In this document: positions 1 to 54,487 of the stretch, one piece after another
How the letters are laid out: each line of letters starts with the position of its first letter
How positions within the stretch are numbered: the stretch's first letter is position 1
NCBI GenBank assembly: GCA_007376195.1
Contig: VMFT01000001.1
Location: forward strand, 1 to 54,487
DNA length: 54,487 nt
Direction of reading: 5' to 3'
From: Parcubacteria group bacterium Gr01-1014_29
GTDB taxonomy: Bacteria; Patescibacteriota; Minisyncoccia; Ryanbacterales; 2-02-FULL-48-12
Translations under genes and position numbers: made by a program
Notes under the pieces: model-generated
Databases searched by the model: none
What the model was told of the DNA's origin: nothing
The model's input: the letters and a program-made list of their open reading frames with translations, nothing else

Positions 1-62
1 ACAGGCAGGAATGCCTTAATGAGCATAACCAAAATGATTAATGCCATCAGCCACTTTTTCAT
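1..62 (-). CDS. 5' end of a secreted protein running off the window edge (MKKWLMALIILVMLIKAFLP...)
   Basis: ATG at 62 with GGAGG upstream, overlaps the MMPL 3' end; signal-peptide-like N-terminus; only 20 codons visible. Confidence 0.5.
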   Translation of the reverse strand, partial: MKKWLMALIILVMLIKAFLP

Positions 63-2496
63 ACAATACCTCCGTTGGGGTTTGATTGTTGTGTTTTTCG
101 TACAAACGCGCAAGCTGGGGAAGTGTGAAGTTTACGCTCCACCAGCGGCACGCCGCAAGCGACAGGCAAGCAAGAAACCCCAAATGCCACACGGGGTTGA
201 AACTGCTCAACATGAGCAGTGACAAAATAAGCACGTTTCCCATGCAGTCTATATTAACTGCTTTTCCTCGCGTACGGAGAGCACAAGCCGCTACATCTTT
301 TGCATCCAGCGCACCTATCTCGGCGCGTTGTCTCAACACAGAAAAAAATTCCTGCGCCGGGTACACATTCGCGTCCGCTGCCGCACCTATGACCACCGGA
401 ATGATTGCCGCTGTTGCTATATTTAATGGAATTTCAAAGATCCCCATAATCATAATAACAACACCGCTCACAAAGAGGAATGCCTGTGAGATTACAAACC
501 CGCCTTGAAACGCTGGAATGTGCATGCATTCTTTGCGTGTCATCCACGAGTAGTAAAGAAACACAGCAATGAGTGAGGAAATAAGCACCCACGGCGCGTT
601 TGCCGAGACAATCATCGCAAGCGGGGGATAGTGCAACATTTCACCAAAGAGAGAGATTTTTAGCCACGGGTGCGCGGCTTGAAACTTCTCTATAAGCGCC
701 TGAATCTCTGCTGTTGCGGAATTAATTCCATGCGCATTGTCCATAGGGTGATCCGCAAATATCACCAATGCATTTTTCCATTCGGTCCATTGGGCAAGCC
801 GAGACTGTTTGGCGCCTTCACGCGTAAGAGAAACTGCTTCGGCGTAAGAAACTGCCAAACCGTCATCTCGCGCCATCTCAAACTCAATCTGTTTGATGCT
901 TGATGCCACATTGCCAACATCTTCCACCTGTTGCAGTTCGCTGATAAATGAGCGAGCAACAGAATAAAACTTCTCATTGTTCAACAAGGGATCTTCTTCT
1001 GTTTTTTTGTCCTCAAGCATAACAGGAATCACGTCTAGCCGTCCTAATGCCGCCATTCGCTGTAACATGGTTTTTGCATGTGTGGTACCCAAAAACTCCA
1101 ATTGCCGTGAATTGGTGTCTATGTGGCCGCCAAGCGCAAGCGCACAAGATACCAGCGCAGGAACCAAGAGCATCATATAGATGCTCATTGGATTTCTGTC
1201 TACACGCTTTCTGTTTTGCAGAACTTTGCGCTCTAACATGCGTTCGTGCAGGCGTTCAAACCAGCAGGAAATACCGACAATCCATTTCGGCGTGTTCCAT
1301 CCGCGCTGTACGAAAAAGAAATAGAACGCGGAAAGAAATAATCGCTGAACAACCCACGCCCACAAACTTCCTACCACCAGCACGGCATCCATCACAATGG
1401 CAGTCCAGAGCGACTGATACAAAAATCCGAAAATAAGGAAACAGAAAATAGTAAGCCGGAATATGTAGTTGATGGATTTGCGTACTGAGGTCACAACCAC
1501 GTTCTGCCATTCGTCATATGTATCGACACCCTCCTGGCGCTTTATTTCTTCCATAATTTGCGCGTTGAAGGATATGGAAGCTATAAGAACACCGCCTACC
1601 AATGTTGGCAGAAGAAACACGGAATAGTGCATACCAACGAGCGCGAGCGGCCAGATGGTGGCAATGGTGGCAAGAAACGCAAACAGGGTAGCGGTCCACA
1701 CCACAAGCGCATATTCCGCTTTCCGGAATACGATGAAAAGAAATGGGAGCAGAAGCAACATATACCCGCTTGTAATTTTTATGTCCACATCCACAAAAAA
1801 CGCCCAGGTAATAAGTGACTCAGTAACGGATAAACTGCCCACCAAAATTTCCGGCCATCCTTCTTCACGGTACGGCACAAAATCCGTATCCAGATAGTCG
1901 CCTACTATGTTAAACACCGGGTGTTTAACATAGTAGCGCCGCTGAATCACGCGCCGCAACTCGCGGATGGCGCCCAGGGTATTCATGCCAGCCGGATAGC
2001 CCGCCATAATTACGGCATAGTGGAAGTTTTTACTTACAAACGTTCCATATACTGCCGCGTTTTTCCGCACTTCTTCTTTCCATGTCTCCACAGAAAAATG
2101 TTCATCCACGCTCAACATCGGTGGAATATACGAGCTCCACATTTCCATCTTCTCGCCCCAACTTTCGTCCCACGACCTAACCTGATACTTCTCAAGCGAT
2201 GTGACTTTCCACTGCGGCAAGTGCGCGCTGATATAACCGGCATACGCTTGCACAAAAAGAAGATCGTCTTTTGTAAGTGCGTGATTAAAATTGAGTATAA
2301 TGGGAATGGGAGTTGGGATGGTGTATCCCAGCTCGTTCTTTACGTGTTTAATACCGGGAAGCTCCTCCCATAAAGCATCCTGAAGAGGCCCGATGGCCGT
2401 TACATGCGTTTGTATAATTGCATATACCAGAATGGGCAGAAAGGCAAGAACAAGAATAATCCGCCTCCAGAGAATACCGAACAATCGTGTCAGCAT
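16..2496 (-). CDS. MMPL/RND-family membrane transporter
   Basis: 826 aa, two repeats of large soluble loop plus TM bundle; C-terminal PLNIATAAIIPVVIGAAAD and SSFNPVWHLG resemble MMPL/RND TM motifs. Confidence 0.75.
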   Translation of the reverse strand: MLTRLFGILWRRIILVLAFLPILVYAIIQTHVTAIGPLQDALWEELPGIKHVKNELGYTIPTPIPIILNFNHALTKDDLLFVQAYAGYISAHLPQWKVTSLEKYQVRSWDESWGEKMEMWSSYIPPMLSVDEHFSVETWKEEVRKNAAVYGTFVSKNFHYAVIMAGYPAGMNTLGAIRELRRVIQRRYYVKHPVFNIVGDYLDTDFVPYREEGWPEILVGSLSVTESLITWAFFVDVDIKITSGYMLLLLPFLFIVFRKAEYALVVWTATLFAFLATIATIWPLALVGMHYSVFLLPTLVGGVLIASISFNAQIMEEIKRQEGVDTYDEWQNVVVTSVRKSINYIFRLTIFCFLIFGFLYQSLWTAIVMDAVLVVGSLWAWVVQRLFLSAFYFFFVQRGWNTPKWIVGISCWFERLHERMLERKVLQNRKRVDRNPMSIYMMLLVPALVSCALALGGHIDTNSRQLEFLGTTHAKTMLQRMAALGRLDVIPVMLEDKKTEEDPLLNNEKFYSVARSFISELQQVEDVGNVASSIKQIEFEMARDDGLAVSYAEAVSLTREGAKQSRLAQWTEWKNALVIFADHPMDNAHGINSATAEIQALIEKFQAAHPWLKISLFGEMLHYPPLAMIVSANAPWVLISSLIAVFLYYSWMTRKECMHIPAFQGGFVISQAFLFVSGVVIMIMGIFEIPLNIATAAIIPVVIGAAADANVYPAQEFFSVLRQRAEIGALDAKDVAACALRTRGKAVNIDCMGNVLILSLLMLSSFNPVWHLGFLACLSLAACRWWSVNFTLPQLARLYEKHNNQTPTEVLYEKVADGINHFGYAH
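1902..1936. repeat. Perfect palindrome (ACAC-CGR-GTGT family) inside MMPL coding sequence
   Basis: ctactatgttaaacacc-g-ggtgtttaacatagtag; central 27 bp identical to 34611-34637. Confidence 0.9.
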
Positions 2497-2646
2497 GGTT
2501 TACCCCCCTTTTTGTGTTGTCAAATAACAGAAAATTTATACCATAAAACATACTTTTTTGCAAGTTTTGTGCAATGTCCGACTTTGCACAGTTTACATAT
2601 ATTTATCCACACAATACTAACTTTGCTTTCAAAATTATTAAGAATG

Positions 2647-2655
2647 TGGTATAAT
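2647..2655 (+). promoter_or_regulatory. Extended -10 promoter (TGgTATAAT), probably leaderless transcript
   Basis: TATAAT at 2650-2655, 8 nt before ATG 2664, no SD. Confidence 0.6.
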
Positions 2656-2663
2656 AGAAAAGT

Positions 2664-3395
2664 ATGGAAACAGCTGTAGTAGCCAATTTTAAGGAAAAAT
2701 TTCAAACCCCGCCGCCTCTTTGGTTTAAAGATATAAAACAAGAGGCATATAAACGCATCACAGAGGCACCCTTTGCCCAAGCATGTCGACAGGGAGACAA
2801 AGAAGTAATGAAGAAGCTGATAGTTAGTTTGTGGCCTTTTGTGGATATATTTCCGCGACTTGTAAGACGTGGATACATTCGCCTCATGAGCCCAGCAATG
2901 TACTTTCGATATGGGATTCTTACTATGTTGTCACTTAACTACCGCAGCATTGTCTTTTTGGGGAGCATTGAACAAGATGAAAAAAGCCATCGTGCTCTCT
3001 GGCTTGACTCTGGTTTGGCGCTTGAGTTGCAGTATCCAGCAAGCTACAAACCCACTACACCGCAAACACAAGCGTGGATAGATGAAGTGGCAAAAAAAAC
3101 GAACCCATCCGAGATGTTTCTCGCATTTGTCGCCATTGAATTTATCGCTGAATCAGTGAGTAAAAACTTCATTGTGTCGGAACATTTTAAAAAAGCTTTT
3201 GGAAACTCGAAATCGGGACTCGGATGGTTCACTGTACACACGATAGATCATGAGGATGTATCCCATGAGAACCTTGAACTCCACTTAGCATGCGCTTTTC
3301 ATTCGCAATCGGGCACTGACATGCAGAACATGGCCGAACACACCATCATGGGTGTTATTCACAAGTTCCTTATAGCAGCAAATGCTTGCGGATAG
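2664..3395 (+). CDS. Heme-oxygenase-like diiron enzyme (TenA/PqqC/CADD fold), UndA-like
   Basis: Motifs WPFVDIF, E106xxH109, AIE159, WFTVH192...D198xxH201 match the HDO diiron ligand pattern. Confidence 0.7.
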   Translation: METAVVANFKEKFQTPPPLWFKDIKQEAYKRITEAPFAQACRQGDKEVMKKLIVSLWPFVDIFPRLVRRGYIRLMSPAMYFRYGILTMLSLNYRSIVFLGSIEQDEKSHRALWLDSGLALELQYPASYKPTTPQTQAWIDEVAKKTNPSEMFLAFVAIEFIAESVSKNFIVSEHFKKAFGNSKSGLGWFTVHTIDHEDVSHENLELHLACAFHSQSGTDMQNMAEHTIMGVIHKFLIAANACG

Positions 3396-3442
3396 CTCGC
3401 ACACATCTTGTTCGTTCCGAAACATTTATACAAAGATCGCCA

Positions 3443-5062
3443 ATGACGCCCATCAATATCGTTGCGCTTACGACTACGGCTGTCTACCTCATGCTCGGAG
3501 GTATTATTTATATTCACAGCCGGCGTAATATAAGTGAAAACTTTTTCGCGTTGATGTCTCTCAGTCTTACCACATGGGGTATCGCAACATTTTTGATTGT
3601 ATCTCCCTCACTTTCAGGTACTTTTTTTCAGATTGGGGCGTACGCGCACTACATAGCAGGTAATCTGGTATTTCTGTGCCTCTTTTGGTTTGCCCTGTAT
3701 TTTCCGGAACGGAACATAAAATCTCTCGCGATACCCATCCTTATAACACTTGTTGACGGCGCTTTTTTTATTGCCATAATCGCAACTGATTTCTTCTTTT
3801 CATCATTTGCCATCTTTTCTCCACTTGAAAAACAGATATCGTTTCATACAGGCAATTATATCCTCTATACTCTCTACATACTATTTCTCTTCGTGACTGC
3901 GGAAGTAATTCTTCTCAAAAAATATAAAACACGGGTGGATGCCAACAAGACTCCTATTTTATACATGTTTCTTGGTACCACCATCGCAAGTACTCCAGCG
4001 CTTTTTTCGAATTTAATTCTGCCAGGTCTTGGATATTTTTCTTTATTTTCCATTGGACCCATATTTGGCATAGTGTTTATAGTTACTATCGCGTATGCGA
4101 TTTTTAAGCACAACTTACTTAATGTAAAAATAATAGCTACAGAGTTTTTTGTGAGTCTTATTATTCTTATACTTATCATTGAAGTATTGTCGGCAAGTTC
4201 CATTTCTGAATTTTTATTAAAAACCGTTACGCTAGCCGCAGTATCCCTTCTTGGTTATCTCATAATCCGAAGCGTGTTAAAAGAAGTAGAGATCCGTCAA
4301 CAAATTGAACAACTTGCCGGAGAACTTAAAACAGCAAACAAAGAACTTGGGAGGATCAGCCAAGCGAAATCAGATTTTATTTCCATGGCATCCCACCAGT
4401 TGAAAACCCCGCTTTCTATTATAAAAGGATATATTTCCATGACGCTGGAAGGAAGTTTTGGCAATCTTTCAAAAAAAATAACCGACCAATTGCAAAAAGT
4501 ATATATATCAAACGAGCGTTTGATAGCGCTGGTGGACGACTTGTTGAATCTATCCCGCGTGGAAGAAGGACGCATGAAGTACGATTTTTCAGAAGAACAT
4601 ATCGCTGATATTGTGCAGCAAATTGTGGATGAAGTGCAGATGCCAGCCCAAAGAAAAAAACTGCGGCTTATTTGGGAACGTCCCGCGGAAAAATTATACG
4701 CGCGCGTGGATCTTAACAAAATGCGTAATGTTATTTTTAATCTGGTTGACAATGCCATCAAATATACCGACGTGGGTGCGGTTACTATCACCGTACTGCA
4801 GCACGATCAGTCCTTGCATATCGCTGTTTCTGACACAGGAAGAGGCATATCGTCACAACAGATTAAAAAACTCTTTACAAAATTTACGCGCGTTCTTGAG
4901 GGAAGCGGCAGGCTTACCACATCTGGTTTCGGATTAGGCCTGTATGTGGCACGGCTGATTGTAGAGGAACACAAGGGCCGCATTTGGGCAGAGTCAGCGG
5001 GCCTTGGAAAAGGCAGTACATTTGTGTTGGAATTGCCGATCGTGGAACATACCAAAAAATGA
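3443..5062 (+). CDS. Sensor histidine kinase with N-terminal multi-TM (7TM-like) domain
   Basis: H-box SHQLKTPL, N-box NLVDNAIKYT, DTGRG, GFGLGL, GKGSTF; about 290 aa hydrophobic N-terminus; ATG 3443 preferred over 3386. Confidence 0.92.
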   Translation: MTPINIVALTTTAVYLMLGGIIYIHSRRNISENFFALMSLSLTTWGIATFLIVSPSLSGTFFQIGAYAHYIAGNLVFLCLFWFALYFPERNIKSLAIPILITLVDGAFFIAIIATDFFFSSFAIFSPLEKQISFHTGNYILYTLYILFLFVTAEVILLKKYKTRVDANKTPILYMFLGTTIASTPALFSNLILPGLGYFSLFSIGPIFGIVFIVTIAYAIFKHNLLNVKIIATEFFVSLIILILIIEVLSASSISEFLLKTVTLAAVSLLGYLIIRSVLKEVEIRQQIEQLAGELKTANKELGRISQAKSDFISMASHQLKTPLSIIKGYISMTLEGSFGNLSKKITDQLQKVYISNERLIALVDDLLNLSRVEEGRMKYDFSEEHIADIVQQIVDEVQMPAQRKKLRLIWERPAEKLYARVDLNKMRNVIFNLVDNAIKYTDVGAVTITVLQHDQSLHIAVSDTGRGISSQQIKKLFTKFTRVLEGSGRLTTSGFGLGLYVARLIVEEHKGRIWAESAGLGKGSTFVLELPIVEHTKK

Positions 5063-5130
5063 ATTATGGGACTTGAATTATGAATTATGGAAAGGTATTA
5101 TTTTCCCATGATTCATACTTCATGATTCAT
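5060..5130. repeat. Heptamer tandem/inverted repeat array
   Basis: tgaatta/tgggact/tgaatta/tgaatta then complementary cccatga/ttcatac/ttcatga; starts on the kinase stop codon. Confidence 0.75.
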
Positions 5131-5144
5131 CCAATAATCAGCTT

Positions 5145-6563
5145 ATGAATCGCACATACACTACAGACATACCAAAACACGAAAACCAACAAGTAACATT
5201 GATGGGCTGGGTTGATGCGCGCCGCGACCACGGCAAGTTGCTTTTTATTGATCTTCGAGACCGTACCGGCTTGGCACAAGTCGTCTTTTTTGCAGGCCAA
5301 AAAGAATTGTACCAACAAGCAGACACACTGCGACCCGAATGGGTAATAAAAATTACCGGCACCGTGCAAAAACGCCCGGAAGCAATGAAAAACCCCAATC
5401 TTGCGACAGGGGAGTGGGAGCTCGGCGCGTCAAGCCTCACCATTTTTAATAAATCAGAAACACCCCCGTTTGATCTTACGGGAGACGGATACGACATTGG
5501 AGAAGAGACGCGCATGAAGTACCGCTACCTTGATTTACGCAGAGGCCGCCTGCAAAAAAATATGCGCTTGCGACACAAGATAGCCATGTTTATACGCGAA
5601 TATCTTACCGTCCGCGATTTCGTAGAAATTACCACACCTATTCTCTCAAAAACCACACCAGAAGGTGCGCGTGATTTTTTGGTGCCATCCCGTCTGCATA
5701 AAGGTAGTGTATATGCGTTGCCGCAAAGCCCCCAACAATATAAACAACTGCTTATGATTGCTGGATTTGAGCGTTATTTTCAATTTCCTCACTGTTTCCG
5801 TGATGAAGACTCGCGGGCTGATCGCGCATTTGGAGAATTTACGCAGCTTGATATAGAAATGAGTTTTGTGGAGCAAGAGGATATACTTGGGCTTACCGAG
5901 GCGCTGTTTACTGAGCTTGTAGAAACGCTGTTTCCTCATAAACGCATCAAGGAAAAGCCATGGCCGCGCCTAAGCCATAAAGAAGCAACGCAAACATATG
6001 GCACTGACAAACCAGACTTACGAGATAATAAAAACAACCCGGATGAACTTGCATTTGCTTGGATTGTTGATTTCCCGCTTTTTACGGAACAATCAGAAAA
6101 AGATTTCTTTCATGGGTCGGGAAACGCAAAATTCGCGCCGTCACATCATATGTTTACTGCCCCGCATCCCGATGACACAGCACTTCTTGATACCAACCCC
6201 CAAAAGGTGCGCGGGCTCCAGCATGATATGGTCCTTAATGGCTTTGAAGTCGGTGGCGGCAGCATACGAATTCACGATCCAGTCGTGCAGGAAAAAGTAT
6301 TTAGCCTCATTGGGTTTTCAGAAGAACAAAAAAAACAGTTCCACCACATGCTTACCGCCTTTACCTACGGCGTGCCGCCCCACGGAGGCATTGCGCCTGG
6401 GTTTGATCGTTTTTTGTATGTGCTCCTAGGCGAGCCGAACCTTCGCGAGGTTATGGCATTTCCTAAAACAGGAGACGGCCGCGACCTCATGATGGAGGCG
6501 CCTAGCTCGGCAACAGAAGAACAATTAAACGAGTTAGGAATACAAATTAAAAAACATGTATGA
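5145..6563 (+). CDS. aspS: Aspartate--tRNA ligase (short form lacking the GAD insertion domain)
   Basis: RRDHGKLLFIDLRD OB fold, LPQSPQ, CFRDED, GGGSIRIH, PPHGGIAPGFDR. Confidence 0.97.
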   Translation: MNRTYTTDIPKHENQQVTLMGWVDARRDHGKLLFIDLRDRTGLAQVVFFAGQKELYQQADTLRPEWVIKITGTVQKRPEAMKNPNLATGEWELGASSLTIFNKSETPPFDLTGDGYDIGEETRMKYRYLDLRRGRLQKNMRLRHKIAMFIREYLTVRDFVEITTPILSKTTPEGARDFLVPSRLHKGSVYALPQSPQQYKQLLMIAGFERYFQFPHCFRDEDSRADRAFGEFTQLDIEMSFVEQEDILGLTEALFTELVETLFPHKRIKEKPWPRLSHKEATQTYGTDKPDLRDNKNNPDELAFAWIVDFPLFTEQSEKDFFHGSGNAKFAPSHHMFTAPHPDDTALLDTNPQKVRGLQHDMVLNGFEVGGGSIRIHDPVVQEKVFSLIGFSEEQKKQFHHMLTAFTYGVPPHGGIAPGFDRFLYVLLGEPNLREVMAFPKTGDGRDLMMEAPSSATEEQLNELGIQIKKHV

Positions 6564-7294
6564 CTCCTATCACCATTCGAACACCCACTTTTGAAGGCCC
6601 GCTTGAGCTCCTTCTTGATCTCATCGAAAAACAGAAACTCTCCATAAATCATGTATCACTTGCGGCTATTGCGGATACGTATGTGGCAGAAGTAAAATCG
6701 CGCGCAACGTATGCTCCCCGAGAAGTTGCGCAGTTTCTTGTCGTCGCCTCCACCCTCATGCTCATCAAATCGCGCTCACTCCTTCCAAACCTTGCTGTAT
6801 CGGACGAAGAGGAAGCAAATATACATGATCTTGAAGATCGCCTTGAAAAACTCCGCCGTATCCGCGAGCTTTCGCGCCATATCGCCGAGATCGCATCTTC
6901 CAGCAAGCGCATGTACGCGTCGAGCGCGCCCGCTCTGCCCGCTATTTTCTACCCGCCCGAGGGTATAACGTCTAACATTCTTCACAACGCCATGAAAACT
7001 ATAGTGCAGACACTTCTCTCTTTTGTAGAAAAATCTGCCACATTGCCGGAAAAAACAATTCTTCATGTCGTCTCTCTGGAAGAAAGGATTACCGAGCTCA
7101 TGCAGCGAGTGGAACAATCGCTCGCAAACTCCTTTCGGTCATTTGTTGGGTCAAAAAGAGAAAAATTAGAAATTATCATCAGCTTCCTCGCGCTTCTAGA
7201 ACTTGTAAAACAAGGGCATCTTCTGGTAGAACAGCAAGAACGGTTTGGTGATATTGCAATGCGCCGCACTTCTTTCCAAAACTCTGTTCAGTAA
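6560..7294 (+). CDS. scpA: Segregation and condensation protein A
   Basis: FEGPLELLLDLI, LIKSRSLLP, FLALLELVK; followed by scpB. Confidence 0.95.
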   Translation: MTPITIRTPTFEGPLELLLDLIEKQKLSINHVSLAAIADTYVAEVKSRATYAPREVAQFLVVASTLMLIKSRSLLPNLAVSDEEEANIHDLEDRLEKLRRIRELSRHIAEIASSSKRMYASSAPALPAIFYPPEGITSNILHNAMKTIVQTLLSFVEKSATLPEKTILHVVSLEERITELMQRVEQSLANSFRSFVGSKREKLEIIISFLALLELVKQGHLLVEQQERFGDIAMRRTSFQNSVQ

Positions 7295-7380
7295 GGAAAT
7301 ACAAAAGTTTTTTCGAAAAGTCTGGCCGAGCGAAGCGAGGAGAACCGAGGACTTTTTGAAAAGCTCTTTTGTATTTCCTT
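7293..7380. repeat. 88-bp long inverted repeat (MITE/REP-like) with central CCGAGCGAAGCGAGG
   Basis: 15-bp perfect ends aaggaaatacaaaag/cttttgtatttcctt plus inner imperfect stem. Confidence 0.85.
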
Positions 7381-7432
7381 GTCCGAGGTAAGATGGGGTT
7401 GAAGTGGTTACAGTTATGCTATACTGACTTAT

Positions 7433-7987
7433 ATGGATTCTCATGACAATCTAGCGGCAGTCATTGAGGCTCTTTTGTTTGTCGCAGGTGAGCCAATACC
7501 CATCGACAAACTTGCGGAGTTAAGCAGCTCAAGCGCTGCCGAAGTACAAAGAGCTGTGCAAAAGCTGCAAGAGGCGGCCTCCATGCGCGGTGGTATTCGT
7601 GTGTTGGAGCATGACCATACGATTTCGCTGGTTACCGCGCCACATCTTGCGCCGTATGTGGAAAAACTTATTAAAGAAGAAATTTTGGGCGACCTTTCAA
7701 AAGCGTCGCTCGAAACACTGACTGTCATTGCCTACCACCATCCCCTATCACGTCCAGAAATAGACTATATCCGTGGCGTTAATTCATCATTTACGCTTCG
7801 TAATTTAATGGCGCGGGGTCTCGTAGAACGCATGGAAGCCCGCCATGGACGAAGCCACACATACCAGCCGACTGTTGAATTCATGAAATATCTTGGACTT
7901 TCATCATTCAGCGATTTGCCTGAATATAATGTCATACGGCGAGATATCGCAAAAGGAATTGAAAAAGTATTGGAAAACGAAGCATAA
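7433..7987 (+). CDS. scpB: Segregation and condensation protein B
   Basis: IEALLFVAGEP, LSKASLETLTVIAY, IDYIRGVNS. Confidence 0.96.
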   Translation: MDSHDNLAAVIEALLFVAGEPIPIDKLAELSSSSAAEVQRAVQKLQEAASMRGGIRVLEHDHTISLVTAPHLAPYVEKLIKEEILGDLSKASLETLTVIAYHHPLSRPEIDYIRGVNSSFTLRNLMARGLVERMEARHGRSHTYQPTVEFMKYLGLSSFSDLPEYNVIRRDIAKGIEKVLENEA

Positions 7988-7994
7988 TAATGCT

Positions 7995-8978
7995 ATGGCA
8001 TTCACCCAGAAAAACATCCTTGTAACCTGTGTGCTGTTGTTGGGAAGCATGATGCTTTTTATTCCCGTCTCGCCGCATCTTTTTCCATCACAACAACCGC
8101 CGCTCTACGCAACACTTCTTGAGTCTCTTAGACCTCTGGCAGAGATATCATCCGGCCAAGAGTCACTGCCATCCCCGCTCGAAGATCCTGAGCTTGTCGA
8201 AGGACTACCCGATCTTGTCGCCTCTGCCGCGCTTGCTTACAATCCGGTCACAAAACATGTCTCATTTCAAAAAAATGCCGATGCTGTGTTCGGCATTGCG
8301 AGCATAACAAAAATTATGACAGCCCTTGTTGCGCTCGAACATGTTGGAAAAGATGATATAGTTCGCGTGAGTACGGATGCAATAGGCACGGAGGGAGCAG
8401 AAGGCGATCTTATGGTAGAGGAACATTTTACGCTTCAAGATCTCATCGCTCTTATGATGACGGGATCCAGCAACGATGCGGCAGCCGCCCTGGCGGAACA
8501 TATCGGCAGTTTGTACGGCGCGGCATCCTTTAAAGAAAGTCAGGATTTTTTTACCGGCATGATGAATGAAAAAGCGCAGGTACTCGGCATGCACCATACT
8601 CGCTATCAAAATCCGACCGGCCTTGATAGAGACGAAGAGGCAGGTATTTTAAGCAACAGCTCAACCGCCCGCGATCTTGCGATTCTTATCGAATATACGC
8701 TGCAATACTATCCCGCAATCTGGGAGGCCAACACACAAGCACTCTCCCTGACTTCACAGGAGGGATTTGTCCACCATGTAGCCACAACACACAACCTTCT
8801 TGAATCAATGCCAGGAATTATAAGCGGAAAGACCGGGTTTACCGATACCGCCGGAGGCGCCCTCATTACGATTGCTGACGTTCCGCTTGGTGAAAAACAC
8901 AGTATTATTATTCTCGGATCCACCTTGCCTGATCGCTTTAGCGATACGGAACGTCTGGTGGAATGGTTGCGCAAATGA
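7995..8978 (+). CDS. D-alanyl-D-alanine carboxypeptidase (peptidase S11)
   Basis: SxxK (SITK), SxN (SSN), NPTGL, KTG motifs; N-terminal TM anchor; ATG 7995. Confidence 0.92.
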   Translation: MAFTQKNILVTCVLLLGSMMLFIPVSPHLFPSQQPPLYATLLESLRPLAEISSGQESLPSPLEDPELVEGLPDLVASAALAYNPVTKHVSFQKNADAVFGIASITKIMTALVALEHVGKDDIVRVSTDAIGTEGAEGDLMVEEHFTLQDLIALMMTGSSNDAAAALAEHIGSLYGAASFKESQDFFTGMMNEKAQVLGMHHTRYQNPTGLDRDEEAGILSNSSTARDLAILIEYTLQYYPAIWEANTQALSLTSQEGFVHHVATTHNLLESMPGIISGKTGFTDTAGGALITIADVPLGEKHSIIILGSTLPDRFSDTERLVEWLRK

Positions 8979-10042
8979 CTATCGACGAACTTACAATTAG
9001 CGTTTTGAAAGTCCTGGGAGCCGCGATGGCGGCTTTCGTTTGTGTCATGCTCATGACTCCGCTTGCCACGCGGCTCATGCATACCTATAAACTCTGGAAA
9101 GTGCAAAGCGGCAAAACTGCACTTGCCGGCGGGAATGCGCATATTTTTAACGCAATGCATGACGAGACAAGAACACCGCGCGTTGGTGGCATTCTTGTGT
9201 GGGGAAGCGTTCTATGTGTCCTGGCGCTATTCTGGGGACTCGATAAATTTACGGACCATTCGTTACTCGAGAAATTCAATTTCTTAAGCCGGTCCCAGAC
9301 GTGGCTTCTTGCTTTTACCCTGGCCGCAGCGTCACTTTTGGGACTTGCGGATGATATCCTGCAGATAGGGACATCACGCACACAAGCGTTCAAAGGCGGC
9401 ATCGATCTTGTAACACGGCTTGTTGCCGTCTCACTCATCGCGCTTGTCGGCGCACTTTGGTTCTACTACAAACTCGACTGGAGAACAGTGTATCTTCCCG
9501 GTGTGGGTGTTTTATTTCTTGGTGTCTGGTATATACCATTTTTTATTTTGACCATGCTCGCCACATTTAGCGGTAGCGTAATAGATGGTATTGACGGTCT
9601 TGCAGGAGGAGTTCTGGCATCCGCGTTCGCGGCATACGCCGGCATCGCTTTTTTTCAAAACCAGATTGATGTGGCCGCGTTCGCCGCGGCAATTGTCGGG
9701 GCCCTCCTCGCATTTTTATGGTTTAACATACCTCCGGCCCAGTTTTGGATGGGGGAGACAGGCATTATCGGGCTTACCACAACACTTACCGTCATAGCTT
9801 TTTTTACTGATTCGGTTCTTATTTTGCCAATAATCGCGTTTCCGCTGGTGCTCGCATCGGCATCGGATATCATCCAAATTATTGCACGGAGGTTTTTTGG
9901 TACAAAAGTTTTCCGCGTGGCTCCCATTCAGCATCACTTTGAAGCAATCGGCTGGCCATCTTACAAAGTGACCATGCGGTTTTGGGTCATAAGCATTGCC
10001 TGTGCTATTATAGGGATGGCATTGGCGTTAGTGGGACGGTAA
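8975..10042 (+). CDS. mraY: Phospho-N-acetylmuramoyl-pentapeptide transferase
   Basis: TPRVGG, GLADD, DGIDGL, APIQHHFE; ATGA overlap with upstream stop. Confidence 0.95.
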   Translation: MTIDELTISVLKVLGAAMAAFVCVMLMTPLATRLMHTYKLWKVQSGKTALAGGNAHIFNAMHDETRTPRVGGILVWGSVLCVLALFWGLDKFTDHSLLEKFNFLSRSQTWLLAFTLAAASLLGLADDILQIGTSRTQAFKGGIDLVTRLVAVSLIALVGALWFYYKLDWRTVYLPGVGVLFLGVWYIPFFILTMLATFSGSVIDGIDGLAGGVLASAFAAYAGIAFFQNQIDVAAFAAAIVGALLAFLWFNIPPAQFWMGETGIIGLTTTLTVIAFFTDSVLILPIIAFPLVLASASDIIQIIARRFFGTKVFRVAPIQHHFEAIGWPSYKVTMRFWVISIACAIIGMALALVGR

Positions 10043-10106
10043 CACATAGCATTGAACACAAAGCATGAATCATGGGATATTTTTGTTCCATGTTCTATGT
10101 TCCATG
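10040..10106. repeat. Heptamer tandem/inverted repeat array
   Basis: taacaca/tagcatt/gaacaca/aagcatg/aatcatg then tgttcca/tgttcta/tgttcca; spans mraY stop to the next ATG. Confidence 0.7.
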
Positions 10107-11696
10107 AAATACGATATCATCATAAAAAATGGAACCATAATCGACGGCACCCAACAAGCGCCGTATACCAGCACGATCGCTGTAAAAAATAAGACTATAG
10201 CTCAAATCAACTCCCAAATAGCGGCGGACGCAAAAACGGTTATTGACGCAACAGGGCTTTATGTATGCCCGGGATTTATTGATATCACAAACCATTCCGA
10301 TACGCACTGGACCCTTTTTGACCATCCCTCACAAGAAAGCATGCTCCGGCAGGGAATTACCACCATCATTGGGGGATCGTGCGGCTCGTCCCTCGCACCC
10401 CTGTTGCACGGATCAATCAGCGCGGAGTCCATACAAAAATGGGTAGACACATCGCAAATAAACGTGAACTGGCTTCGTATGAGTGAGTTTCTTGACGAAG
10501 TAGGTCGCCATAAGCTCGGTGTTCATTTTGGCTCGCTGGTAGGCCACGGCACGCTCCGGAGAGACTGTATGAAAGATGCAGTATCACGCCCTGCGAACGC
10601 GATAGAAATCGAACAGATGGCGTTTTTATTGGACGGAGCGCTGAAGGAAGGCGCGTTTGGCCTTTCACTGGGACTTATGTTCAGTCACGGTCGTTCGGCA
10701 ACGGACGAAGAATTGCTGGAGCTTGGAAAAGTAGTAGCGGCTCACGATGGCATCCTTACCATACATCTGCGCGACGAAGGAAAAGATATTCTGCCGGCCG
10801 TAACGGAAACATTGCGCATGGCGCGCGAATCTGGCGCGCGAACGCACATAGTGCATTTCAAGGCAATTGGACGCGAATCCTGGGAACACCTGTCCCGCGC
10901 GCTGCCACTTATCCGCAAAGGTAGGGAAGAGGGCATGGATCTTACTGTCAGCACATTTCCCTACAAACGTACCGGCTCACTGCTGTATACACTCCTACCG
11001 TCCGCAAGTCGCAACGGCGGTAAGGATATGATCTTGAAACGCATCACAGATCAAAAACAGCGGCGACTCGTGGTGGAAAACCTCCGTAGTATGACATTGC
11101 ACTTCGAAAAACTTATCATCGCATCAGCAAAAAATACCCCGCAGGTTGCGGGCAAGTCCATTCAGGAACTCGCGCAAAGCCAGGAAATTGCGCCGGAGGA
11201 GGCGCTTCTCGAAGTGCTTCGTGTCAACGATCTTGCTGTGACAATATTCAGTGAAACCATCCATGAAAAAAATATCGCGGCAATTTATCTTGAACCGTAT
11301 TCTTGTTTTGCCACAGACGGTATCGGATTGGAAAAACCGGATCTGTCCCAAAATAACCACAATCTTGTACATCCACGATCTTTCGGCGCAACCGCGAAAT
11401 TTCTTGAAGAATTTGTGCGCAACCAATCTCTGTTTTCATGGGAACATGCAGTCTCAAAAATGACAAAAATCCCCGCCGACCTTATGCGCCTTTCTGATCG
11501 CGGCGTACTAAAAAAAGGCGCGCGGGCAGACATAACACTTATCAACCCAGAATCTATTCATGATGAGGCAACCTATACGGACCCGTTTCAGTATCCGGTC
11601 GGCATCCCGTGGGTGCTGGTGGAAGGCAGTATTGCAGTAGAAAACGGCTCACTCACGAGCAAGCGCGCTGGCACCATTCTTCGCGCAATGGCATGA
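10104..11696 (+). CDS. N-acyl-D-amino-acid deacylase (D-aminoacylase family amidohydrolase)
   Basis: PGFID, QGITTIIGGSCG, GHGTLR, HLRDE, HPRSFG, KMT..PA, RGVLKKGARADI. Confidence 0.9.
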   Translation: MKYDIIIKNGTIIDGTQQAPYTSTIAVKNKTIAQINSQIAADAKTVIDATGLYVCPGFIDITNHSDTHWTLFDHPSQESMLRQGITTIIGGSCGSSLAPLLHGSISAESIQKWVDTSQINVNWLRMSEFLDEVGRHKLGVHFGSLVGHGTLRRDCMKDAVSRPANAIEIEQMAFLLDGALKEGAFGLSLGLMFSHGRSATDEELLELGKVVAAHDGILTIHLRDEGKDILPAVTETLRMARESGARTHIVHFKAIGRESWEHLSRALPLIRKGREEGMDLTVSTFPYKRTGSLLYTLLPSASRNGGKDMILKRITDQKQRRLVVENLRSMTLHFEKLIIASAKNTPQVAGKSIQELAQSQEIAPEEALLEVLRVNDLAVTIFSETIHEKNIAAIYLEPYSCFATDGIGLEKPDLSQNNHNLVHPRSFGATAKFLEEFVRNQSLFSWEHAVSKMTKIPADLMRLSDRGVLKKGARADITLINPESIHDEATYTDPFQYPVGIPWVLVEGSIAVENGSLTSKRAGTILRAMA

Positions 11697-12796
11697 GTAT
11701 TTCCCGCGCGCAGCGTCCCGATTATATCCTTCTTGTCGCCGCAGGTATTCTTGTGATTGTCGGTATTTTTATGATTGCTTCCGTATCACCCAGCATTAGC
11801 AACGATAGATTTGGTGAGCCATATTACTTTCTTAAAAATCAGCTGGTAGGTGTTGTTGTCGGATGCGTTGCCCTTCTTATCTGCTGGCGCATCAAATATA
11901 CATTCTGGAAAAAAACAGCTCCATTCCTGCTTATTCTAAGCCTATTCTTGATGGCGCTCGTGTTTGTGCCAGGCATCGGCCTTGAGCTCAAAGGTGCCGC
12001 GCGCTGGATTCATTTTGATTCTGTTACCGTACAACCCGCGGAAATAACAAAGCTTGTTTTCATTATATATCTTGCCGCGTGGCTTGAGACAAAACGTAAG
12101 GAAGTAGGAAATTTTACCACCGGATTTCTTCCATTTCTCGTCATGCTTGGCATCATATCCATATTTTTTATCCTACAGCCGGATATTGGCACGTTGGGAG
12201 TTCTTGTGCTTGCCTCAACACTGCTCTTTTTTTTAGGAGGTGGTAGAATTGCGCAACTGGGAGTATTGTTGGTAGTGGGAGTTGCTGTTCTCGTACTGCT
12301 TGTGATGACGCAACCCTATCGCCTTGACCGCGTAACCGTTTTCTTGAAGCCGCAAACTGACTTACAAGGAATCGGCTATCAACTGCATCAGAGCTTGCTT
12401 GCAATAGGGTCGGGTGGGTTCTGGGGCAAGGGATTTGGCATGTCGCGCCAAAAATTCAGCTATCTTCCGGAACCGGTCGGAGATTCGATCTTTGCGGTAT
12501 TTGGAGAAGAATTCGGTTTCGTGGGAAGCATCGGTCTTGTCGGACTGTTTTTGGTGTTTATGTGGCGCGGCATGCGCATCGCGCGGCATGCGCCGGATTT
12601 ATTCGGCACCTATCTCGCTACCGGCATTATACTGTTAATAACCCTTCAAGCATTTACCAATATCGCCGCGGTCAGCGGACTTTTGCCGCTCACCGGCCTC
12701 CCATTATCTTTCATTAGTTTCGGCTCATCGGCTCTTGTTATAAATTTTGCCGAGGTTGGAATCCTTATGAATATTTCTAAATATATAACGCAATGA
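11693..12796 (+). CDS. ftsW: Cell division protein FtsW (SEDS glycosyltransferase)
   Basis: GAARWI, QPAE, QPDIGT, GYQLHQSL, LPEPVGDSIF, GLLPLTGLPL; directly before murG. Confidence 0.95.
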   Translation: MSISRAQRPDYILLVAAGILVIVGIFMIASVSPSISNDRFGEPYYFLKNQLVGVVVGCVALLICWRIKYTFWKKTAPFLLILSLFLMALVFVPGIGLELKGAARWIHFDSVTVQPAEITKLVFIIYLAAWLETKRKEVGNFTTGFLPFLVMLGIISIFFILQPDIGTLGVLVLASTLLFFLGGGRIAQLGVLLVVGVAVLVLLVMTQPYRLDRVTVFLKPQTDLQGIGYQLHQSLLAIGSGGFWGKGFGMSRQKFSYLPEPVGDSIFAVFGEEFGFVGSIGLVGLFLVFMWRGMRIARHAPDLFGTYLATGIILLITLQAFTNIAAVSGLLPLTGLPLSFISFGSSALVINFAEVGILMNISKYITQ

Positions 12797-13923
12797 AAAT
12801 CGTTCTCACCGGAGGCGGGTCCGGCGGGCATTTTACCCCCATCATTGCGATAGCGCAGTCCTTGCGACGTATCGCCGATGAAGAAAAAATCATTACGCTT
12901 GATCTGATATATATCGCCGATCAACCGTTCAATGAAGAACAACTTCGCGATGAAGATATCCGTTTCATTCATCTTACATCCGGCAAATGGCGCGGCTATT
13001 TCTCACTGAAAAACATAACGGATATTTTTAAGACGTTCTGGGCGCTCCTCCAGGCGTTATTGATTCTTTACAAAGAATTTCCTGACGTAGTGTTCGGCAA
13101 AGGAGGATCGATAAGTTTTCCCGTATTGTTTGCCGCCCGTTTCTACGGCATACCGATTATCATCCACGAATCAGACAGCACACCGGGGCGCGTAAATGCA
13201 TGGGCCGCAAAGTTCGCGGAGCGCATCGCGGTGGCATTTCCGGAAACAGTACAATCATTCCCCGCGGAAAAAACGGCTTATACCGGCAATCCCGTGCGAA
13301 GCAGAATTCTCGGTGGAAACGAAGAAGAAGCGCTCGCGTTATTTTCTCTTGAGCCGCATATCCCGACCATTCTTGTATTGGGCGGATCGCAAGGCGCACA
13401 GCCATTAAATGATATCTTCTTGCAAATTGCCCTGCGGATTACCGAAACGCATCAAATCATACATCAAACGGGAAAAGATAATTATAACGATGTGCTGAAA
13501 CAAGCCTCCGTTATTCTTGAAAAGTCGCCTCACCGCGGCCGGTATCGTATTTTCTCATTCCTTAATGAAGATCGACTCCGCAATGCCGCGCGGATTTCAC
13601 GTCTTGTCATATCGCGCGCGGGAGCAAACACTATTTTTGAGATCGCCGCATGGGGCATTCCAAGCATCCTCGTACCACTGCCACACGCCGCGAGCAACCA
13701 CCAACGGCATAATGCCTATATTTACGCGCGCGCCGGAGCATGCGAAGTCATTGAGGAATCTAACCTCACGCCGACGCTTCTTTTGAATGAAATAAACAAA
13801 CTACTGTCTGATGAAACTATTCAACATACCATGAAGGCGGCGGCACAGAAGTTCAGCCGTATTGACGCGGCGGAAAAAATAGCTCGCGAAATCATAAAAA
13901 TCGGATTGCATGAAGGCAGCTGA
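12793..13923 (+). CDS. murG: Lipid II GlcNAc transferase
   Basis: TGGGSGGH, HESD, TGNPVR, GGSQGA, SRAGA, HQ..NA. Confidence 0.97.
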   Translation: MKIVLTGGGSGGHFTPIIAIAQSLRRIADEEKIITLDLIYIADQPFNEEQLRDEDIRFIHLTSGKWRGYFSLKNITDIFKTFWALLQALLILYKEFPDVVFGKGGSISFPVLFAARFYGIPIIIHESDSTPGRVNAWAAKFAERIAVAFPETVQSFPAEKTAYTGNPVRSRILGGNEEEALALFSLEPHIPTILVLGGSQGAQPLNDIFLQIALRITETHQIIHQTGKDNYNDVLKQASVILEKSPHRGRYRIFSFLNEDRLRNAARISRLVISRAGANTIFEIAAWGIPSILVPLPHAASNHQRHNAYIYARAGACEVIEESNLTPTLLLNEINKLLSDETIQHTMKAAAQKFSRIDAAEKIAREIIKIGLHEGS

Positions 13924-13943
13924 TACAGCTATACTAGGGACAT

Positions 13944-15365
13944 ATGATTTCAAAAAAGCTGGCAGGCGTCCGCACGCGCATAGCTCCCAGCCCGACCGGC
14001 TGGCTGCACATCGGTACGGCGCGCGCAGCGCTTTTTAACTATTTGTTTGCCCGGCGTCATGGCGGAAGTTTCGTGGTGCGGATTGAAGATACTGACCTTG
14101 AACGCTCAGACAAAAAATTTGAGGCAGATATTTTAGAAGGACTCTCCTGGCTGGGAATTGAATGGGACGAAGGACCAATCGTTGATACTAGAAATTACAA
14201 AGGCGACTACGGACCGTACCGGCAAACAGAACGTCTTGACTCTTACGAGCACTATCTCAATAAGCTTTTAGAGCAGGGGAGAGTGTTTTATTGCGCGCAT
14301 ACCGCTCAAGAACTCGAAATAGAACATCGAGCTCAAATGGAAACAAAACAAGCGCTGCGACATATCTGCGCGCACCGCGACGCGAGCAATACGGAAGGAA
14401 TAATTCGATTCAAAAACACCGCGTCCGGATGCATTACCTTTACCGACTGCATCCGCGGCGCTATTTCATTCAACACAGAACTCCTGGGTGATTTTTCTCT
14501 TGCAAAAAATATACGCGCGCCCTTGTATAATTTTGCCGTAGTGATTGATGACAAGGAAATGGCTATTACGCATGTCCTTCGCGGCGAGGATCATATTCCC
14601 AATACCCCCAAACAAATACTCATACAGGACGCGCTCGCATTTGAGCGGCCGCTCTACGCCCACCTGCCGCTTATTCTTGGTCCTGACCGATCGAAACTTT
14701 CAAAACGCCATGGCGAGACATCACTCAACGCGTACCGCCACGAAGGGTATCTCGGGCAAGCTCTTGTTAATTTTATAGCGCTTCTTGGGTGGAATCCGGA
14801 TGATGAGCGCGAAATCTTTTCGTTAGATGAGCTTGAGAAAGAATTCTCTCTTGAGAAAGTGCAAAAATCCGGCGCCGTCTTTAATAAAGAGAAGCTCCAA
14901 TGGCTGAATGGGGAATATATCAGACGCATGGATAGAGAGACACTCGCGGCAAACCTGTATCCGTTTTTACAAGAATCATTTGGAAATATACCTCAAGACA
15001 TACTGCATAGGGTAGCAAAAATAGAACAACCACGTCTAAAAACCTTTGCGGATGTGCAGGCATTACCTTTTTTATTTAAAGACCCATCTTATGAGAAAGA
15101 ACTTCTTTTGTGGAAGGGAATTCAAGAACCAGTGGAGGCAGCGACACATTTGAGAGCAATTGAAAAAATATTGTGCGACATAAAGGATTTTGAAAAAACC
15201 CTTATGCCATATGCAGAACAACACGGTAAGGGAAACGTCCTCTGGCCGCTCCGCGTGGCGTTGAGTGGACAGGCGGCGTCTCCCGGACCGTTTGAGATTA
15301 TGTATGTTATCGGAAAAGAAGCAACGTTACGGCGCGTACGCAATGCGATTGCATTACTCAAATAA
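13944..15365 (+). CDS. gltX: Glutamate--tRNA ligase
   Basis: APSPTG, HIGT, RIEDTD, RGEDH, KLSKR. Confidence 0.97.
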   Translation: MISKKLAGVRTRIAPSPTGWLHIGTARAALFNYLFARRHGGSFVVRIEDTDLERSDKKFEADILEGLSWLGIEWDEGPIVDTRNYKGDYGPYRQTERLDSYEHYLNKLLEQGRVFYCAHTAQELEIEHRAQMETKQALRHICAHRDASNTEGIIRFKNTASGCITFTDCIRGAISFNTELLGDFSLAKNIRAPLYNFAVVIDDKEMAITHVLRGEDHIPNTPKQILIQDALAFERPLYAHLPLILGPDRSKLSKRHGETSLNAYRHEGYLGQALVNFIALLGWNPDDEREIFSLDELEKEFSLEKVQKSGAVFNKEKLQWLNGEYIRRMDRETLAANLYPFLQESFGNIPQDILHRVAKIEQPRLKTFADVQALPFLFKDPSYEKELLLWKGIQEPVEAATHLRAIEKILCDIKDFEKTLMPYAEQHGKGNVLWPLRVALSGQAASPGPFEIMYVIGKEATLRRVRNAIALLK

Positions 15366-16596
15366 ATATACATTGTTGGTACTACTTATGCTGTTTCCAT
15401 TCAGCGTGTTTTCAGCAACAGAATCCGAGCTTAGAACACGCATTGAAGAGCGCAACAAAGAAATACAAAAATTGGAAGAAGAAATAGCGCACTACCAGAC
15501 AACCCTCTCCCGCACTACGGAAAAATCAAATACGCTCCGGCAGGAAGTATCCCGGATCGAGACGCAAATAAAAAAACTTTCCGCTGACATCCGTCTTACC
15601 CAAAACCGCATTACCGCGACAGGGCTTCACATTGAAGAACTTGATGGGAAAATTATCGGCACCGAAACCCGCATGAAAACACAGCATGTCACGCTGGCAG
15701 AAACCATCCGACGAATTTATGAAAAAGACACGGATTCCCTTATAGAACTCCTGCTTCAAAATAAGCAGCTATCCGATTTCTTTGGCAATCTAGAAGATAT
15801 CCAGAGTCTTGAACGCTCTATCCAAGGTAACCTTTCCGAACTGCGAACCTTAAAAACGGCGCTGTTGGAAGAACGCGCGTCTCGTGAAGAGCAAAAAGAA
15901 AAGCTTTCACAGCTTGGGCGGGAACTTGATGATCGGCGCGATATTGAAGAGGGCGCAAAACAAGAAAAGAAAACACTTCTTGCCTCAACTAAAAATGAGG
16001 AAGCGCGCTATCAGCAATTATTGGCAAGCAGGGAAGCGCTGCGTGAAGAAATGCTTGCCGACATTCAACGTATTGAGGATGAACTACGCAAGCTCATTGA
16101 TCCATCTTCACTTCCAAATTCAGCCCGAGGTGTGTTGGCTTGGCCTCTAAAAGGTGCTACGATACTTACTCAAAGTTTCGGTAATACGCCGGACTCAAAA
16201 ATACTCTATAATGGAAAACCCCACAACGGTATTGATCTTGCCGCTCCCGTGGGTACGCCATTATTCACGGCCGAATCTGGCATTGTCCGCGAAACCGGCA
16301 ACACGGATGCGTTTTTAGGATGCCTTTCTTACGGACAGTGGATACTCATTGAACATCCGAATAACCTTGCCACGCTCTATGCGCATCTTTCGCGCATATC
16401 TGTGTCTAAAGGCACTACGGTGGCGCGTGGAGATAACATCGGCTATACTGGCGCTACCGGGTATGCCACGGGGCCCCACCTACACTTTACCGTATATGAC
16501 GCGGCTACCGTCCAATTCCGGGCTTCCACTCTATCTGGCAGCAACTGCAAATATCTGCCGTATGGCGGGTACTTGAATCCACTGGCATACCTATAA
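15343..16596 (+). CDS. Secreted coiled-coil M23 peptidase
   Basis: Signal peptide, long coiled coil, intact HNGID and HLH Zn motifs; start uncertain. Confidence 0.9.
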   Translation: MRLHYSNKYTLLVLLMLFPFSVFSATESELRTRIEERNKEIQKLEEEIAHYQTTLSRTTEKSNTLRQEVSRIETQIKKLSADIRLTQNRITATGLHIEELDGKIIGTETRMKTQHVTLAETIRRIYEKDTDSLIELLLQNKQLSDFFGNLEDIQSLERSIQGNLSELRTLKTALLEERASREEQKEKLSQLGRELDDRRDIEEGAKQEKKTLLASTKNEEARYQQLLASREALREEMLADIQRIEDELRKLIDPSSLPNSARGVLAWPLKGATILTQSFGNTPDSKILYNGKPHNGIDLAAPVGTPLFTAESGIVRETGNTDAFLGCLSYGQWILIEHPNNLATLYAHLSRISVSKGTTVARGDNIGYTGATGYATGPHLHFTVYDAATVQFRASTLSGSNCKYLPYGGYLNPLAYL

Positions 16597-16601
16597 TTAT
16601 A

Positions 16602-16634
16602 TAACTGACTAGACACCGAGTGTCTAGTCAGTTA
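16602..16634. repeat. Perfect 15-bp palindrome (ACAC-CGR-GTGT family)
   Basis: taactgactagacac-cga-gtgtctagtcagtta; related to 50363-50393. Confidence 0.9.
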
Positions 16635-16646
16635 AAATGTAAGCAT

Positions 16647-16856
16647 ATGTCCACAAATAAAGGTTTTATACAATTTGTTATTATACTACTATTATCAGTA
16701 TTAGTTTTGAGTCTGCTTGGAGTAAGCCTACAAGGATTATTTAACGACAAAACGATTCGAGAAAACTTTTTGTTTGTTTGGGACTTTCTGAAATACGCGT
16801 GGGGGACATACGTCTGGCCTTATTTACAAACGCTTTGGCAGTTAGTTATGTCGTGA
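16647..16856 (+). CDS. Small membrane protein with prepilin-like N-terminus
   Basis: MSTNKG/FIQFVIILLL... hydrophobic helix, 69 aa; TAAAAT 8 nt upstream. Confidence 0.7.
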   Translation: MSTNKGFIQFVIILLLSVLVLSLLGVSLQGLFNDKTIRENFLFVWDFLKYAWGTYVWPYLQTLWQLVMS

Positions 16857-16930
16857 AAGATATATTGGGCGACACTATATAATAAAGAACAGCTCTTCCC
16901 CACACTCACACAATAGTCTATTATTAAACT

Positions 16931-17557
16931 GTGCTTAAGGGAGAAATAATTTGGACAGAAGAAAAAATCCGTGAAGGTTTCAAAAAGTTTTTTCAAAAAC
17001 ACGGAAAATATCCTTCTGCTCTTGAAGTGGATATTTTTGAAGATTTACCTTCATCACGTCAAATTCAACGGAAATATGGTGGATTAGTAAGGATGCGAAC
17101 CAAGCTTGGTTTACCTGAGGTAGATTATACAAGGGGGTTAATCCGTTCTCAAAAGGCACAAGAGGTAGGCAAACGAGGTCTATTATATGAACAACAAGTA
17201 TATCAAATGCTTGTTTCCTATTTTGGCGAAATAGCAGTTCATGAACAAAAGCCATTTTTAGATTACTCGGGTAGGTATGACTTCTATGTATATTCAAAAG
17301 ACAACATCTTTGCTATTGATGTATTTTATCCAATTGATCTTTTTAGCTTTGCAGGTTGCGTAAACTCAAAACAGAGATTATATAAAAACTTTAAAGAAGA
17401 GATTATTTTGCTCTGTGTAAATTCAGAAATAAAACAAATGGCAATAGAGAAGGCCTTAAAGACAAAGAAGAACATGCTACCACCGAATATCCAAGTTCTG
17501 GATACAGACCAGTTCAAAAAATTTATCAAAAGTAAGATACCACTTAAGGTTGAATAA
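16931..17557 (+). CDS. Putative endonuclease: homing-endonuclease-associated repeat plus PD-(D/E)XK-like domain
   Basis: WTEEKI...GKYPS...PSSRQIQRKYGG...LGL repeat pattern; E...EQKP...YDFYV...AIDV nuclease-like core; AT-rich; GTG start. Confidence 0.6.
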   Translation: MLKGEIIWTEEKIREGFKKFFQKHGKYPSALEVDIFEDLPSSRQIQRKYGGLVRMRTKLGLPEVDYTRGLIRSQKAQEVGKRGLLYEQQVYQMLVSYFGEIAVHEQKPFLDYSGRYDFYVYSKDNIFAIDVFYPIDLFSFAGCVNSKQRLYKNFKEEIILLCVNSEIKQMAIEKALKTKKNMLPPNIQVLDTDQFKKFIKSKIPLKVE

Positions 17558-17648
17558 ATAAAAGCAAAACCTCCTTATCGAGTATAGATATCTCCTCCCC
17601 CTGTGCCCCATGAAACACCACGAATGTCGTGCAATGAAATCAATCGAC

Positions 17649-17677
17649 AAAAAAACGGCAGGAACTCTCTCCTGCCG
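17649..17677 (-). terminator. Rho-independent terminator
   Basis: cggcagga/tcctgccg stem with 7-U tail on minus strand, just after the 17688 stop. Confidence 0.8.
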
Positions 17678-17687
17678 CCAAAACTCG

Positions 17688-17942
17688 TCAACAACAAGGT
17701 ATGGGATGCCTATCCGGAAAAAAATTAAACGCTTCAAAGCTGTCTGTTTGTGAACGAGCGTCGTTGAGAAGCGTCAGATGCTGGAGCTGTCGCAAAACAT
17801 CCGGAAAGTTTTTTCTCAATAATTCCTGTAATTCTCCTTTAGATAAATGCAATGGTTTTGCGTGTTTCAATTCGTAAAATAACTGATACACAGTATCTAC
17901 CGATTCAGAAAATTCCCGTTCTAATTGCGATACGTCATCCAT
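17688..17942 (-). CDS. Hypothetical protein (84 aa)
   Basis: ATG with AAGGGGA upstream, own terminator downstream. Confidence 0.65.
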   Translation of the reverse strand: MDDVSQLEREFSESVDTVYQLFYELKHAKPLHLSKGELQELLRKNFPDVLRQLQHLTLLNDARSQTDSFEAFNFFPDRHPIPCC

Positions 17943-17994
17943 ATAAGATCCCCTTTTGTTGTATTATGCCTTCTTTGATAGAATAGCATAACCT

Positions 17995-19176
17995 ATGCGT
18001 ACATCCTATTCAGCGCTGGAAACATTCCGGCAATGCCCGCAAAAATATAAGTTTCAACAGATAGAAAAAATTAAAACGCCAAAATCAAAGGAGGCGATAT
18101 TTGGCACGCTCGTACATAGCGGGCTGCGCTATCTTTTCTCGCGCGATCCGTTATACCCTTCTCTCGACGAAGTCATAGCGCATTTTGGCGCGTCTTGGTC
18201 ATCGGTGGAAATTGCCGAAATTACCGAAGAAGAAAAAACAGCGTATCTTACGCAAGGCGAATCGCTTCTCCGCCGGTTTTACGCCAAAAACCAACCGTGG
18301 AATTTTAACGTGCTAGACTTGGAATCTCGCTTTGAAATTATCGTGGAGGACCCGAAAACAGGCACCATGCATACCCTTGCGGGTATTATGGATCGTATAG
18401 ACAAACCTGATGACGCGCACTACGAAATAATTGACTATAAGACGAGCCGGAAAATGAAGTCACAAGACGCGCTTGATACCGATTTTCAGCTTTCGCTCTA
18501 TCATCTCGCCCTCATAAAACGCTGGCCCCACATTAACCCAAACGCGCTATCGCTTTCGTTGTATTACGTTAAACACAATGAAAAATTAACCACTACACGT
18601 ACCATCGTCCAGACAGAAGAGACAAAACAGCACGTGCTAGAAACAATTCGTGATATTGAGATACGTACCTTTTCGAATGATTTTCCTCCCCAACCATCTG
18701 CTCTCTGCGACTGGTGCGGGTATAAAGCAATGTGTCCGGCGTGGAAATTTTTATTCCTGAAATCTGAAACACGAAACTTGAAACGTGAGAACATAGAACA
18801 TATCACCAAAGAGTTTTTTGCTTTGAAAAAAAATAACCAAGAAACAACAAAGCGTCTTGCCGAGTTGCAGACAGATATAAAGGCGTATATGGATCAAGAA
18901 GGCATCACGCGTATATTTGGCGAAGGCGGCGTTATTTCAAAAACCGTGCAAGAGCGGTATTCCTATGACTACGAAAAAATACGATCAGCGCTTGAAGCGC
19001 ACAACCGTCTTGATGTCTGGAACGCTCTATTGACCCCGGATGACAAAAAACTAAAAACCATGCTGCCCACACTCCCCTCCCCCTTGAAAGAGCAGGTACT
19101 GGAAGCCCGTTCAATAGCAAAGAAATTTGAAGTGCTGAGCGCAACCATAAAAAAAGCTTCCAACCCCTTCTCTTAG
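17995..19176 (+). CDS. PD-(D/E)XK nuclease (RecB/AddB/Cas4-like, 4-Cys staple)
   Basis: SYSALETFRQCP, GTLVH, GIMDRID, IIDYKT, QLSLY, CDWCGYKAMC. Confidence 0.9.
   Translation: MRTSYSALETFRQCPQKYKFQQIEKIKTPKSKEAIFGTLVHSGLRYLFSRDPLYPSLDEVIAHFGASWSSVEIAEITEEEKTAYLTQGESLLRRFYAKNQPWNFNVLDLESRFEIIVEDPKTGTMHTLAGIMDRIDKPDDAHYEIIDYKTSRKMKSQDALDTDFQLSLYHLALIKRWPHINPNALSLSLYYVKHNEKLTTTRTIVQTEETKQHVLETIRDIEIRTFSNDFPPQPSALCDWCGYKAMCPAWKFLFLKSETRNLKRENIEHITKEFFALKKNNQETTKRLAELQTDIKAYMDQEGITRIFGEGGVISKTVQERYSYDYEKIRSALEAHNRLDVWNALLTPDDKKLKTMLPTLPSPLKEQVLEARSIAKKFEVLSATIKKASNPFS
18758..18792 (+). repeat. Heptamer array inside coding sequence
   Basis: tgaaatc/tgaaaca/cgaaact/tgaaacg/tgagaac, read as KSETRNLKRE. 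Confidence 0.7.
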
Positions 19177-19181
19177 CACGC

Positions 19182-19568
19182 TCACAACCCATCGCATCCT
19201 GACGCAATAGTATAGCCGGCTGATTGGGCTGCTTTTTCCGAATCAAACCATATTCTATTTGCTTCCTTTATACGACTTAGGCCGCCACACCACGGATAAT
19301 AATATCGTTTGCCGTTGCGGCTTGCGGCAACCAGTCCCGGAAAACCGCTTGCGTTCATGTATTCCTCGTATAAAAACTCATCACCAAAAGACGAAGATGT
19401 ATCCGTAAACTCAACAGGAGTATGATCTTGCAGTATAAATCCAAGTCGCAACACACCAAATCCCAGCACAACTATAAGAAATATACTCATACCCAAAAAG
19501 GCGAAATCAGCATTCCTCCCCCACCATTCCTTGCTATTTTCTTTCAGTTTTGTTATTATTTGAAACAT
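19182..19568 (-). CDS. Membrane-anchored protein with Ada-like metal-binding C-terminal domain
   Basis: Single TM then ASRNGKRYYYPWC...NRIWF.SEKAAQSAGY...C; ATG 19568. Confidence 0.75.
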   Translation of the reverse strand: MFQIITKLKENSKEWWGRNADFAFLGMSIFLIVVLGFGVLRLGFILQDHTPVEFTDTSSSFGDEFLYEEYMNASGFPGLVAASRNGKRYYYPWCGGLSRIKEANRIWFDSEKAAQSAGYTIASGCDGL

Positions 19569-19579
19569 ATTAGTAATAA

Positions 19580-19646
19580 GGTATCCCGCCTCTGGCGGGA
19601 TGCTCATAAAATATAGTCGTTTTACTCCTTATTTTATGGCACATAC
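19580..19646 (+). repeat. Double-hairpin leader element, copy 1 (overlaps rpmA start)
   Basis: atcccgcc-tct-ggcgggat then gctcataaaata...tattttATGgc; homologous to 39011-39078 and 52918-52986. Confidence 0.85.
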
Positions 19647-19923
19647 AAAATCCGCGGGTTCTACAGCGAATGTCCGCGACTCACAACCAAAATACCGCGG
19701 TATCAAAATCCACGACGGCCAGCGCGCAACAACCGGCACTATTATCGTACGCCAAGTTGGCTCGCGGGTTGTAGCCGGGCCAGGCGTACGTCAAGGCAGA
19801 GATTTTACGCTGTATGCCGCTTGGGATGGCATTGTAAAATTTTCCACGAAACGAAAGCAACACTTTGACGGTTCTATTATGCGAAAGAAGGTAGTAAGTG
19901 TTGTTTTGTTATCCCGCACTTGA
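19636..19923 (+). CDS. rpmA: 50S ribosomal protein L27
   Basis: MAHTKSAGST, RDSQPKYRGIK, IIVRQ, GRDFTLYA. Confidence 0.97.
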   Translation: MAHTKSAGSTANVRDSQPKYRGIKIHDGQRATTGTIIVRQVGSRVVAGPGVRQGRDFTLYAAWDGIVKFSTKRKQHFDGSIMRKKVVSVVLLSRT

Positions 19924-21558
19924 GCCTTTCTTAATCGCCGCCCGCACGAATGCTAGAAACAGCGGATGTGGTTCCAAGAGGCGCGATTGAAATTCCGGAT
20001 GGAATTGAGTGGCGACAAAAAATGGATGATTAGCAAGCTCAATAATTTCTACCAGGTTTCGTTCTGGGTTTACACCCGAAACAACAAGACCTTTTTTTAT
20101 TAAGCGCTCGCGAAGGGCGTTATTTAGTTCATAGCGGTGGCGGTGGCGTTCTGTGATGCGCGCGGTGCTGTAGGCGTCATATGCTTGTGTTCCCTGCTGA
20201 AGGCGGCACGCGTATGATCCCAACCGCATGGAGCCACCCATGTGTTTTGCTGCGATGTTTTCTTTCTGTTCCGGCAATACGTCAATAACTGGATATTTTG
20301 TTTTAGGATCAACTTCTGTGGTGTGCGCGCCTTCCATATGGGCCACATTGCGCGCAAATTCAACCACCGCGAGGTGCATGCCGTAACAGAGACCGAGATA
20401 CGGAATATTGTTTTTCCGGCAGAATTCTATGACGTGGATTTTGCCTTCCACTCCTCGGCTTCCGAAGCCGCCGGGTACTACAATGCCGTCAAAATCGCGT
20501 AAGCCCCACAACGTTTTCGGATCCTGCTCATACTCTTCAGCATTTAACCAGTGTAATTCTGGTACACGTTTTTCCGCCCACGCTGCATGTTTCAGCGCTT
20601 CAATTACAGAAATATAAGAATCAGAGAGTGTGAAAGCGCCTGTTCCGAAATATTTTCCTACGATTCCTATTTTCAGCGTTTTTTTGGCGGTATGCGTCTG
20701 TCGCACACGCTCCTGCCAAGCACTCATGTCTTTCTTTTTGCGTACCGGCATGTGGAATTTCTGCAGTAAGCGGTCTCCCAGCGCTTCTTTTTCAAAATTC
20801 AGAGGAACTTCATATATGGAAGAAACATCGGGGGCTGAAATAATATCATCTTCTCGCATGTTGCAAAATACCGAAACTTTCTGTTTCCGTGGCTTATCCA
20901 AAGGAACCGATGAACGGGCAAGAATAATATCCGGTTGAATTCCGGCAGTATTCAGTGAGCGTACCGCATGTTGCGTTGGTTTCGTCTTCATCTCTCCTAT
21001 CATGTTAGGGATAGGGAAATAACTGACCATCACAAATAATACGTCCTCTGGATGTTGAAGCTTCATCATCCGGCCTGCCTCTAAGAATAATAGGTTTTCA
21101 TACTCTCCTACTGTGCCGCCTATCTCGATCATCACGAAATCGGCCGCGGTTTTTTTGGCTGCAAACTTGATTCGGTGTATGACCTCCTCTGGAATATGCG
21201 GCACCACAGAAACACATTTACCCTGGTACTCAAGATTGCGCTCTTTGGTAATAACGGATAAATAGACAGCGCCCGTGGTTAGGTAGTTATACGCGTGCAT
21301 GTTCTCTCCCAAGAACCGCTCGTAATTACCGATATCCTGGTCGCATTCCATTCCGTCTGTTGTAACAAAAACCTCCCCATGTTCTGTAGGGTTCATGGTT
21401 CCGGCATCCACATTAATATACGGATCAATCTTGAGAGCTGTTACGCAGTATCCGCGCGATTGCAAAATTTTGCCGATGGAAGACGTTGCAATACCCTTGC
21501 CAATGCCGGACATAACTCCCCCCACCACAAAAATATATCGAATAGATTTAGTCACCAC
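19909..21558 (-). CDS. pyrG: CTP synthase
   Basis: GGVMSGIGKG, DPYINVDAGTM, KTKPTQH, GLCYGM, ERHRHRYE, QFHPEF. Confidence 0.98.
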   Translation of the reverse strand: MVTKSIRYIFVVGGVMSGIGKGIATSSIGKILQSRGYCVTALKIDPYINVDAGTMNPTEHGEVFVTTDGMECDQDIGNYERFLGENMHAYNYLTTGAVYLSVITKERNLEYQGKCVSVVPHIPEEVIHRIKFAAKKTAADFVMIEIGGTVGEYENLLFLEAGRMMKLQHPEDVLFVMVSYFPIPNMIGEMKTKPTQHAVRSLNTAGIQPDIILARSSVPLDKPRKQKVSVFCNMREDDIISAPDVSSIYEVPLNFEKEALGDRLLQKFHMPVRKKKDMSAWQERVRQTHTAKKTLKIGIVGKYFGTGAFTLSDSYISVIEALKHAAWAEKRVPELHWLNAEEYEQDPKTLWGLRDFDGIVVPGGFGSRGVEGKIHVIEFCRKNNIPYLGLCYGMHLAVVEFARNVAHMEGAHTTEVDPKTKYPVIDVLPEQKENIAAKHMGGSMRLGSYACRLQQGTQAYDAYSTARITERHRHRYELNNALRERLIKKGLVVSGVNPERNLVEIIELANHPFFVATQFHPEFQSRLLEPHPLFLAFVRAAIKKGSSAG

Positions 21559-21994
21559 GCTCCACAGCTAATAACAGAGAACCATGTGAATCTTGGTCAA
21601 ATTGCAGAACAACGGAATAGGTGCCAAGTGCTTTAATATGATCTTCCAGACGGATGTATTTTTCTAAATCAGCGTATCCTTTTTTGCTAAGCAACTCCGC
21701 AACGTCATGTTCAGTGACAGACCCAAAAAGATGTCCCTCCGGCGTTGCTTTGCGAAAAACCACCAGATGTTCGTTTTTCAAGGCATCAAGTATCTTGAGA
21801 AAATGTTCGCGGTCTTTGGCATCCTGCAGTGCTGCGCGCGCGCGCAGAACTTCAACCTCTTTTATACCAGCAGGCGTGGCAGGTTTTGCAAGCCCCCGCG
21901 GCATGAGAAAATTACGAAAAAACCCTGCGGCAACATCTTTTATGTCACCTACTCCTCCAAGATTATCTACCTGTTTTAGTAAAATGATTTGCAT
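21548..21994 (-). CDS. rplI: 50S ribosomal protein L9
   Basis: MQIILLKQVDNLG, GFFRNFLMP, LFGSVT. Confidence 0.96.
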   Translation of the reverse strand: MQIILLKQVDNLGGVGDIKDVAAGFFRNFLMPRGLAKPATPAGIKEVEVLRARAALQDAKDREHFLKILDALKNEHLVVFRKATPEGHLFGSVTEHDVAELLSKKGYADLEKYIRLEDHIKALGTYSVVLQFDQDSHGSLLLAVERGD

Positions 21995-22068
21995 ACAAAT
22001 TACCTCGCCTGCATCTTCTACCACCCCAGCCCCTCCTCTGTGGTTGCCCCCAACTTACCAGTACCACT

Positions 22069-23280
22069 CTACTCCATGCCGCGCAATAGTTCAATAGCTT
22101 TCTCAAGCTGCGGATCTTTTAGGTCCTCAACATCCTCCGAATCAATCTCAACGACAATGTCCGGTTCAAGCCCTTCGTCCGACAGTGAAACCCCCGATGG
22201 CGTAAGCCACCGCGCAATGGTTACTTTCAGAGATGTTGTATCCGTTACCTCTACCAGTTCCTGCACAGAACCTTTGCCGTAGGTTTTCTTTCCAATTATC
22301 TTGATACCTTTTTGATCCCGGAGCGCGCCGGCAAGAATTTCCGAAGCCGAAGCCGAACCGTTATTTACCAGCACAACCGTCGGAATAGTGGCTAGCGCGT
22401 TGTACCCTTTGCTGCGATGCAGGAGCTCGCTCCCGTCGCCAAACTGCTCCCGCGCGACAATTTTGCCAGACTCCAAAAACCAGCTTGCAATATCTACCGC
22501 CGCTTCCAAAAGCCCGCCGGGGTTATTGCGTACATCCAACACCAACTTAGTACTGCCCGAGCGCGCCATTTCTTCAAGGGCACGACGAAATTCAAGCTGG
22601 GCGTTTTCAGAAAAATTATACAAATGAATTACAAAAATGCCGCCTTCCCGTTTTTCCATCTCAAGTATCGGGATGTGGATAGTATCGCGCGTAATTTTTA
22701 TGACGCGCGTTTCATCTTCGCCCTTCCGTACTATCATAAGCGCGACAATGGTATCCTTTTGGCCCCGAATATGGCGCACTGCCTCCTCAAGCGTAAGATC
22801 GGCTGTTGAGATATCATCAATTTGAAGAATTGTATCCCCTGCCAATAAACCAGCCTCAGCAGCGGGAGACCCGGTAAGCGGCGATATTACAACAAGGACC
22901 CCTTTTCGCATGCCAATTTCTGCCCCTATTCCTTCAAACTTCCCTTGAATTTCAGATTCAAAAAGTTCCTGTTCCACTGGCGGAAAAAATACCGTATAGG
23001 GGTCGTCCAGTGCGCGCACCATGCCGCTTACGGCCCCGTATACCATCTTCTGGCGGTCAAGCTCGCCCGATGCGACGTACTTGTCTTCAAGGATGCTCCA
23101 TGCCTTCCAGAACGGAGAAAAATCGACTTCAGTAGGCTTTGCGGTTTCTTTATTATAGAGCGATGTTACAAGGTCAATTGCAGGCCGTTGGTTGTATCCC
23201 ACATATACGCCAACACCAAAACCGGCCCCCACAACCAGGAGTGCGAGCCCATAGACAGCGAACTTTTTTATAAAAAGCAT
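22069..23280 (-). CDS. Carboxyl-terminal processing protease (S41, PDZ)
   Basis: LDDPYT, GIGAEI, DVRNNPGG, SASASEI, GKGSVQ; ATG 23280. Confidence 0.94.
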   Translation of the reverse strand: MLFIKKFAVYGLALLVVGAGFGVGVYVGYNQRPAIDLVTSLYNKETAKPTEVDFSPFWKAWSILEDKYVASGELDRQKMVYGAVSGMVRALDDPYTVFFPPVEQELFESEIQGKFEGIGAEIGMRKGVLVVISPLTGSPAAEAGLLAGDTILQIDDISTADLTLEEAVRHIRGQKDTIVALMIVRKGEDETRVIKITRDTIHIPILEMEKREGGIFVIHLYNFSENAQLEFRRALEEMARSGSTKLVLDVRNNPGGLLEAAVDIASWFLESGKIVAREQFGDGSELLHRSKGYNALATIPTVVLVNNGSASASEILAGALRDQKGIKIIGKKTYGKGSVQELVEVTDTTSLKVTIARWLTPSGVSLSDEGLEPDIVVEIDSEDVEDLKDPQLEKAIELLRGME

Positions 23281-23365
23281 AGACGTAGTATCGCAAACAA
23301 AAAAGCCCCGGTCAAATCCGGAGCAGCTATTGAATGTCTTGCATAATATACGGTATACTAGATAT

Positions 23366-24271
23366 ATGCCCACTATCCACGGAAAAAATTTCATCTGGAC
23401 GCATCTCAATAAGCCGTCGGAAGAAGATATATTAGAAATTGCAAAAAATCGCGATCTTCATTTTTTGGTCGCAGATGAACTGTTGCACCCTACCTTCCGC
23501 CCCAAGGTGGAACAGTATGGCAGTCATTTGTATCTCATACTTCACTTCCCTAAATACGACGCGCAGGATTCCAACCGTGGCAACGAAATAGATTTTGTCA
23601 TCGGTAAAGATTTTCTCATTACCACCCAATATGCTCCTCTGCCGGCACTCGAAGAATTTGTAACATCCTGTGAAACTGACAAACGAAAAGCAATGCAGTA
23701 TCTCACCAACACAGGTGAGTTACTCTACCATCTTCTTTCACGCCTTTTTGCCTATTCTCTCACGGAACTTGAGAAAATGGACAAAAAAATTTCTGCTATG
23801 GAAAATAGTATATTTCGAGAACAAAATCGAAAATATGTAGAAGATATCTCGCTGCTGAGAAGAGAAATACTGGATTTTCGGCGTATAATTCATCCGCAAC
23901 AGTCGGTCTTGCGATCCTTAGAAGAAGAAGGCAAAGTATTTTTTGGAAAAGACATGTGCTTATACCTCTCCCGTATTATTGGTGATTATCTTCGTATGTG
24001 GCACATTCTTGAAAACCACAAAGAAACCGTGGAAGCGCTCCACGAAACAAATGAATCACTCTTGTCCATACGCACTGCTGAAATTACAAAAAACCTTACC
24101 ATCATGGCGTTCATCGCCTTGCCGCTTACCTTGCTCGCAAACTTATTTGGCATGAATGTGTCCTCTTTCCCTATTGTGGGCAACCCCTATGATTTTTGGA
24201 TTATAGTCGGAATCATGTTTGTTGGCATTCTGGGAATGTTTGTCTTCTTTAAATGGAAAAAGTGGATATAA
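23366..24271 (+). CDS. corA: CorA-family Mg2+/divalent cation transporter
   Basis: RPKVE, GMN motif, two C-terminal TMs, KWKKWI end. Confidence 0.93.
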   Translation: MPTIHGKNFIWTHLNKPSEEDILEIAKNRDLHFLVADELLHPTFRPKVEQYGSHLYLILHFPKYDAQDSNRGNEIDFVIGKDFLITTQYAPLPALEEFVTSCETDKRKAMQYLTNTGELLYHLLSRLFAYSLTELEKMDKKISAMENSIFREQNRKYVEDISLLRREILDFRRIIHPQQSVLRSLEEEGKVFFGKDMCLYLSRIIGDYLRMWHILENHKETVEALHETNESLLSIRTAEITKNLTIMAFIALPLTLLANLFGMNVSSFPIVGNPYDFWIIVGIMFVGILGMFVFFKWKKWI

Positions 24272-24314
24272 AATCAACGAATAACGAATCCAGTACGAAT
24301 CTACGAATACTAAT
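24269..24314 (+). repeat. ACGAAT periodic repeat
   Basis: aaaatcaacgaataacgaatccagtacgaatctacgaata, similar to reverse complement of 52329-52368. Confidence 0.75.
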
Positions 24315-25694
24315 ATGTCTCTCAAACTCTATAACACATTTTCGAGGAAAAAAGAAGTTTTTAAACCCTTGAAAAAGGGTTTTGTTGGATTATATACCTG
24401 CGGCCCCACCGTCTATAACTATGTGCATATTGGAAATCTCCGCACATATATTTTTGAAGATGTTCTGCGACGCACTCTCGAAGCGCATGGATATACGGTA
24501 CAGCATATTATGAACGTTACGGACGTAGATGACAAAACAATAGCGGCTTCAAAACACGCCAAGAAAGATTTGAGTGTGTTTACCAAAGAATATGAAAAAG
24601 CGTTTGGTGATGATAGTGCAAAACTCAATATCCTCGCTCCCACACGGCCGTTTGTGCGCGCCACTGAACATATTCCGGCAATGATTATGCTTATACAAAA
24701 GCTGCTCCGCAAAAACTACGCATACGAAAAAGGCGGCTCGGTATATTTTGACATATCAAAGTTTGCGCCATACGGAAAACTGGCGCATTTGGATAAAAAA
24801 GGATTGAAAGCCGGCGCGCGCATAGATGTTGATGAATACGCAAAAGATGCCGCACAAGACTTTGTTCTTTGGAAGGCGGCAAAAGCAGGAGAACCCTCCT
24901 GGCCTGCGCCATTTGGCTCGGGGCGGCCCGGCTGGCATATTGAATGCTCGGCTATGGCCACCGCCTATCTGAAACAGCCGTTTGATATTCACGCGGGCGG
25001 GGTAGATCTTATATTCCCCCACCACGAGAACGAAATCGCTCAGTCAGAAGCGGCATATAACAAACCATTCGCGCGCTACTGGCTGCACGGGGAGCATCTC
25101 CTCGTAGACGGAGAAAAAATGTCAAAATCGCTCGGTAATACCTATACGCTCCGTGACATCGAAAAAAAAGAGTTTACCCCTCTCTCCCTCCGGTATTTGG
25201 TACTCATGGCGCATTACCGCACAAAATTAAATTTCACATGGCAGTCGCTCAAAAGCGCGCAACAAGCCTACCGAGAACTTGTTGAATTTACAAAAGAATT
25301 GATAGCAGAAAAAAGCGCGGCTCCGATAAAAACTGCTCATTCGTATGCGTCGTATGAAAAAAAATTCTTTGCGGCGCTAGACGATGATCTCAACACGCCA
25401 AAAGCGCTTGCGGTGCTGTGGCAATTTATCCGCGCTTACCACAAGGCAAAAACAACGTACCCAAACGCAGCCTACGCACTCCTGTTAAAATGTGACGCCG
25501 TGCTGGGACTTGAATTTGCGGAAGTAACATTATTAAAAATTCCCCTTGCTATCCAACAGCTTGCCGAAAAACGCGAGCAGTTTCGGACGGAAAAAAAATG
25601 GCAGGAAGCCGACGCTCTGCGCGCCAAAATTGAGAAAATGGGCTGGCAAATTCTAGATACGGATGCCGGCTCCACATTAAAACCACGGATGTGA
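24315..25694 (+). CDS. cysS: Cysteine--tRNA ligase
   Basis: CGPTVY, HIGN, GRPGWHIECS, FPHHENE, KMSKS. Confidence 0.98.
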   Translation: MSLKLYNTFSRKKEVFKPLKKGFVGLYTCGPTVYNYVHIGNLRTYIFEDVLRRTLEAHGYTVQHIMNVTDVDDKTIAASKHAKKDLSVFTKEYEKAFGDDSAKLNILAPTRPFVRATEHIPAMIMLIQKLLRKNYAYEKGGSVYFDISKFAPYGKLAHLDKKGLKAGARIDVDEYAKDAAQDFVLWKAAKAGEPSWPAPFGSGRPGWHIECSAMATAYLKQPFDIHAGGVDLIFPHHENEIAQSEAAYNKPFARYWLHGEHLLVDGEKMSKSLGNTYTLRDIEKKEFTPLSLRYLVLMAHYRTKLNFTWQSLKSAQQAYRELVEFTKELIAEKSAAPIKTAHSYASYEKKFFAALDDDLNTPKALAVLWQFIRAYHKAKTTYPNAAYALLLKCDAVLGLEFAEVTLLKIPLAIQQLAEKREQFRTEKKWQEADALRAKIEKMGWQILDTDAGSTLKPRM

Positions 25695-25845
25695 CTAGCC
25701 GAACTTCGCACACGAGCATAAGCGAGTTGTGAGTAGTTCGGCTCGGCACATCAGTAGCAGTTTCTGTAGACTCCCTGTAATAAAAGCGCCTGTGCCAAGC
25801 CAAGCTATCTTCCGGTGTAACCGGAATAGAGCTCGGCTAGTCACA
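25690..25845. repeat. BIME-like inverted pair of REP-like units
   Basis: Unit TGTGCCRAGCCRARCTA...AGYTCGGCTAGTCACA on minus (25690-25750) and plus (25791-25845); third copy at 40108-40170. Confidence 0.85.
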
Positions 25846-25914
25846 AAGTGCTGACATAATAAGCGTGAGGGGGTACTCCACATGTTATAGACATCTTCTA
25901 AACAGGTATTTGTG

Positions 25915-25943
25915 TTGAATGCGCCACGCAGGGCCTTTATACT
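25915..25943 (+). promoter_or_regulatory. Sigma70 promoter for dnaB (leaderless)
   Basis: TTGAAT-17-TATACT, 6 nt before ATG. Confidence 0.65.
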
Positions 25944-25949
25944 ACTCCT

Positions 25950-27356
25950 ATGGCAGAATCTCTCCAAAAAACAACTTTTTCAATGCAGCCGGTAGCTACC
26001 TTCTCGGGCATGCGCATGCCCCCGCAAGACACGGATGCTGAAATGGCCGTATTGGGTTCATTAATGCTTGATAAGGAGGCGTTTAGTAAAATCGCGGATA
26101 GTTTGCAGTCTTCCTGTTTTTACCGCGACCAGCACCGCATTATTTACGAAGTCATGCAGGATTTGTTTGAAAAGCGGATACCAGTAGATGTGTTGTCCGT
26201 ATCAAGCCGCCTGCGTGAAAAGAAACAACTGGAAGATGTCGGCGGCATGAGTTACTTGACGTCTCTGGTGAATATTGTGCCAACAGCAAGCAATGTGGCG
26301 CATTATGCCGAAATTGTTCGCCACAAGTACATATTGCGGAGCATTATTAGCACCTCGCAAGAAATAAGCCAGCTTGGATACCAGGAATCTGATGAGGTGG
26401 AAAAACTACTGGACGAGGCTGAAAAGAAAATTTTTAGTATATCGCACGGCTCGCTCCGCCAGCGATTTGCGCCCATCTCGGAAGCGCTTGAAGCTGCATG
26501 GGAACGCATTGATAATCTCCAAAAAGGCGAGCACCTACGTGGTGTCGCAACCGGTTTTACCAAACTTGATAATCTGCTTTCCGGCCTTCAAAAATCAGAT
26601 CTCATCATTCTCGCGGCTCGGCCGTCATTCGGCAAAACAAGCCTTGCGTTGGATATTGCGCGCCACGCCGCCATTAAAGAAAATATACCAGTCGGTATCT
26701 TCAGCCTTGAAATGTCCATCGAACAGCTTGTTGATCGACTGCTGGCCGCGGAAGCCGATGTAGACTCCTGGAAGCTCCGCACCGGCAGGCTATCTCATGA
26801 CTCGGATGAATTCCTGCGCATCCGCGACGCACTGGAACGCCTGTCAAAAGCTCCTCTTTTTATTGACGATGAACCATCCAATAATATTCTTCAGATGCGC
26901 GCTATGGCCCGGCGGCTTCAGGCAGAACATGGCCTCGGCCTTATTATTGTTGACTACATTCAGCTCATTACATACCACAAGGCAAATTCAGAAAGTCTTG
27001 TGCGAGAAGTAACAGAAATTTCGCGGGCGTTGAAAGGTCTTGCGCGCGAGCTTGAAGTGCCTGTTCTCGCCATCTCCCAGCTTTCGCGCGCCGTTGAACA
27101 GCGCCACCCCCCTATTCCGCGGCTTTCAGACTTACGGGAAAGCGGTAGTTTGGAGCAAGATGCGGATATGGTTCTTTTCATATATCGCGAAGACCGCTAT
27201 AAAGATACCGACGACAAAAAGAATATTGTCGAGGTGCAAATCGCAAAGCACCGCAACGGCCCATTGGGTAAAGTGAGTCTTCATTTCAACCCTGAAAGAA
27301 TTTCCTTTGTCGGTCTTGAAAAAAATATCCCTCCCGATTCCTATGGCGTATCCTAA
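25950..27356 (+). CDS. dnaB: Replicative DNA helicase
   Basis: AARPSFGKT, FSLEM, VDYIQL, SQLSR, LSDLRESGSLEQDAD, KHRNG. Confidence 0.98.
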   Translation: MAESLQKTTFSMQPVATFSGMRMPPQDTDAEMAVLGSLMLDKEAFSKIADSLQSSCFYRDQHRIIYEVMQDLFEKRIPVDVLSVSSRLREKKQLEDVGGMSYLTSLVNIVPTASNVAHYAEIVRHKYILRSIISTSQEISQLGYQESDEVEKLLDEAEKKIFSISHGSLRQRFAPISEALEAAWERIDNLQKGEHLRGVATGFTKLDNLLSGLQKSDLIILAARPSFGKTSLALDIARHAAIKENIPVGIFSLEMSIEQLVDRLLAAEADVDSWKLRTGRLSHDSDEFLRIRDALERLSKAPLFIDDEPSNNILQMRAMARRLQAEHGLGLIIVDYIQLITYHKANSESLVREVTEISRALKGLARELEVPVLAISQLSRAVEQRHPPIPRLSDLRESGSLEQDADMVLFIYREDRYKDTDDKKNIVEVQIAKHRNGPLGKVSLHFNPERISFVGLEKNIPPDSYGVS

Positions 27357-27951
27357 GCATGTACAGCGTATTGCCGAGCTCTTGGGCCAACTTGCCGGCA
27401 TCGGCCCGCGTCAAGCGGTTCGCTTGGCATTTTCTCTGCTGGAAAAAGAAGATGCCTACTGCACAGAATTTGCCAACCTTCTTCAGACTATGCGGACGCA
27501 AACTGCGTGCTGTAGTATCTGTTTTCGCAGTATGGAAACCCGCGGTATTCCTCACTGTGATATATGCAACGCCTCCGGCCGCGCCTCTGATAAAATCATG
27601 ATTGTTGAAAAAGAACCGGATGTAGAGACAATGGAACGCTCCGGCGTATTCAATGGCCTTTACCATATTACGGGGGGTGTTATCTCCCCGCTTGAAAAAC
27701 AACCGGGTGACAAAATCCGCATGCGCGAGTTGTTCGCACGCGTAAAAACACACCCCGCGCGTTCCTCTCTTGAAATAATTATTGCCACATCCAATACGAT
27801 GGAAGGCAATCAAACAGCAAATTATATTGAGCGGATCCTCCAGCCTCTGCAGATAAAAATAACCCGCCTCGGACGCGGGTTGTCTACCGGGGCAGAAATT
27901 GAGTATGCCGATCCGCTTACATTGGAGGCGGCATTGAAAAATAGGCGCTAG
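27343..27951 (+). CDS. recR: Recombination mediator RecR
   Basis: GIGPRQAVRLA HhH, C4 zinc finger, YHITGG, TRLGRG..G.EIEYAD. Confidence 0.95.
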   Translation: MAYPKHVQRIAELLGQLAGIGPRQAVRLAFSLLEKEDAYCTEFANLLQTMRTQTACCSICFRSMETRGIPHCDICNASGRASDKIMIVEKEPDVETMERSGVFNGLYHITGGVISPLEKQPGDKIRMRELFARVKTHPARSSLEIIIATSNTMEGNQTANYIERILQPLQIKITRLGRGLSTGAEIEYADPLTLEAALKNRR

Positions 27952-28029
27952 AGAATTAGGCTTCAGGCTCTAGAAAACCTGCAAATCCTTATATGGGGTT
28001 TTGCCTAAAGCCTAGCGCCTAGAGCCTAA
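27942..28029. repeat. Heptamer inverted array (TAGG/CCTA family) between convergent recR and rplU
   Basis: taggcgc/tagagaa/ttaggct...gcctaaa/gcctagc/gcctaga/gcctaa; same family as 42381-42473. Confidence 0.75.
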
Positions 28030-28346
28030 TTATCTATCTTCGTTATCTCAACTTCCGTAAAATGCTGCCGATGCCCTTTCTTGCGGCGATGGCGCGTTTT
28101 TGAATGATACCGTAAATTGGTTATTTTTTTCGCGCGCGCGTGCCGGAGCACTTTTGCAGACACTACTGCGCCCGGTACCAGCGGCTGGCCGATTTTTGTC
28201 TCATTCTCCCCTTCCCCTGCAACCAACAATACTTCCTCAAATGAAAAATCCTTGCCTTCTTCAATAGGTAGCTTTTCCACTTTCAGTTTTTTCCCGGGTT
28301 CAACAACGTATTGTTTCCCCCCGGTTTTAATAACTGCAAATTGCAT
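28026..28346 (-). CDS. rplU: 50S ribosomal protein L21
   Basis: AVIKTGGKQY, KIGQP, GHRQHFT. Confidence 0.97.
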   Translation of the reverse strand: MQFAVIKTGGKQYVVEPGKKLKVEKLPIEEGKDFSFEEVLLVAGEGENETKIGQPLVPGAVVSAKVLRHARAKKITNLRYHSKTRHRRKKGHRQHFTEVEITKIDN

Positions 28347-28370
28347 ATTATTACTTACAATTTATAAAAA

Positions 28371-28441
28371 TCCCCCTTCACCCCCTTTTCCAAAAGGGGA
28401 CATACGCTCCTCTCCCGCCCGGTGCAACCGGGATTGGGAGG
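28371..28441. repeat. Two adjacent GC-rich hairpins upstream of rplU
   Basis: ccccttt...aaagggg and ctccc-cccggt-GCA-accggg-gggag; the second shares its core with REP-like units at 25812 and 40133. Confidence 0.65.
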
Positions 28442-28554
28442 GATTTAATAATTCAAGACTTCTTCTGTAAAAATACACTACCAAACCCATAGCAATTTGT
28501 ATATATTGACAATATAATAACTATATGCTAAAAAGTAAAAAAGAGGAGGATCGC

Positions 28555-28869
28555 ATGACTCACACCATTACGGTTGATGCGGGGAAAAATACTCTCGTGG
28601 TTATCATAAAAACGACATTTCGGCTGTACCGGAACGACCCGCAAAGTTTCAAGACACTCGCTGAACTTTCCGGAAAGATTTTTCGGGAAACAAAACTTGA
28701 GGTAAACCTATTGCTTCGAGGAGACAAAATACTTCACCTTACCGTGTCTCGTCGCCGAAAATTGACAAAGGAAACTCTGTTACAGAAAACCGAAGTGGCA
28801 GTTGGAATTATCAAAGAGGTGTATGGTGTCCCGCAGGCGCGTGTGCAGATTCAACAAGGACTTTTTTGA
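28555..28869 (+). CDS. Hypothetical basic protein (104 aa)
   Basis: Strong SD GAGGAGG before ATG 28555. Confidence 0.7.
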   Translation: MTHTITVDAGKNTLVVIIKTTFRLYRNDPQSFKTLAELSGKIFRETKLEVNLLLRGDKILHLTVSRRRKLTKETLLQKTEVAVGIIKEVYGVPQARVQIQQGLF

Positions 28870-28896
28870 ACATATAGCAAACAAGGGAGAAATTTC

Positions 28897-29046
28897 ATGA
28901 GTCAGTTGTGGGAGAATCGAATTTCTACCGTGGTTATCTGGTTATTTATCGGGTTGGTATTGATAGCAATCTTTATGTTCATATATGCCTCTCTCACTAC
29001 CAATCCTGTTTACACTCCTCAACCGCTTTCTCCACTCGTATTATAA
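28897..29046 (+). CDS. Small single-pass membrane protein (49 aa, not in ORF track)
   Basis: MSQLWENRISTVVIWLFIGLVLIAIFMFIYASLTTNPVYTPQPLSPLVL; AAGGGAGA upstream. Confidence 0.6.
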   Translation: MSQLWENRISTVVIWLFIGLVLIAIFMFIYASLTTNPVYTPQPLSPLVL

Positions 29047-30081
29047 ATCTTCCTCCCCCGCCGACGGCTTCTCAAGCGCCATTGGCTCAATAGACTGCTC
29101 CCCGCCGGCTATATGGAATATATCCTTGTCGATTTTCTTGAGCTCCTTATAGCCGGTATTATAAGTTCCGACCAGGGTACCTAATTGGGTACCCATTTTT
29201 ATTACATAACTATCGTAGTTTATAAGATGCTTTTTCAACGCTTCCACATTTTTCTGTATATCTTTCGCGGACTCTTCAATTTGAAGCGCTCGCAATCCTT
29301 GAAGAACCGTTTGCAAATACGCGAGAAATGATGTGGGCGAAACGATAATAACATGCTTTTCCTTAAACGCGTATTCAATTAAATCTTGCGTGGATACCTG
29401 CACGGCACCCACTTTATTTATCAACAAATCATAATAAATCGCTTCCGAGGGAATAAACATAAACGCGAAATCCATGGTGTTCTCCCCTGGCTTTATGTAT
29501 TTTGAAGTTTCATCAATCCGCGTTTTTAAATCTTGCTTAAACACTTTTTCCAGCCGCTCCCGTTCGGCGGGATCGTTGGTGGCAAGAATGCGTTCATAGT
29601 TTTCAAGCGAAAATTTGGAGTCCACCGGAACAATTTTATCTTTGATGAAGACCACCGCGTCCACCAAAGAACCATCCTCAAACCCATATTGCATTTGATA
29701 ACTGCCGGGCGGAAGAACGTTTTTCAGCACGGTTTCCAAATAGTATTCACCCAGCACGCCACGCTGTTTGGGATTTCGCAAAATATCCTGTAGACCTTTC
29801 AATTGATCGGCAAACCCCACAACTTGCCGGTTGGTTTCATCAAGCTTTGTTAAACGTTCGGTTACATCCTGAATAATTTTCGTACTCTGCTGAAATTGTA
29901 CTTGCATTGACTTATGCGACTCGCCCATGTTGCGGTCAAGCGTGCGCGCGATTTCCTGCACCTGGTTTTGGAGCAACACCAGTGATTGATTATCTTCGGG
30001 TTTCTGTCTGCGTAGAGCAAAAAACAGCGCGGTAAACCCCGCCACCAGAAGCACAATGAGAATAATTGCCGATACATCCAT
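29041..30081 (-). CDS. rmuC: DNA recombination protein RmuC
   Basis: N-terminal TM, coiled coil, RGVLGEYYL, VDSKFS, FMFIPSE, VSPTS. Confidence 0.93.
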   Translation of the reverse strand: MDVSAIILIVLLVAGFTALFFALRRQKPEDNQSLVLLQNQVQEIARTLDRNMGESHKSMQVQFQQSTKIIQDVTERLTKLDETNRQVVGFADQLKGLQDILRNPKQRGVLGEYYLETVLKNVLPPGSYQMQYGFEDGSLVDAVVFIKDKIVPVDSKFSLENYERILATNDPAERERLEKVFKQDLKTRIDETSKYIKPGENTMDFAFMFIPSEAIYYDLLINKVGAVQVSTQDLIEYAFKEKHVIIVSPTSFLAYLQTVLQGLRALQIEESAKDIQKNVEALKKHLINYDSYVIKMGTQLGTLVGTYNTGYKELKKIDKDIFHIAGGEQSIEPMALEKPSAGEEDL

Positions 30082-30115
30082 GCGTTGAACTTACTACTTA
30101 CAACTTACTACTGTT

Positions 30116-32782
30116 TTACTCCGCTTCTCCTCTCCGTATAAACCACCACTTCCCCGCCTCAATCAACAGTAAATCAATTACGCCCAGAGCAAAGATAATC
30201 CAATAATCAACCGCCCAAAGAGATGTTACCGACAATAAATTTCCCAGCGGCTCAAACACAAACGCCAGCACAAGAAGCCCGATGCTGATTGCAAACGAGA
30301 AGAAAAAGAATGGGTTACCCAACACTCGTATGCGCCAGATCGGCTGCCGAAGACTCCGCAGAGAATAGGCAAAGAAAATAGAGTCAAGCGCGAGCCCCAT
30401 AAACATAACCGTGCGGATATGTTCAATAGTATACTCCATGCTCTCCAGATATAAAAACGTTCCGAAAAGAATGACATCCGTGGCAATACCGATAATAAAA
30501 ATAAGAAACCACATCTCGCGTGTAAATAGCGCGCGCTCCCGCATCTGACGCGGTCGCATGACGTCGTGTTCTCGCGGCTCAAACGCAAACGCAAAATTAA
30601 GCAGTCCTTCGCCGACAAGATTTGTCCAAAGAATCTGCGTCGCCAAAACCGGCAATGGAAACCCAGCCAGAAGCGACCCTCCCACAAGAACAATCTCTGT
30701 AAAACCGGTCGCGAATACAAATGTTATAACCTTTCGAAGATTATCTAAAATAACACGGCCCTGTTCAATAGCGCTCACTAACACGCTGAAACTATCTTTA
30801 AGGAGCACAATATCCGAGGCTTCTTTCGCCACCTCCGTGCCCGAACCAAGCGCCACGCCAACATTTGCGCGTTTGAGGGCTGGCGCGTCATTTACGCCAT
30901 CGCCCGTCATGGCAACAACCGCGCCTTTTTTCTGCCATGCTTCCACAATGCGCAGTTTCTGGTGCGGCAATACGCGCGCGTATACTGAAATGGAATCCAC
31001 GCGCCTAAGTAATTCTTCGGGCGTCATACCTTCAAGATCTTCTCCTTCCAGCACAACTTGGTTTACCACATCTATACCTACCTCCTCGGCAATGCGCTCT
31101 GCTGTCAGCTTATGATCTCCGGTAACCATAATAACCCGCAAACCGGCTTGACGCGCCAGTTGCATTGATTGGGCAACATCCGGGCGCAACGGATCATGAA
31201 ACGCTATCATACCGACAAAAACCAGTTTGCCGAAAAAATCCTGCCCGTTGCTTACAGGAATACGTTCAACTATTTCTTTCCGATAGGCAGTAGCAAGTAC
31301 ACGGTTTCCTCCTTTAGTCAACTCTTCGTATTTTTTGCGCAGCACATTGCGTTTTTGTTTTGTTAATACCATAGTATGTCCGCCTACATACACGCGTGTA
31401 GCAAGATCCAACAATACTTCCGGCGCGCCTGAAATTCGAAGCAATGTGCCTTTTTTTGTTTTATGCAGCGATGCGGCAAATCGTCGTTCAGCTTCAAACG
31501 GCAAAAAATCTATACGAGGGTTTTCTGCTAATACTTTGGGCGGCGCTACACCGGCTTGTATTCCTGCAAGCAGCAACGCTTTATCAGTTGGCGTGCCGCG
31601 CACCACCCAATTACCCAAATCGGCATCGGGGTTTTCTATAAACGCGTCCGATGTGGAGACACCTATTGTCAAAGCTGCGCTCGCATGAGCTTCTTGAGTA
31701 AGGACATCACTCGGACTACCAAAGATCTGTCCGCCGGTAACGACATGCGATACCTGCATATTTGCTTGCGTCAGTGTACCGGTTTTATCGGTGAGAATAA
31801 TAGTTGTCGAGCCCAGGGTTTCGGCGGCGGTGAGTTTTTTTACAAGCCCACCGTTTCGCAAAATGCGCTCCATGCCAAGCGCGAGAATAACTGTTACCGC
31901 TATCGGCAACCCCTCCGGCACGGCGGCAACCGCTATTGCAACAGATGTAACGAACATGTGAGCTACCGACTCGCCGCGAAAAACTCCTAATGCAAATATG
32001 ACAACTACAACCAAGAGTACACACACGCTTATTACTTTTGCGAGCGATGCCATGCTCTTTTGAAGCGGTGTTTTTACTTTGTGTGTTTTGTTGACAAGAA
32101 CACTAATCTTGCCAAACTCCGTGTAATTCGCGGTGTTTACCACTAACGCTTTTGCCCAACCATCTTCCACCAATGTGCCCGCCCACACCATATTGGTGCG
32201 ATCAACGAGGCGCGTTTTTTCGGCAAGCGTTCCCGGTTTTTTTTCAATATCTATCCATTCACCCGTAAGCGCTGACTCATTCGTTCGAAGATTATGAACT
32301 TCAAGTATTCGCGCATCTGCCGGCACCCAATCCCCCGCGCGTAAAATTATGCTGTCCCCCGGCACAACTTCATAAGAGAACACTTCGTGCTCAATGCCCT
32401 CGCGCAGTACAACAGCCCGTTTCGTGACATGTTCTTGTAATTTTAGAAACGCGCGCGATGCCTTACCCTCCTGCACAACACCAACTATGGTGTTAATAAG
32501 CACCGTAAGAAAAATAACGAGGGCATCCGTACGCTCATCAAGAAAAAATGAGATAATTCCCGCTCCCAATAAAATTATGATAAGCGGATTTGCAAGCTGG
32601 TGCAGTATGATGGAAAAAAGGTGAAATTCCTCGCCGCCCGTTATGCGGTTTTCTCCCAAACGCTCCCTACGGTGTTGCGCTTCCTCTACCGAAAGGCCCG
32701 CATGTCCACTAGTCTCAAACCGCTTGGCGAGCTCGCGTTCAGAAATCGCATGCCATATGTCTTTCTTTTGGAAAGATGTCAT
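30116..32782 (-). CDS. Cation-transporting P-type ATPase (P-IIA, Ca2+-type)
   Basis: ESALTGE, VPEGL, DKTGTLT, TGD, TGDGVNDAP; true ATG 32782, the longer ORF reads through the tRNA. Confidence 0.95.
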   Translation of the reverse strand: MTSFQKKDIWHAISERELAKRFETSGHAGLSVEEAQHRRERLGENRITGGEEFHLFSIILHQLANPLIIILLGAGIISFFLDERTDALVIFLTVLINTIVGVVQEGKASRAFLKLQEHVTKRAVVLREGIEHEVFSYEVVPGDSIILRAGDWVPADARILEVHNLRTNESALTGEWIDIEKKPGTLAEKTRLVDRTNMVWAGTLVEDGWAKALVVNTANYTEFGKISVLVNKTHKVKTPLQKSMASLAKVISVCVLLVVVVIFALGVFRGESVAHMFVTSVAIAVAAVPEGLPIAVTVILALGMERILRNGGLVKKLTAAETLGSTTIILTDKTGTLTQANMQVSHVVTGGQIFGSPSDVLTQEAHASAALTIGVSTSDAFIENPDADLGNWVVRGTPTDKALLLAGIQAGVAPPKVLAENPRIDFLPFEAERRFAASLHKTKKGTLLRISGAPEVLLDLATRVYVGGHTMVLTKQKRNVLRKKYEELTKGGNRVLATAYRKEIVERIPVSNGQDFFGKLVFVGMIAFHDPLRPDVAQSMQLARQAGLRVIMVTGDHKLTAERIAEEVGIDVVNQVVLEGEDLEGMTPEELLRRVDSISVYARVLPHQKLRIVEAWQKKGAVVAMTGDGVNDAPALKRANVGVALGSGTEVAKEASDIVLLKDSFSVLVSAIEQGRVILDNLRKVITFVFATGFTEIVLVGGSLLAGFPLPVLATQILWTNLVGEGLLNFAFAFEPREHDVMRPRQMRERALFTREMWFLIFIIGIATDVILFGTFLYLESMEYTIEHIRTVMFMGLALDSIFFAYSLRSLRQPIWRIRVLGNPFFFFSFAISIGLLVLAFVFEPLGNLLSVTSLWAVDYWIIFALGVIDLLLIEAGKWWFIRRGEAE

Positions 32783-32809
32783 AGTGCTATGATACCATTT
32801 TATTATCGG

Positions 32810-32882
32810 CGGCCCCACGGGGAATCGAACCCCGGTTTGATGGATGAGAACCATCTGTCCTAGGCCACTAGACGATGGGGCC
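32810..32882 (-). tRNA. tRNA-Glu (CTC)
   Basis: GGCCCCA/TGGGGCC acceptor, GATGG-TTCTCAT-CCATC anticodon arm, GGTTCGATTCC T arm; CCA not encoded. Confidence 0.95.
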
Positions 32883-32887
32883 ATAAA

Positions 32888-32937
32888 GGTGGGAGGGTGA
32901 AAAAACCACGTGTCCGAGACCTCTAGACGATACGGGC
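32888..32937 (-). pseudogene. 5' half remnant of a second tRNA-Glu (probably TTC)
   Basis: GCCCGTA-TC-GTCTAGAGGTCTCGGAC-A-CGTGG-TTTTTTCA, then no T arm or 3' acceptor strand. Confidence 0.65.
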
Positions 32938-32990
32938 TTATATATCTATACTAAAATAAATTCTTCATCTTTTACAAAAAGGAGGGCTGT

Positions 32991-34592
32991 ATGCGCCCAT
33001 TTGTTGATGTTGCTTATTTTACACCCGAAATCGCTGTTTCGCAAGAACTTCATACATACGCCGGGGGTCTCGGCACTGTAGCTGATACCATGGCAAAAGC
33101 AGCTCACACGCTCAACTATCCCCTTGCCATTGTAACCATTCTCTGGCAACAGGGATATTATGATCAAGTCATGGGAACGTATGGCATGGAAGTATACCAT
33201 GCTGATTATCGTTATAATTTTTTGGAAGACACCGGTGTCCGCGTTTCGGTTGGTGTTCATACCAATCCCGCGGTTGAGATAAAAGTCTGGAAGCTGCCGG
33301 AAGAACGCTATGGCACCTGTCCGGTGTACTTCTTGGATACAAATCTGCCGGAAAACGATGAACTCGCCAAACTCATCACACGAAACTTATACGGCGGCGA
33401 TGAAAAACGTCGGCTTGCCACGGAAATCGTGCTTGGCATCGGCGGAGTTCGCGCTCTTGACGCGCTTGGCATACACCCGCGCCTGTATCATTTAAACGAA
33501 GGACACTCCGTACTTGCTAGTGTGGAGCTCTTGCGACAAGAACGGGCATCGGGAAAAAATTTTGATGAGGCACTAGCGTGTGTACGGGAAAAAGTCGTAT
33601 TTACCACGCACACACCTGAACGCGCAGGCAACGAGGAACATCACATAAAACTCATGGAGGAGATGCATTGCTTTCCCGGAATCTCGCGAAGCGATGCGGA
33701 GCGGCTTGGCGGATCAGGCGGTGATGTGTGCAACATGACGGTTTTTGGCCTTCGCACAGCGTATAGAGCAAATGGCGTTTCCAAAAAACACACCGAGCGT
33801 GCACAAAAAATGTGGCACTGGGCAGAGGGGTGCCCAATCGTTGAGATCTTAAACGGTGTTGCGCGCGATTGGCAAAACCCGGCATGTGCGAGCGCAGCAA
33901 GTGCTTTAGAACTAGACGCTGCAAAATATGAACCAAAGCAAAAACTCTTCACATATATAGAAGCAAAAACGGGCAGGCTTTTCCATCCGGATATTTTGAC
34001 AGCTGGCTGGGCGCGGCGTTTCGCAGAATACAAACGGCCAACACTCCTCTTTCAGGACATGCATTTTTTAGAGCCGCTCTTCCGAACCGGACGTTTGCAG
34101 CTCATTGTGGCCGGTAAACCCCATTATCACGACAAGGCGATGATAGACCGTTGGAATGAAATCCGCGGACGCAGTATATATATGCCTTCGCTCGTCATTC
34201 TTGAAAACTATGAACGGGAACAAAGTGCGCTTCTCAAAGAAGGATCTGATCTTTGGATCCAAACGTCCCGCTATCCCCGAGAAGCATGCGGCACATCTGG
34301 TATGGCAGCGAACCTCAATGGCACTCTTGTTCTTTCTACAAAAGACGGATGGCTTGGACAAGTGCCACAGGAACATCACTTCTTATACGGCGCGGACCAC
34401 GCGGGCCCTACAGACGCAGAACAAGACTATCGAGATCTCCAGTCGCTCAAAGAAATGCTTCCGCAAGCACTTGATCTCTACTATCTTGATCCGGATGCGT
34501 GGTATAAAAAAGCGTTTGCGGCAAAGCGTTATGCCGAGGAACACCTCACCGGCGAACGAATGCTGCGCGACTATGACGAGAAGTTATACTAA
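32991..34592 (+). CDS. glgP: Short alpha-glucan phosphorylase (GT35)
   Basis: YAGGLG, LYGGD, HLNEGH, FTTHTP, ARRFAEYKR, AGKPH, EACGTSGM; SD AGGAGG. Confidence 0.88.
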   Translation: MRPFVDVAYFTPEIAVSQELHTYAGGLGTVADTMAKAAHTLNYPLAIVTILWQQGYYDQVMGTYGMEVYHADYRYNFLEDTGVRVSVGVHTNPAVEIKVWKLPEERYGTCPVYFLDTNLPENDELAKLITRNLYGGDEKRRLATEIVLGIGGVRALDALGIHPRLYHLNEGHSVLASVELLRQERASGKNFDEALACVREKVVFTTHTPERAGNEEHHIKLMEEMHCFPGISRSDAERLGGSGGDVCNMTVFGLRTAYRANGVSKKHTERAQKMWHWAEGCPIVEILNGVARDWQNPACASAASALELDAAKYEPKQKLFTYIEAKTGRLFHPDILTAGWARRFAEYKRPTLLFQDMHFLEPLFRTGRLQLIVAGKPHYHDKAMIDRWNEIRGRSIYMPSLVILENYEREQSALLKEGSDLWIQTSRYPREACGTSGMAANLNGTLVLSTKDGWLGQVPQEHHFLYGADHAGPTDAEQDYRDLQSLKEMLPQALDLYYLDPDAWYKKAFAAKRYAEEHLTGERMLRDYDEKLY

Positions 34593-34610
34593 TGCAAAGG
34601 CTGCGCAGGT

Positions 34611-34637
34611 TATGTTAAACACCGGGTGTTTAACATA
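34611..34637. repeat. Palindrome (ACAC-CGR-GTGT family)
   Basis: tatgttaaacacc-g-ggtgtttaacata, identical to the core at 1906-1932. Confidence 0.9.
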
Positions 34638-34661
34638 TAACAAGAGAATAAAAAGTGCACA

Positions 34662-34691
34662 GATCCGCCCGCAACTAAGGCGGATTTTTTC
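34662..34691 (+). terminator. Rho-independent terminator after glgP
   Basis: atccgcc/ggcggat stem followed by T run. Confidence 0.75.
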
Positions 34692-34769
34692 TAACATAGA
34701 AGATTCGTGATGATAAACCAAAATGATACGATCGTGAACTTTTTATGTCATAGTATTTTTTAAATCATA

Positions 34770-36128
34770 TTATGAATTTCCAAGCCAAAATGGCTCTTGG
34801 CGCACTAACAATTCTTTTTTATGTTCCGGCCTCAACATAATCTCCTCCACCGTCCGTTCCATACGCATAGATTGAGATCCTTTCACCAACACCACATCTC
34901 CCGGGATAATAATATCATCAAGAAATTTTCCAGCTTCCAACGCATTACCAAACTCATGAACCTGCTCGGATGCCAAACCGTGTTCCCGCGCCGCGCGCGC
35001 AATAAATTTAGCTCGCGGGCCTACGGTACAAAGCATGTTTACTATAGGAGCCGCGAGCTCTCCCATAGCCTCATGCGCCTGAATGGTAAACTTGCCGATC
35101 TCAAGCATGTCTCCCAACACCGCAATACGTCTCTTTGCGGGTATATCATGTAACGTATCGAGTGCGGCATGCATAGCGGTGGGAGAAGCATTATACGTAT
35201 CATCCAAAATCAGCGAGCCCTTAATGCCTTCCAAAAGACGCAATCGTCCCGGCAATGGGCGATACAAGGCCGAGAGAGTTGCCGCCGCGTCCAATATATT
35301 GATGCCAAACCAAACACCAACGCCAAGCGCGGCGGCAGCCACATATAGTTGCTGTTTTCCCAGCATCCCCTCCAACCGCAACGGTACTGTAGAACCATTG
35401 TAATCAACCTTGCAACGGATACCGAGCGGCACCTCTCTATCCATCTCGTTACGTACGTTCACTTCGTTCAGTATCTTTGAGCCGGCCACTATCGCATAGT
35501 TTGAAACCTGTACGTCCGATCCCTTTCCAAATCCAAATGTCAATACTTTTCCCCGCGCCTCATTGCGCATATCATATACTACATCATCATCGGCGTTTAA
35601 TAAAACACACCCGTTCTGCGCGGTGCTGCGCGCAAGTTTTCCTTTTTCAAACGCAAGCTCTTTGGGTCCGGAAAAAAATTCCACGTGTACGGGAATCTCG
35701 CCGATTGCTGTTATCACGCTTACTTCCGGCTTTATCAACGAAAGAAATACATCCATATTTCCCGGCCGGTCAACACCTGCTTCCAAAACTAATATATTCG
35801 GATATTTCTTGCGTTCACTGCGTTCAGTATCTTTGACCTGGAACATCACAAAAAAACCCCGCACAATAACGGAGAGCCAGCCGAAAACGGAATTCCATTG
35901 CGTCTCCAAACCCAATACGGTAAGAGGTATGCCAAATTCGCTATTATAGCTTTTTGGGCTTTTTCGAATATCATATTTTGACGCAAGAACGATGGCAACT
36001 GCTTCTTTGGTTGATGTTTTTCCAACACTGCCCGTTATGGCGACGATGCGCGGCTTAAACTTCGCCAGCACTGCCCGCGCCTCCCACGTTAATATGTATA
36101 AAACAATATGCTTTAAAAATAGCTTCAT
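34770..36128 (-). CDS. murF: UDP-MurNAc-tripeptide--D-Ala-D-Ala ligase
   Basis: ITGSVGKTSTKE, NSEFGIPLT, DDTYNASP, LGDMLEIG, VKGSQ; ATG 36128. Confidence 0.93.
   Translation of the reverse strand: MKLFLKHIVLYILTWEARAVLAKFKPRIVAITGSVGKTSTKEAVAIVLASKYDIRKSPKSYNSEFGIPLTVLGLETQWNSVFGWLSVIVRGFFVMFQVKDTERSERKKYPNILVLEAGVDRPGNMDVFLSLIKPEVSVITAIGEIPVHVEFFSGPKELAFEKGKLARSTAQNGCVLLNADDDVVYDMRNEARGKVLTFGFGKGSDVQVSNYAIVAGSKILNEVNVRNEMDREVPLGIRCKVDYNGSTVPLRLEGMLGKQQLYVAAAALGVGVWFGINILDAAATLSALYRPLPGRLRLLEGIKGSLILDDTYNASPTAMHAALDTLHDIPAKRRIAVLGDMLEIGKFTIQAHEAMGELAAPIVNMLCTVGPRAKFIARAAREHGLASEQVHEFGNALEAGKFLDDIIIPGDVVLVKGSQSMRMERTVEEIMLRPEHKKELLVRQEPFWLGNS
35456..35836. repeat. 25-bp direct repeat twice inside murF (35456-35480 and 35812-35836)
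   Basis: cgttcact(t/g)cgttcagtatctttga, 24/25 identical. Confidence 0.9.
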
Positions 36129-36147
36129 TCGTTTAAGTTTTAAGTTA

Positions 36148-37788
36148 CTATCTATCCGGCGGTATTTTATAGTAGGTAATGATAAATTCTGCCAGTTTCC
36201 GGAACGGCTCCGAAAGCGTCTGTGAAGCATATCGCACACCACGCGGCTCTTCAAGGTAGAGCAGTATGAGAAACCGCGGATCAAACGCGGGCGCATACCC
36301 AAAAAATGTATGCAGATACATATCTGAATATCCGCCTGCTGTTTTGTTGGAAATCTGCGCTGTGCCTGTTTTTGCGGCAATGCGATACCGCGGCATGGAA
36401 ACAATTCCTCCGGCTAGGGTTTTATCAACCACATCCGCAAGCATACGCGAGACAATTTCAGTGGTTTCCGTTCGTAAGACTCTTCGGCGTACGGCCGGTA
36501 AAGTTTCCGTACTGACTCCCTTAGTATCTTCAATGCGCTTCACTATATACGGCCTCATGAGTTCCCCGCCGTTCGCGACGGCAGAAAGCGCGGATGCAAG
36601 CCCCAAGGGTGTTACCGCAATGCCCTGCCCGAAAGAAGCTGTCGCGTATTCAACATTGTTGCCTATCTCAAGGTTGCTAAGGTTGCCGGCAACTTCCTGC
36701 CCAAGATCAACACCAGTGCTCTCACCTAAACCAAAGCGTCTCATATAATCATGAAACGCGCGCTTGCCAAGCTGCTGCATAATAAACACGGCGCCCGTAT
36801 TCAGCGACTGATCAAGAATATCATACATGCGCTGCAATCCGCGCCCTTTCCCGTCATAATTGCTTAGAGTTGCGTCCCCTATCTGCACCTGGCCCGCATC
36901 ATAATAGGTTGTTGCCTCTGTGATGGATCGCGCGTCAAGACCGGCAGCCATCGTAAGGGGTTTGACAATAGAACCCATCTCAAAAACTTTTTGCGTAAAC
37001 GGATTGAGAAAAATGTCATAATCCTTCACTTCCTGATACGCGTTCGGATTAAACCCGGGCATACTGTCCATGGCAAGAATAGCGCCTGTTTTCGGCTCAA
37101 GCACTAGTATACCTGCTGATACCGCGTTCCACGTTTCCACTAATTTTGTGCCGAGTTCATGGGCAATGGATTGAATATGAGGATCTATCGTTAAGATAAG
37201 ATCTGACCCATTTTGGGCAAAGCCGGAACGCGCATCGCTTCCGTTTAAGATATCTTCATACTGTTGTTCCAAACCATAACGCCCGCTCCGCCCGATATCG
37301 GAAAACCCAACAAACCCCAACAGGTGGCTTGCCATCGTACCCTGGGGGTAGACACGCTTCTCATCTTTTGAAAGCCAAATTTCAGGCGTAGTGAAATTCG
37401 CTATGTTGGCAGCGGTATCCCGAGAGATGTTTTGCATGAATACTGTATACGTGGTGTCGCGCGCCGAGGCACGCTCCAAAAATGTGTCCTTATCCAGCGG
37501 GAGCAAAGCTACAAATTTTTCGTAAAGAGCGGTAGGATTTTCTATCTGACGCGGATTCCCCTCCAATGTATAAGTACGATGTGTTGTTGCCGCGGGAACC
37601 AAAACACCGTCTTTGTCTTCAAAAAAAATATCCCCGCGGCGCGACTGATCGAGCAATAACGCATTGTGCTGGCGCTCTGCCGTGGCCTGATATTCATCCG
37701 CGTAGGAAACCTGAAGAAAAAAAAGGCGCACTATGACAGTCCCCCCTATCGCAATGAGTACACCTGTCACTACCAGAAGTCGCCTCAT
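36148..37788 (-). CDS. ftsI: Class B penicillin-binding protein FtsI/PBP3
   Basis: RGDIF, RVYPQG, GLE, SIVK, SLN, KTGT; located in mraZ-rsmH-ftsL cluster. Confidence 0.92.
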   Translation of the reverse strand: MRRLLVVTGVLIAIGGTVIVRLFFLQVSYADEYQATAERQHNALLLDQSRRGDIFFEDKDGVLVPAATTHRTYTLEGNPRQIENPTALYEKFVALLPLDKDTFLERASARDTTYTVFMQNISRDTAANIANFTTPEIWLSKDEKRVYPQGTMASHLLGFVGFSDIGRSGRYGLEQQYEDILNGSDARSGFAQNGSDLILTIDPHIQSIAHELGTKLVETWNAVSAGILVLEPKTGAILAMDSMPGFNPNAYQEVKDYDIFLNPFTQKVFEMGSIVKPLTMAAGLDARSITEATTYYDAGQVQIGDATLSNYDGKGRGLQRMYDILDQSLNTGAVFIMQQLGKRAFHDYMRRFGLGESTGVDLGQEVAGNLSNLEIGNNVEYATASFGQGIAVTPLGLASALSAVANGGELMRPYIVKRIEDTKGVSTETLPAVRRRVLRTETTEIVSRMLADVVDKTLAGGIVSMPRYRIAAKTGTAQISNKTAGGYSDMYLHTFFGYAPAFDPRFLILLYLEEPRGVRYASQTLSEPFRKLAEFIITYYKIPPDR

Positions 37789-37841
37789 ATACTGTTTTTC
37801 TATCGGGTAATACTAATTTTGTTGTCTTATGGAGTCCGATT

Positions 37842-38159
37842 TCATAGTGTGATGTCTATAGCAACTGAGGAATCCCGCGCCACAAAATAAACGGGACCCG
37901 CAGTTGATAAATTAAGTTCTCGCGCTTTTTGTTCAAGCCAAGAGCCCACCACTAAATGTGCGCGCTCAACTTCCAATGAACGCACCTCTTCTTTTAGCTG
38001 CAAAATGCGCTGTTCGTCCGATTGTATACCGAACGTACGCATTGCAACCCCATTAATGCTATAAATATAGAGTGCGGCAAACACAAGAAAACACAAACTC
38101 AACAATCCTGCAAAAACGGGGATGAGAATTTTAGAAAACTTGTATGAAATTATTGTCAT
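37842..38159 (-). CDS. ftsL: FtsL-like cell division protein
   Basis: Single TM plus coiled coil ending LEQKARELNL, between rsmH and ftsI. Confidence 0.7.
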   Translation of the reverse strand: MTIISYKFSKILIPVFAGLLSLCFLVFAALYIYSINGVAMRTFGIQSDEQRILQLKEEVRSLEVERAHLVVGSWLEQKARELNLSTAGPVYFVARDSSVAIDITL

Positions 38160-39022
38160 AAACGTTCTGCAACGCGTAATTTTGCGGACCGCGCGCGAAG
38201 ATTGTTTCTCATTTCTTCCGTCGCCGCGCGTACTGGTTTTTTTATAACACGTTTTACAATATCTTCTTGCTCTAAACTGCGAAATATATCTTTTACAATA
38301 CGATCCTCACCCGAATGAAACGATAGCACTGCGATACGGCCTCCCGGCTTGAGCAACCAGACAGCGCGCTCCACTCCCTGGGCAACATGTTTCAATTCAT
38401 CATTAACGCACATGCGTAATGCTTGAAATGTCCGTGTTGCAAAGTGAATTCTGCCCTGGCGATAGCGCCCAGGAACCGCTCTTCGGATAATCTCCACGAG
38501 TTGAAACGTGCGTTCAATGGGAACGCGGTCGCGTTCCCGAACAATTTGACGCGCTATGCTTCGCCCAAACCGCTCTTCTCCTGTGGTTCGCAATAACTCG
38601 CGCAATTCATGTTCCGGCCACTTGTTGATAATGTCGCGGGCCGGAATATCTTTTCGGCTATCAAACCGCATATCCAACGGTTCATCCCGCAAGAATGAAA
38701 ATCCGCGTCCTGATTGCTCTATGTGAAAAGAACTAAAGCCAAGATCAAATATAATACCATCTACATCTGTAAAACCGTGATCCTCTGCAATATGTTGGAT
38801 ATTTGCAAACGTGTCGCAGATAAGTTGAAAGTCTGAAACCTGAAATTTTTCTACAAGTTCACAGTCTCTATCGATGCCAAGGAGTTTTCCTTTTTTCCCG
38901 ATACGTTCCGCAATGGCTTTTGCGTGTCCGCCGCCATTTATGGTGGCATCTATAAACACGTCGCCCGGCCGGGGATTCAGATATTCCAGAACTTCGTTCA
39001 GTAAAACAGGTGTATGTGCCAA
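38156..39022 (-). CDS. rsmH: 16S rRNA C1402 N4-methyltransferase
   Basis: HTPVLL, DATINGGGH, DLGFSS, PLDMR, FQALR, SFHSGEDR, RSAKLR; TTG start. Confidence 0.97.
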   Translation of the reverse strand: MAHTPVLLNEVLEYLNPRPGDVFIDATINGGGHAKAIAERIGKKGKLLGIDRDCELVEKFQVSDFQLICDTFANIQHIAEDHGFTDVDGIIFDLGFSSFHIEQSGRGFSFLRDEPLDMRFDSRKDIPARDIINKWPEHELRELLRTTGEERFGRSIARQIVRERDRVPIERTFQLVEIIRRAVPGRYRQGRIHFATRTFQALRMCVNDELKHVAQGVERAVWLLKPGGRIAVLSFHSGEDRIVKDIFRSLEQEDIVKRVIKKPVRAATEEMRNNLRARSAKLRVAERL

Positions 39023-39078
39023 AAAATAATGAACGTTAGTGAATATATTTTTTGAGCATCCCGAGTGAAGCGAGGGGC
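39011..39078 (-). repeat. Double-hairpin leader element, copy 2 (overlaps rsmH start)
   Basis: gggatgctcaaaaaatatattcactaacgttcattatttttTGGcacat, near-identical to the frr copy. Confidence 0.9.
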
Positions 39079-39086
39079 TACTCTAT

Positions 39087-39521
39087 TTAAAATGCCCCAA
39101 TCTCTCCCAACTTTTCCGCTAAAGCATCGGCATCTTTTTCCATCCGTTTCTTATAAGAACTCCACATCGCCTCATCCCAAATTTCAAGCCGGTTGTATAC
39201 TCCCGTTATGATTACGTGCTGGCGAATGCGCGCGTATGCTTTTAAGTGTTCTGGAATAAGCACTCTTCCCAACGCGTCAAGCGCAACCTCTTCCGCTCCC
39301 GCAAGCATCAACCGCACAAAACCGCGCGTATCCGCCTGCCCTGCCGGCAACGCACTTAACTTCTCCGCGATCTTCTGCCATTCTTCGCGCGGGTACAAAA
39401 ACAACGAATGATCAAGTCCGCGCGTAAGCACTATGCTTCCGCCTAGATCGCGCCGAAACTTCGACGGTACCGACAACCGTTTCTTTGCGTCTATAGAATG
39501 ACGATACTCACCTAAAAACAT
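39087..39521 (-). CDS. mraZ: Division/cell-wall cluster repressor MraZ
   Basis: MFLGEYRHSIDAKKRL, TRGLD, LDALGRVLIP, EIWD. Confidence 0.97.
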   Translation of the reverse strand: MFLGEYRHSIDAKKRLSVPSKFRRDLGGSIVLTRGLDHSLFLYPREEWQKIAEKLSALPAGQADTRGFVRLMLAGAEEVALDALGRVLIPEHLKAYARIRQHVIITGVYNRLEIWDEAMWSSYKKRMEKDADALAEKLGEIGAF

Positions 39522-39526
39522 AATTT

Positions 39527-39582
39527 CCCACTTTTTCCCACTTCTAATATTGATACTACCACCATACCCCATAAAACACCAA
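39527..39582 (-). promoter_or_regulatory. MraZ binding boxes upstream of mraZ
   Basis: 10-bp phased TTGGT/ATGGG/GTGGT and GTGGG/GTGGG, matching known MraZ TGGG-type direct repeats. Confidence 0.7.
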
Positions 39583-39694
39583 CTATGCAATACAATACAG
39601 TACCCGAATAAGTAACAAAAAATGGCTTTATATAAAGCCATTTTCACTCCTGTGAAACTTATCCTCACATAATCCACAGTATCTCCACAGGTTT

Positions 39695-39723
39695 ATCCTC
39701 CCACCAAGATTTGGTGGGAGGAT
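39695..39723. repeat. Perfect 13-bp palindrome
   Basis: atcctcccaccaa-gat-ttggtgggaggat. Confidence 0.8.
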
Positions 39724-39772
39724 TTATCTCTCTCTTTTATCGCGGCCGCATTAAAAAGAAAATTTTGCAAAC

Positions 39773-39808
39773 AAAAAAACGGAAGTCAGATTTTCCATCC
39801 AACTTCCG
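39773..39808 (-). terminator. Probable rho-independent terminator
   Basis: cggaagt/acttccg stem with U tail on minus strand; large loop. Confidence 0.55.
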
Positions 39809-39815
39809 CAGATGA

Positions 39816-39986
39816 TTAGTCTCTCTCAAACCAGGGCGGCCTTTTCATGGTTCCGCGTTTTCCACTGGGCATGTCTTTCTCTAAAACGCGTATTCCAGGG
39901 GGAGGCCGGTATGGTTTCGTTTCGGGGAACAACTCCGGATGTTCCCCAAGAATTTTTTGAGCTGTATCCACAATCAACCCCACCAC
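39816..39986 (-). CDS. Small hypothetical protein or frameshifted remnant (56 aa)
   Basis: Open frame VVGLIVDTAQKILGEHPELF...PPWFERD ending just before the terminator; start uncertain. Confidence 0.35.
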   Translation of the reverse strand: MVGLIVDTAQKILGEHPELFPETKPYRPPPGIRVLEKDMPSGKRGTMKRPPWFERD

Positions 39987-40107
39987 TTCATCAGGTTCCG
40001 AGGAAACGATGGGAATAGTAAATGGGGAAAATCATTGTTTTACAATGTTTTTTATCACATGGAGAAATTTTTTCTTTGAGTAATAAATAGAGCAATATTT
40101 ATAGAAC

Positions 40108-40170
40108 ATGCCGAGCCAAGCTATCCACAATTCCGGTTGCACCGGAATGTGTAGAGCTCGACTAGTCACA
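40108..40170 (+). repeat. REP-like unit, third copy
   Basis: tgccgagccaagctatc...ttccggttgcaccggaa...tagagctcgactagtcaca aligns with 25791-25845. Confidence 0.85.
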
Positions 40171-40199
40171 TTCTCACATGAGCGGAAAAATCTGCGTCT

Positions 40200-40580
40200 C
40201 TATGACTTAACCTTTTTCGCTATCCGTTCTAACTGCTTATCAAAGGTAATAAGCGGCACATCAAGTTTATTGGAGAGAAAAATGAGCGCTGTGTCTACAA
40301 ATGATATCTTCTCCGGAATTGTTATATAAAAGTCCATCTCATCAAGCGCGTTATTGTTAATAATATTGAGATCACGATTATCCTGCGCATACGCAATGAA
40401 GTTATCTGCAAGTCGCTTGGAATGTTTGTAGGCCAGTACTGTCAAAACTTCAGCAATGACACAATACGGCAGGTAAATCGTGCCAGAGAGTTTCTGAAGT
40501 GTTTGTTCGGCTTTCCGGTGTTGGGTGTCGAAATCAAGAAAAAGAGCAACCCAGACCGAGCTATCAACGAGGTGCGCCAT
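40200..40580 (-). CDS. vapC: PIN-domain toxin (VapC family)
   Basis: VDSSVWVA, D..H, E, SFVD, LITFD. Confidence 0.9.
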   Translation of the reverse strand: MAHLVDSSVWVALFLDFDTQHRKAEQTLQKLSGTIYLPYCVIAEVLTVLAYKHSKRLADNFIAYAQDNRDLNIINNNALDEMDFYITIPEKISFVDTALIFLSNKLDVPLITFDKQLERIAKKVKS

Positions 40581-40821
40581 ACAAGATGTGATCTATAGCA
40601 CCGCTTATGTTTTCTTTTTTATGGCTGATAGGGATGAGATACTGCCTCCAGTCGTTTTTGTGTATGGGACGATCCTGCGGCTTTTGCCGGCGAATAATGA
40701 TCGCGGCTTTATCCTCGTGTACCACAATATCACTTCCTTCTTTCAAGGCAAGACGCTGTATCATCTCTTTGGGGATTCTGACCGCAAGGCTGTTTCCCCA
40801 TTTTTGAACTTTGGTGGTCAT
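40564..40821 (-). CDS. AbrB/MazE-family antitoxin
   Basis: TKVQKWGNSLAVRIPK; overlaps the PIN gene. Confidence 0.92.
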   Translation of the reverse strand: MTTKVQKWGNSLAVRIPKEMIQRLALKEGSDIVVHEDKAAIIIRRQKPQDRPIHKNDWRQYLIPISHKKENISGAIDHILYGAPR

Positions 40822-40841
40822 GGAAATAGATTGATATGCAG

Positions 40842-40877
40842 ATACAATAAGTATATACATTGTACGGGGGGTGTCAA
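40842..40877 (-). promoter_or_regulatory. Toxin-antitoxin promoter with operator palindrome
   Basis: TTGACA and TATACT boxes with the inverted repeat TACAAT-N10-ATTGTA across the -10. Confidence 0.65.
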
Positions 40878-40917
40878 ATGCTCGCTACGCGCGAGCTTGC
40901 CATCGCGTATTTGACCC

Positions 40918-42375
40918 TTACCTCGGCCGCATCAGAGGAAAAATCTGCGTCTCGCGGACGGGCGTTCCCCACAGAACGCTAAACAACCGCTCGCTCACGC
41001 CAAACCCGCACGTGGGCGGCATGCCGTATTCCAGCGCTTCAATAAAATCATAATCGGTCATCTGCGCTTCTTGGTCCCCCGCCTCACGCATCCGTTGCTG
41101 CTCTTCAAATCGCTCCCGTTGGTCAATAGGATCATTCAACTCGCTGTATCCCTTGCCCATTTCGGATCCTGCAAGAATAACCTGAAACCGCTCAACAACA
41201 TGGGGATTATCATGTTTGCGTTTCGCCAATGGTTCCAGATACACCGGCGCATGAACCAAAAAGCCGGGACCCGCAATATCTTTGCGGCAGTACTTCCACA
41301 ACGCATCTACCGCGCGGGCCACATTGCTCTGCCGCTTGTCATATTCCACCCGCAACTCTAAAAGTTTTTTTTCAATTTCCGGAACATCAGCCTGGAATAC
41401 GTCAATGCCTGTTTTTTCTTTGATAAGCTCTTGAAAATCATACTGTTCCCATTGCTTGCCCAAATTAAACGAATGCGCGCTGGACGTAAACTGCAGTGTA
41501 CCGAATGTTTCTACAGCTACCTGTTTGTATAATTCTTCAACAAGCTTCATACCATTCGTGTAGTTCGCAAACGCCCAGTAAAATTCCATCTGGGTATAAT
41601 CCTGCAGGTGTTCCGCTGACATTCCTTCATTGCGAAAAATCCGCCCGATCTCAAAAACTTTTGGAAAACCGGCAATCATGAGACGCTTCTGCCATAATTC
41701 ACCGCACGAAATCCGCAGATACACGTCAATATCAAGAGCGTTGTGGTGAGTTATAAACGGGCGGGCATCAGCTCCCCCCGTGGTGGTTTCCAAAACCGGC
41801 GTCTCCACTTCTAAAAATCCGCGTGTCCGCAGAAAACCGCGCATGCTCTCCCAAAACCGAGCGCGGTGTTCTATCATGCTTCGCACGCGCGGGTTAAATA
41901 AAATATCAAGATAGCGCTTTCGATAGCGCTCGTCGGCATCGGTAAGCCCGTGCCATTTTTCCGGAAGCGGCAGAAGTGTTTTTGCGAGCATTCGCCATGT
42001 TGCCGCCTCCAGCGTCTTTTCATCTTTTTTGGTTACAAACAAGCGCCCCGATGCCTCAATAATATCTCCCACATCTGCTGTTTCTGAAAAAAGATCAAAC
42101 GCATGCTCCCCGACAACATCTTTTTTGAGATACGCTTGTATTGCGCCCGTGCCATCCTCCACATCAATAAATAAAGATGCGCCGTGAACGCGCAGAGCCC
42201 GGATGCGCCCGGCGAGCGCGACGGGTACATTCGACTCTGCCAGCGAAGCAAATGAAGAAAGCGCATCCGCAATAGTATGCGTGCGTTTTGTATCGGCCGG
42301 ATAGGGATCCATACCGTGTTCTCGCAATACTGCAAGCTTACGGAGCCGAGTTGTACGGATTTCTTCTAGAGACAT
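40918..42375 (-). CDS. lysS: Lysine--tRNA ligase (class II)
   Basis: LPLPEKWHGL, YRKRYLD, GGADARPF, FRNEG, YSELNDP, YGMPP. Confidence 0.98.
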   Translation of the reverse strand: MSLEEIRTTRLRKLAVLREHGMDPYPADTKRTHTIADALSSFASLAESNVPVALAGRIRALRVHGASLFIDVEDGTGAIQAYLKKDVVGEHAFDLFSETADVGDIIEASGRLFVTKKDEKTLEAATWRMLAKTLLPLPEKWHGLTDADERYRKRYLDILFNPRVRSMIEHRARFWESMRGFLRTRGFLEVETPVLETTTGGADARPFITHHNALDIDVYLRISCGELWQKRLMIAGFPKVFEIGRIFRNEGMSAEHLQDYTQMEFYWAFANYTNGMKLVEELYKQVAVETFGTLQFTSSAHSFNLGKQWEQYDFQELIKEKTGIDVFQADVPEIEKKLLELRVEYDKRQSNVARAVDALWKYCRKDIAGPGFLVHAPVYLEPLAKRKHDNPHVVERFQVILAGSEMGKGYSELNDPIDQRERFEEQQRMREAGDQEAQMTDYDFIEALEYGMPPTCGFGVSERLFSVLWGTPVRETQIFPLMRPR

Positions 42376-42380
42376 TTTGA

Positions 42381-42473
42381 TTAGGCCTTAGGCACTAGGC
42401 CTTAGGCACTAGGCCTTAGGCACTAGGTACGAAAACCCTCCTAAAGCCTAACGCCTAACACCCTAGAGCCTAG
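42381..42473. repeat. Heptamer inverted array (TAGG/CCTA family)
   Basis: (taggcct taggcac)x3 then cctaaag/cctaacg/cctaaca/ccctaga/gcctag; fills the greA-lysS spacer. Confidence 0.85.
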
Positions 42474-43048
42474 TTAATTTCCAGTATAACATATTCCATC
42501 TCGCCGCGCGGTGTATTAACAACTACTTTTTCCCCTTTCCTCCGGCCAAAAAAAGCGCGGCCGAGAGGCGACTCGTGTGATATGAATCCTTGCAACGGAG
42601 CGGCTTCTTCAGACGACCCCACAATAGTATACGATTCTACGATATGGGCAGTAGCGCCTCTTCCTACCGATATGATAGATCCGATACCCACCGCTGTTAC
42701 CGAGTCATTTTTTTCCATAATAAAGGCCCGGTTTAATAGCCGCTCAAGCTCGCCGATTCTCATTTCGTTGAGCATCTGCTCTTCTTTGGCGGCATCAAAC
42801 TCCGCGTTCTCGGAAAGATCTCCTAAACTCTTCGCGTACTCCAAACGTTCCGCGATACGTATGCGTTCGCGCGTTTTTAAAATTTCGAGCTCCGCGTTAA
42901 GTTTCGCGAAACCTCCCTTGCTAATATACTCAATATCTCCGAGAGTATCTTGCAGAGGGGCATGTTCTTCTTCTCCAGAGACTTCTTCTAGTATAGGCGG
43001 CATCTCATCACCTGCCGGAGTCGCCTCCTCTGTGTCCTGATATTCCAT
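42470..43048 (-). CDS. greA: Transcription elongation factor GreA with acidic N-terminal extension
   Basis: GDLSENAEFDAAKEEQ, ISHESPLG. Confidence 0.96.
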   Translation of the reverse strand: MEYQDTEEATPAGDEMPPILEEVSGEEEHAPLQDTLGDIEYISKGGFAKLNAELEILKTRERIRIAERLEYAKSLGDLSENAEFDAAKEEQMLNEMRIGELERLLNRAFIMEKNDSVTAVGIGSIISVGRGATAHIVESYTIVGSSEEAAPLQGFISHESPLGRAFFGRRKGEKVVVNTPRGEMEYVILEIN

Positions 43049-43096
43049 AATTACTATGCTACTGGGTAACAACTTAACATCCTATATAGTCCTCTA

Positions 43097-45019
43097 TTAT
43101 TTGTCAATAATAACAGATCTCCCCTTATCCGCATACCATCGTAAAATATCATGCGCAACGGCGGTTGCGCCGACAAGATTCTTCGCCGACCCATTCTCAA
43201 GATTGACAACCAGTACAAGCTCTGGATTTTCATTCCAAGGCAAAAACCCCATAAACCATGAATGCACGCGGCCTGTTTTGCCTATTTCGGCTGTCCCGGT
43301 TTTTCCCGCAACAGGAATCGATATATCCGCAACGCCCATAGCGGTACCTTCGCGCACCGCTTGACGCATGCCTTCGCGCGCAATCGCGAGCGATGTATCG
43401 CTTAGCGGTACGCGCGTAACCGCATCACTTCCATCGGCTGATATCGTTCCGGCCAAACGCGGCTGCAATACTTTGCCGCCGTTTGCAAGCGCAAGCACTG
43501 CCCGCGCCATCTGCAATGGTGTTGCAAGCATACCCCCTTGTCCAATACTCATATTATATGTATCCCCCACGCGCCACAGCGGATCTTCCGGGTAGCGTTC
43601 AGCTTTCCACTGCTTGGTAGGTATATTGCCATCCTTTTCGCCCACAAAATCTATGCCGGTACGCGATCCGATTCCAAAACTTGTAAGAGCCGACCGTATA
43701 CGTTCCGGACCAAGCCCTTCTTGATTCTTGTATCCACCGCCAATGATATAAAAATACACATCAGAGGAAACTGCTATTGCGCGAACCATATCCACCGCGC
43801 CGTGATTTTTCCAGTCGTTAAAAATACTTGGTTTATCAGGATTGTAAGGATTCGGCACCACTAACCGTCCTTCTGTATATATGATGGTATTGGCTTCGAT
43901 AATTCCCTCTTCCATGGCTGCTGCCGCAAGAAACGGCTTTATAATTGAACCGGGAGAATACACTCCCGCCAAGGGCCGAAAAAATAACGGATGACGGGTA
44001 TCAGCAAGAGTTTGAGAAACAATATCCGCGGGAGTTCCTCGGCTAAGCGCGTTCGCGTCAAACCCCGGGTAACTTACCAGGCTCAATACCTCGCCGGTTC
44101 TCGCATCAAGAGCTACCACAGACCCTCCGGTAAAACCACGTTCTTCCACTATTTTTTGCAGCGCCTCATAGGCAACTTTCTGCAACGCTGCCCAAATGCT
44201 GAGTGTTATGTTCTCCCCCTGTTCTTCCGGTTCATAAATTCCTTCAGAAATTACAATGCCCTGGGAATCCGTCTCGACTATTTTTACGCCGAGCACACCG
44301 CGCAGCGCTTTATCGTATGTGCGTTCGATGCCTGATCGCCCAAGCTCGCCCCATAAAAGAGCGCCTGTATCATTTTCTACGTCTTCCTTCGTAACACGGC
44401 TCACATACCCCACAACATGCGACAGCGCCGGGTGCTCCACATATGCCCGCAGCGGCGTCGGTTCAACACGTATGGCAGATATATCTTTGAACTGCGTAAT
44501 AATGCGATTGGCAACATCCCATTCACGGACAAGATCCACCACGATTTCTCTACCCTTCCCTTGTTGATCAATTAGAAATTGTAGTTCTGAAGGCTCCCGA
44601 TGTAAAATATCGGCCAATTCAGCTATAAACGGTCGCAGATACGCTGGGTCTGTCTCACGGGAATCCACAACGACACGGAATCCAGGAATATTAAATGCGA
44701 GGAGTTCACCAAATCGGTCATATATTACGGCGCGTTCGGGAACTATGGTACTGCGCAGCAAGCTGTTTTCTTCAGCACGCGCGCCATATATACCGCCTTT
44801 CACAAGCGTAAGATATGCCGCGCGCCCCGAGAGAAATAAACCCGTAAGCAGAAAGAAACCGCCGAGCAACAAAAAAACAATAATTCCCAACGGCTGTTCC
44901 AACACGCCTTCAAAGCGGCCCCTGTCGAATCCGGGAAGGTTCTGTGTATCCATAAACGTCTCCTCCGGATTTACAGTTCGTCTTACACGGTTCGTTTTTT
45001 TTAACAACGCGTTTTTCAT
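43097..45019 (-). CDS. mrdA: Penicillin-binding protein 2
   Basis: RAVIYDR, SIIK, SSD, KTGT; downstream of mreBCD. Confidence 0.93.
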   Translation of the reverse strand: MKNALLKKTNRVRRTVNPEETFMDTQNLPGFDRGRFEGVLEQPLGIIVFLLLGGFFLLTGLFLSGRAAYLTLVKGGIYGARAEENSLLRSTIVPERAVIYDRFGELLAFNIPGFRVVVDSRETDPAYLRPFIAELADILHREPSELQFLIDQQGKGREIVVDLVREWDVANRIITQFKDISAIRVEPTPLRAYVEHPALSHVVGYVSRVTKEDVENDTGALLWGELGRSGIERTYDKALRGVLGVKIVETDSQGIVISEGIYEPEEQGENITLSIWAALQKVAYEALQKIVEERGFTGGSVVALDARTGEVLSLVSYPGFDANALSRGTPADIVSQTLADTRHPLFFRPLAGVYSPGSIIKPFLAAAAMEEGIIEANTIIYTEGRLVVPNPYNPDKPSIFNDWKNHGAVDMVRAIAVSSDVYFYIIGGGYKNQEGLGPERIRSALTSFGIGSRTGIDFVGEKDGNIPTKQWKAERYPEDPLWRVGDTYNMSIGQGGMLATPLQMARAVLALANGGKVLQPRLAGTISADGSDAVTRVPLSDTSLAIAREGMRQAVREGTAMGVADISIPVAGKTGTAEIGKTGRVHSWFMGFLPWNENPELVLVVNLENGSAKNLVGATAVAHDILRWYADKGRSVIIDK

Positions 45020-45495
45020 ATATGCTTTTTAAAAATTTGCAGACACAACGCGTGCGCAAAAATCATCAAAACTAAAACGATACCAGAAACCATACTATCG
45101 CGTATAAACAGATACATGAGCTCGTCACGGTATCCCATCGCAAAGAAAAAACCACCTTCAACTACCAAAAAAACGCCAAGAAATACTCCTCCCACAATGC
45201 CATGCGCGATCAATTTCTTTTCATCAACGAAACGCATTCCAACACGTGCGCCCACCATGCTAATACCAAAACTTGCCATATATACGCCAAACATCAATGG
45301 TGAAAGGGCGTCTAACATGCCTCCCAGAACAATACCGAGAACGGCCGCGTGCGCCACCGGCAGAAACGTTGAGACATACAACGCGACAGCTGGCAAAAAA
45401 AAGATGCCTGATGAATAAGCAGAGACTACAAATTGCAGAAAGAACGCACCTCCCAACACTCCAAACGCGCCAATTGTTCTAAAAAATAAATTCAT
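45016..45495 (-). CDS. mreD: MreD-like membrane protein
   Basis: About 5 TMs, GGMLD...FG; between mreC and mrdA. Confidence 0.7.
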   Translation of the reverse strand: MNLFFRTIGAFGVLGGAFFLQFVVSAYSSGIFFLPAVALYVSTFLPVAHAAVLGIVLGGMLDALSPLMFGVYMASFGISMVGARVGMRFVDEKKLIAHGIVGGVFLGVFLVVEGGFFFAMGYRDELMYLFIRDSMVSGIVLVLMIFAHALCLQIFKKHI

Positions 45496-45501
45496 GTACC
45501 A

Positions 45502-46275
45502 TCAATTGTTTCGTACAACATATACCAGACGCACGTCACCAAGCAATAATGGGTGACTTGTACGCAACATTTGAAACGGTCCGGCATCCAATTTTTCCAC
45601 TTTCTCGATATAACCGATCAAAAACTCCGGCGGCCCCACGCTGAGCACGGGTTCTCCTTCGCGAACCGGTATGCTTGCCGGTACCTGTATTTTTAAAACA
45701 CCGAGTCCCTCCCCTTCAGCCACAGATGATACCCCTGATTCCGGCATAAACACGCGAATTTTTTCTTTGGGATGAGAAAGCAATCGAACCAACGCACTGT
45801 CCACCCCAACCTGCACAACCGTACCTAGGTGGATTGCTTCACCCGCAACAACTGACATTCCCATCGCTACCGCGGCTTTGGATCCGCCGTCAATCAGCAG
45901 ATAATCATCCAGTGCGGATGGCGAATATGCAATGATGCGCGCGAAAATAAATTGAATATCTTTTGATTCCCGACCAAGTACGCGTTGAAGCTCGTCGTTT
46001 TCCCGCCGCACCTCTTCCAAAAGCGCTACACGCGCTTCTAGAACACTTTTCTCGATCCGCAACTCACGAATCTCTTGGGCTTGATACGGCGCGTTGGTAA
46101 GCGTGCCAAAAACCCAACCAACCTGACGACGTATCGCATCAGCGCTGCGGACTACGGGCTCGACAACATACAGAAACGCGGTATCAACCGGCCGCACCAC
46201 AAACCTTCCGCCCCATACAGCCGCGCCAAACAACACAGCGCCGCCAATCCACTTATGCCACAACTTCAGTTTCAT
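45502..46275 (-). CDS. mreC: Rod shape-determining protein MreC
   Basis: TM, coiled coil ENDELQRVL, LLIDGG, beta-rich C-terminus; ATG 46275 overlapping mreB. Confidence 0.9.
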   Translation of the reverse strand: MKLKLWHKWIGGAVLFGAAVWGGRFVVRPVDTAFLYVVEPVVRSADAIRRQVGWVFGTLTNAPYQAQEIRELRIEKSVLEARVALLEEVRRENDELQRVLGRESKDIQFIFARIIAYSPSALDDYLLIDGGSKAAVAMGMSVVAGEAIHLGTVVQVGVDSALVRLLSHPKEKIRVFMPESGVSSVAEGEGLGVLKIQVPASIPVREGEPVLSVGPPEFLIGYIEKVEKLDAGPFQMLRTSHPLLLGDVRLVYVVRNN

Positions 46276-47302
46276 GTTCCAACAATACGTTACGCAACAT
46301 ATCGAGATCCTCCAGAATAACGCCGGTACCGCGCACAACCGCAACCAGTGGATCATCCGCGATGCGTACAGGCATACGGGTCTCGCGCTCAATTATATTC
46401 GCGAGGCCGCGCAACAGCGCACCGCCGCCAACCAAAACGATACCGCGATGCATGATATCAGCCACAAGCTCGGGAGGTGTATCTTCAATGGTCGCCTTGA
46501 TAGACGTGACAATATGTTTTACCGAACGCATAATTGCTTCGCGTATATCAGCACTTGTTACAATAATCTCGCGCGGTAGACCGGTTATAAGATCGCGCCC
46601 GCGCATAGGAGATTCCAAATCTTCATCTCCCTCCCATACCGATCCTATGGCAATTTTAATGTCTTCGGCAGTACGTTCCCCAATAAGCATTTTTAACTCA
46701 TCGCGCGCAAAGTGAATGATATCATGGTTGAGCTTGTCTCCCGCTGTTTTAATGTTACGCGATGCCACAATACCACCCAACGATATGACGGCAATATCAG
46801 TTGTTCCGCCGCCGATATCAACTATCATATTTCCAATCGGCTCCTGTACCGGCATGCGTATGCCAATCGCCCCCGCCATAGGCTCTTCAACTAAATACAC
46901 TTCCCGCGCTCCGGCGCTCACTGCCGCGTCCCGTACGGCCCGGCGCTCTACTTCAGTCGTTGCGGAGGGAATGCCGATCACAACACGAGGACGCGCAAGA
47001 AAACTATACCGTGTGTCATGCACCTTGCGGATAAAATATTTCATCATCTCCTCGGTAACCTCAAAGTCAGAAATCACACCCTCTACCAGCGGGCGTATCG
47101 CCACAATATGCGCTGGCGTGCGGCCCACCATGCGCCGCGCTTCGTTGCCAACTGCGACAACTTGGTTTGTTTTCTGGTTGATGGCAACAACAGATGGTTC
47201 GTTTATCACAACGCCAGCGCCACGCACATACACCAGAGTATTTGCGGTTCCCAGGTCAATGCCAATGTCTTTGGAAAACAATCTGAAAAGTCTGTCGAAC
47301 AT
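46253..47302 (-). CDS. mreB: Actin-like protein MreB
   Basis: GIDLGTANT, EPSVVA, EEPMA, DIGGGTT, GGGALL. Confidence 0.98.
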   Translation of the reverse strand: MFDRLFRLFSKDIGIDLGTANTLVYVRGAGVVINEPSVVAINQKTNQVVAVGNEARRMVGRTPAHIVAIRPLVEGVISDFEVTEEMMKYFIRKVHDTRYSFLARPRVVIGIPSATTEVERRAVRDAAVSAGAREVYLVEEPMAGAIGIRMPVQEPIGNMIVDIGGGTTDIAVISLGGIVASRNIKTAGDKLNHDIIHFARDELKMLIGERTAEDIKIAIGSVWEGDEDLESPMRGRDLITGLPREIIVTSADIREAIMRSVKHIVTSIKATIEDTPPELVADIMHRGIVLVGGGALLRGLANIIERETRMPVRIADDPLVAVVRGTGVILEDLDMLRNVLLEHETEVVA

Positions 47303-47308
47303 ATCGTG

Positions 47309-47425
47309 TGAAATTTTCAATTACCAATTTTCAATTTTCAATCAATATCTCAATGACTCAATTTTCATTGAAAATTATAGAATTGAAAATTTATTGAAAA
47401 TTGAGACTTGAAAATTGGAAATTAT
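47309..47425. repeat. Heptamer inverted array (caatttt/aaaattg) overlapping the proS 3' end
   Basis: Repeated caatttt/caattac then aaaattg units; encodes the ProRS tail NFQFSSLNFQ. Confidence 0.8.
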
Positions 47426-48647
47426 CTAATGGTAATAACTGCATTTTCCCCCCACTGCGCTCTTTAACTTCGACTTGATTCTGTTCCACCGTGCGTTTAC
47501 TAACAACTATCCGCCATGGTATGCCTATCAAATCTGCATCGGCAAATTTTTCTCCGGCGCTCTTATCCTCGCGATCATCATATAACACCTCGATACCCGC
47601 TCTTTCTAACTCTTGAATGATATGTGCGGTCTCTTCTTCCTTACCGTCGAGCACTACCACATGCGCGTCGTAGGGTGCAATAGAAGCAGGCCATATAATA
47701 CCCCTATTGTCAGCAAACACCTCTACAACAGCGCCCATGAGCCGCCCAAGGCCAATGCCATAACTGCCCATTATAACGGGTTTTTCGTTTCCTTCCTCGT
47801 CCCGGAACCGTAACCCCATCGCTTCGGCATACTTTGTGCCAAGCGGAAAAATATTACCAACTTCTATTGATTTTTTTTCCGTCATGGTATCCTTATCCAA
47901 ACCAAGTTGCGCAATGGTCTCATCAGTATATATCTCTTTGTTTATCGCAATCTTTTTTTCTGTATCAATATAAATAGTATCTTCCCCCGACGCGCTCAAT
48001 GTCTGAAATTCATCTGTAAAACCGGTAGTGAACGAGCCTCCTGCCGCGAAGGTGCGGTATGTTAGGGCGCCCAAACCCATGCGTTCAAAAATTTTCATAT
48101 ACGCCTCGGCGCATTGTTCATAAAATTGCTTGAATTCCTCTTCAGAACGGCTAAATGAATAAAGGTCTTTCATCATAAACTCGCGCGTTCGCATAATACC
48201 GCTCTTGGCACGAAGCTCATTACGAAACTTTGTCTGAAACTGATAGATATAAAGAGGCAAATCCTTATAGGAACTCACAAAATGCGTAAGAAGAGCGGTC
48301 AGCGGTTCTTCATGTGTATTTGCAATACCAACTTCCCCGCCACTTGTTAGTTTACTTTTAAACCAATTGTCAACCACCGCGTCATCCCACCGGCCGCTTT
48401 TCTGCCATAGTGCCGGATCCTGAAGTGTGGTAAGAAGCACCTCTTCGGCGCCAAGGGCATTCATTTCTTCCCGAATAATCTCTTCTATGTTTTTAAACAC
48501 GCGAAAGCCAAGGGGTAAATAGGTATATACCCCGGCCATTTCTTTATGAATAAAGCCCGCTTGAATCAGCAGTTGTGCATTACGGCTTTGCTCGTCTTTG
48601 GGCGCCTCCCGCCGAGTTTTTGTGAATAACTGCGACATACGTTGCAT
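47391..48647 (-). CDS. proS: Proline--tRNA ligase (short, no editing domain)
   Basis: THEE, KFRNELR, REFMMKDLYSF, EVGNIF, MGSYGIG, GEKFADADLIG. Confidence 0.97.
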   Translation of the reverse strand: MQRMSQLFTKTRREAPKDEQSRNAQLLIQAGFIHKEMAGVYTYLPLGFRVFKNIEEIIREEMNALGAEEVLLTTLQDPALWQKSGRWDDAVVDNWFKSKLTSGGEVGIANTHEEPLTALLTHFVSSYKDLPLYIYQFQTKFRNELRAKSGIMRTREFMMKDLYSFSRSEEEFKQFYEQCAEAYMKIFERMGLGALTYRTFAAGGSFTTGFTDEFQTLSASGEDTIYIDTEKKIAINKEIYTDETIAQLGLDKDTMTEKKSIEVGNIFPLGTKYAEAMGLRFRDEEGNEKPVIMGSYGIGLGRLMGAVVEVFADNRGIIWPASIAPYDAHVVVLDGKEEETAHIIQELERAGIEVLYDDREDKSAGEKFADADLIGIPWRIVVSKRTVEQNQVEVKERSGGKMQLLPLDNFQFSSLNFQ

Positions 48648-48655
48648 ACGACCCT

Positions 48656-48684
48656 AGTATAGAGAAGAATGAGAATTTAAGCAA
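48656..48684 (-). promoter_or_regulatory. Sigma70 promoter for proS (leaderless)
   Basis: TTGCTT-17-TATACT, 8 nt before ATG. Confidence 0.6.
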
Positions 48685-48719
48685 AAAAGCGGCCCCGTGC
48701 TGGATAACCGCTTAACCTC

Positions 48720-49154
48720 TCACCAATGATGATGCATCCACTTAAGTGCGGCCATAACCGCAACCATCCTGCCTTCTAGCAAATATGCGCGGAGATTCCT
48801 TGGCACCCAAGGCGGAATGGATCTTCCGGATATTTCAGGTAATGAATACCATGGCGGCTCATTTCGGCAGCCGCGAAATTTAGTTGTCTCTTCAAATGTG
48901 TCGTCAGGTTGATACTGGGCCATTTCAAAACACTTATCGACAAGCATGTAGATCCAGTACAATTTGTCATGTACAATATACAGTTCTGGTTCTTTCTGAA
49001 GTTCGGGGTAATTCTTTCGTCGAAATACTTTTCGTATAACGCCGTGTTCTTCAGAAATAATCATACCAAGCTCGGCTATTGAAAAAACCTGCAAAAGAAG
49101 ATATCCAACCCTATAACCTCCCTTCAACGACAAGAACTTTTTTATTTCAAACAT
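48720..49154 (-). CDS. Hypothetical protein (144 aa)
   Basis: ATG 49154 with GGAGG SD and TTGACA-17-TAGCAT promoter (49177-49205). Confidence 0.7.
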   Translation of the reverse strand: MFEIKKFLSLKGGYRVGYLLLQVFSIAELGMIISEEHGVIRKVFRRKNYPELQKEPELYIVHDKLYWIYMLVDKCFEMAQYQPDDTFEETTKFRGCRNEPPWYSLPEISGRSIPPWVPRNLRAYLLEGRMVAVMAALKWMHHHW

Positions 49155-49212
49155 AGTGCCTCCGATCTTTCTCTGAATGCTATAAAAACGTCTCTGCCAT
49201 GTCAATAGCAGG

Positions 49213-49265
49213 AACCGCGGGCCTTTGTAGTTGTATGCCGGCATGTCTACTTCTTCAAGAAAAAT
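49213..49265 (-). pseudogene. 3' fragment of a second DUF1653 gene
   Basis: Encodes FLEEVDMPAYNYKGPRF versus FLEEVDMPEYNYKGPRF in 50102-50350. Confidence 0.8.
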
Positions 49266-49299
49266 CCCACCAAAATATATGCGCAAGAAACAAAACATT

Positions 49300-49339
49300 A
49301 TTCCTAAGTATTCAGACGACCGTCTAAACTTTTAGGAAT
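49300..49339. repeat. 40-bp palindrome downstream of the PaaX-like gene
   Basis: attcctaa...agacgaccgtct...ttaggaat. Confidence 0.85.
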
Positions 49340-49391
49340 TTTATTTTCTCCCAATTTACTATTTCAATACCATTTCAATATCATCATTATT

Positions 49392-50039
49392 TTACTTATC
49401 GTGCAAAGAAAATAATTTTCGCAAATATTCATCCCCCTCCATTCTTTCCGTAACAAAATAGAGCACATCATGTCCCAGCTTGAGATTTATTTTAAGTAAT
49501 GCAAGCGCTTCCTCACATTCATATGGATATATCCAAACACTGTTCTGTAACTTCCGAAATCCCATGTTTGTAAGTTCTATTCGGAGATGATCTCTAACTT
49601 TCCGCCGCTTTTCCAACACATCAAATACCACGACACGCCACTTACCATCCCACACCATCGAACTATTTTCTGTTTTGAATCGAAGTTGGTGAAATCGTTT
49701 TTCTCCTTTTTCTGTCAATTTTACACTCGGTATGTTTCCATTGGTTTGATCTAATATAATCACTCCTTCATTTTTCAACCGCCGCAATGTTTCACTGACA
49801 CGATATCGAGGGTTATTTTTCTTCCAACGACCCGGTTCAATAAACCGGAGTATTTGTACCGCATTCGGGGCAAGGATAGCAATACTCACAATACTTGCGA
49901 TACCTATAATTCCCAGAATTACATCGCTTATCGGCACTTTACCTTCGTATTCCTGCAAATATGGGATGAGGTCATTGCTCCATCCACTCTTTATAGGATT
50001 CCTGTCTGTGTTTTTCCTTTCCCTATTCTTCAATAACAT
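49392..50039 (-). CDS. PaaX-like protein (winged helix plus Cas2/VapD-like ferredoxin domain)
   Basis: LRRLKNEG...KLTEKG, WDGKWRVVVFDV, RDHLR, GFRKLQNSVW. Confidence 0.85.
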   Translation of the reverse strand: MLLKNRERKNTDRNPIKSGWSNDLIPYLQEYEGKVPISDVILGIIGIASIVSIAILAPNAVQILRFIEPGRWKKNNPRYRVSETLRRLKNEGVIILDQTNGNIPSVKLTEKGEKRFHQLRFKTENSSMVWDGKWRVVVFDVLEKRRKVRDHLRIELTNMGFRKLQNSVWIYPYECEEALALLKINLKLGHDVLYFVTERMEGDEYLRKLFSLHDK

Positions 50040-50068
50040 AAATTGTTTTTACTAAATATTGATATATT

Positions 50069-50110
50069 GATTCCTAAATTATCAGACGGTCGTTCTACAT
50101 TTTAGGAATC
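50069..50110. repeat. 42-bp palindrome upstream of the PaaX-like gene
   Basis: gattcctaaa...agacggtcgt...tttaggaatc, homologous to 49300-49339. Confidence 0.85.
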
Positions 50111-50350
50111 CTTCTCCGTTTTATCTTCATTATCCACTATAAACCGAAATCGAGGGCCTTTGTAGTTGTATTCTGGCATGTCCACTTCCTCCAAAAACAT
50201 GTCTTTTGGGCGTATCTCAATACGAAACTCACCATATAAAGGCACATACAACACCATTGACTCACGCGTCTCGTGATGGCATCCTTCGCCGATTACCAGA
50301 TAATCTTTGCCTTTGTAATGCCGATAAATTCCTTTTTTGATTTCTGACAT
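50102..50350 (-). CDS. DUF1653 domain protein
   Basis: GIYRHYKGKDY, HHET, VLY..LYG, RPKDMF, PRF. Confidence 0.9.
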   Translation of the reverse strand: MSEIKKGIYRHYKGKDYLVIGEGCHHETRESMVLYVPLYGEFRIEIRPKDMFLEEVDMPEYNYKGPRFRFIVDNEDKTEKDS

Positions 50351-50362
50351 ATACTTATACAC

Positions 50363-50393
50363 AACTGATTGGACACTCGGTGTCTGATCAGTT
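50363..50393. repeat. Palindrome (ACAC-CGR-GTGT family, inverted copy)
   Basis: aactgattggacac-tcg-gtgtctgatcagtt, similar to reverse complement of 16602-16634. Confidence 0.85.
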
Positions 50394-50410
50394 TAGGTAA
50401 CCGCGAGGGA

Positions 50411-51049
50411 TTAATTATTTTCAGCAACACTTCGAGGCTTTTGTTCAACTTTTCCAAATCTCCCTTCTTCCATATATTGAATGAATCTATTCACTATTGC
50501 CTGTTGTGAATCAGCTTTCCCTTCCAGTAGTGACGAACCTTTTCCTCCTTGAAGAAACGATTGTAAGCTTTTTTTATTCGTATATCTTGCTTGCGCAAGC
50601 CCCTTCTCCTGCTTTATTACTATACGAAAAAGAATTTCTTCTTCCTTGCCTTGCAAGAATTTGGGAACACCCTCGTTATGAATGAGTTTGCGCGCCGCTT
50701 CTAATTGGGGTTGCAATTTCAGCACAGTAATGTCTTTTTCTTCAATTTTTTTAGTGCGATAACGGAGAATTGCCAGTTCAGGATCACTCCGATCATTATA
50801 GATCCGAAGCGCCATAAGGTTTCCAATCCTGGGTCTCAAGATGTTTTGCTTTCCTACTGCGTGCTCAGGATCCACAAAAAACAATTGGATACCATCGGTA
50901 TCCCGTTCAGCTACAAAGAGGTGGGGATGGCGTGTCCCTTTCTCTTTCTCACCTACAAGGATGATAGTTTGATACGATTCGTCAGTTTCAAATTCCTGTG
51001 TCAAGTCAAGTAAACGCTCCCGTATTTCTTGAGGAATAACTCGTTCCAA
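50411..51049 (-). CDS. Hypothetical protein (212 aa)
   Basis: Long AT-rich ORF filling the spacer; TTG start; no recognisable motif. Confidence 0.65.
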   Translation of the reverse strand: MERVIPQEIRERLLDLTQEFETDESYQTIILVGEKEKGTRHPHLFVAERDTDGIQLFFVDPEHAVGKQNILRPRIGNLMALRIYNDRSDPELAILRYRTKKIEEKDITVLKLQPQLEAARKLIHNEGVPKFLQGKEEEILFRIVIKQEKGLAQARYTNKKSLQSFLQGGKGSSLLEGKADSQQAIVNRFIQYMEEGRFGKVEQKPRSVAENN

Positions 51050-51197
51050 GAGTTATTCGCTAGTATATTCAGTATTTTCAATAGCAAGTGGCTGGTTTTT
51101 AGACGAGATATTATCCAGGAGATCAGGAATAATATTTTTTTGTATCCTTTCGAAATTATATTTCATTTCGCCCTAATTACCTAAATTTATTTGACAA

Positions 51198-52286
51198 TTA
51201 GAAAATTCTTGCAAGGTCAAAATAGGTAACAACCAGCATCAAAAAAATAAGAGCAACAAAACCTGCTGTATGCGCGAATTGGCTTATGTGAAGAGGAACA
51301 GGAGCGCCGCGCAATTTTTCGATTATGAGAAAAAATATGCGCCCGCCGTCAAGCGCCGGTATTGGCAGGAGATTTAATACGGCAAGATTAATTGAAAGCA
51401 CCGCCACAAGCTGAAGAAGATACACAAATCCGAGCCGAGTCGCCTCGCCCGCGATCTGGGCAATGCCAACCGGTCCTGCAACAGAACCGGTAATATCGGC
51501 ACTGAAGATATTCGTAAAAAATGATGCGAGACCCACCGAAACAGCTTTTGTGGTGTAGATAGTTGTTTTTAGTCCCTCCCACGGGGCACGATACCAAGGG
51601 GTGCGCACAATACCAATTTTCGCCATCGCAATGCCTAAAAGTCCCTCTCCTGCAGGCGCCTCTTCCCTCAAAGCAACGGCAAGATGCTGCTCGCCATCTG
51701 ATCTTGCTATTACAATGGTAAGTTCCTCACCGGCGTGCCTTTTTACAAATTCTTGCACATTCACAACGTCCACAATGCGCATCGTTTCGGACAACGATTC
51801 TAATTCCACTATTGCATCCCCCGGCACCATACCGACTTGGTGAGCTGGAGAATCGGGAACAACTTCCACAACACGCACTACCGCATCGCGCGCACCTTCG
51901 CCACTCCCGACCACGCTGGGAATACCAATCCCATGCCCCAAGGTAAAAAGCACATACGCCAACACCATATTCATCGCGACACCCGCAACCAACACCAAAA
52001 ACCTGTCCCATGCGCTGCGCATTGCGAAATTTCTCGCTGAATCATCCTCCTTCGCTAAAGCTTCGGAGGACGAGTCTTCTCCCCATACGCGCACAAACCC
52101 ACCAAGCGGAAGCAGGTTTATAGAATAAAATGTCTCGCCGTACTGCTTGCCAAAAAGCCGCGGCGGAAACCCGAAACCGAATTCATCCACCCGCATGCCT
52201 TTCCATTTGGCAACTATAAAATGGCCAAATTCATGGCTTAAAACCAACACGGCTATGACTGCTAAAAAAATAAGGAGAGTAAACAT
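51198..52286 (-). CDS. rseP: RIP metalloprotease RseP (M50, PDZ)
   Basis: HEFGH, GFPP, PLGGFV, AGVAMN, GPVGI, NLLPIPALDGG. Confidence 0.96.
   Translation of the reverse strand: MFTLLIFLAVIAVLVLSHEFGHFIVAKWKGMRVDEFGFGFPPRLFGKQYGETFYSINLLPLGGFVRVWGEDSSSEALAKEDDSARNFAMRSAWDRFLVLVAGVAMNMVLAYVLFTLGHGIGIPSVVGSGEGARDAVVRVVEVVPDSPAHQVGMVPGDAIVELESLSETMRIVDVVNVQEFVKRHAGEELTIVIARSDGEQHLAVALREEAPAGEGLLGIAMAKIGIVRTPWYRAPWEGLKTTIYTTKAVSVGLASFFTNIFSADITGSVAGPVGIAQIAGEATRLGFVYLLQLVAVLSINLAVLNLLPIPALDGGRIFFLIIEKLRGAPVPLHISQFAHTAGFVALIFLMLVVTYFDLARIF
52042..52073. repeat. Palindromic element in-frame within rseP
   Basis: Minus strand tcgtcctcc-gaagctttagcgaa-ggaggatga, encodes SSSEALAKED. Confidence 0.8.
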
Positions 52287-52292
52287 ATAAGT

Positions 52293-52368
52293 TAATCAGC
52301 AAATAACGAATCAGTCGCGAATGAACGAATTCGTATATTCGTAATCAATTCGCTATTCGTTGATTTTA
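52293..52368. repeat. ACGAAT/ATTCGT periodic inverted repeat
   Basis: acgaat/gcgaat/acgaat then attcgt/attcgt/attcgc/attcgt; related to 24269-24314. Confidence 0.75.
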
Positions 52369-52920
52369 AACTTCCATTATTTCCTTCTCTTTCTTCTCCC
52401 GCACATTCTCTAATTCTGTGTTAAACCCATCCATCTTTTTCTGCAATTCATCTTTCGCGCGAAATTTCTCATCTTCGGAAATTGTTTTCTCTTTCTCGGC
52501 GGCCTGAACATCCTTCCATGCCTCATCGCGGACTCTGCGCGAACGCACCCGCGCCTCTTCTGCTTTTGCGCTAAGAATCTTCAGAAGATCCTTACGGCGT
52601 TCTTCGGTAAGCTGGGGAAGCGTCAGTCGGATATGATCACCATCTGCAATAGGCACTATATAAAGCGGTGAATTCTCAATTGCTTTGGCAATTGCTTCCA
52701 ACGCCGCCTTATCCCACGGTTGTATCACCAGAGACCGGGCATCAGGCGTAGAAATTGACGCAATATGCTTCAAGGGCGTTTTCGCGCCATAATACTCCAC
52801 TTCCAAATCTTCCAGAAGCGCTGGCGAGGCACGCCCCGTCCGTAAAGAAGCAATCTCACTACGAAACCATTCGCGGATTGAGGCAAACTCGTTTTCCATT
52901 TTTTTTAAAACCTGTTGCAT
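52366..52920 (-). CDS. frr: Ribosome recycling factor
   Basis: LRTGRASP, VEYYG, IQPWD, PQLTEERR, KEKEIM. Confidence 0.97.
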   Translation of the reverse strand: MQQVLKKMENEFASIREWFRSEIASLRTGRASPALLEDLEVEYYGAKTPLKHIASISTPDARSLVIQPWDKAALEAIAKAIENSPLYIVPIADGDHIRLTLPQLTEERRKDLLKILSAKAEEARVRSRRVRDEAWKDVQAAEKEKTISEDEKFRAKDELQKKMDGFNTELENVREKKEKEIMEV

Positions 52921-52986
52921 GTGCCAAAAAATAATGAGCGTTAGCGAATATATTTTTTGAGCATCCCGTCGTTAGGCGGGATGCCT
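52918..52986 (-). repeat. Double-hairpin leader element, copy 3 (abuts frr start)
   Basis: gcatcccgcctaacgacgggatgctcaaaaaatatattcgctaacgctcattattttttggcacATG. Confidence 0.9.
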
Positions 52987-52987
52987 A

Positions 52988-54094
52988 TTATTTTGTAAAA
53001 CCGATCACAACAGTTTCAGGATCAGCTGGGTCAATAGCGATAGCGGTAATAACGCCCTTGCCCATAAACTGCGTCCCCTTCCATGTCTGACCGCCGTCTT
53101 CGCTTTTATACAGCTGGGAAGAAGCGGAAATATACAGCGTGTTGTGCTGTGTGGGATGAATCGCAAACCCCAGCGCCGGCAAGGAACCAGGCGGCACAAT
53201 AAGCGGAATAGCGCGCCACACCGCGCCGTCATCCCAAGATGCCAATAACCCATGATCAGATGTAAGATATACTATGCCGGAGGAAGAATCAATAAAAAGA
53301 TGCTGATTGTTGCGCGCGCCTTTGAATTTTGAAAGGCTGCGCGTAAATTCTTTCCACGTTTTGCCGTAATCTGACGTGCGGAACAATTGTCCGCGCTGCA
53401 AGGTTACGAAAAACTGTCCCGGCACATGCGGATGCGCAAGGATATCCGTAATAGCGCTGCGGAACCGATACGTGGCTTCCCACGTTTCTCCCGCATCACT
53501 GCTTTGGTAAAACCCTGAACCTGCGCCGATTATAATCCTGTCGGCAGCAAACGGGTCTATTGCAATCTTTCGCACGGGGGTATCCTCCAGTGGCGCGAAA
53601 AAAAGTTCTTTAAATGATGAACCAGTAAGCATCACCAAATATCCCTGCTCATTATAACGCAAAGCCGCGTATATACGCGCCGGAGAAACATCGGAAAGCG
53701 CCATATCAAATACGGTAGCTTCAGGAGGCACTGTTCCATTCTCGTCTTTATACTGCGATACATCGGCGTAGGTATCGGTGAGGGCTCGCCATACGCCCGT
53801 TTCTTGCGTACCGATCAACAATTGTTTTCCCAGAGTGTCAAACAATACATGAAATGGAGAAAACCGGGCGCCTGGTATGCCGCGCCACGTTGTACCGCCG
53901 TCTTCTGAAACATACAGACTGGAATCGGTATCATGAGTAACAGCGGCATGTTCTGGAGTCTTGGACACGCTACCGTCTTCGTCGGGAGCAAAAAACCGAA
54001 ATGCCGCGAGAAACAACATGCCAAGCGCGATAACGCCGAGAATGACAAGTCCTGTTATCTTTACGTGTTCACGCGTTATGCTGTGAGGAATCAT
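52988..54094 (-). CDS. Membrane-anchored BNR/Asp-box beta-propeller protein
   Basis: N-terminal TM; repeated SxDxGxTW boxes (SEDGGTTW, SSDAGETW, TSDYGKTW, SEDGGQTW); ATG 54094. Confidence 0.85.
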   Translation of the reverse strand: MIPHSITREHVKITGLVILGVIALGMLFLAAFRFFAPDEDGSVSKTPEHAAVTHDTDSSLYVSEDGGTTWRGIPGARFSPFHVLFDTLGKQLLIGTQETGVWRALTDTYADVSQYKDENGTVPPEATVFDMALSDVSPARIYAALRYNEQGYLVMLTGSSFKELFFAPLEDTPVRKIAIDPFAADRIIIGAGSGFYQSSDAGETWEATYRFRSAITDILAHPHVPGQFFVTLQRGQLFRTSDYGKTWKEFTRSLSKFKGARNNQHLFIDSSSGIVYLTSDHGLLASWDDGAVWRAIPLIVPPGSLPALGFAIHPTQHNTLYISASSQLYKSEDGGQTWKGTQFMGKGVITAIAIDPADPETVVIGFTK

Positions 54095-54101
54095 AAGTAA
54101 T

Positions 54102-54487
54102 TTAATAGGGATGCAATACGTCAGATTCAAATATAACACGCTTGGCGGCATAGGGTTTTTGGAACCTTTGCCGTCCTTCCACCAAACGCCGGCAAAGCGC
54201 GGCCGTATGTATAACACCACACGACTCCTCCCCAAGCATCGTATGCACCGCGCTGCCGAGTGCCACAATGTGCTCATCATACCACAATTCCATTTTCTCG
54301 GGGTCATCACACAACGCATCAACCGACTCTAACCGTTCGGCCGCCGAACAAGAAAGGAAAGTTCTTTGGGCGGTATGTTCTGCCGCTTTCTTTTTTAGAA
54401 TTTCAGGCGGTAGAGAACAAAACTCCAGCGCCGCACCGGGACATCCGTAAGCAAGACGAGCAGCACATGCCGCGCTCGCCGGCAGTA
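54102..54487 (-). CDS. 3' part of a gene entering from the window edge, possibly DNA polymerase III delta-prime-like
   Basis: Frame is open to the edge; AARLAYGCPGAALE resembles the HolB lid motif. Confidence 0.45.
   Translation of the reverse strand, partial: LPASAACAARLAYGCPGAALEFCSLPPEILKKKAAEHTAQRTFLSCSAAERLESVDALCDDPEKMELWYDEHIVALGSAVHTMLGEESCGVIHTAALCRRLVEGRQRFQKPYAAKRVIFESDVLHPY

Follow-up and report, generated by a model that had tools for sequence, protein, structure and literature searches.

The attC sites of integrons conserve structure, fold as single-stranded DNA, mark the strand with extrahelical bases and are attached to gene cassettes. The REPs of E. coli are recognised as folded single-stranded DNA on just one of the two strands and need a conserved 2x2 mismatch in mid-stem; HUH enzymes are described as distinguishing the strands via loops, mismatches and bulged bases (PMC8266576). 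For the nuclease SsnA, binding to its hairpin requires single-stranded DNA and is limited to one strand; the RNA form is not bound (PMC11893778, Chenal et al. 2025). Mini-hairpins of the consensus GCGNAGC or GCGNNAGC, the GTTA loop included, are reported to be extraordinarily stable in DNA, more so than in RNA, and to occur at phage replication origins and N4 promoters (PMC13037366). MITEs can, according to a review, carry outward promoters, e.g. Correia (PMC10969869).

We analysed a 54,487-nt stretch of DNA (the window) from the 1.08-Mb genome of a member of the Patescibacteria, an ultra-small groundwater bacterium. The original prediction held that one mini-hairpin, NN-GA-NN-loop-NN-GA-NN, recurs here within otherwise different repeats, with pairs that covary around a fixed GA. 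All nine instances that it named were found at their positions in the window (Table 1). We propose, with a probability of about 0.6, that small non-autonomous mobile DNA elements carry terminal hairpins here and that the motif forms their conserved core, where it would act as an end signal in folded single-stranded DNA.

Table 1. Hairpin elements of the window; the nine core positions belong to the instances named in the original prediction.
Feature	Position	Strand	Core and remarks
Palindrome after scpA (pal7295)	7295..7385	+	B-type core CC-GA-GC-GAA-GC-GA-GG, 7326-7340
Hairpin 2 of the rpmA copy	19583..19601	-	ATCCCGCC-loop-GGCGGGAT
Family A hairpin at rpmA	19600..19642	-	GA strand -; core 19615-19629
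Family D element after cysS	25690..25765	+	GA core 25712-25727
Second family D copy	25771..25845	-	inverted relative to the first; centre not GA type
murF insert, 27 nt	35454..35480	-	same module as next, other frame; adds SKILNEVNV; core 35458-35470
murF insert, 27 nt, in frame	35811..35837	-	T-GA-AC-GCA-GT-GA-A; adds VKDTERSER; core 35814-35826
Family A hairpin at rsmH	39016..39059	+	core 39029-39044; fused to rsmH start
Hairpin 2 at rsmH, family-B type	39056..39080	+	CC-GA-GT-GAA-GC-GA-GG, one T.G pair; core 39061-39075
rseP module	52045..52070	-	CTCC-GAA-GC-TTTA-GC-GAA-GGAG; 5 extra residues SSEAL; variant core 52049-52066
Family A hairpin at frr	52921..52964	+	GA strand +; core 52934-52949; 70.4 bits
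Hairpin 2 at frr, GC-rich, after family A	52961..52984	+	

Structure and conservation of the hairpin

Defined strictly (NN-GA-NN, a loop of 3-4 nt, NN-GA-NN, four Watson-Crick pairs), the motif occurs 9 times in the window against 3.24 +/- 1.89 expected from 300 dinucleotide shuffles, three of which reached nine, and 107 times in the whole genome against about 66 (15 shuffles; ratio 1.5-1.8). Other non-Watson-Crick central dinucleotides gave genome ratios of 0.73-1.1, with the exception of GG at 1.6 on one strand, and GA is the sole such step enriched on both strands. Since five of the nine window matches (7326, 19629, 25712, 39029, 52934) lie in repeat families and the other four (13862, 14881, 33523, 35773) in unique coding sequence, about the number expected by chance, the motif exceeds shuffled sequence through its repeats; indeed, the genome count falls near expectation once the repeat families are set aside.

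Family A is an imperfect hairpin of roughly 44 nt with 19 copies in this genome, three of them in the window. Of 151 related genomes, 32 contain it, with 1-41 copies per genome; elements of this kind are widespread in this class of Patescibacteria, with a patchy distribution. The outer stem of hairpin A is rich in A/T and is followed by an invariant bulged A, two base pairs and a tandem G·A/A·G step; the distal stem ends in a loop whose first base is G and whose last base is A. In a first alignment of 22 sequences, both partners vary in 10 of the 13 pairs and pairing amounts to 91.9%, compared with 78.8% when shuffled and 40-53% when slid. A larger alignment of 77 matches (73 distinct, about 30 genomes), fitted to a model built from these same sequences, gave covariation at 12 of 13 pairs and 96.5% pairing. 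The stems therefore vary freely while the structure is kept, showing that selection acts on structure rather than sequence; on this point, and on the covariation around a fixed GA, the prediction is borne out within family A.

Among the 73 distinct copies, the 5' step reads GA in 62 (AA in the other 11) and the 3' step GA in 72 (AA in one), a conservation partly favoured by the search because its model rewards GA. The bulged A is kept in 72/73 copies; of the 70 short loops, 66 have A as their last base and 49 have G as their first. The distal stem extends from 2 to 7-9 bp with GA...GA kept; 24/73 cores match GCGNAGC or GCGNNAGC, and 48/73 have the form NN-G(N1-2)A-NN. These conserved unpaired purines are found on one strand only, which fits a folded single strand, as the predicted single-stranded DNA hairpin would have it. 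The 3' arm is conserved at T50 and A51 (72/73 each), T53 (68/73) and T56 (63/73), and the ends read T-N-C-C-N (TGCCA, TCCCG, TTCCA). Neither the 15 G.T nor the 12 A.C pairs of family A favour one strand, and a nearest-neighbour DNA model credits the GA strand with only 0.4-1.3 kcal/mol more than the other. When the different hairpin families are compared by eye, families A and B and pal7295 have the core GA-GC-GAA-GC-GA in common (GCGAAGC in family B), and the core of family D is GA-GC-GTA-GC-GA.

Insertion sites and cassettes

Fourteen of the 19 family A copies reach a start codon, and the GA strand is then the template strand of the gene. Most of these sit between two same-strand genes, so that the GA form would be present in no mRNA there, and the single copies at start codons are each followed by a GC-rich hairpin 2. 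The start codon of frr (RRF, - strand; 52918-52920) adjoins the outer end of its copy, and the rpmA (Ribosomal_L27) start at 19636 on the + strand falls within the outer arm. The gene rsmH (MraW, beside MraZ) now starts at a TTG that lies within the T-tract of the element (TTG-GCA-CAT), and the orthologues in two other genomes (G003, G006) begin ATG-GCA-CAT, 4-5 nt past the mraZ stop. Family A was found before frr or rsmH in none of five relatives. Judged from the first codons, this genome (G000) and G002 both have family A before rpmI and glmS, showing that some copies are old or retained.

Both murF inserts and the extra residues of rseP are missing from 5/5 orthologues, and the rseP module has three more copies in the genome. 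We conclude that the family A, murF and rseP elements are insertions that behave as mobile DNA. In the contigs of four metagenome runs, no variant lacking a copy was found at the elements of the window. Further copies of pal7295 are present in contigs C34 and C17, with partial ones in C24 and C50. Family D, whose first copy in the window has the cysS stop TGA among its first bases, has 13 copies genome-wide, six with a GA-type centre and the rest with different inner hairpins. Mosaic arrays of modules lie in contig C22 (3140-3340).

In relatives, inverted pairs of hairpin A (L041, L042, L043, L045, L095) enclose cargo, each GA strand reading inward; the single copies of this genome represent one full end only. 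The cargo is tRNA-Gly (L043, L045) or tRNA-Ala (L041), and each of these three pairs is flanked on its outer sides by the two parts of a resident tRNA of matching type that is interrupted within its anticodon, with no target-site duplication at the three sites. Another inverted pair flanks a GIY-YIG gene of about 85 aa (G079 C7). In our genome, hairpin A and hairpin 2 are found on one side only of a GIY-YIG gene, about 35 nt upstream (contig C23), and the other six small GIY-YIG genes have other hairpins.

Candidate enzymes and alternative explanations

Both enzyme classes that had been suggested are encoded in the genome. Three Y1_Tnp RAYT-like HUH genes are present: the one on C39 has four copies of a different palindrome around it, that on C4 another inverted repeat and that on C43 no repeat. 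None of them is flanked by the motif, and the R1 model found no hairpin A at these three loci. Y1_Tnp genes occur in 27 of the 32 genomes with hairpin A and in 68 of the 119 without (odds ratio 4.05, Fisher p = 0.004, the related genomes not being independent). GIY-YIG genes are near universal (30/32 versus 110/119, p = 1), so that their presence says nothing. The seven GIY-YIG ORFs of this genome are 67-92 aa long, compared with about 90-100 aa for single-domain Ssn proteins, and match PF01541 above cut-off; the nearest solved structures to the small GIY-YIG proteins are UPF0213 proteins. The published SRM search pattern gave 7 genome matches versus 2.5 in shuffles, three of them NTS-like and none a copy of hairpin A or hairpin 2; hairpin 2 at frr looks NTS/SRM-like by eye, yet does not match the pattern.

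If the hairpin of family A serves as the end of a mobile element, its GA strand would, once single-stranded, fold into an unusually stable mini-hairpin whose unpaired purines mark the strand. A structure-reading enzyme would bind it and then cut or join at the hairpin, with E. coli REPs and TnpA-REP, and NTS hairpins and SsnA, as analogues. This single-stranded folding, the acting enzyme and the chemistry are inferred, whereas the conserved structure, the strand-asymmetric invariants, the insertions, the cassette layout and the target sites are observed. For this partner we tentatively put a small GIY-YIG (Ssn/UPF0213-like) nuclease first, at somewhat less than an even chance; a RAYT-like HUH enzyme is possible at lower odds, and something else is rather unlikely. 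A bolder version, which we regard as doubtful, makes hairpin A a new class of cassette transposon that moves via folded single-stranded DNA. Its tandem sheared G·A step and bulged A would be read by a stand-alone GIY-YIG nuclease of about 85 aa, and it would insert free of duplication into anticodon loops (with a spare tRNA), start codons (with a leaderless promoter) and, as in-frame 27-nt mini-forms, essential genes. If true, an Ssn-type enzyme would form the basis of a system for transposition or homing.

The original interpretation is thus partly supported: selection on structure, a folded single strand, mobility and the presence of the two enzyme classes have stood, whereas of its suggested checks, the flanking of RAYT genes and a replication bias were not borne out. 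The GA strand is without replication-strand bias (9 negative versus 10 positive local GC skews), which does not favour a priming or lagging-strand signal, and for an uptake or protection tag we found nothing in favour.

Could the element instead work as RNA, the GA-strand transcript folding into a terminator, processing site, stabiliser or protein-binding internal loop, notably in tRNA/tmRNA trailers and leaders? Hairpin A does lie directly 3' of tmRNA (L033, G140 C3) and of tRNA genes (L053, G140 C1, G000 C43) on the sense strand, with hairpin 2 and a T-rich stretch after it, and it also precedes tRNA-Gly by 12-43 nt on the same strand. The GA strand is transcribed at these genes, and the element could thus act as RNA there. 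Moreover, hairpin 2 is terminator-like in a scan of the GA strand, one hairpin variant lies within a terminated repeat of about 175 nt, and RNA folding favours the GA strand (-28.5 versus -21.9 kcal/mol). We nevertheless consider this improbable, because the 14 start-codon copies have the GA form on the template strand and any one transcript of an inverted pair could have just one end in GA form. In addition, the frequent loops GTTA and GATA are not GNRA, Rfam gave no match, the murF and rseP copies are translated and, on our reading, the covarying pairs do not fit a kink-turn.

The chance is similarly slim that a portable expression signal is the main reason why the element is kept, with a -10-like box facing the cargo and the displaced host gene transcribed leaderless. 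The 3' arm of the GA strand reads T-A(bulged)-T-R-W-T and resembles a -10 box, which the conservation of T50, A51, T53 and T56 would suit, and the distance from this box down to the GIY-YIG ATG, and likewise to the cargo tRNA-Gly, is about 35-45 nt. The other strand places TANNNT 6-8 nt before the host ATG, so that the displaced gene would give a leaderless mRNA. The genome has a leaderless signature (TANNNT starts at -12 in 76 of 527 ATG genes versus about 14 at other offsets) and a weak Shine-Dalgarno signal, and outward promoters are known from MITEs such as Correia (PMC10969869). However, by our count the box before the host ATG is at -13 or -11, off the -12 peak of the genome, and a consensus scan did not pick out this promoter. 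A promoter role also fails to explain why the stem covaries, why the GA steps and G...A loops are there and why copies lie inside genes; quite probably it is a by-product that allows insertions to be tolerated rather than the reason for the hairpin. That the common NN-GA-NN design is a coincidence among unrelated palindromes and coding sequences is hardly credible: the chance-level coding matches and the near-expected genome count outside repeats would allow it, but GA alone is enriched on both strands, the families have identical or near-identical cores, and for the repeat copies it is largely refuted by GA staying fixed through 12 covarying pairs of family A and the replacement of its distal stem.

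The end-signal reading gives very small mobile elements of Patescibacteria a testable structural signature, namely a tandem G·A step together with a bulged A and a loop of the G...A type, while the rest is free to vary in pairs. It links, in one system, the start-codon elements, the tRNA-splitting cassettes with their spare tRNA and the in-frame inserts in the essential genes murF and rseP. Should the partner be a small GIY-YIG or RAYT-like enzyme, Ssn/NTS or REP/RAYT would be extended to a new type of substrate and a new phylum, and such an enzyme would be a candidate sequence-independent, structure-specific tool for single-stranded DNA. For annotation it matters that the elements move start codons, as in rsmH with its TTG, and insert peptide segments.

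Comparison with known systems

With REP/RAYT, the elements have in common short imperfect intergenic palindromes, here with tandem GA/GA and a bulged A, module arrays and, in this genome, three RAYT-like genes. They differ in having no GTAG or CGTC tag in family A (two alignments examined), just 19 copies of it and no RAYT gene flanked by hairpin A. The elements moreover have their copies at start codons, within anticodon loops and in the interior of genes, where REPs favour gene 3' ends, and inverted pairs of hairpin A carry cargo. Like Ssn nuclease genes, which are of about 85-95 aa and flanked by hairpin repeats (PMC11893778), small GIY-YIG genes here have hairpins nearby; three near-canonical NTS-like sequences occur in this genome, and hairpin 2 is NTS-like by eye. 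SsnA, however, reads sequence plus shape, whereas the stems of hairpin A covary freely, and the NTS is not described as a transposon end.

The sequences of the stable mini-hairpin DNAs recur as the GCGAAGC, GCGTAGC, GCGTTAGC and GCGTAAGC cores of families A, B and D, with a loop closed by a sheared G-A pair. Below this core, family A has a further tandem G·A step as well as a long stem of A/T pairs, and many of its copies have A-T rather than G-C inner pairs. The in-frame palindromic inserts in housekeeping genes (murF twice, rseP), which occur in addition to intergenic copies, recall the Rickettsia palindromic elements (RPE). RPEs have about 150 bp and the murF inserts 27 nt; sequence similarity is apparently lacking, and homology is not expected. 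The inverted pairs of hairpin A invite comparison with MITEs, here with no target-site duplication at the tRNA sites. Finally, with integron attC the elements share a structure that is kept rather than a sequence, extrahelical bases that would mark the strand, and cassettes, while hairpin-A ends pair in inverted orientation, are much shorter and have other targets.

The GA mini-hairpin and its repeat families

The window is contig C9, one of the 52 contigs of a 1.08-Mb genome (G000) with 46% GC. Each of the mini-hairpin sequences listed in the original prediction was indeed found at its position in the window, and Pfam agrees with the gene names used there (murF, rseP as a peptidase M50, frr, rsmH, mraZ, rpmA, cysS, scpA). 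Searching with a strict motif (NN-GA-NN, a loop of 3-4 nucleotides and NN-GA-NN, with four Watson-Crick pairs), we obtained nine instances in the window, compared with 3.24 ± 1.89 in 300 dinucleotide shuffles, three of which reached at least nine. The genome gave 107, compared with about 66 in 15 shuffles. GA is an unusual central step, since other non-complementary dinucleotides gave ratios of 0.73-1.1, the exception being GG with 1.6 on one strand. The predicted rise above shuffled controls is present at both scales, but repeats account for the excess (CCGAGCGAAGCGAGG six times, ATGAGCGTTAGCGAAT five times and AGGAGTGATAACGACT three times in G000). The window matches at 13862, 14881, 33523 and 35773 are unique coding sequence and about as many as chance predicts.

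The ~44-nt hairpin A family includes the instances at 19615, 39029 and 52934; the others each lie in a repeat family of their own (Table). The idea of a single mini-hairpin that forms the centre of different repeats is borne out in G000: the core GA-GC-GAA-GC-GA is common to hairpin A, the B family and the palindrome at 7326, and family D has GA-GC-GTA-GC-GA. Family D is modular in design. Its constant outer arms start with TGTGACTAGCCGAGCT and end with GGCACA (window 25690-25845 and a further 12 sites in G000); the centre is of the GA type in 6/13 copies and otherwise a GC stem with a GTA or GAA loop. A role as a stop-codon element was rejected, only two of the 13 copies ending a long ORF. 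In murF, two 27-nt inserts represent one module in two different reading frames, and the rseP variant, which has three other copies, marks a 5-residue insert; both genes lack the inserts in 5/5 orthologues. Palindromic inserts that keep the reading frame have been described in Rickettsia (PMC10969869, excerpt).

Coordinates of hairpin A copies, other GA-core repeats and neighbouring elements
Feature	Location	Remarks
Hairpin A	window 19600-19642 (-), 39016-39059 (+), 52921-52964 (+)	
Hairpin A copy	C43	directly after tRNA end
Hairpin A copy	C23	upstream of GIY-YIG gene
Hairpin A copy	C45	tandem second copy
Two hairpin A copies	C11	inside 175-nt repeat
~90-nt palindrome	window, centre 7326	copies in C34 and C17
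Family D element	window, centre 25712	13 copies, common outer arms, interchangeable centres
Second family D copy	window 25771-25845	inverted
B-type hairpin 2	window 39061	
141-aa ORF	window 19182-19607 (-)	no Pfam match; ATG at 19607 inside hairpin 2 of the rpmA element; divergent from rpmA, only ~30 nt apart; predicted start uncertain
~175-nt repeat	L098 (G000:C11) 14-190 and 1447-1623	terminator-like hairpin at end, hairpin A variant within
Small GIY-YIG genes in or beside split tRNA genes	G000, C39:~33500-34100, C8:~7700-8300, C22:~13300-13750, C23:~2500-3150	duplicated tRNA pieces; own GC-rich hairpins on both sides
NTS/SRM-like sequences	G000, C28:~28915 (-), C11:~5281 (+), C30:~10982 (+)	near-identical to Neisseria consensus; no GIY-YIG gene beside any of the three
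225-aa RAYT-like HUH gene	L001 (G000:C39:12359-15625)	four copies of one perfect 14-bp-stem palindrome around it
Palindromes of L001	~940-975, 1258-1292, 1975-2008, 2098-2132	unrelated to the GA hairpin

Architecture and covariation of hairpin A

Family A has 18 copies in G000 by profile search and 19 by the covariance model R1, which finds 1-41 copies in each of 32/151 genomes (27/121 genera). On the GA strand, on which the hairpin reads NN-GA-NN-loop-NN-GA-NN, the first arm consists of T-N-C-C, an A-tract, A-K, GA and two bases; after the loop come two bases, GA, M-T, a bulged A, a T-tract and G-A-G-N'-A. Beyond it there is usually a GC-rich hairpin 2 on this strand. Among 22 sequences both sides change in 10/13 pairs. 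In the 77 R1 matches (73 distinct, about 30 genomes), fitted to a model that was itself built from family members, 12/13 pairs covary and 96.5% of the cells are paired, compared with 76.4% for shuffled columns and 37-58% for slid partners. Within family A, the claim that stems covary around a fixed GA was thereby confirmed: the 3' GA step is kept in 72/73 distinct copies and the 5' step in 62/73, the rest being AA.

The bulged A is equally constant (72/73), the last loop base is A in 66 of 70 short loops, and GCGNAGC or GCGNNAGC forms the core in 24/73. In three related genomes (G140, G083 and G098) a longer stem or insert, of 7-9 bp in the first two, replaces the 2-bp inner stem, with GA...GA kept. 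The ATGAGC/GCGAAT stem of the window copies is probably arranged like the decamer of early NMR studies on tandem sheared G·A pairs. Neither the 15 G.T nor the 12 A.C pairs pick a strand, and folding energies from a DNA model hardly separate the strands. The B core is not folded by the model at all; standard parameters miss the stability of mini-hairpins (PMC13037366, excerpt). Because the invariant unpaired purines are confined to one strand and the stems covary freely, hairpin A may well be a folded single strand that would be recognised by its shape and a few bases.

Start codons, cassettes and insertion sites

A start codon is touched by 14 of the 19 G000 copies, with the GA strand as the template strand. 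The genes behind them are frr, rsmH and rpmA, as confirmed by Pfam, and, from first codons read by eye, those for a release factor, L33, FtsE, GlmS, UvrC, an FtsA-like protein, NusG, DnaG, L16, L35 and a lipoprotein-like ORF. The related genome G079, which belongs to a different family within the class, contains 41 copies; 9 of 20 fetched adjoin start codons, including (by eye) those of EF-G, S18, L17, L13 and MetRS. Promoter activity is a plausible by-product. On the GA strand, the 3' arm resembles a -10 box whose second position is the bulged A. G000 shows a clear leaderless signature: counted from the A of the start codon, TANNNT has its first base at exactly -12 in 76/527 ATG genes versus about 14 at other offsets; the TANNNT supplied by hairpin A falls at -13 or -11 relative to the host ATG. 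Such a role could explain why insertions at essential start codons are tolerated, but leaves the hairpin itself unexplained. A Shine-Dalgarno signal is almost absent from G000. Another repeat near gene starts is suggested by two hexamers that recur in the 35 nt before predicted starts, GCCTAA (29 times) and AGCCTA (27 times).

Inverted pairs of hairpin A also bracket cargo. Such pairs surround an intact tRNA-Gly(UCC) at two loci (L043, L045) and tRNA-Ala(UGC) at a third (L041), and each cassette splits a resident tRNA whose type matches the cargo, with one half on either side. Insertion took place between anticodon bases two and three without duplication, with the junctions CTT-C[TCCCG...CGGGA]C-AA and TTT-G[TCCCG...CGGGA]C-AT. 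In G079, an inverted pair with an inner inverted repeat encloses a ~85-aa GIY-YIG gene and adjoins a 243-aa RAYT-like gene. A GIY-YIG gene on C23 of G000 is preceded, at a distance of ~35 nt, by hairpin A and a hairpin 2 on its sense strand. Within every inverted pair, the GA strands run from the outer ends towards the cargo; in the single start-codon copies, it is the outer end that abuts the host gene.

An RNA role would fit the copies in tRNA and tmRNA trailers and leaders, but neither the start-codon copies nor the inverted pairs. DNA is favoured as the acting form because the two ends of a cassette have their GA forms on opposite strands, because most start-codon GA forms lie on the strand that the flanking genes do not transcribe, and because the loops agree with the rule for DNA mini-hairpins (PMC13037366, excerpt). 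A tRNA was the only Rfam match in the window, and Rfam gave none at the C11 repeat or at a related locus in G005, which have only 60 nt around the hairpin in common. The gene downstream of one C11 repeat copy is presumably an NYN/LabA-type nuclease.

A conserved leader or operator, our initial idea, was dropped as the main reading in view of empty sites in relatives and patchy copy numbers. Comparison with relatives shows hairpin A to be an insertion. The frr spacer is plain in five relatives, with 9-25 nt in four and ~75 nt in G002, and G000 has a 65-nt insert upstream of frr. In G003 and G006, 4-5 nt separate the mraZ stop from the start of rsmH, which reads ATG-GCA-CAT; in G000, hairpin A is fused to TTG-GCA-CAT. 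By eye, the same spacer holds a different GA-type mini-hairpin, undetected by R1, and a hairpin-2-like stem in the other order in G004 (L091), and another palindrome in G002. The site has thus been struck repeatedly. Hairpin A precedes rpmI and glmS in both G000 and G002 with differing inner pairs, which speaks against purely recent mobility. Four groundwater DNA runs compared with window 19400-39300 gave no listed contig joint at an element and no copy-absent variant; one X3 contig crosses 38920-39190 unchanged, and X1 contigs break within the 39016-39059 repeat. A kink-turn was rejected on our own reading that the covarying pairs are incompatible with a 3-nt bulge beside the GA step. A link to replication is not favoured by GC skew, which shows no strand bias of the GA strand (9 vs 10).

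Candidate enzymes and known systems

Small hairpin repeats that are read as single-stranded DNA are already known, namely REP/RAYT, NTS/Ssn and the IS200/IS605 ends. In a search of titles and abstracts, we found no publication on family A or its signature of tandem G·A and bulged A, nor on tRNA-replacing cassettes or 27-nt coding inserts in Patescibacteria.

Candidate enzyme genes in G000 comprise seven small GIY-YIG ORFs and three RAYT-like genes, and the genome has three near-canonical NTS-like sequences. Of such genes, a GIY-YIG gene has hairpin A on both sides in G079 and another has it on one side on C23; the Y1_Tnp genes of G000 are not flanked by it. Across genomes, which are related and not independent, Y1_Tnp occurs in 27/32 with hairpin A versus 68/119 without (odds ratio 4.05, p = 0.004). 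The presence or absence of GIY-YIG was dropped as a discriminator, the domain being found in 140/151 genomes. The RAYT-like gene of L001 and its palindromes look like a separate REPtron-like unit, and another RAYT-like gene (L003) lies between the arms of a 20-nt inverted repeat.

The reading of hairpin A as a folded single strand of DNA has two precedents, in the excerpts of the respective papers. In E. coli, TnpA-REP needs the 2x2 mid-stem mismatch of the REPs, and HUH enzymes distinguish strands by loops, mismatches and bulged bases (PMC8266576). SsnA, a 94-aa GIY-YIG protein, binds one strand of the NTS hairpin, and this only when it is single-stranded DNA; the RNA form is not bound (PMC11893778).

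Follow-up and report, generated by a model that had tools for sequence, protein, structure and literature searches.

REP/BIME and REPIN-RAYT elements are short extragenic hairpin repeats that number from a few to hundreds per genome and are conserved as structure; REPs often stand in inverted pairs, are cotranscribed with genes, are patchy between strains, and lie mostly after genes. The Correia/NEMIS elements of Neisseria and the ERIC/IRU elements are small, nonautonomous, palindromic, cotranscribed MITEs that are insertion polymorphic and can alter expression or processing. The pneumococcal BOX element is modular (boxA-boxB-boxC) and is not known to dock on start codons. Integron attC sites are structure-specific imperfect hairpins with an extrahelical base and the cores RYYYAAC ... 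GTTRRRY, present in one orientation between open reading frames (ORFs). Ribosomal-protein autoregulatory leaders (L20, L13, L21, and others) are gene-specific mimics of rRNA sites.

The repeat analyzed here shares features with each of these systems. Like REPIN-RAYT, it is a short hairpin repeat often arranged in inverted doublets; however, its hairpin exceeds theirs in length and carries a conserved internal loop, one subfamily is docked in sense orientation on start codons, and the repeat flanks no RAYT. It is small, palindromic, gene adjoining, and insertion polymorphic, as Correia/NEMIS and ERIC are, but no transposase-type terminal inverted repeats or TA duplication were observed, its stems covary freely, and its 3' end lies 0 to 3 nt from the ATG. 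It is modular like BOX, with other sequences and in other hosts. Its 5' GCTCAAA matches the attC core RYYYAAC at six of seven positions and the next ORF starts near its 3' end; yet that end reads TTTGGCA, with no GTTRRRY, and it is flanked not by cassettes but by core housekeeping genes that stand in their usual operons. As a structured 5' leader before ribosomal-protein genes it resembles the autoregulatory leaders, whereas here a single sequence stands before 14 or more unrelated genes of one genome and is absent at rplP in about 20 of 24 relatives.

The window, a 54,487-nt stretch of contig VMFT01000001.1 of Parcubacteria group bacterium Gr01-1014_29, contains copies before rpmA, rsmH, and frr (Table 1). 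A first-pass annotation had located them at 19580-19646(+), 39011-39078(-), and 52918-52986(-), where they were indeed found, all in sense with the gene; covariance-model (CM) placement gave 19576-19644(+), 39014-39083(-), and 52919-52988(-). We also confirmed that their 3' ends supply ATG GCA CAT (rpmA) and TTG GCA CAT (rsmH) or abut the ATG (frr) and that no Shine-Dalgarno (SD) sequence of the GGAGG type can be seen in the three copies. With up to two mismatches, a 19-mer core had 12 matches in the genome versus 0 for a reversed control pattern; the core repeat at rpmA, rsmH, and frr is beyond chance. The start codons begin at 19636 (rpmA, ATG), 39022 (rsmH, TTG), and 52920 (frr, ATG). In the fold, the rpmA AUG (19636-19638) lies inside the 3' arm of hairpin 2, paired with CAU of the 5' arm, and the start ATG GCA CAT is the same in 13 of 13 relatives examined. 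The rsmH TTG (39022-39020) likewise lies inside the 3' arm of its copy. At frr, the order is upstream ORF stop, 2 nt, hairpin 1, hairpin 2, GCAC, and the ATG. None of 200 shuffles folded as well as the rpmA copy (-25.9 kcal/mol, z -5.67) or the frr copy (-23.2 kcal/mol, z -4.52), and 8 of 200 did so for the rsmH copy (-11.2 kcal/mol, z -1.92), in which hairpin 1 is weak.

Table 1. Positions of the three copies and adjoining features in the window
Feature	Position	Strand	Basis or remark
Sigma-70-type promoter-like site TTGCTA-17-TATTAT, TG before -10	19531..19559	+	Sequence pattern; putative function
Copy 1 hairpin 1, GC-rich, 11 bp	19580..19604	+	Fold; sequence varies among copies, pairing kept
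Copy 1 hairpin 2	19605..19638	+	Fold, covariation, CM matches
rpmA, ribosomal protein L27	19636..19923	+	Pfam Ribosomal_L27, E 7.3e-26
rsmH (MraW methylase), TTG start	38156..39022	-	Pfam Methyltransf_5, E 4.1e-92
Copy 2	39017..39083	-	Weak hairpin 1 39060-39076; hairpin 2 39017-39058; CM and fold
frr (ribosome recycling factor)	52366..52920	-	Pfam RRF, E 4.5e-55
Copy 3	52925..52988	-	Hairpin 1 52960-52985; hairpin 2 52925-52959; CM and fold

The whole genome (1.08 Mb, Patescibacteria) contains 17 full-length CM matches (E <= 2.4e-11) and two further variants, one a partial tandem copy and one with an inserted loop hairpin. The element folds into two abutting hairpins; in this genome, the GC-rich hairpin 1 directly adjoins hairpin 2, which is the conserved core and is identical over its full length in five copies. 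Its lower stem of about 10 to 13 bp, nearly all A-U, is followed by a bulged U and the two pairs AG/CU, then by a 2x2 internal loop (UC/UC) that is conserved, two further pairs, and a 3- to 4-nt loop. In the start-docked subfamily, the 5' side begins GAUGCUC and the 3' side ends UGGCA. Hairpin 1, hairpin 2, and a 26- to 27-nt module beginning GAAGATACTGA occur in varying combinations. In sense, an A run follows hairpin 1; in two copies with swapped A/T arms (contigs C43 and C23), CTCAATTTTT follows instead.

Pairing was maintained across the family. Among the 17 copies of this genome, 98.2% of cells were paired and double changes were seen in 7 of 10 pairs; with 46 sequences, covariation was found in 14 of 14 pairs, including two apical helices absent from the aligning model. 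For 123 distinct sequences, 96.3% of cells were paired and the covariation score was 0.636 versus 0.175 in shuffles (0 of 500 as high). The compensatory change annotated in the rpmA copy (CATAAAATA/TATTTTATG) is genuine and is one among many covarying variants. Unpaired bases were also conserved in the 46-row alignment (T46 and T56 in 44 of 44 and C47 in 43 of 44, the region being missing in 2 rows). G-U/U-G cells numbered 13 and A-C/C-A cells 9, a strand signal that does not decide the strand. The loop may resemble the 3' end of 16S rRNA (AGUCGUAAC ... CCUCCUUA), and the GCUC of the element may resemble boxA. RF00177 was not found in the assembly, and two rRNA motifs gave false matches only.

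An Rfam search, which had been proposed at the outset, showed that no Rfam 15 family matches the element. In E-value mode, 12 loci of this genome returned only tmRNA, tRNAs, and one RAGATH-32 match (1 of 12 loci; 21.4 bits, below the gathering score of 41.8, with E 0.8); gathering mode on further loci returned tRNA and tmRNA only, and in nine loci from Gammaproteobacteria and CPR, E-value mode gave no match on the hairpin. No description of the element was found in the literature consulted, which comprised abstracts and passages of 2026 preprints.

In 14 of the 18 copies in this genome, the 3' end lies 0 to 3 nt ahead of a start codon or the copy includes that codon, and the orientation is sense throughout. 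The genes concerned encode L27, RsmH, RRF, L33, L35, L16, RF, NusG, GlmS, DnaG, UvrC, FtsA, an FtsE-like ATPase, and a pilin. Docked copies fill the interval from the upstream stop codon or promoter to the ATG, and the distance from stop codon to hairpin 1 varies from 2 to 156 nt. In relatives, an ATG-ORF (at least 25 codons, at -6 to +8 of the stem end) adjoins 49 of 124 distinct copies versus 169 of 2,000 random positions; these 124 are best-scoring and multicopy loci chosen by hand, not a random sample. The offset is +1 in 30 of the 49. In the GC-rich genome G167, many spurious ORFs surround the 20 copies examined. The lower 10-bp stem holds a mean of 0.78 G-C pairs (maximum 1) in docked copies versus 1.73 (maximum 5) in the others (Mann-Whitney p = 3e-9, for copies that are not independent). 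The same genes recur across families (glmS in five genomes, rplP in four, and rpmA remnants in G002 and G013). The sharp ATG spacing, strict sense orientation, translation-gene excess, and same-gene recurrence could reflect a selected RNA function, which counts against mobility.

The first-pass annotation had suggested a cis-regulatory RNA dedicated to ribosome-related genes or a micro-element that favors a TGGCACAT target and rewrites start codons. Part of the former stands: the suggested check for enrichment showed an excess of translation genes downstream (by Pfam and manual grouping, 7 of 14 in this genome and 20 of 48 among relatives). The dedication to such genes is not supported, since the element also precedes glmS, dnaG, uvrC, ftsA, and the pilin gene, flanks tRNAs, and has gammaproteobacterial copies off start codons; the downstream genes differ, numbering 14 here and more than 30 in relatives. 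An RNA-level role of the docked copies is possible. As to the micro-element, the sequence target proved insufficient, as only 10 of 35 genomic sites with A or T followed by TGGCACAT are element copies, and in other genomes the tail is mostly GGCATG. GGCA belongs to the stem, for when the rsmH copy is folded it is paired to the UGC that is conserved within GAUGCUC. Insertion at start codons itself gained support from orthologous sites, because the element is absent at most relatives' rplP, glmS, frr, and rsmH sites and the rsmH start appears to have been rewritten.

That orthologue comparison, also proposed earlier, revealed short element-free spacers at rplP, glmS, and frr. At the rpsC-rplP junction of 24 relatives, read by eye, about 20 had spacers of about 17 nt or less; G002 had the element, and G004, G009, and G022 had other inserts. 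G005, of the same genus as G002, has no element at rplP or at glmS, where its empty site reads TATAGTAAT directly before the ATG. The presence of the element in G002 and in the genome studied here and its absence in G005 require either that the same sites gained it more than once or that it was lost precisely. In the same-family genomes G001, G003, G004, and G006, a spacer of 10 to 17 nt takes the place of the element before frr. The rsmH gene starts ATGGCACAT in G003 and G006, 2 nt past the upstream stop, and TTGGCACAT in the genome studied here; rpmA of the latter retains ATGGCACAT, and the 5' arm carries the compensating change. No target-site duplication or common target sequence was found when filled and empty glmS, rplP, and frr sites, few in number, were compared by eye.

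A pattern scan of each copy found TTGnnn-17/18-TAnnnT sites upstream of the copies at rpmG, rpmA, and uvrC; TGGTATAAT was read by eye upstream of the dnaG copy. The site at rpmA lies about 20 nt upstream of hairpin 1, and relatives have TTGnnn-17-TAnnnT at the equivalent place (by eye), although the count of promoter-like sites in the rpmA region was not above that in shuffles. Four copies in all thus have a sigma-70-type promoter-like site upstream, which makes it probable that the element is transcribed as a leader and carried in the mRNA. Within the element, the same regular-expression scan found no sigma-70 promoter (-35 TTGnnn 16 to 19 nt from TAnnnT), with sites upstream only, and there were no intrinsic terminator-like sites in 19300-19720.

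Beyond this genome, matches were found in 50 of 150 other genomes of the class, and at least 127 stretches of public genomes contained the strict loop motif, with hosts including Paceibacteria-type MAGs, Arenicellales, Ca. Poriferihabitaceae, and one Saprospiraceae. Three gammaproteobacterial genomes had at least 143 matches each; in Gammaproteobacteria, hundreds of copies lie away from start codons, as one module of 210- to 254-nt composite tandem repeats.

The hairpin that bounds tRNA cassettes belongs to the same family as the start-codon-docked leader repeat. Of the 124 copies from relatives, 21 have a tRNA or tmRNA no more than 40 nt away, and 21 inverted pairs, some with a common hairpin 1, were present among the loci analyzed. 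Inverted hairpin pairs flank an inner tRNA, and in five of eight pairs the joined outer flanks form a second tRNA with the same anticodon (two of these five being called only at a relaxed ARAGORN threshold). An intact inner tRNA between hairpins is thereby nested within the anticodon loop of an outer tRNA, and once the hairpins are taken out together with 2 nt at either side, an exact 7-nt anticodon loop is restored. The split outer tRNAs were missed by ARAGORN with intron search and were recovered only by joining the flanks. A spliced intron in tRNA-Arg was considered and dropped: with the boundary 2 nt past the stems, the outer anticodon equals the inner one (Gly-UCC).

No transposase or other enzyme was linked to the element. 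Y1_Tnp is present in 10 of 12 element-positive versus 15 of 29 element-negative genomes (41 genomes), is missing from element-positive G011 and G034, and was found in none of the three high-copy gammaproteobacterial genomes (at least 143 matches). The three Y1_Tnp-like genes of the genome studied here (C39:13643-14320, C43:22735-23463, and C4:4869-5594) are flanked by other palindromes. With no Y1 gene of this genome flanked by the hairpin and no Y1_Tnp found in the three high-copy genomes, a RAYT is not supported as the mobilizer. Small GIY-YIG genes adjoin only 2 of 18 copies, and no association is claimed.

We consider it probable that the element is a dispersed, structure-defined, REP/MITE/BOX-like insertion element with a start-codon-docking subfamily and not a translation-gene-specific regulator. 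It would be transcribed as a 5' leader or intercistronic spacer and would spread at the DNA level through a hairpin-recognizing mechanism; docked copies may persist because the lower stem is weak and a U-rich stretch precedes the AUG, in a host that hardly uses SD sites. In this genome, an SD core was found at -20 to -4 of 61 of 456 unambiguous starts versus 42 of 456 in a control window, and a T(-12)A(-11) signal of the kind typical for leaderless promoters was present. The latter, in an SD-poor host, would also suit a host-beneficial cis-acting RNA, that is, a portable module that would provide leadered and internal cistrons with an SD-independent translation start, mRNA processing, or stability, in a lineage whose starts are otherwise leaderless or unstructured; it would be copied between genes by recombination, with DNA mobility secondary. 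In a concrete form, an endonuclease would measure from the UC/UC loop along the constant-length stem and cut beside the AUG, yielding a leaderless mRNA. Strict sense orientation at a fixed distance from helix base to AUG (+1 in most docked copies), a variable upstream side, mainly highly expressed housekeeping genes downstream, a lower stem kept at no more than one G-C pair only beside an ORF, and conservation of the internal loop and of stem length all point this way, as does the tRNA-cassette boundary 2 nt past the stem, the same geometry as at the AUG. We nevertheless regard such a module as unlikely, if worth keeping in view: rplP, frr, and glmS are expressed from short, plain, element-free spacers in most relatives, the hundreds of gammaproteobacterial copies lie off start codons in composite tandem repeats, no ATG-ORF adjoins 75 of the 124 copies from relatives, and no nuclease or binding protein is linked.

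A promoter cassette, in which TATAGT/TATATT in the 5' half or TA(A/T)TTT in the 3' arm served as a -10 box for a short-leader or leaderless transcript, would account for the expression of genes whose coupling spacer has been replaced. TATA(G/T)T is nearly invariant, and TAWTTT of the 3' arm lies 5 to 7 nt before the ATG, near the -12 to -7 position of the genome's -10 boxes. However, the G/T of TATAGT/TATATT covaries with the C/A of CTCCTTA/CTCATTA (GC 24, UA 9, and GU 3), which is base pairing rather than promoter constraint, and the 3' arm changes freely if pairing is kept, including TAAAAATTG before rplP in G002. The element also has no TTG-type -35 at 16 to 19 nt, which the genome's native promoter-like sites have; sigma-70-type sites instead lie upstream of the element at rpmA, rpmG, uvrC, and dnaG, and the rpmA ATG abuts the putative -10. 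A promoter role is therefore very improbable. Returning to the insertion element, a bolder version is offered tentatively, and we doubt that it holds in full. Hairpin 2 would be what is recognized by an undescribed insertion system, cross-phylum and structure-specific but not of the Y1-HUH type, with targets in Patescibacteria just 5' of start codons and in tRNA anticodon loops (bringing a replacement tRNA), and the start-docked form would have been domesticated as a portable, SD-independent translation-start/processing module for essential genes in otherwise leaderless-mRNA users.

The repeat appears to be a dispersed insertion element, hitherto undescribed, that is carried within mRNA leaders. 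It misleads gene callers through false upstream starts (for example, ATG 19600, ORF 19182-19607), and it also misleads regulatory-RNA searches. The tiny, tightly packed genomes of Patescibacteria tolerate structured inserts of 70 to 250 nt right before the starts of essential genes (rplP, rpmA, frr, glmS, and dnaG), and the translation of these element-preceded genes bears on translation start in a lineage with almost no SD use. One hairpin connects start-codon-docked repeats and tRNA-nested-in-tRNA cassettes, and the occurrence of this hairpin in sponge-type Gammaproteobacteria suggests that a hairpin-recognizing mechanism is widespread.

The three copies of the two-hairpin element, claimed earlier to form a common leader on the start codons of rpmA, rsmH, and frr, were all present, each in sense orientation to the next gene. 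The element, a GC-rich hairpin (hairpin 1) directly abutting a second one with a conserved core (hairpin 2), supplies the start codon of rpmA (ATG 19636, within the 3' arm of hairpin 2) and, at the equivalent spot, that of rsmH (TTG 39022); the frr copy ends in the tail GGCAC, followed by ATG 52920. Two directly abutting hairpins were predicted for the rpmA and frr copies (fold z of -5.67 and -4.52, respectively), and hairpin 1 was weak in the rsmH copy (fold z of -1.92). Allowing at most 2 mismatches, the 19-mer core had 12 matches in the genome (1,083,999 bases), and the reversed sequence, used as a control, had 0. Two mechanical ORFs start inside the rpmA copy. By homology, the true rpmA start is 19636, versus 19600 in the mechanical ORF, and for the divergent gene, which encodes a membrane protein, the likely start is near 19490 (MSIFLIVV..., judged by eye). 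Gene callers may over-extend both genes.

Searches with nhmmer and a covariance model recovered 17 full-length copies in the genome, along with a partial tandem copy on contig C45 and a copy on C34 with an additional hairpin inside its loop. With the C34 variant counted, 14 of 18 copies were docked, i.e., in sense with the 3' end 0 to 3 nt before a start codon or overlapping it. The proposed association with translation genes held for half of these by Pfam: seven precede genes for L27, RsmH, RRF, L33, L35, L16, and a release factor, and the other seven precede nontranslation genes (NusG, GlmS, UvrC, FtsA, DnaG, an FtsE-like ABC ATPase, and a TrbC/VirB2-type pilin). Among the four copies away from start codons, two are on C11; the other two have the A and T arms exchanged and continue into the 3' termini of tRNA-Ala and tRNA-Gln genes in convergent orientation.

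The release-factor gene, which lies outside the window on C22, encodes only 239 aa and matches the Pfam PCRF domain only from position 101 of 194 onward; an L31 gene ends 156 nt upstream, with solely repeat modules in the interval. It encodes either a naturally short release factor or one whose 5' part was lost at insertion. A second repeat module of 26 to 27 nt (GAAGATACTGA.CG.AG.GAACGTA) has been inserted, sometimes in tandem, between GGGATG and CTCAAAA within the element, so that the repeats have a modular build. Small GIY-YIG genes (∼80 to 85 aa; 6 tblastn matches in the genome) adjoin 2 of the 18 copies and tRNAs.

Locations of the element and associated features (G000, the genome under study; other G numbers, relatives; C, contigs; L, loci analyzed)
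Feature	Location	Strand	Remark
Element copy 1	window, 19576-19646	+	before rpmA (Pfam Ribosomal_L27)
Element copy 2	window, 39011-39083	-	before rsmH (Pfam MraW methylase, RsmH)
Element copy 3	window, 52918-52988	-	before frr (Pfam RRF)
Mechanical ORF	window, 19182-19607	-	ATG 19607
Mechanical ORF	window, 19600-19923	+	ATG 19600
Copy with additional hairpin	G000:C34:39735-39822		
Release-factor gene	G000:C22, L007:756-1472	-	
26- to 27-nt module	G000:C22:3195-3350; C11:49880-49940; C6:12530-12610; C34:39650-39760		
GIY-YIG genes	G000:C23:2508-2762; C22:13399-13623		
Y1_Tnp (RAYT-like) genes	G000:C39:13643-14320; C43:22735-23463; C4:4869-5594		HxH motif, 225-242 aa
Unrelated palindromic repeats	L049 (G004); L062 (G009); L071 (G022); L199 (G004)		at rpsC-rplP and upstream of glmS
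Nested-tRNA loci	L023, L087, L130, L116, L079, L082		G008, G107, G153, G079, G135, G097
Weak model match	L028 (G038:C1:569812-569882)		E 0.003
Composite tandem arrays	L220, L265		public Arenicellales and Ca. Poriferihabitaceae records

What defines the family is the structure of hairpin 2, every helix of which is backed by covariation. Its base is a lower stem of 10 pairs, nearly all A-U, with a possible UGC/GCA extension, followed upward by a bulged U, two AG/CU pairs, a 2-by-2 internal loop (UC/UC), two further pairs, and a loop of 3 to 4 nt. In the 17 copies, 98.2% of cells were paired and 7 of 10 pairs showed double changes, a level reached by 0 of 500 shuffles. All 14 pairs covaried when relatives were included (46 sequences), among them those of the two apical helices, which were absent from the aligning model. 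Across 123 distinct sequences of relatives, 96.3% of cells were paired, with a covariation score of 0.636 versus 0.175 in shuffles. The G/T of TATAGT/TATATT covaries with the C/A of CTCCTTA/CTCATTA. In the internal loop, the unpaired U and C hardly vary. With 13 G-U versus 9 A-C cells, neither strand was favored. Lower-stem G-C pairs averaged 0.78 in docked copies (never more than 1), versus 1.73 (up to 5) in the others. The element matched 0 Rfam families.

The element was compared with orthologous sites at rplP, glmS, frr, rsmH, and rpmA. At the rpsC-rplP junction, read by eye in 24 relatives, the spacer was at most ∼17 nt in about 20; G002 carried the element, G005 of the same genus was without it, and G004, G009, and G022 had other inserts. 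Upstream of glmS, the site is empty in G005 (TATAGTAAT|ATG); there, G002 and the present genome have ∼130 nt including the element, and G004 has a different repeat. The frr spacer was 10 to 17 nt in four same-family relatives. For rsmH, G003 and G006 have a stop codon, 2 nt, and then ATGGCACAT, and the present genome has TTGGCACAT within the stem. The rpmA start was ATGGCACAT in 13 of 13 orthologs; of the hairpin, the 3' half alone persists in G002, and in G013 the hairpin has diverged, its 3' arm containing the ATG. Together with a hairpin 2 sequence identical in five copies of the genome, the filled and empty sites show insertion polymorphism and recent homogenization or spread. In other genomes, unrelated palindromic repeats occupy the same stop-to-start intervals at rpsC-rplP and upstream of glmS; several families of repeats have landed repeatedly at these junctions.

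A first model found the element in 11 of 40 relatives, and a second, applied to 150 other genomes of the class, found it in 50; the copy numbers, 1 to 32 per genome, are lower bounds because at most 33 candidates were scored in each. In a nonrandom sample of 124 distinct copies (best matches plus multicopy genomes), 49 had an ATG-initiated ORF at positions -6 to +8 of the stem end, versus 169 of 2,000 random positions, and the offset was +1 in 30 of the 49. By Pfam, 14 of 48 docked ORFs encoded ribosomal proteins (L16 three times) and 6 more encoded translation factors or enzymes; glmS occurred four times. A tRNA or tmRNA gene lay within 40 nt of 21 of the 124 copies. In the nested loci, a tRNA-Gly or tRNA-Ala gene interrupts the anticodon loop of an outer tRNA gene whose anticodon is identical; inverted copies of the element flank the inner gene, and the two arms of hairpin 1 close around it. 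In silico removal of the inverted pair plus 2 nt on each side restored this outer tRNA in 5 of 8 cases, 2 only at a relaxed threshold. A spliced intron, the first reading of these split tRNAs, was dropped because the rejoined outer tRNA has the anticodon of the inner one. One weak match, in L028, directly follows a GGGAGGAAAGTCCGAGC stretch that resembles the conserved core of RNase P RNA; it may be a hairpin inserted in that gene.

A strict loop pattern, with one genome per species, matched at least 127 stretches, and those listed included many Paceibacteria-type MAGs, one Arenicellales genome, two Ca. Poriferihabitaceae genomes, and one Saprospiraceae contig. By covariance model, three gammaproteobacterial genomes (2.6 to 3.1 Mb) each contained at least 143 copies, hairpin 2 being one of several hairpin modules in composite tandem repeats of 210 to 254 nt. 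All three had 0 matches to Y1_Tnp. The palindromes flanking the three Y1_Tnp-like genes of the present genome differ from the element; the C39 and C4 genes visibly lie between perfect palindromes of their own (for example, CAACTGACTAGACAC...GTGTCTAGTCAGTTG at C39).

The genome is Shine-Dalgarno (SD) poor: SD cores preceded 61 of 456 unambiguous starts versus 42 of 456 in a control window. A 16S rRNA gene was not found in the assembly. Peaks of T(-12) and A(-11), a mark of -10 boxes located 6 nt ahead of ATG, suggest that many mRNAs are leaderless. A promoter role for the element itself is unlikely. No -35 was seen within it and its -10-like bases act as base pairs; it is therefore taken to be transcribed as a 5' leader or intercistronic spacer. 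Among copies not preceded by a co-oriented gene, those at rpmG, rpmA, and uvrC have a TTGnnn-17/18-TAnnnT site upstream, and the dnaG copy has TGGTATAAT there (judged by eye); the site at rpmA can also be seen at the corresponding position in relatives.

A genuine RNA function, as a start site that does not need SD or as a signal for processing into leaderless mRNA, would explain the fixed spacing, sense orientation, and gene bias, and we regard it as the less likely account; the start-codon placement emphasized by the first-pass annotation did not extend to the gammaproteobacterial genomes, where the hairpin lies away from start codons. The element was compared with the REP/RAYT, Correia/ERIC, BOX, and attC systems, and no such element was described in the abstracts and 2026 preprint passages searched. 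The evidence best supports a dispersed insertion element that is defined by its structure and includes a subfamily docking at start codons. Such an element would be carried in mRNA leaders, and docked copies may be tolerated or even exploited by the host because the A-U helix at their base, which the AUG follows, is weak.
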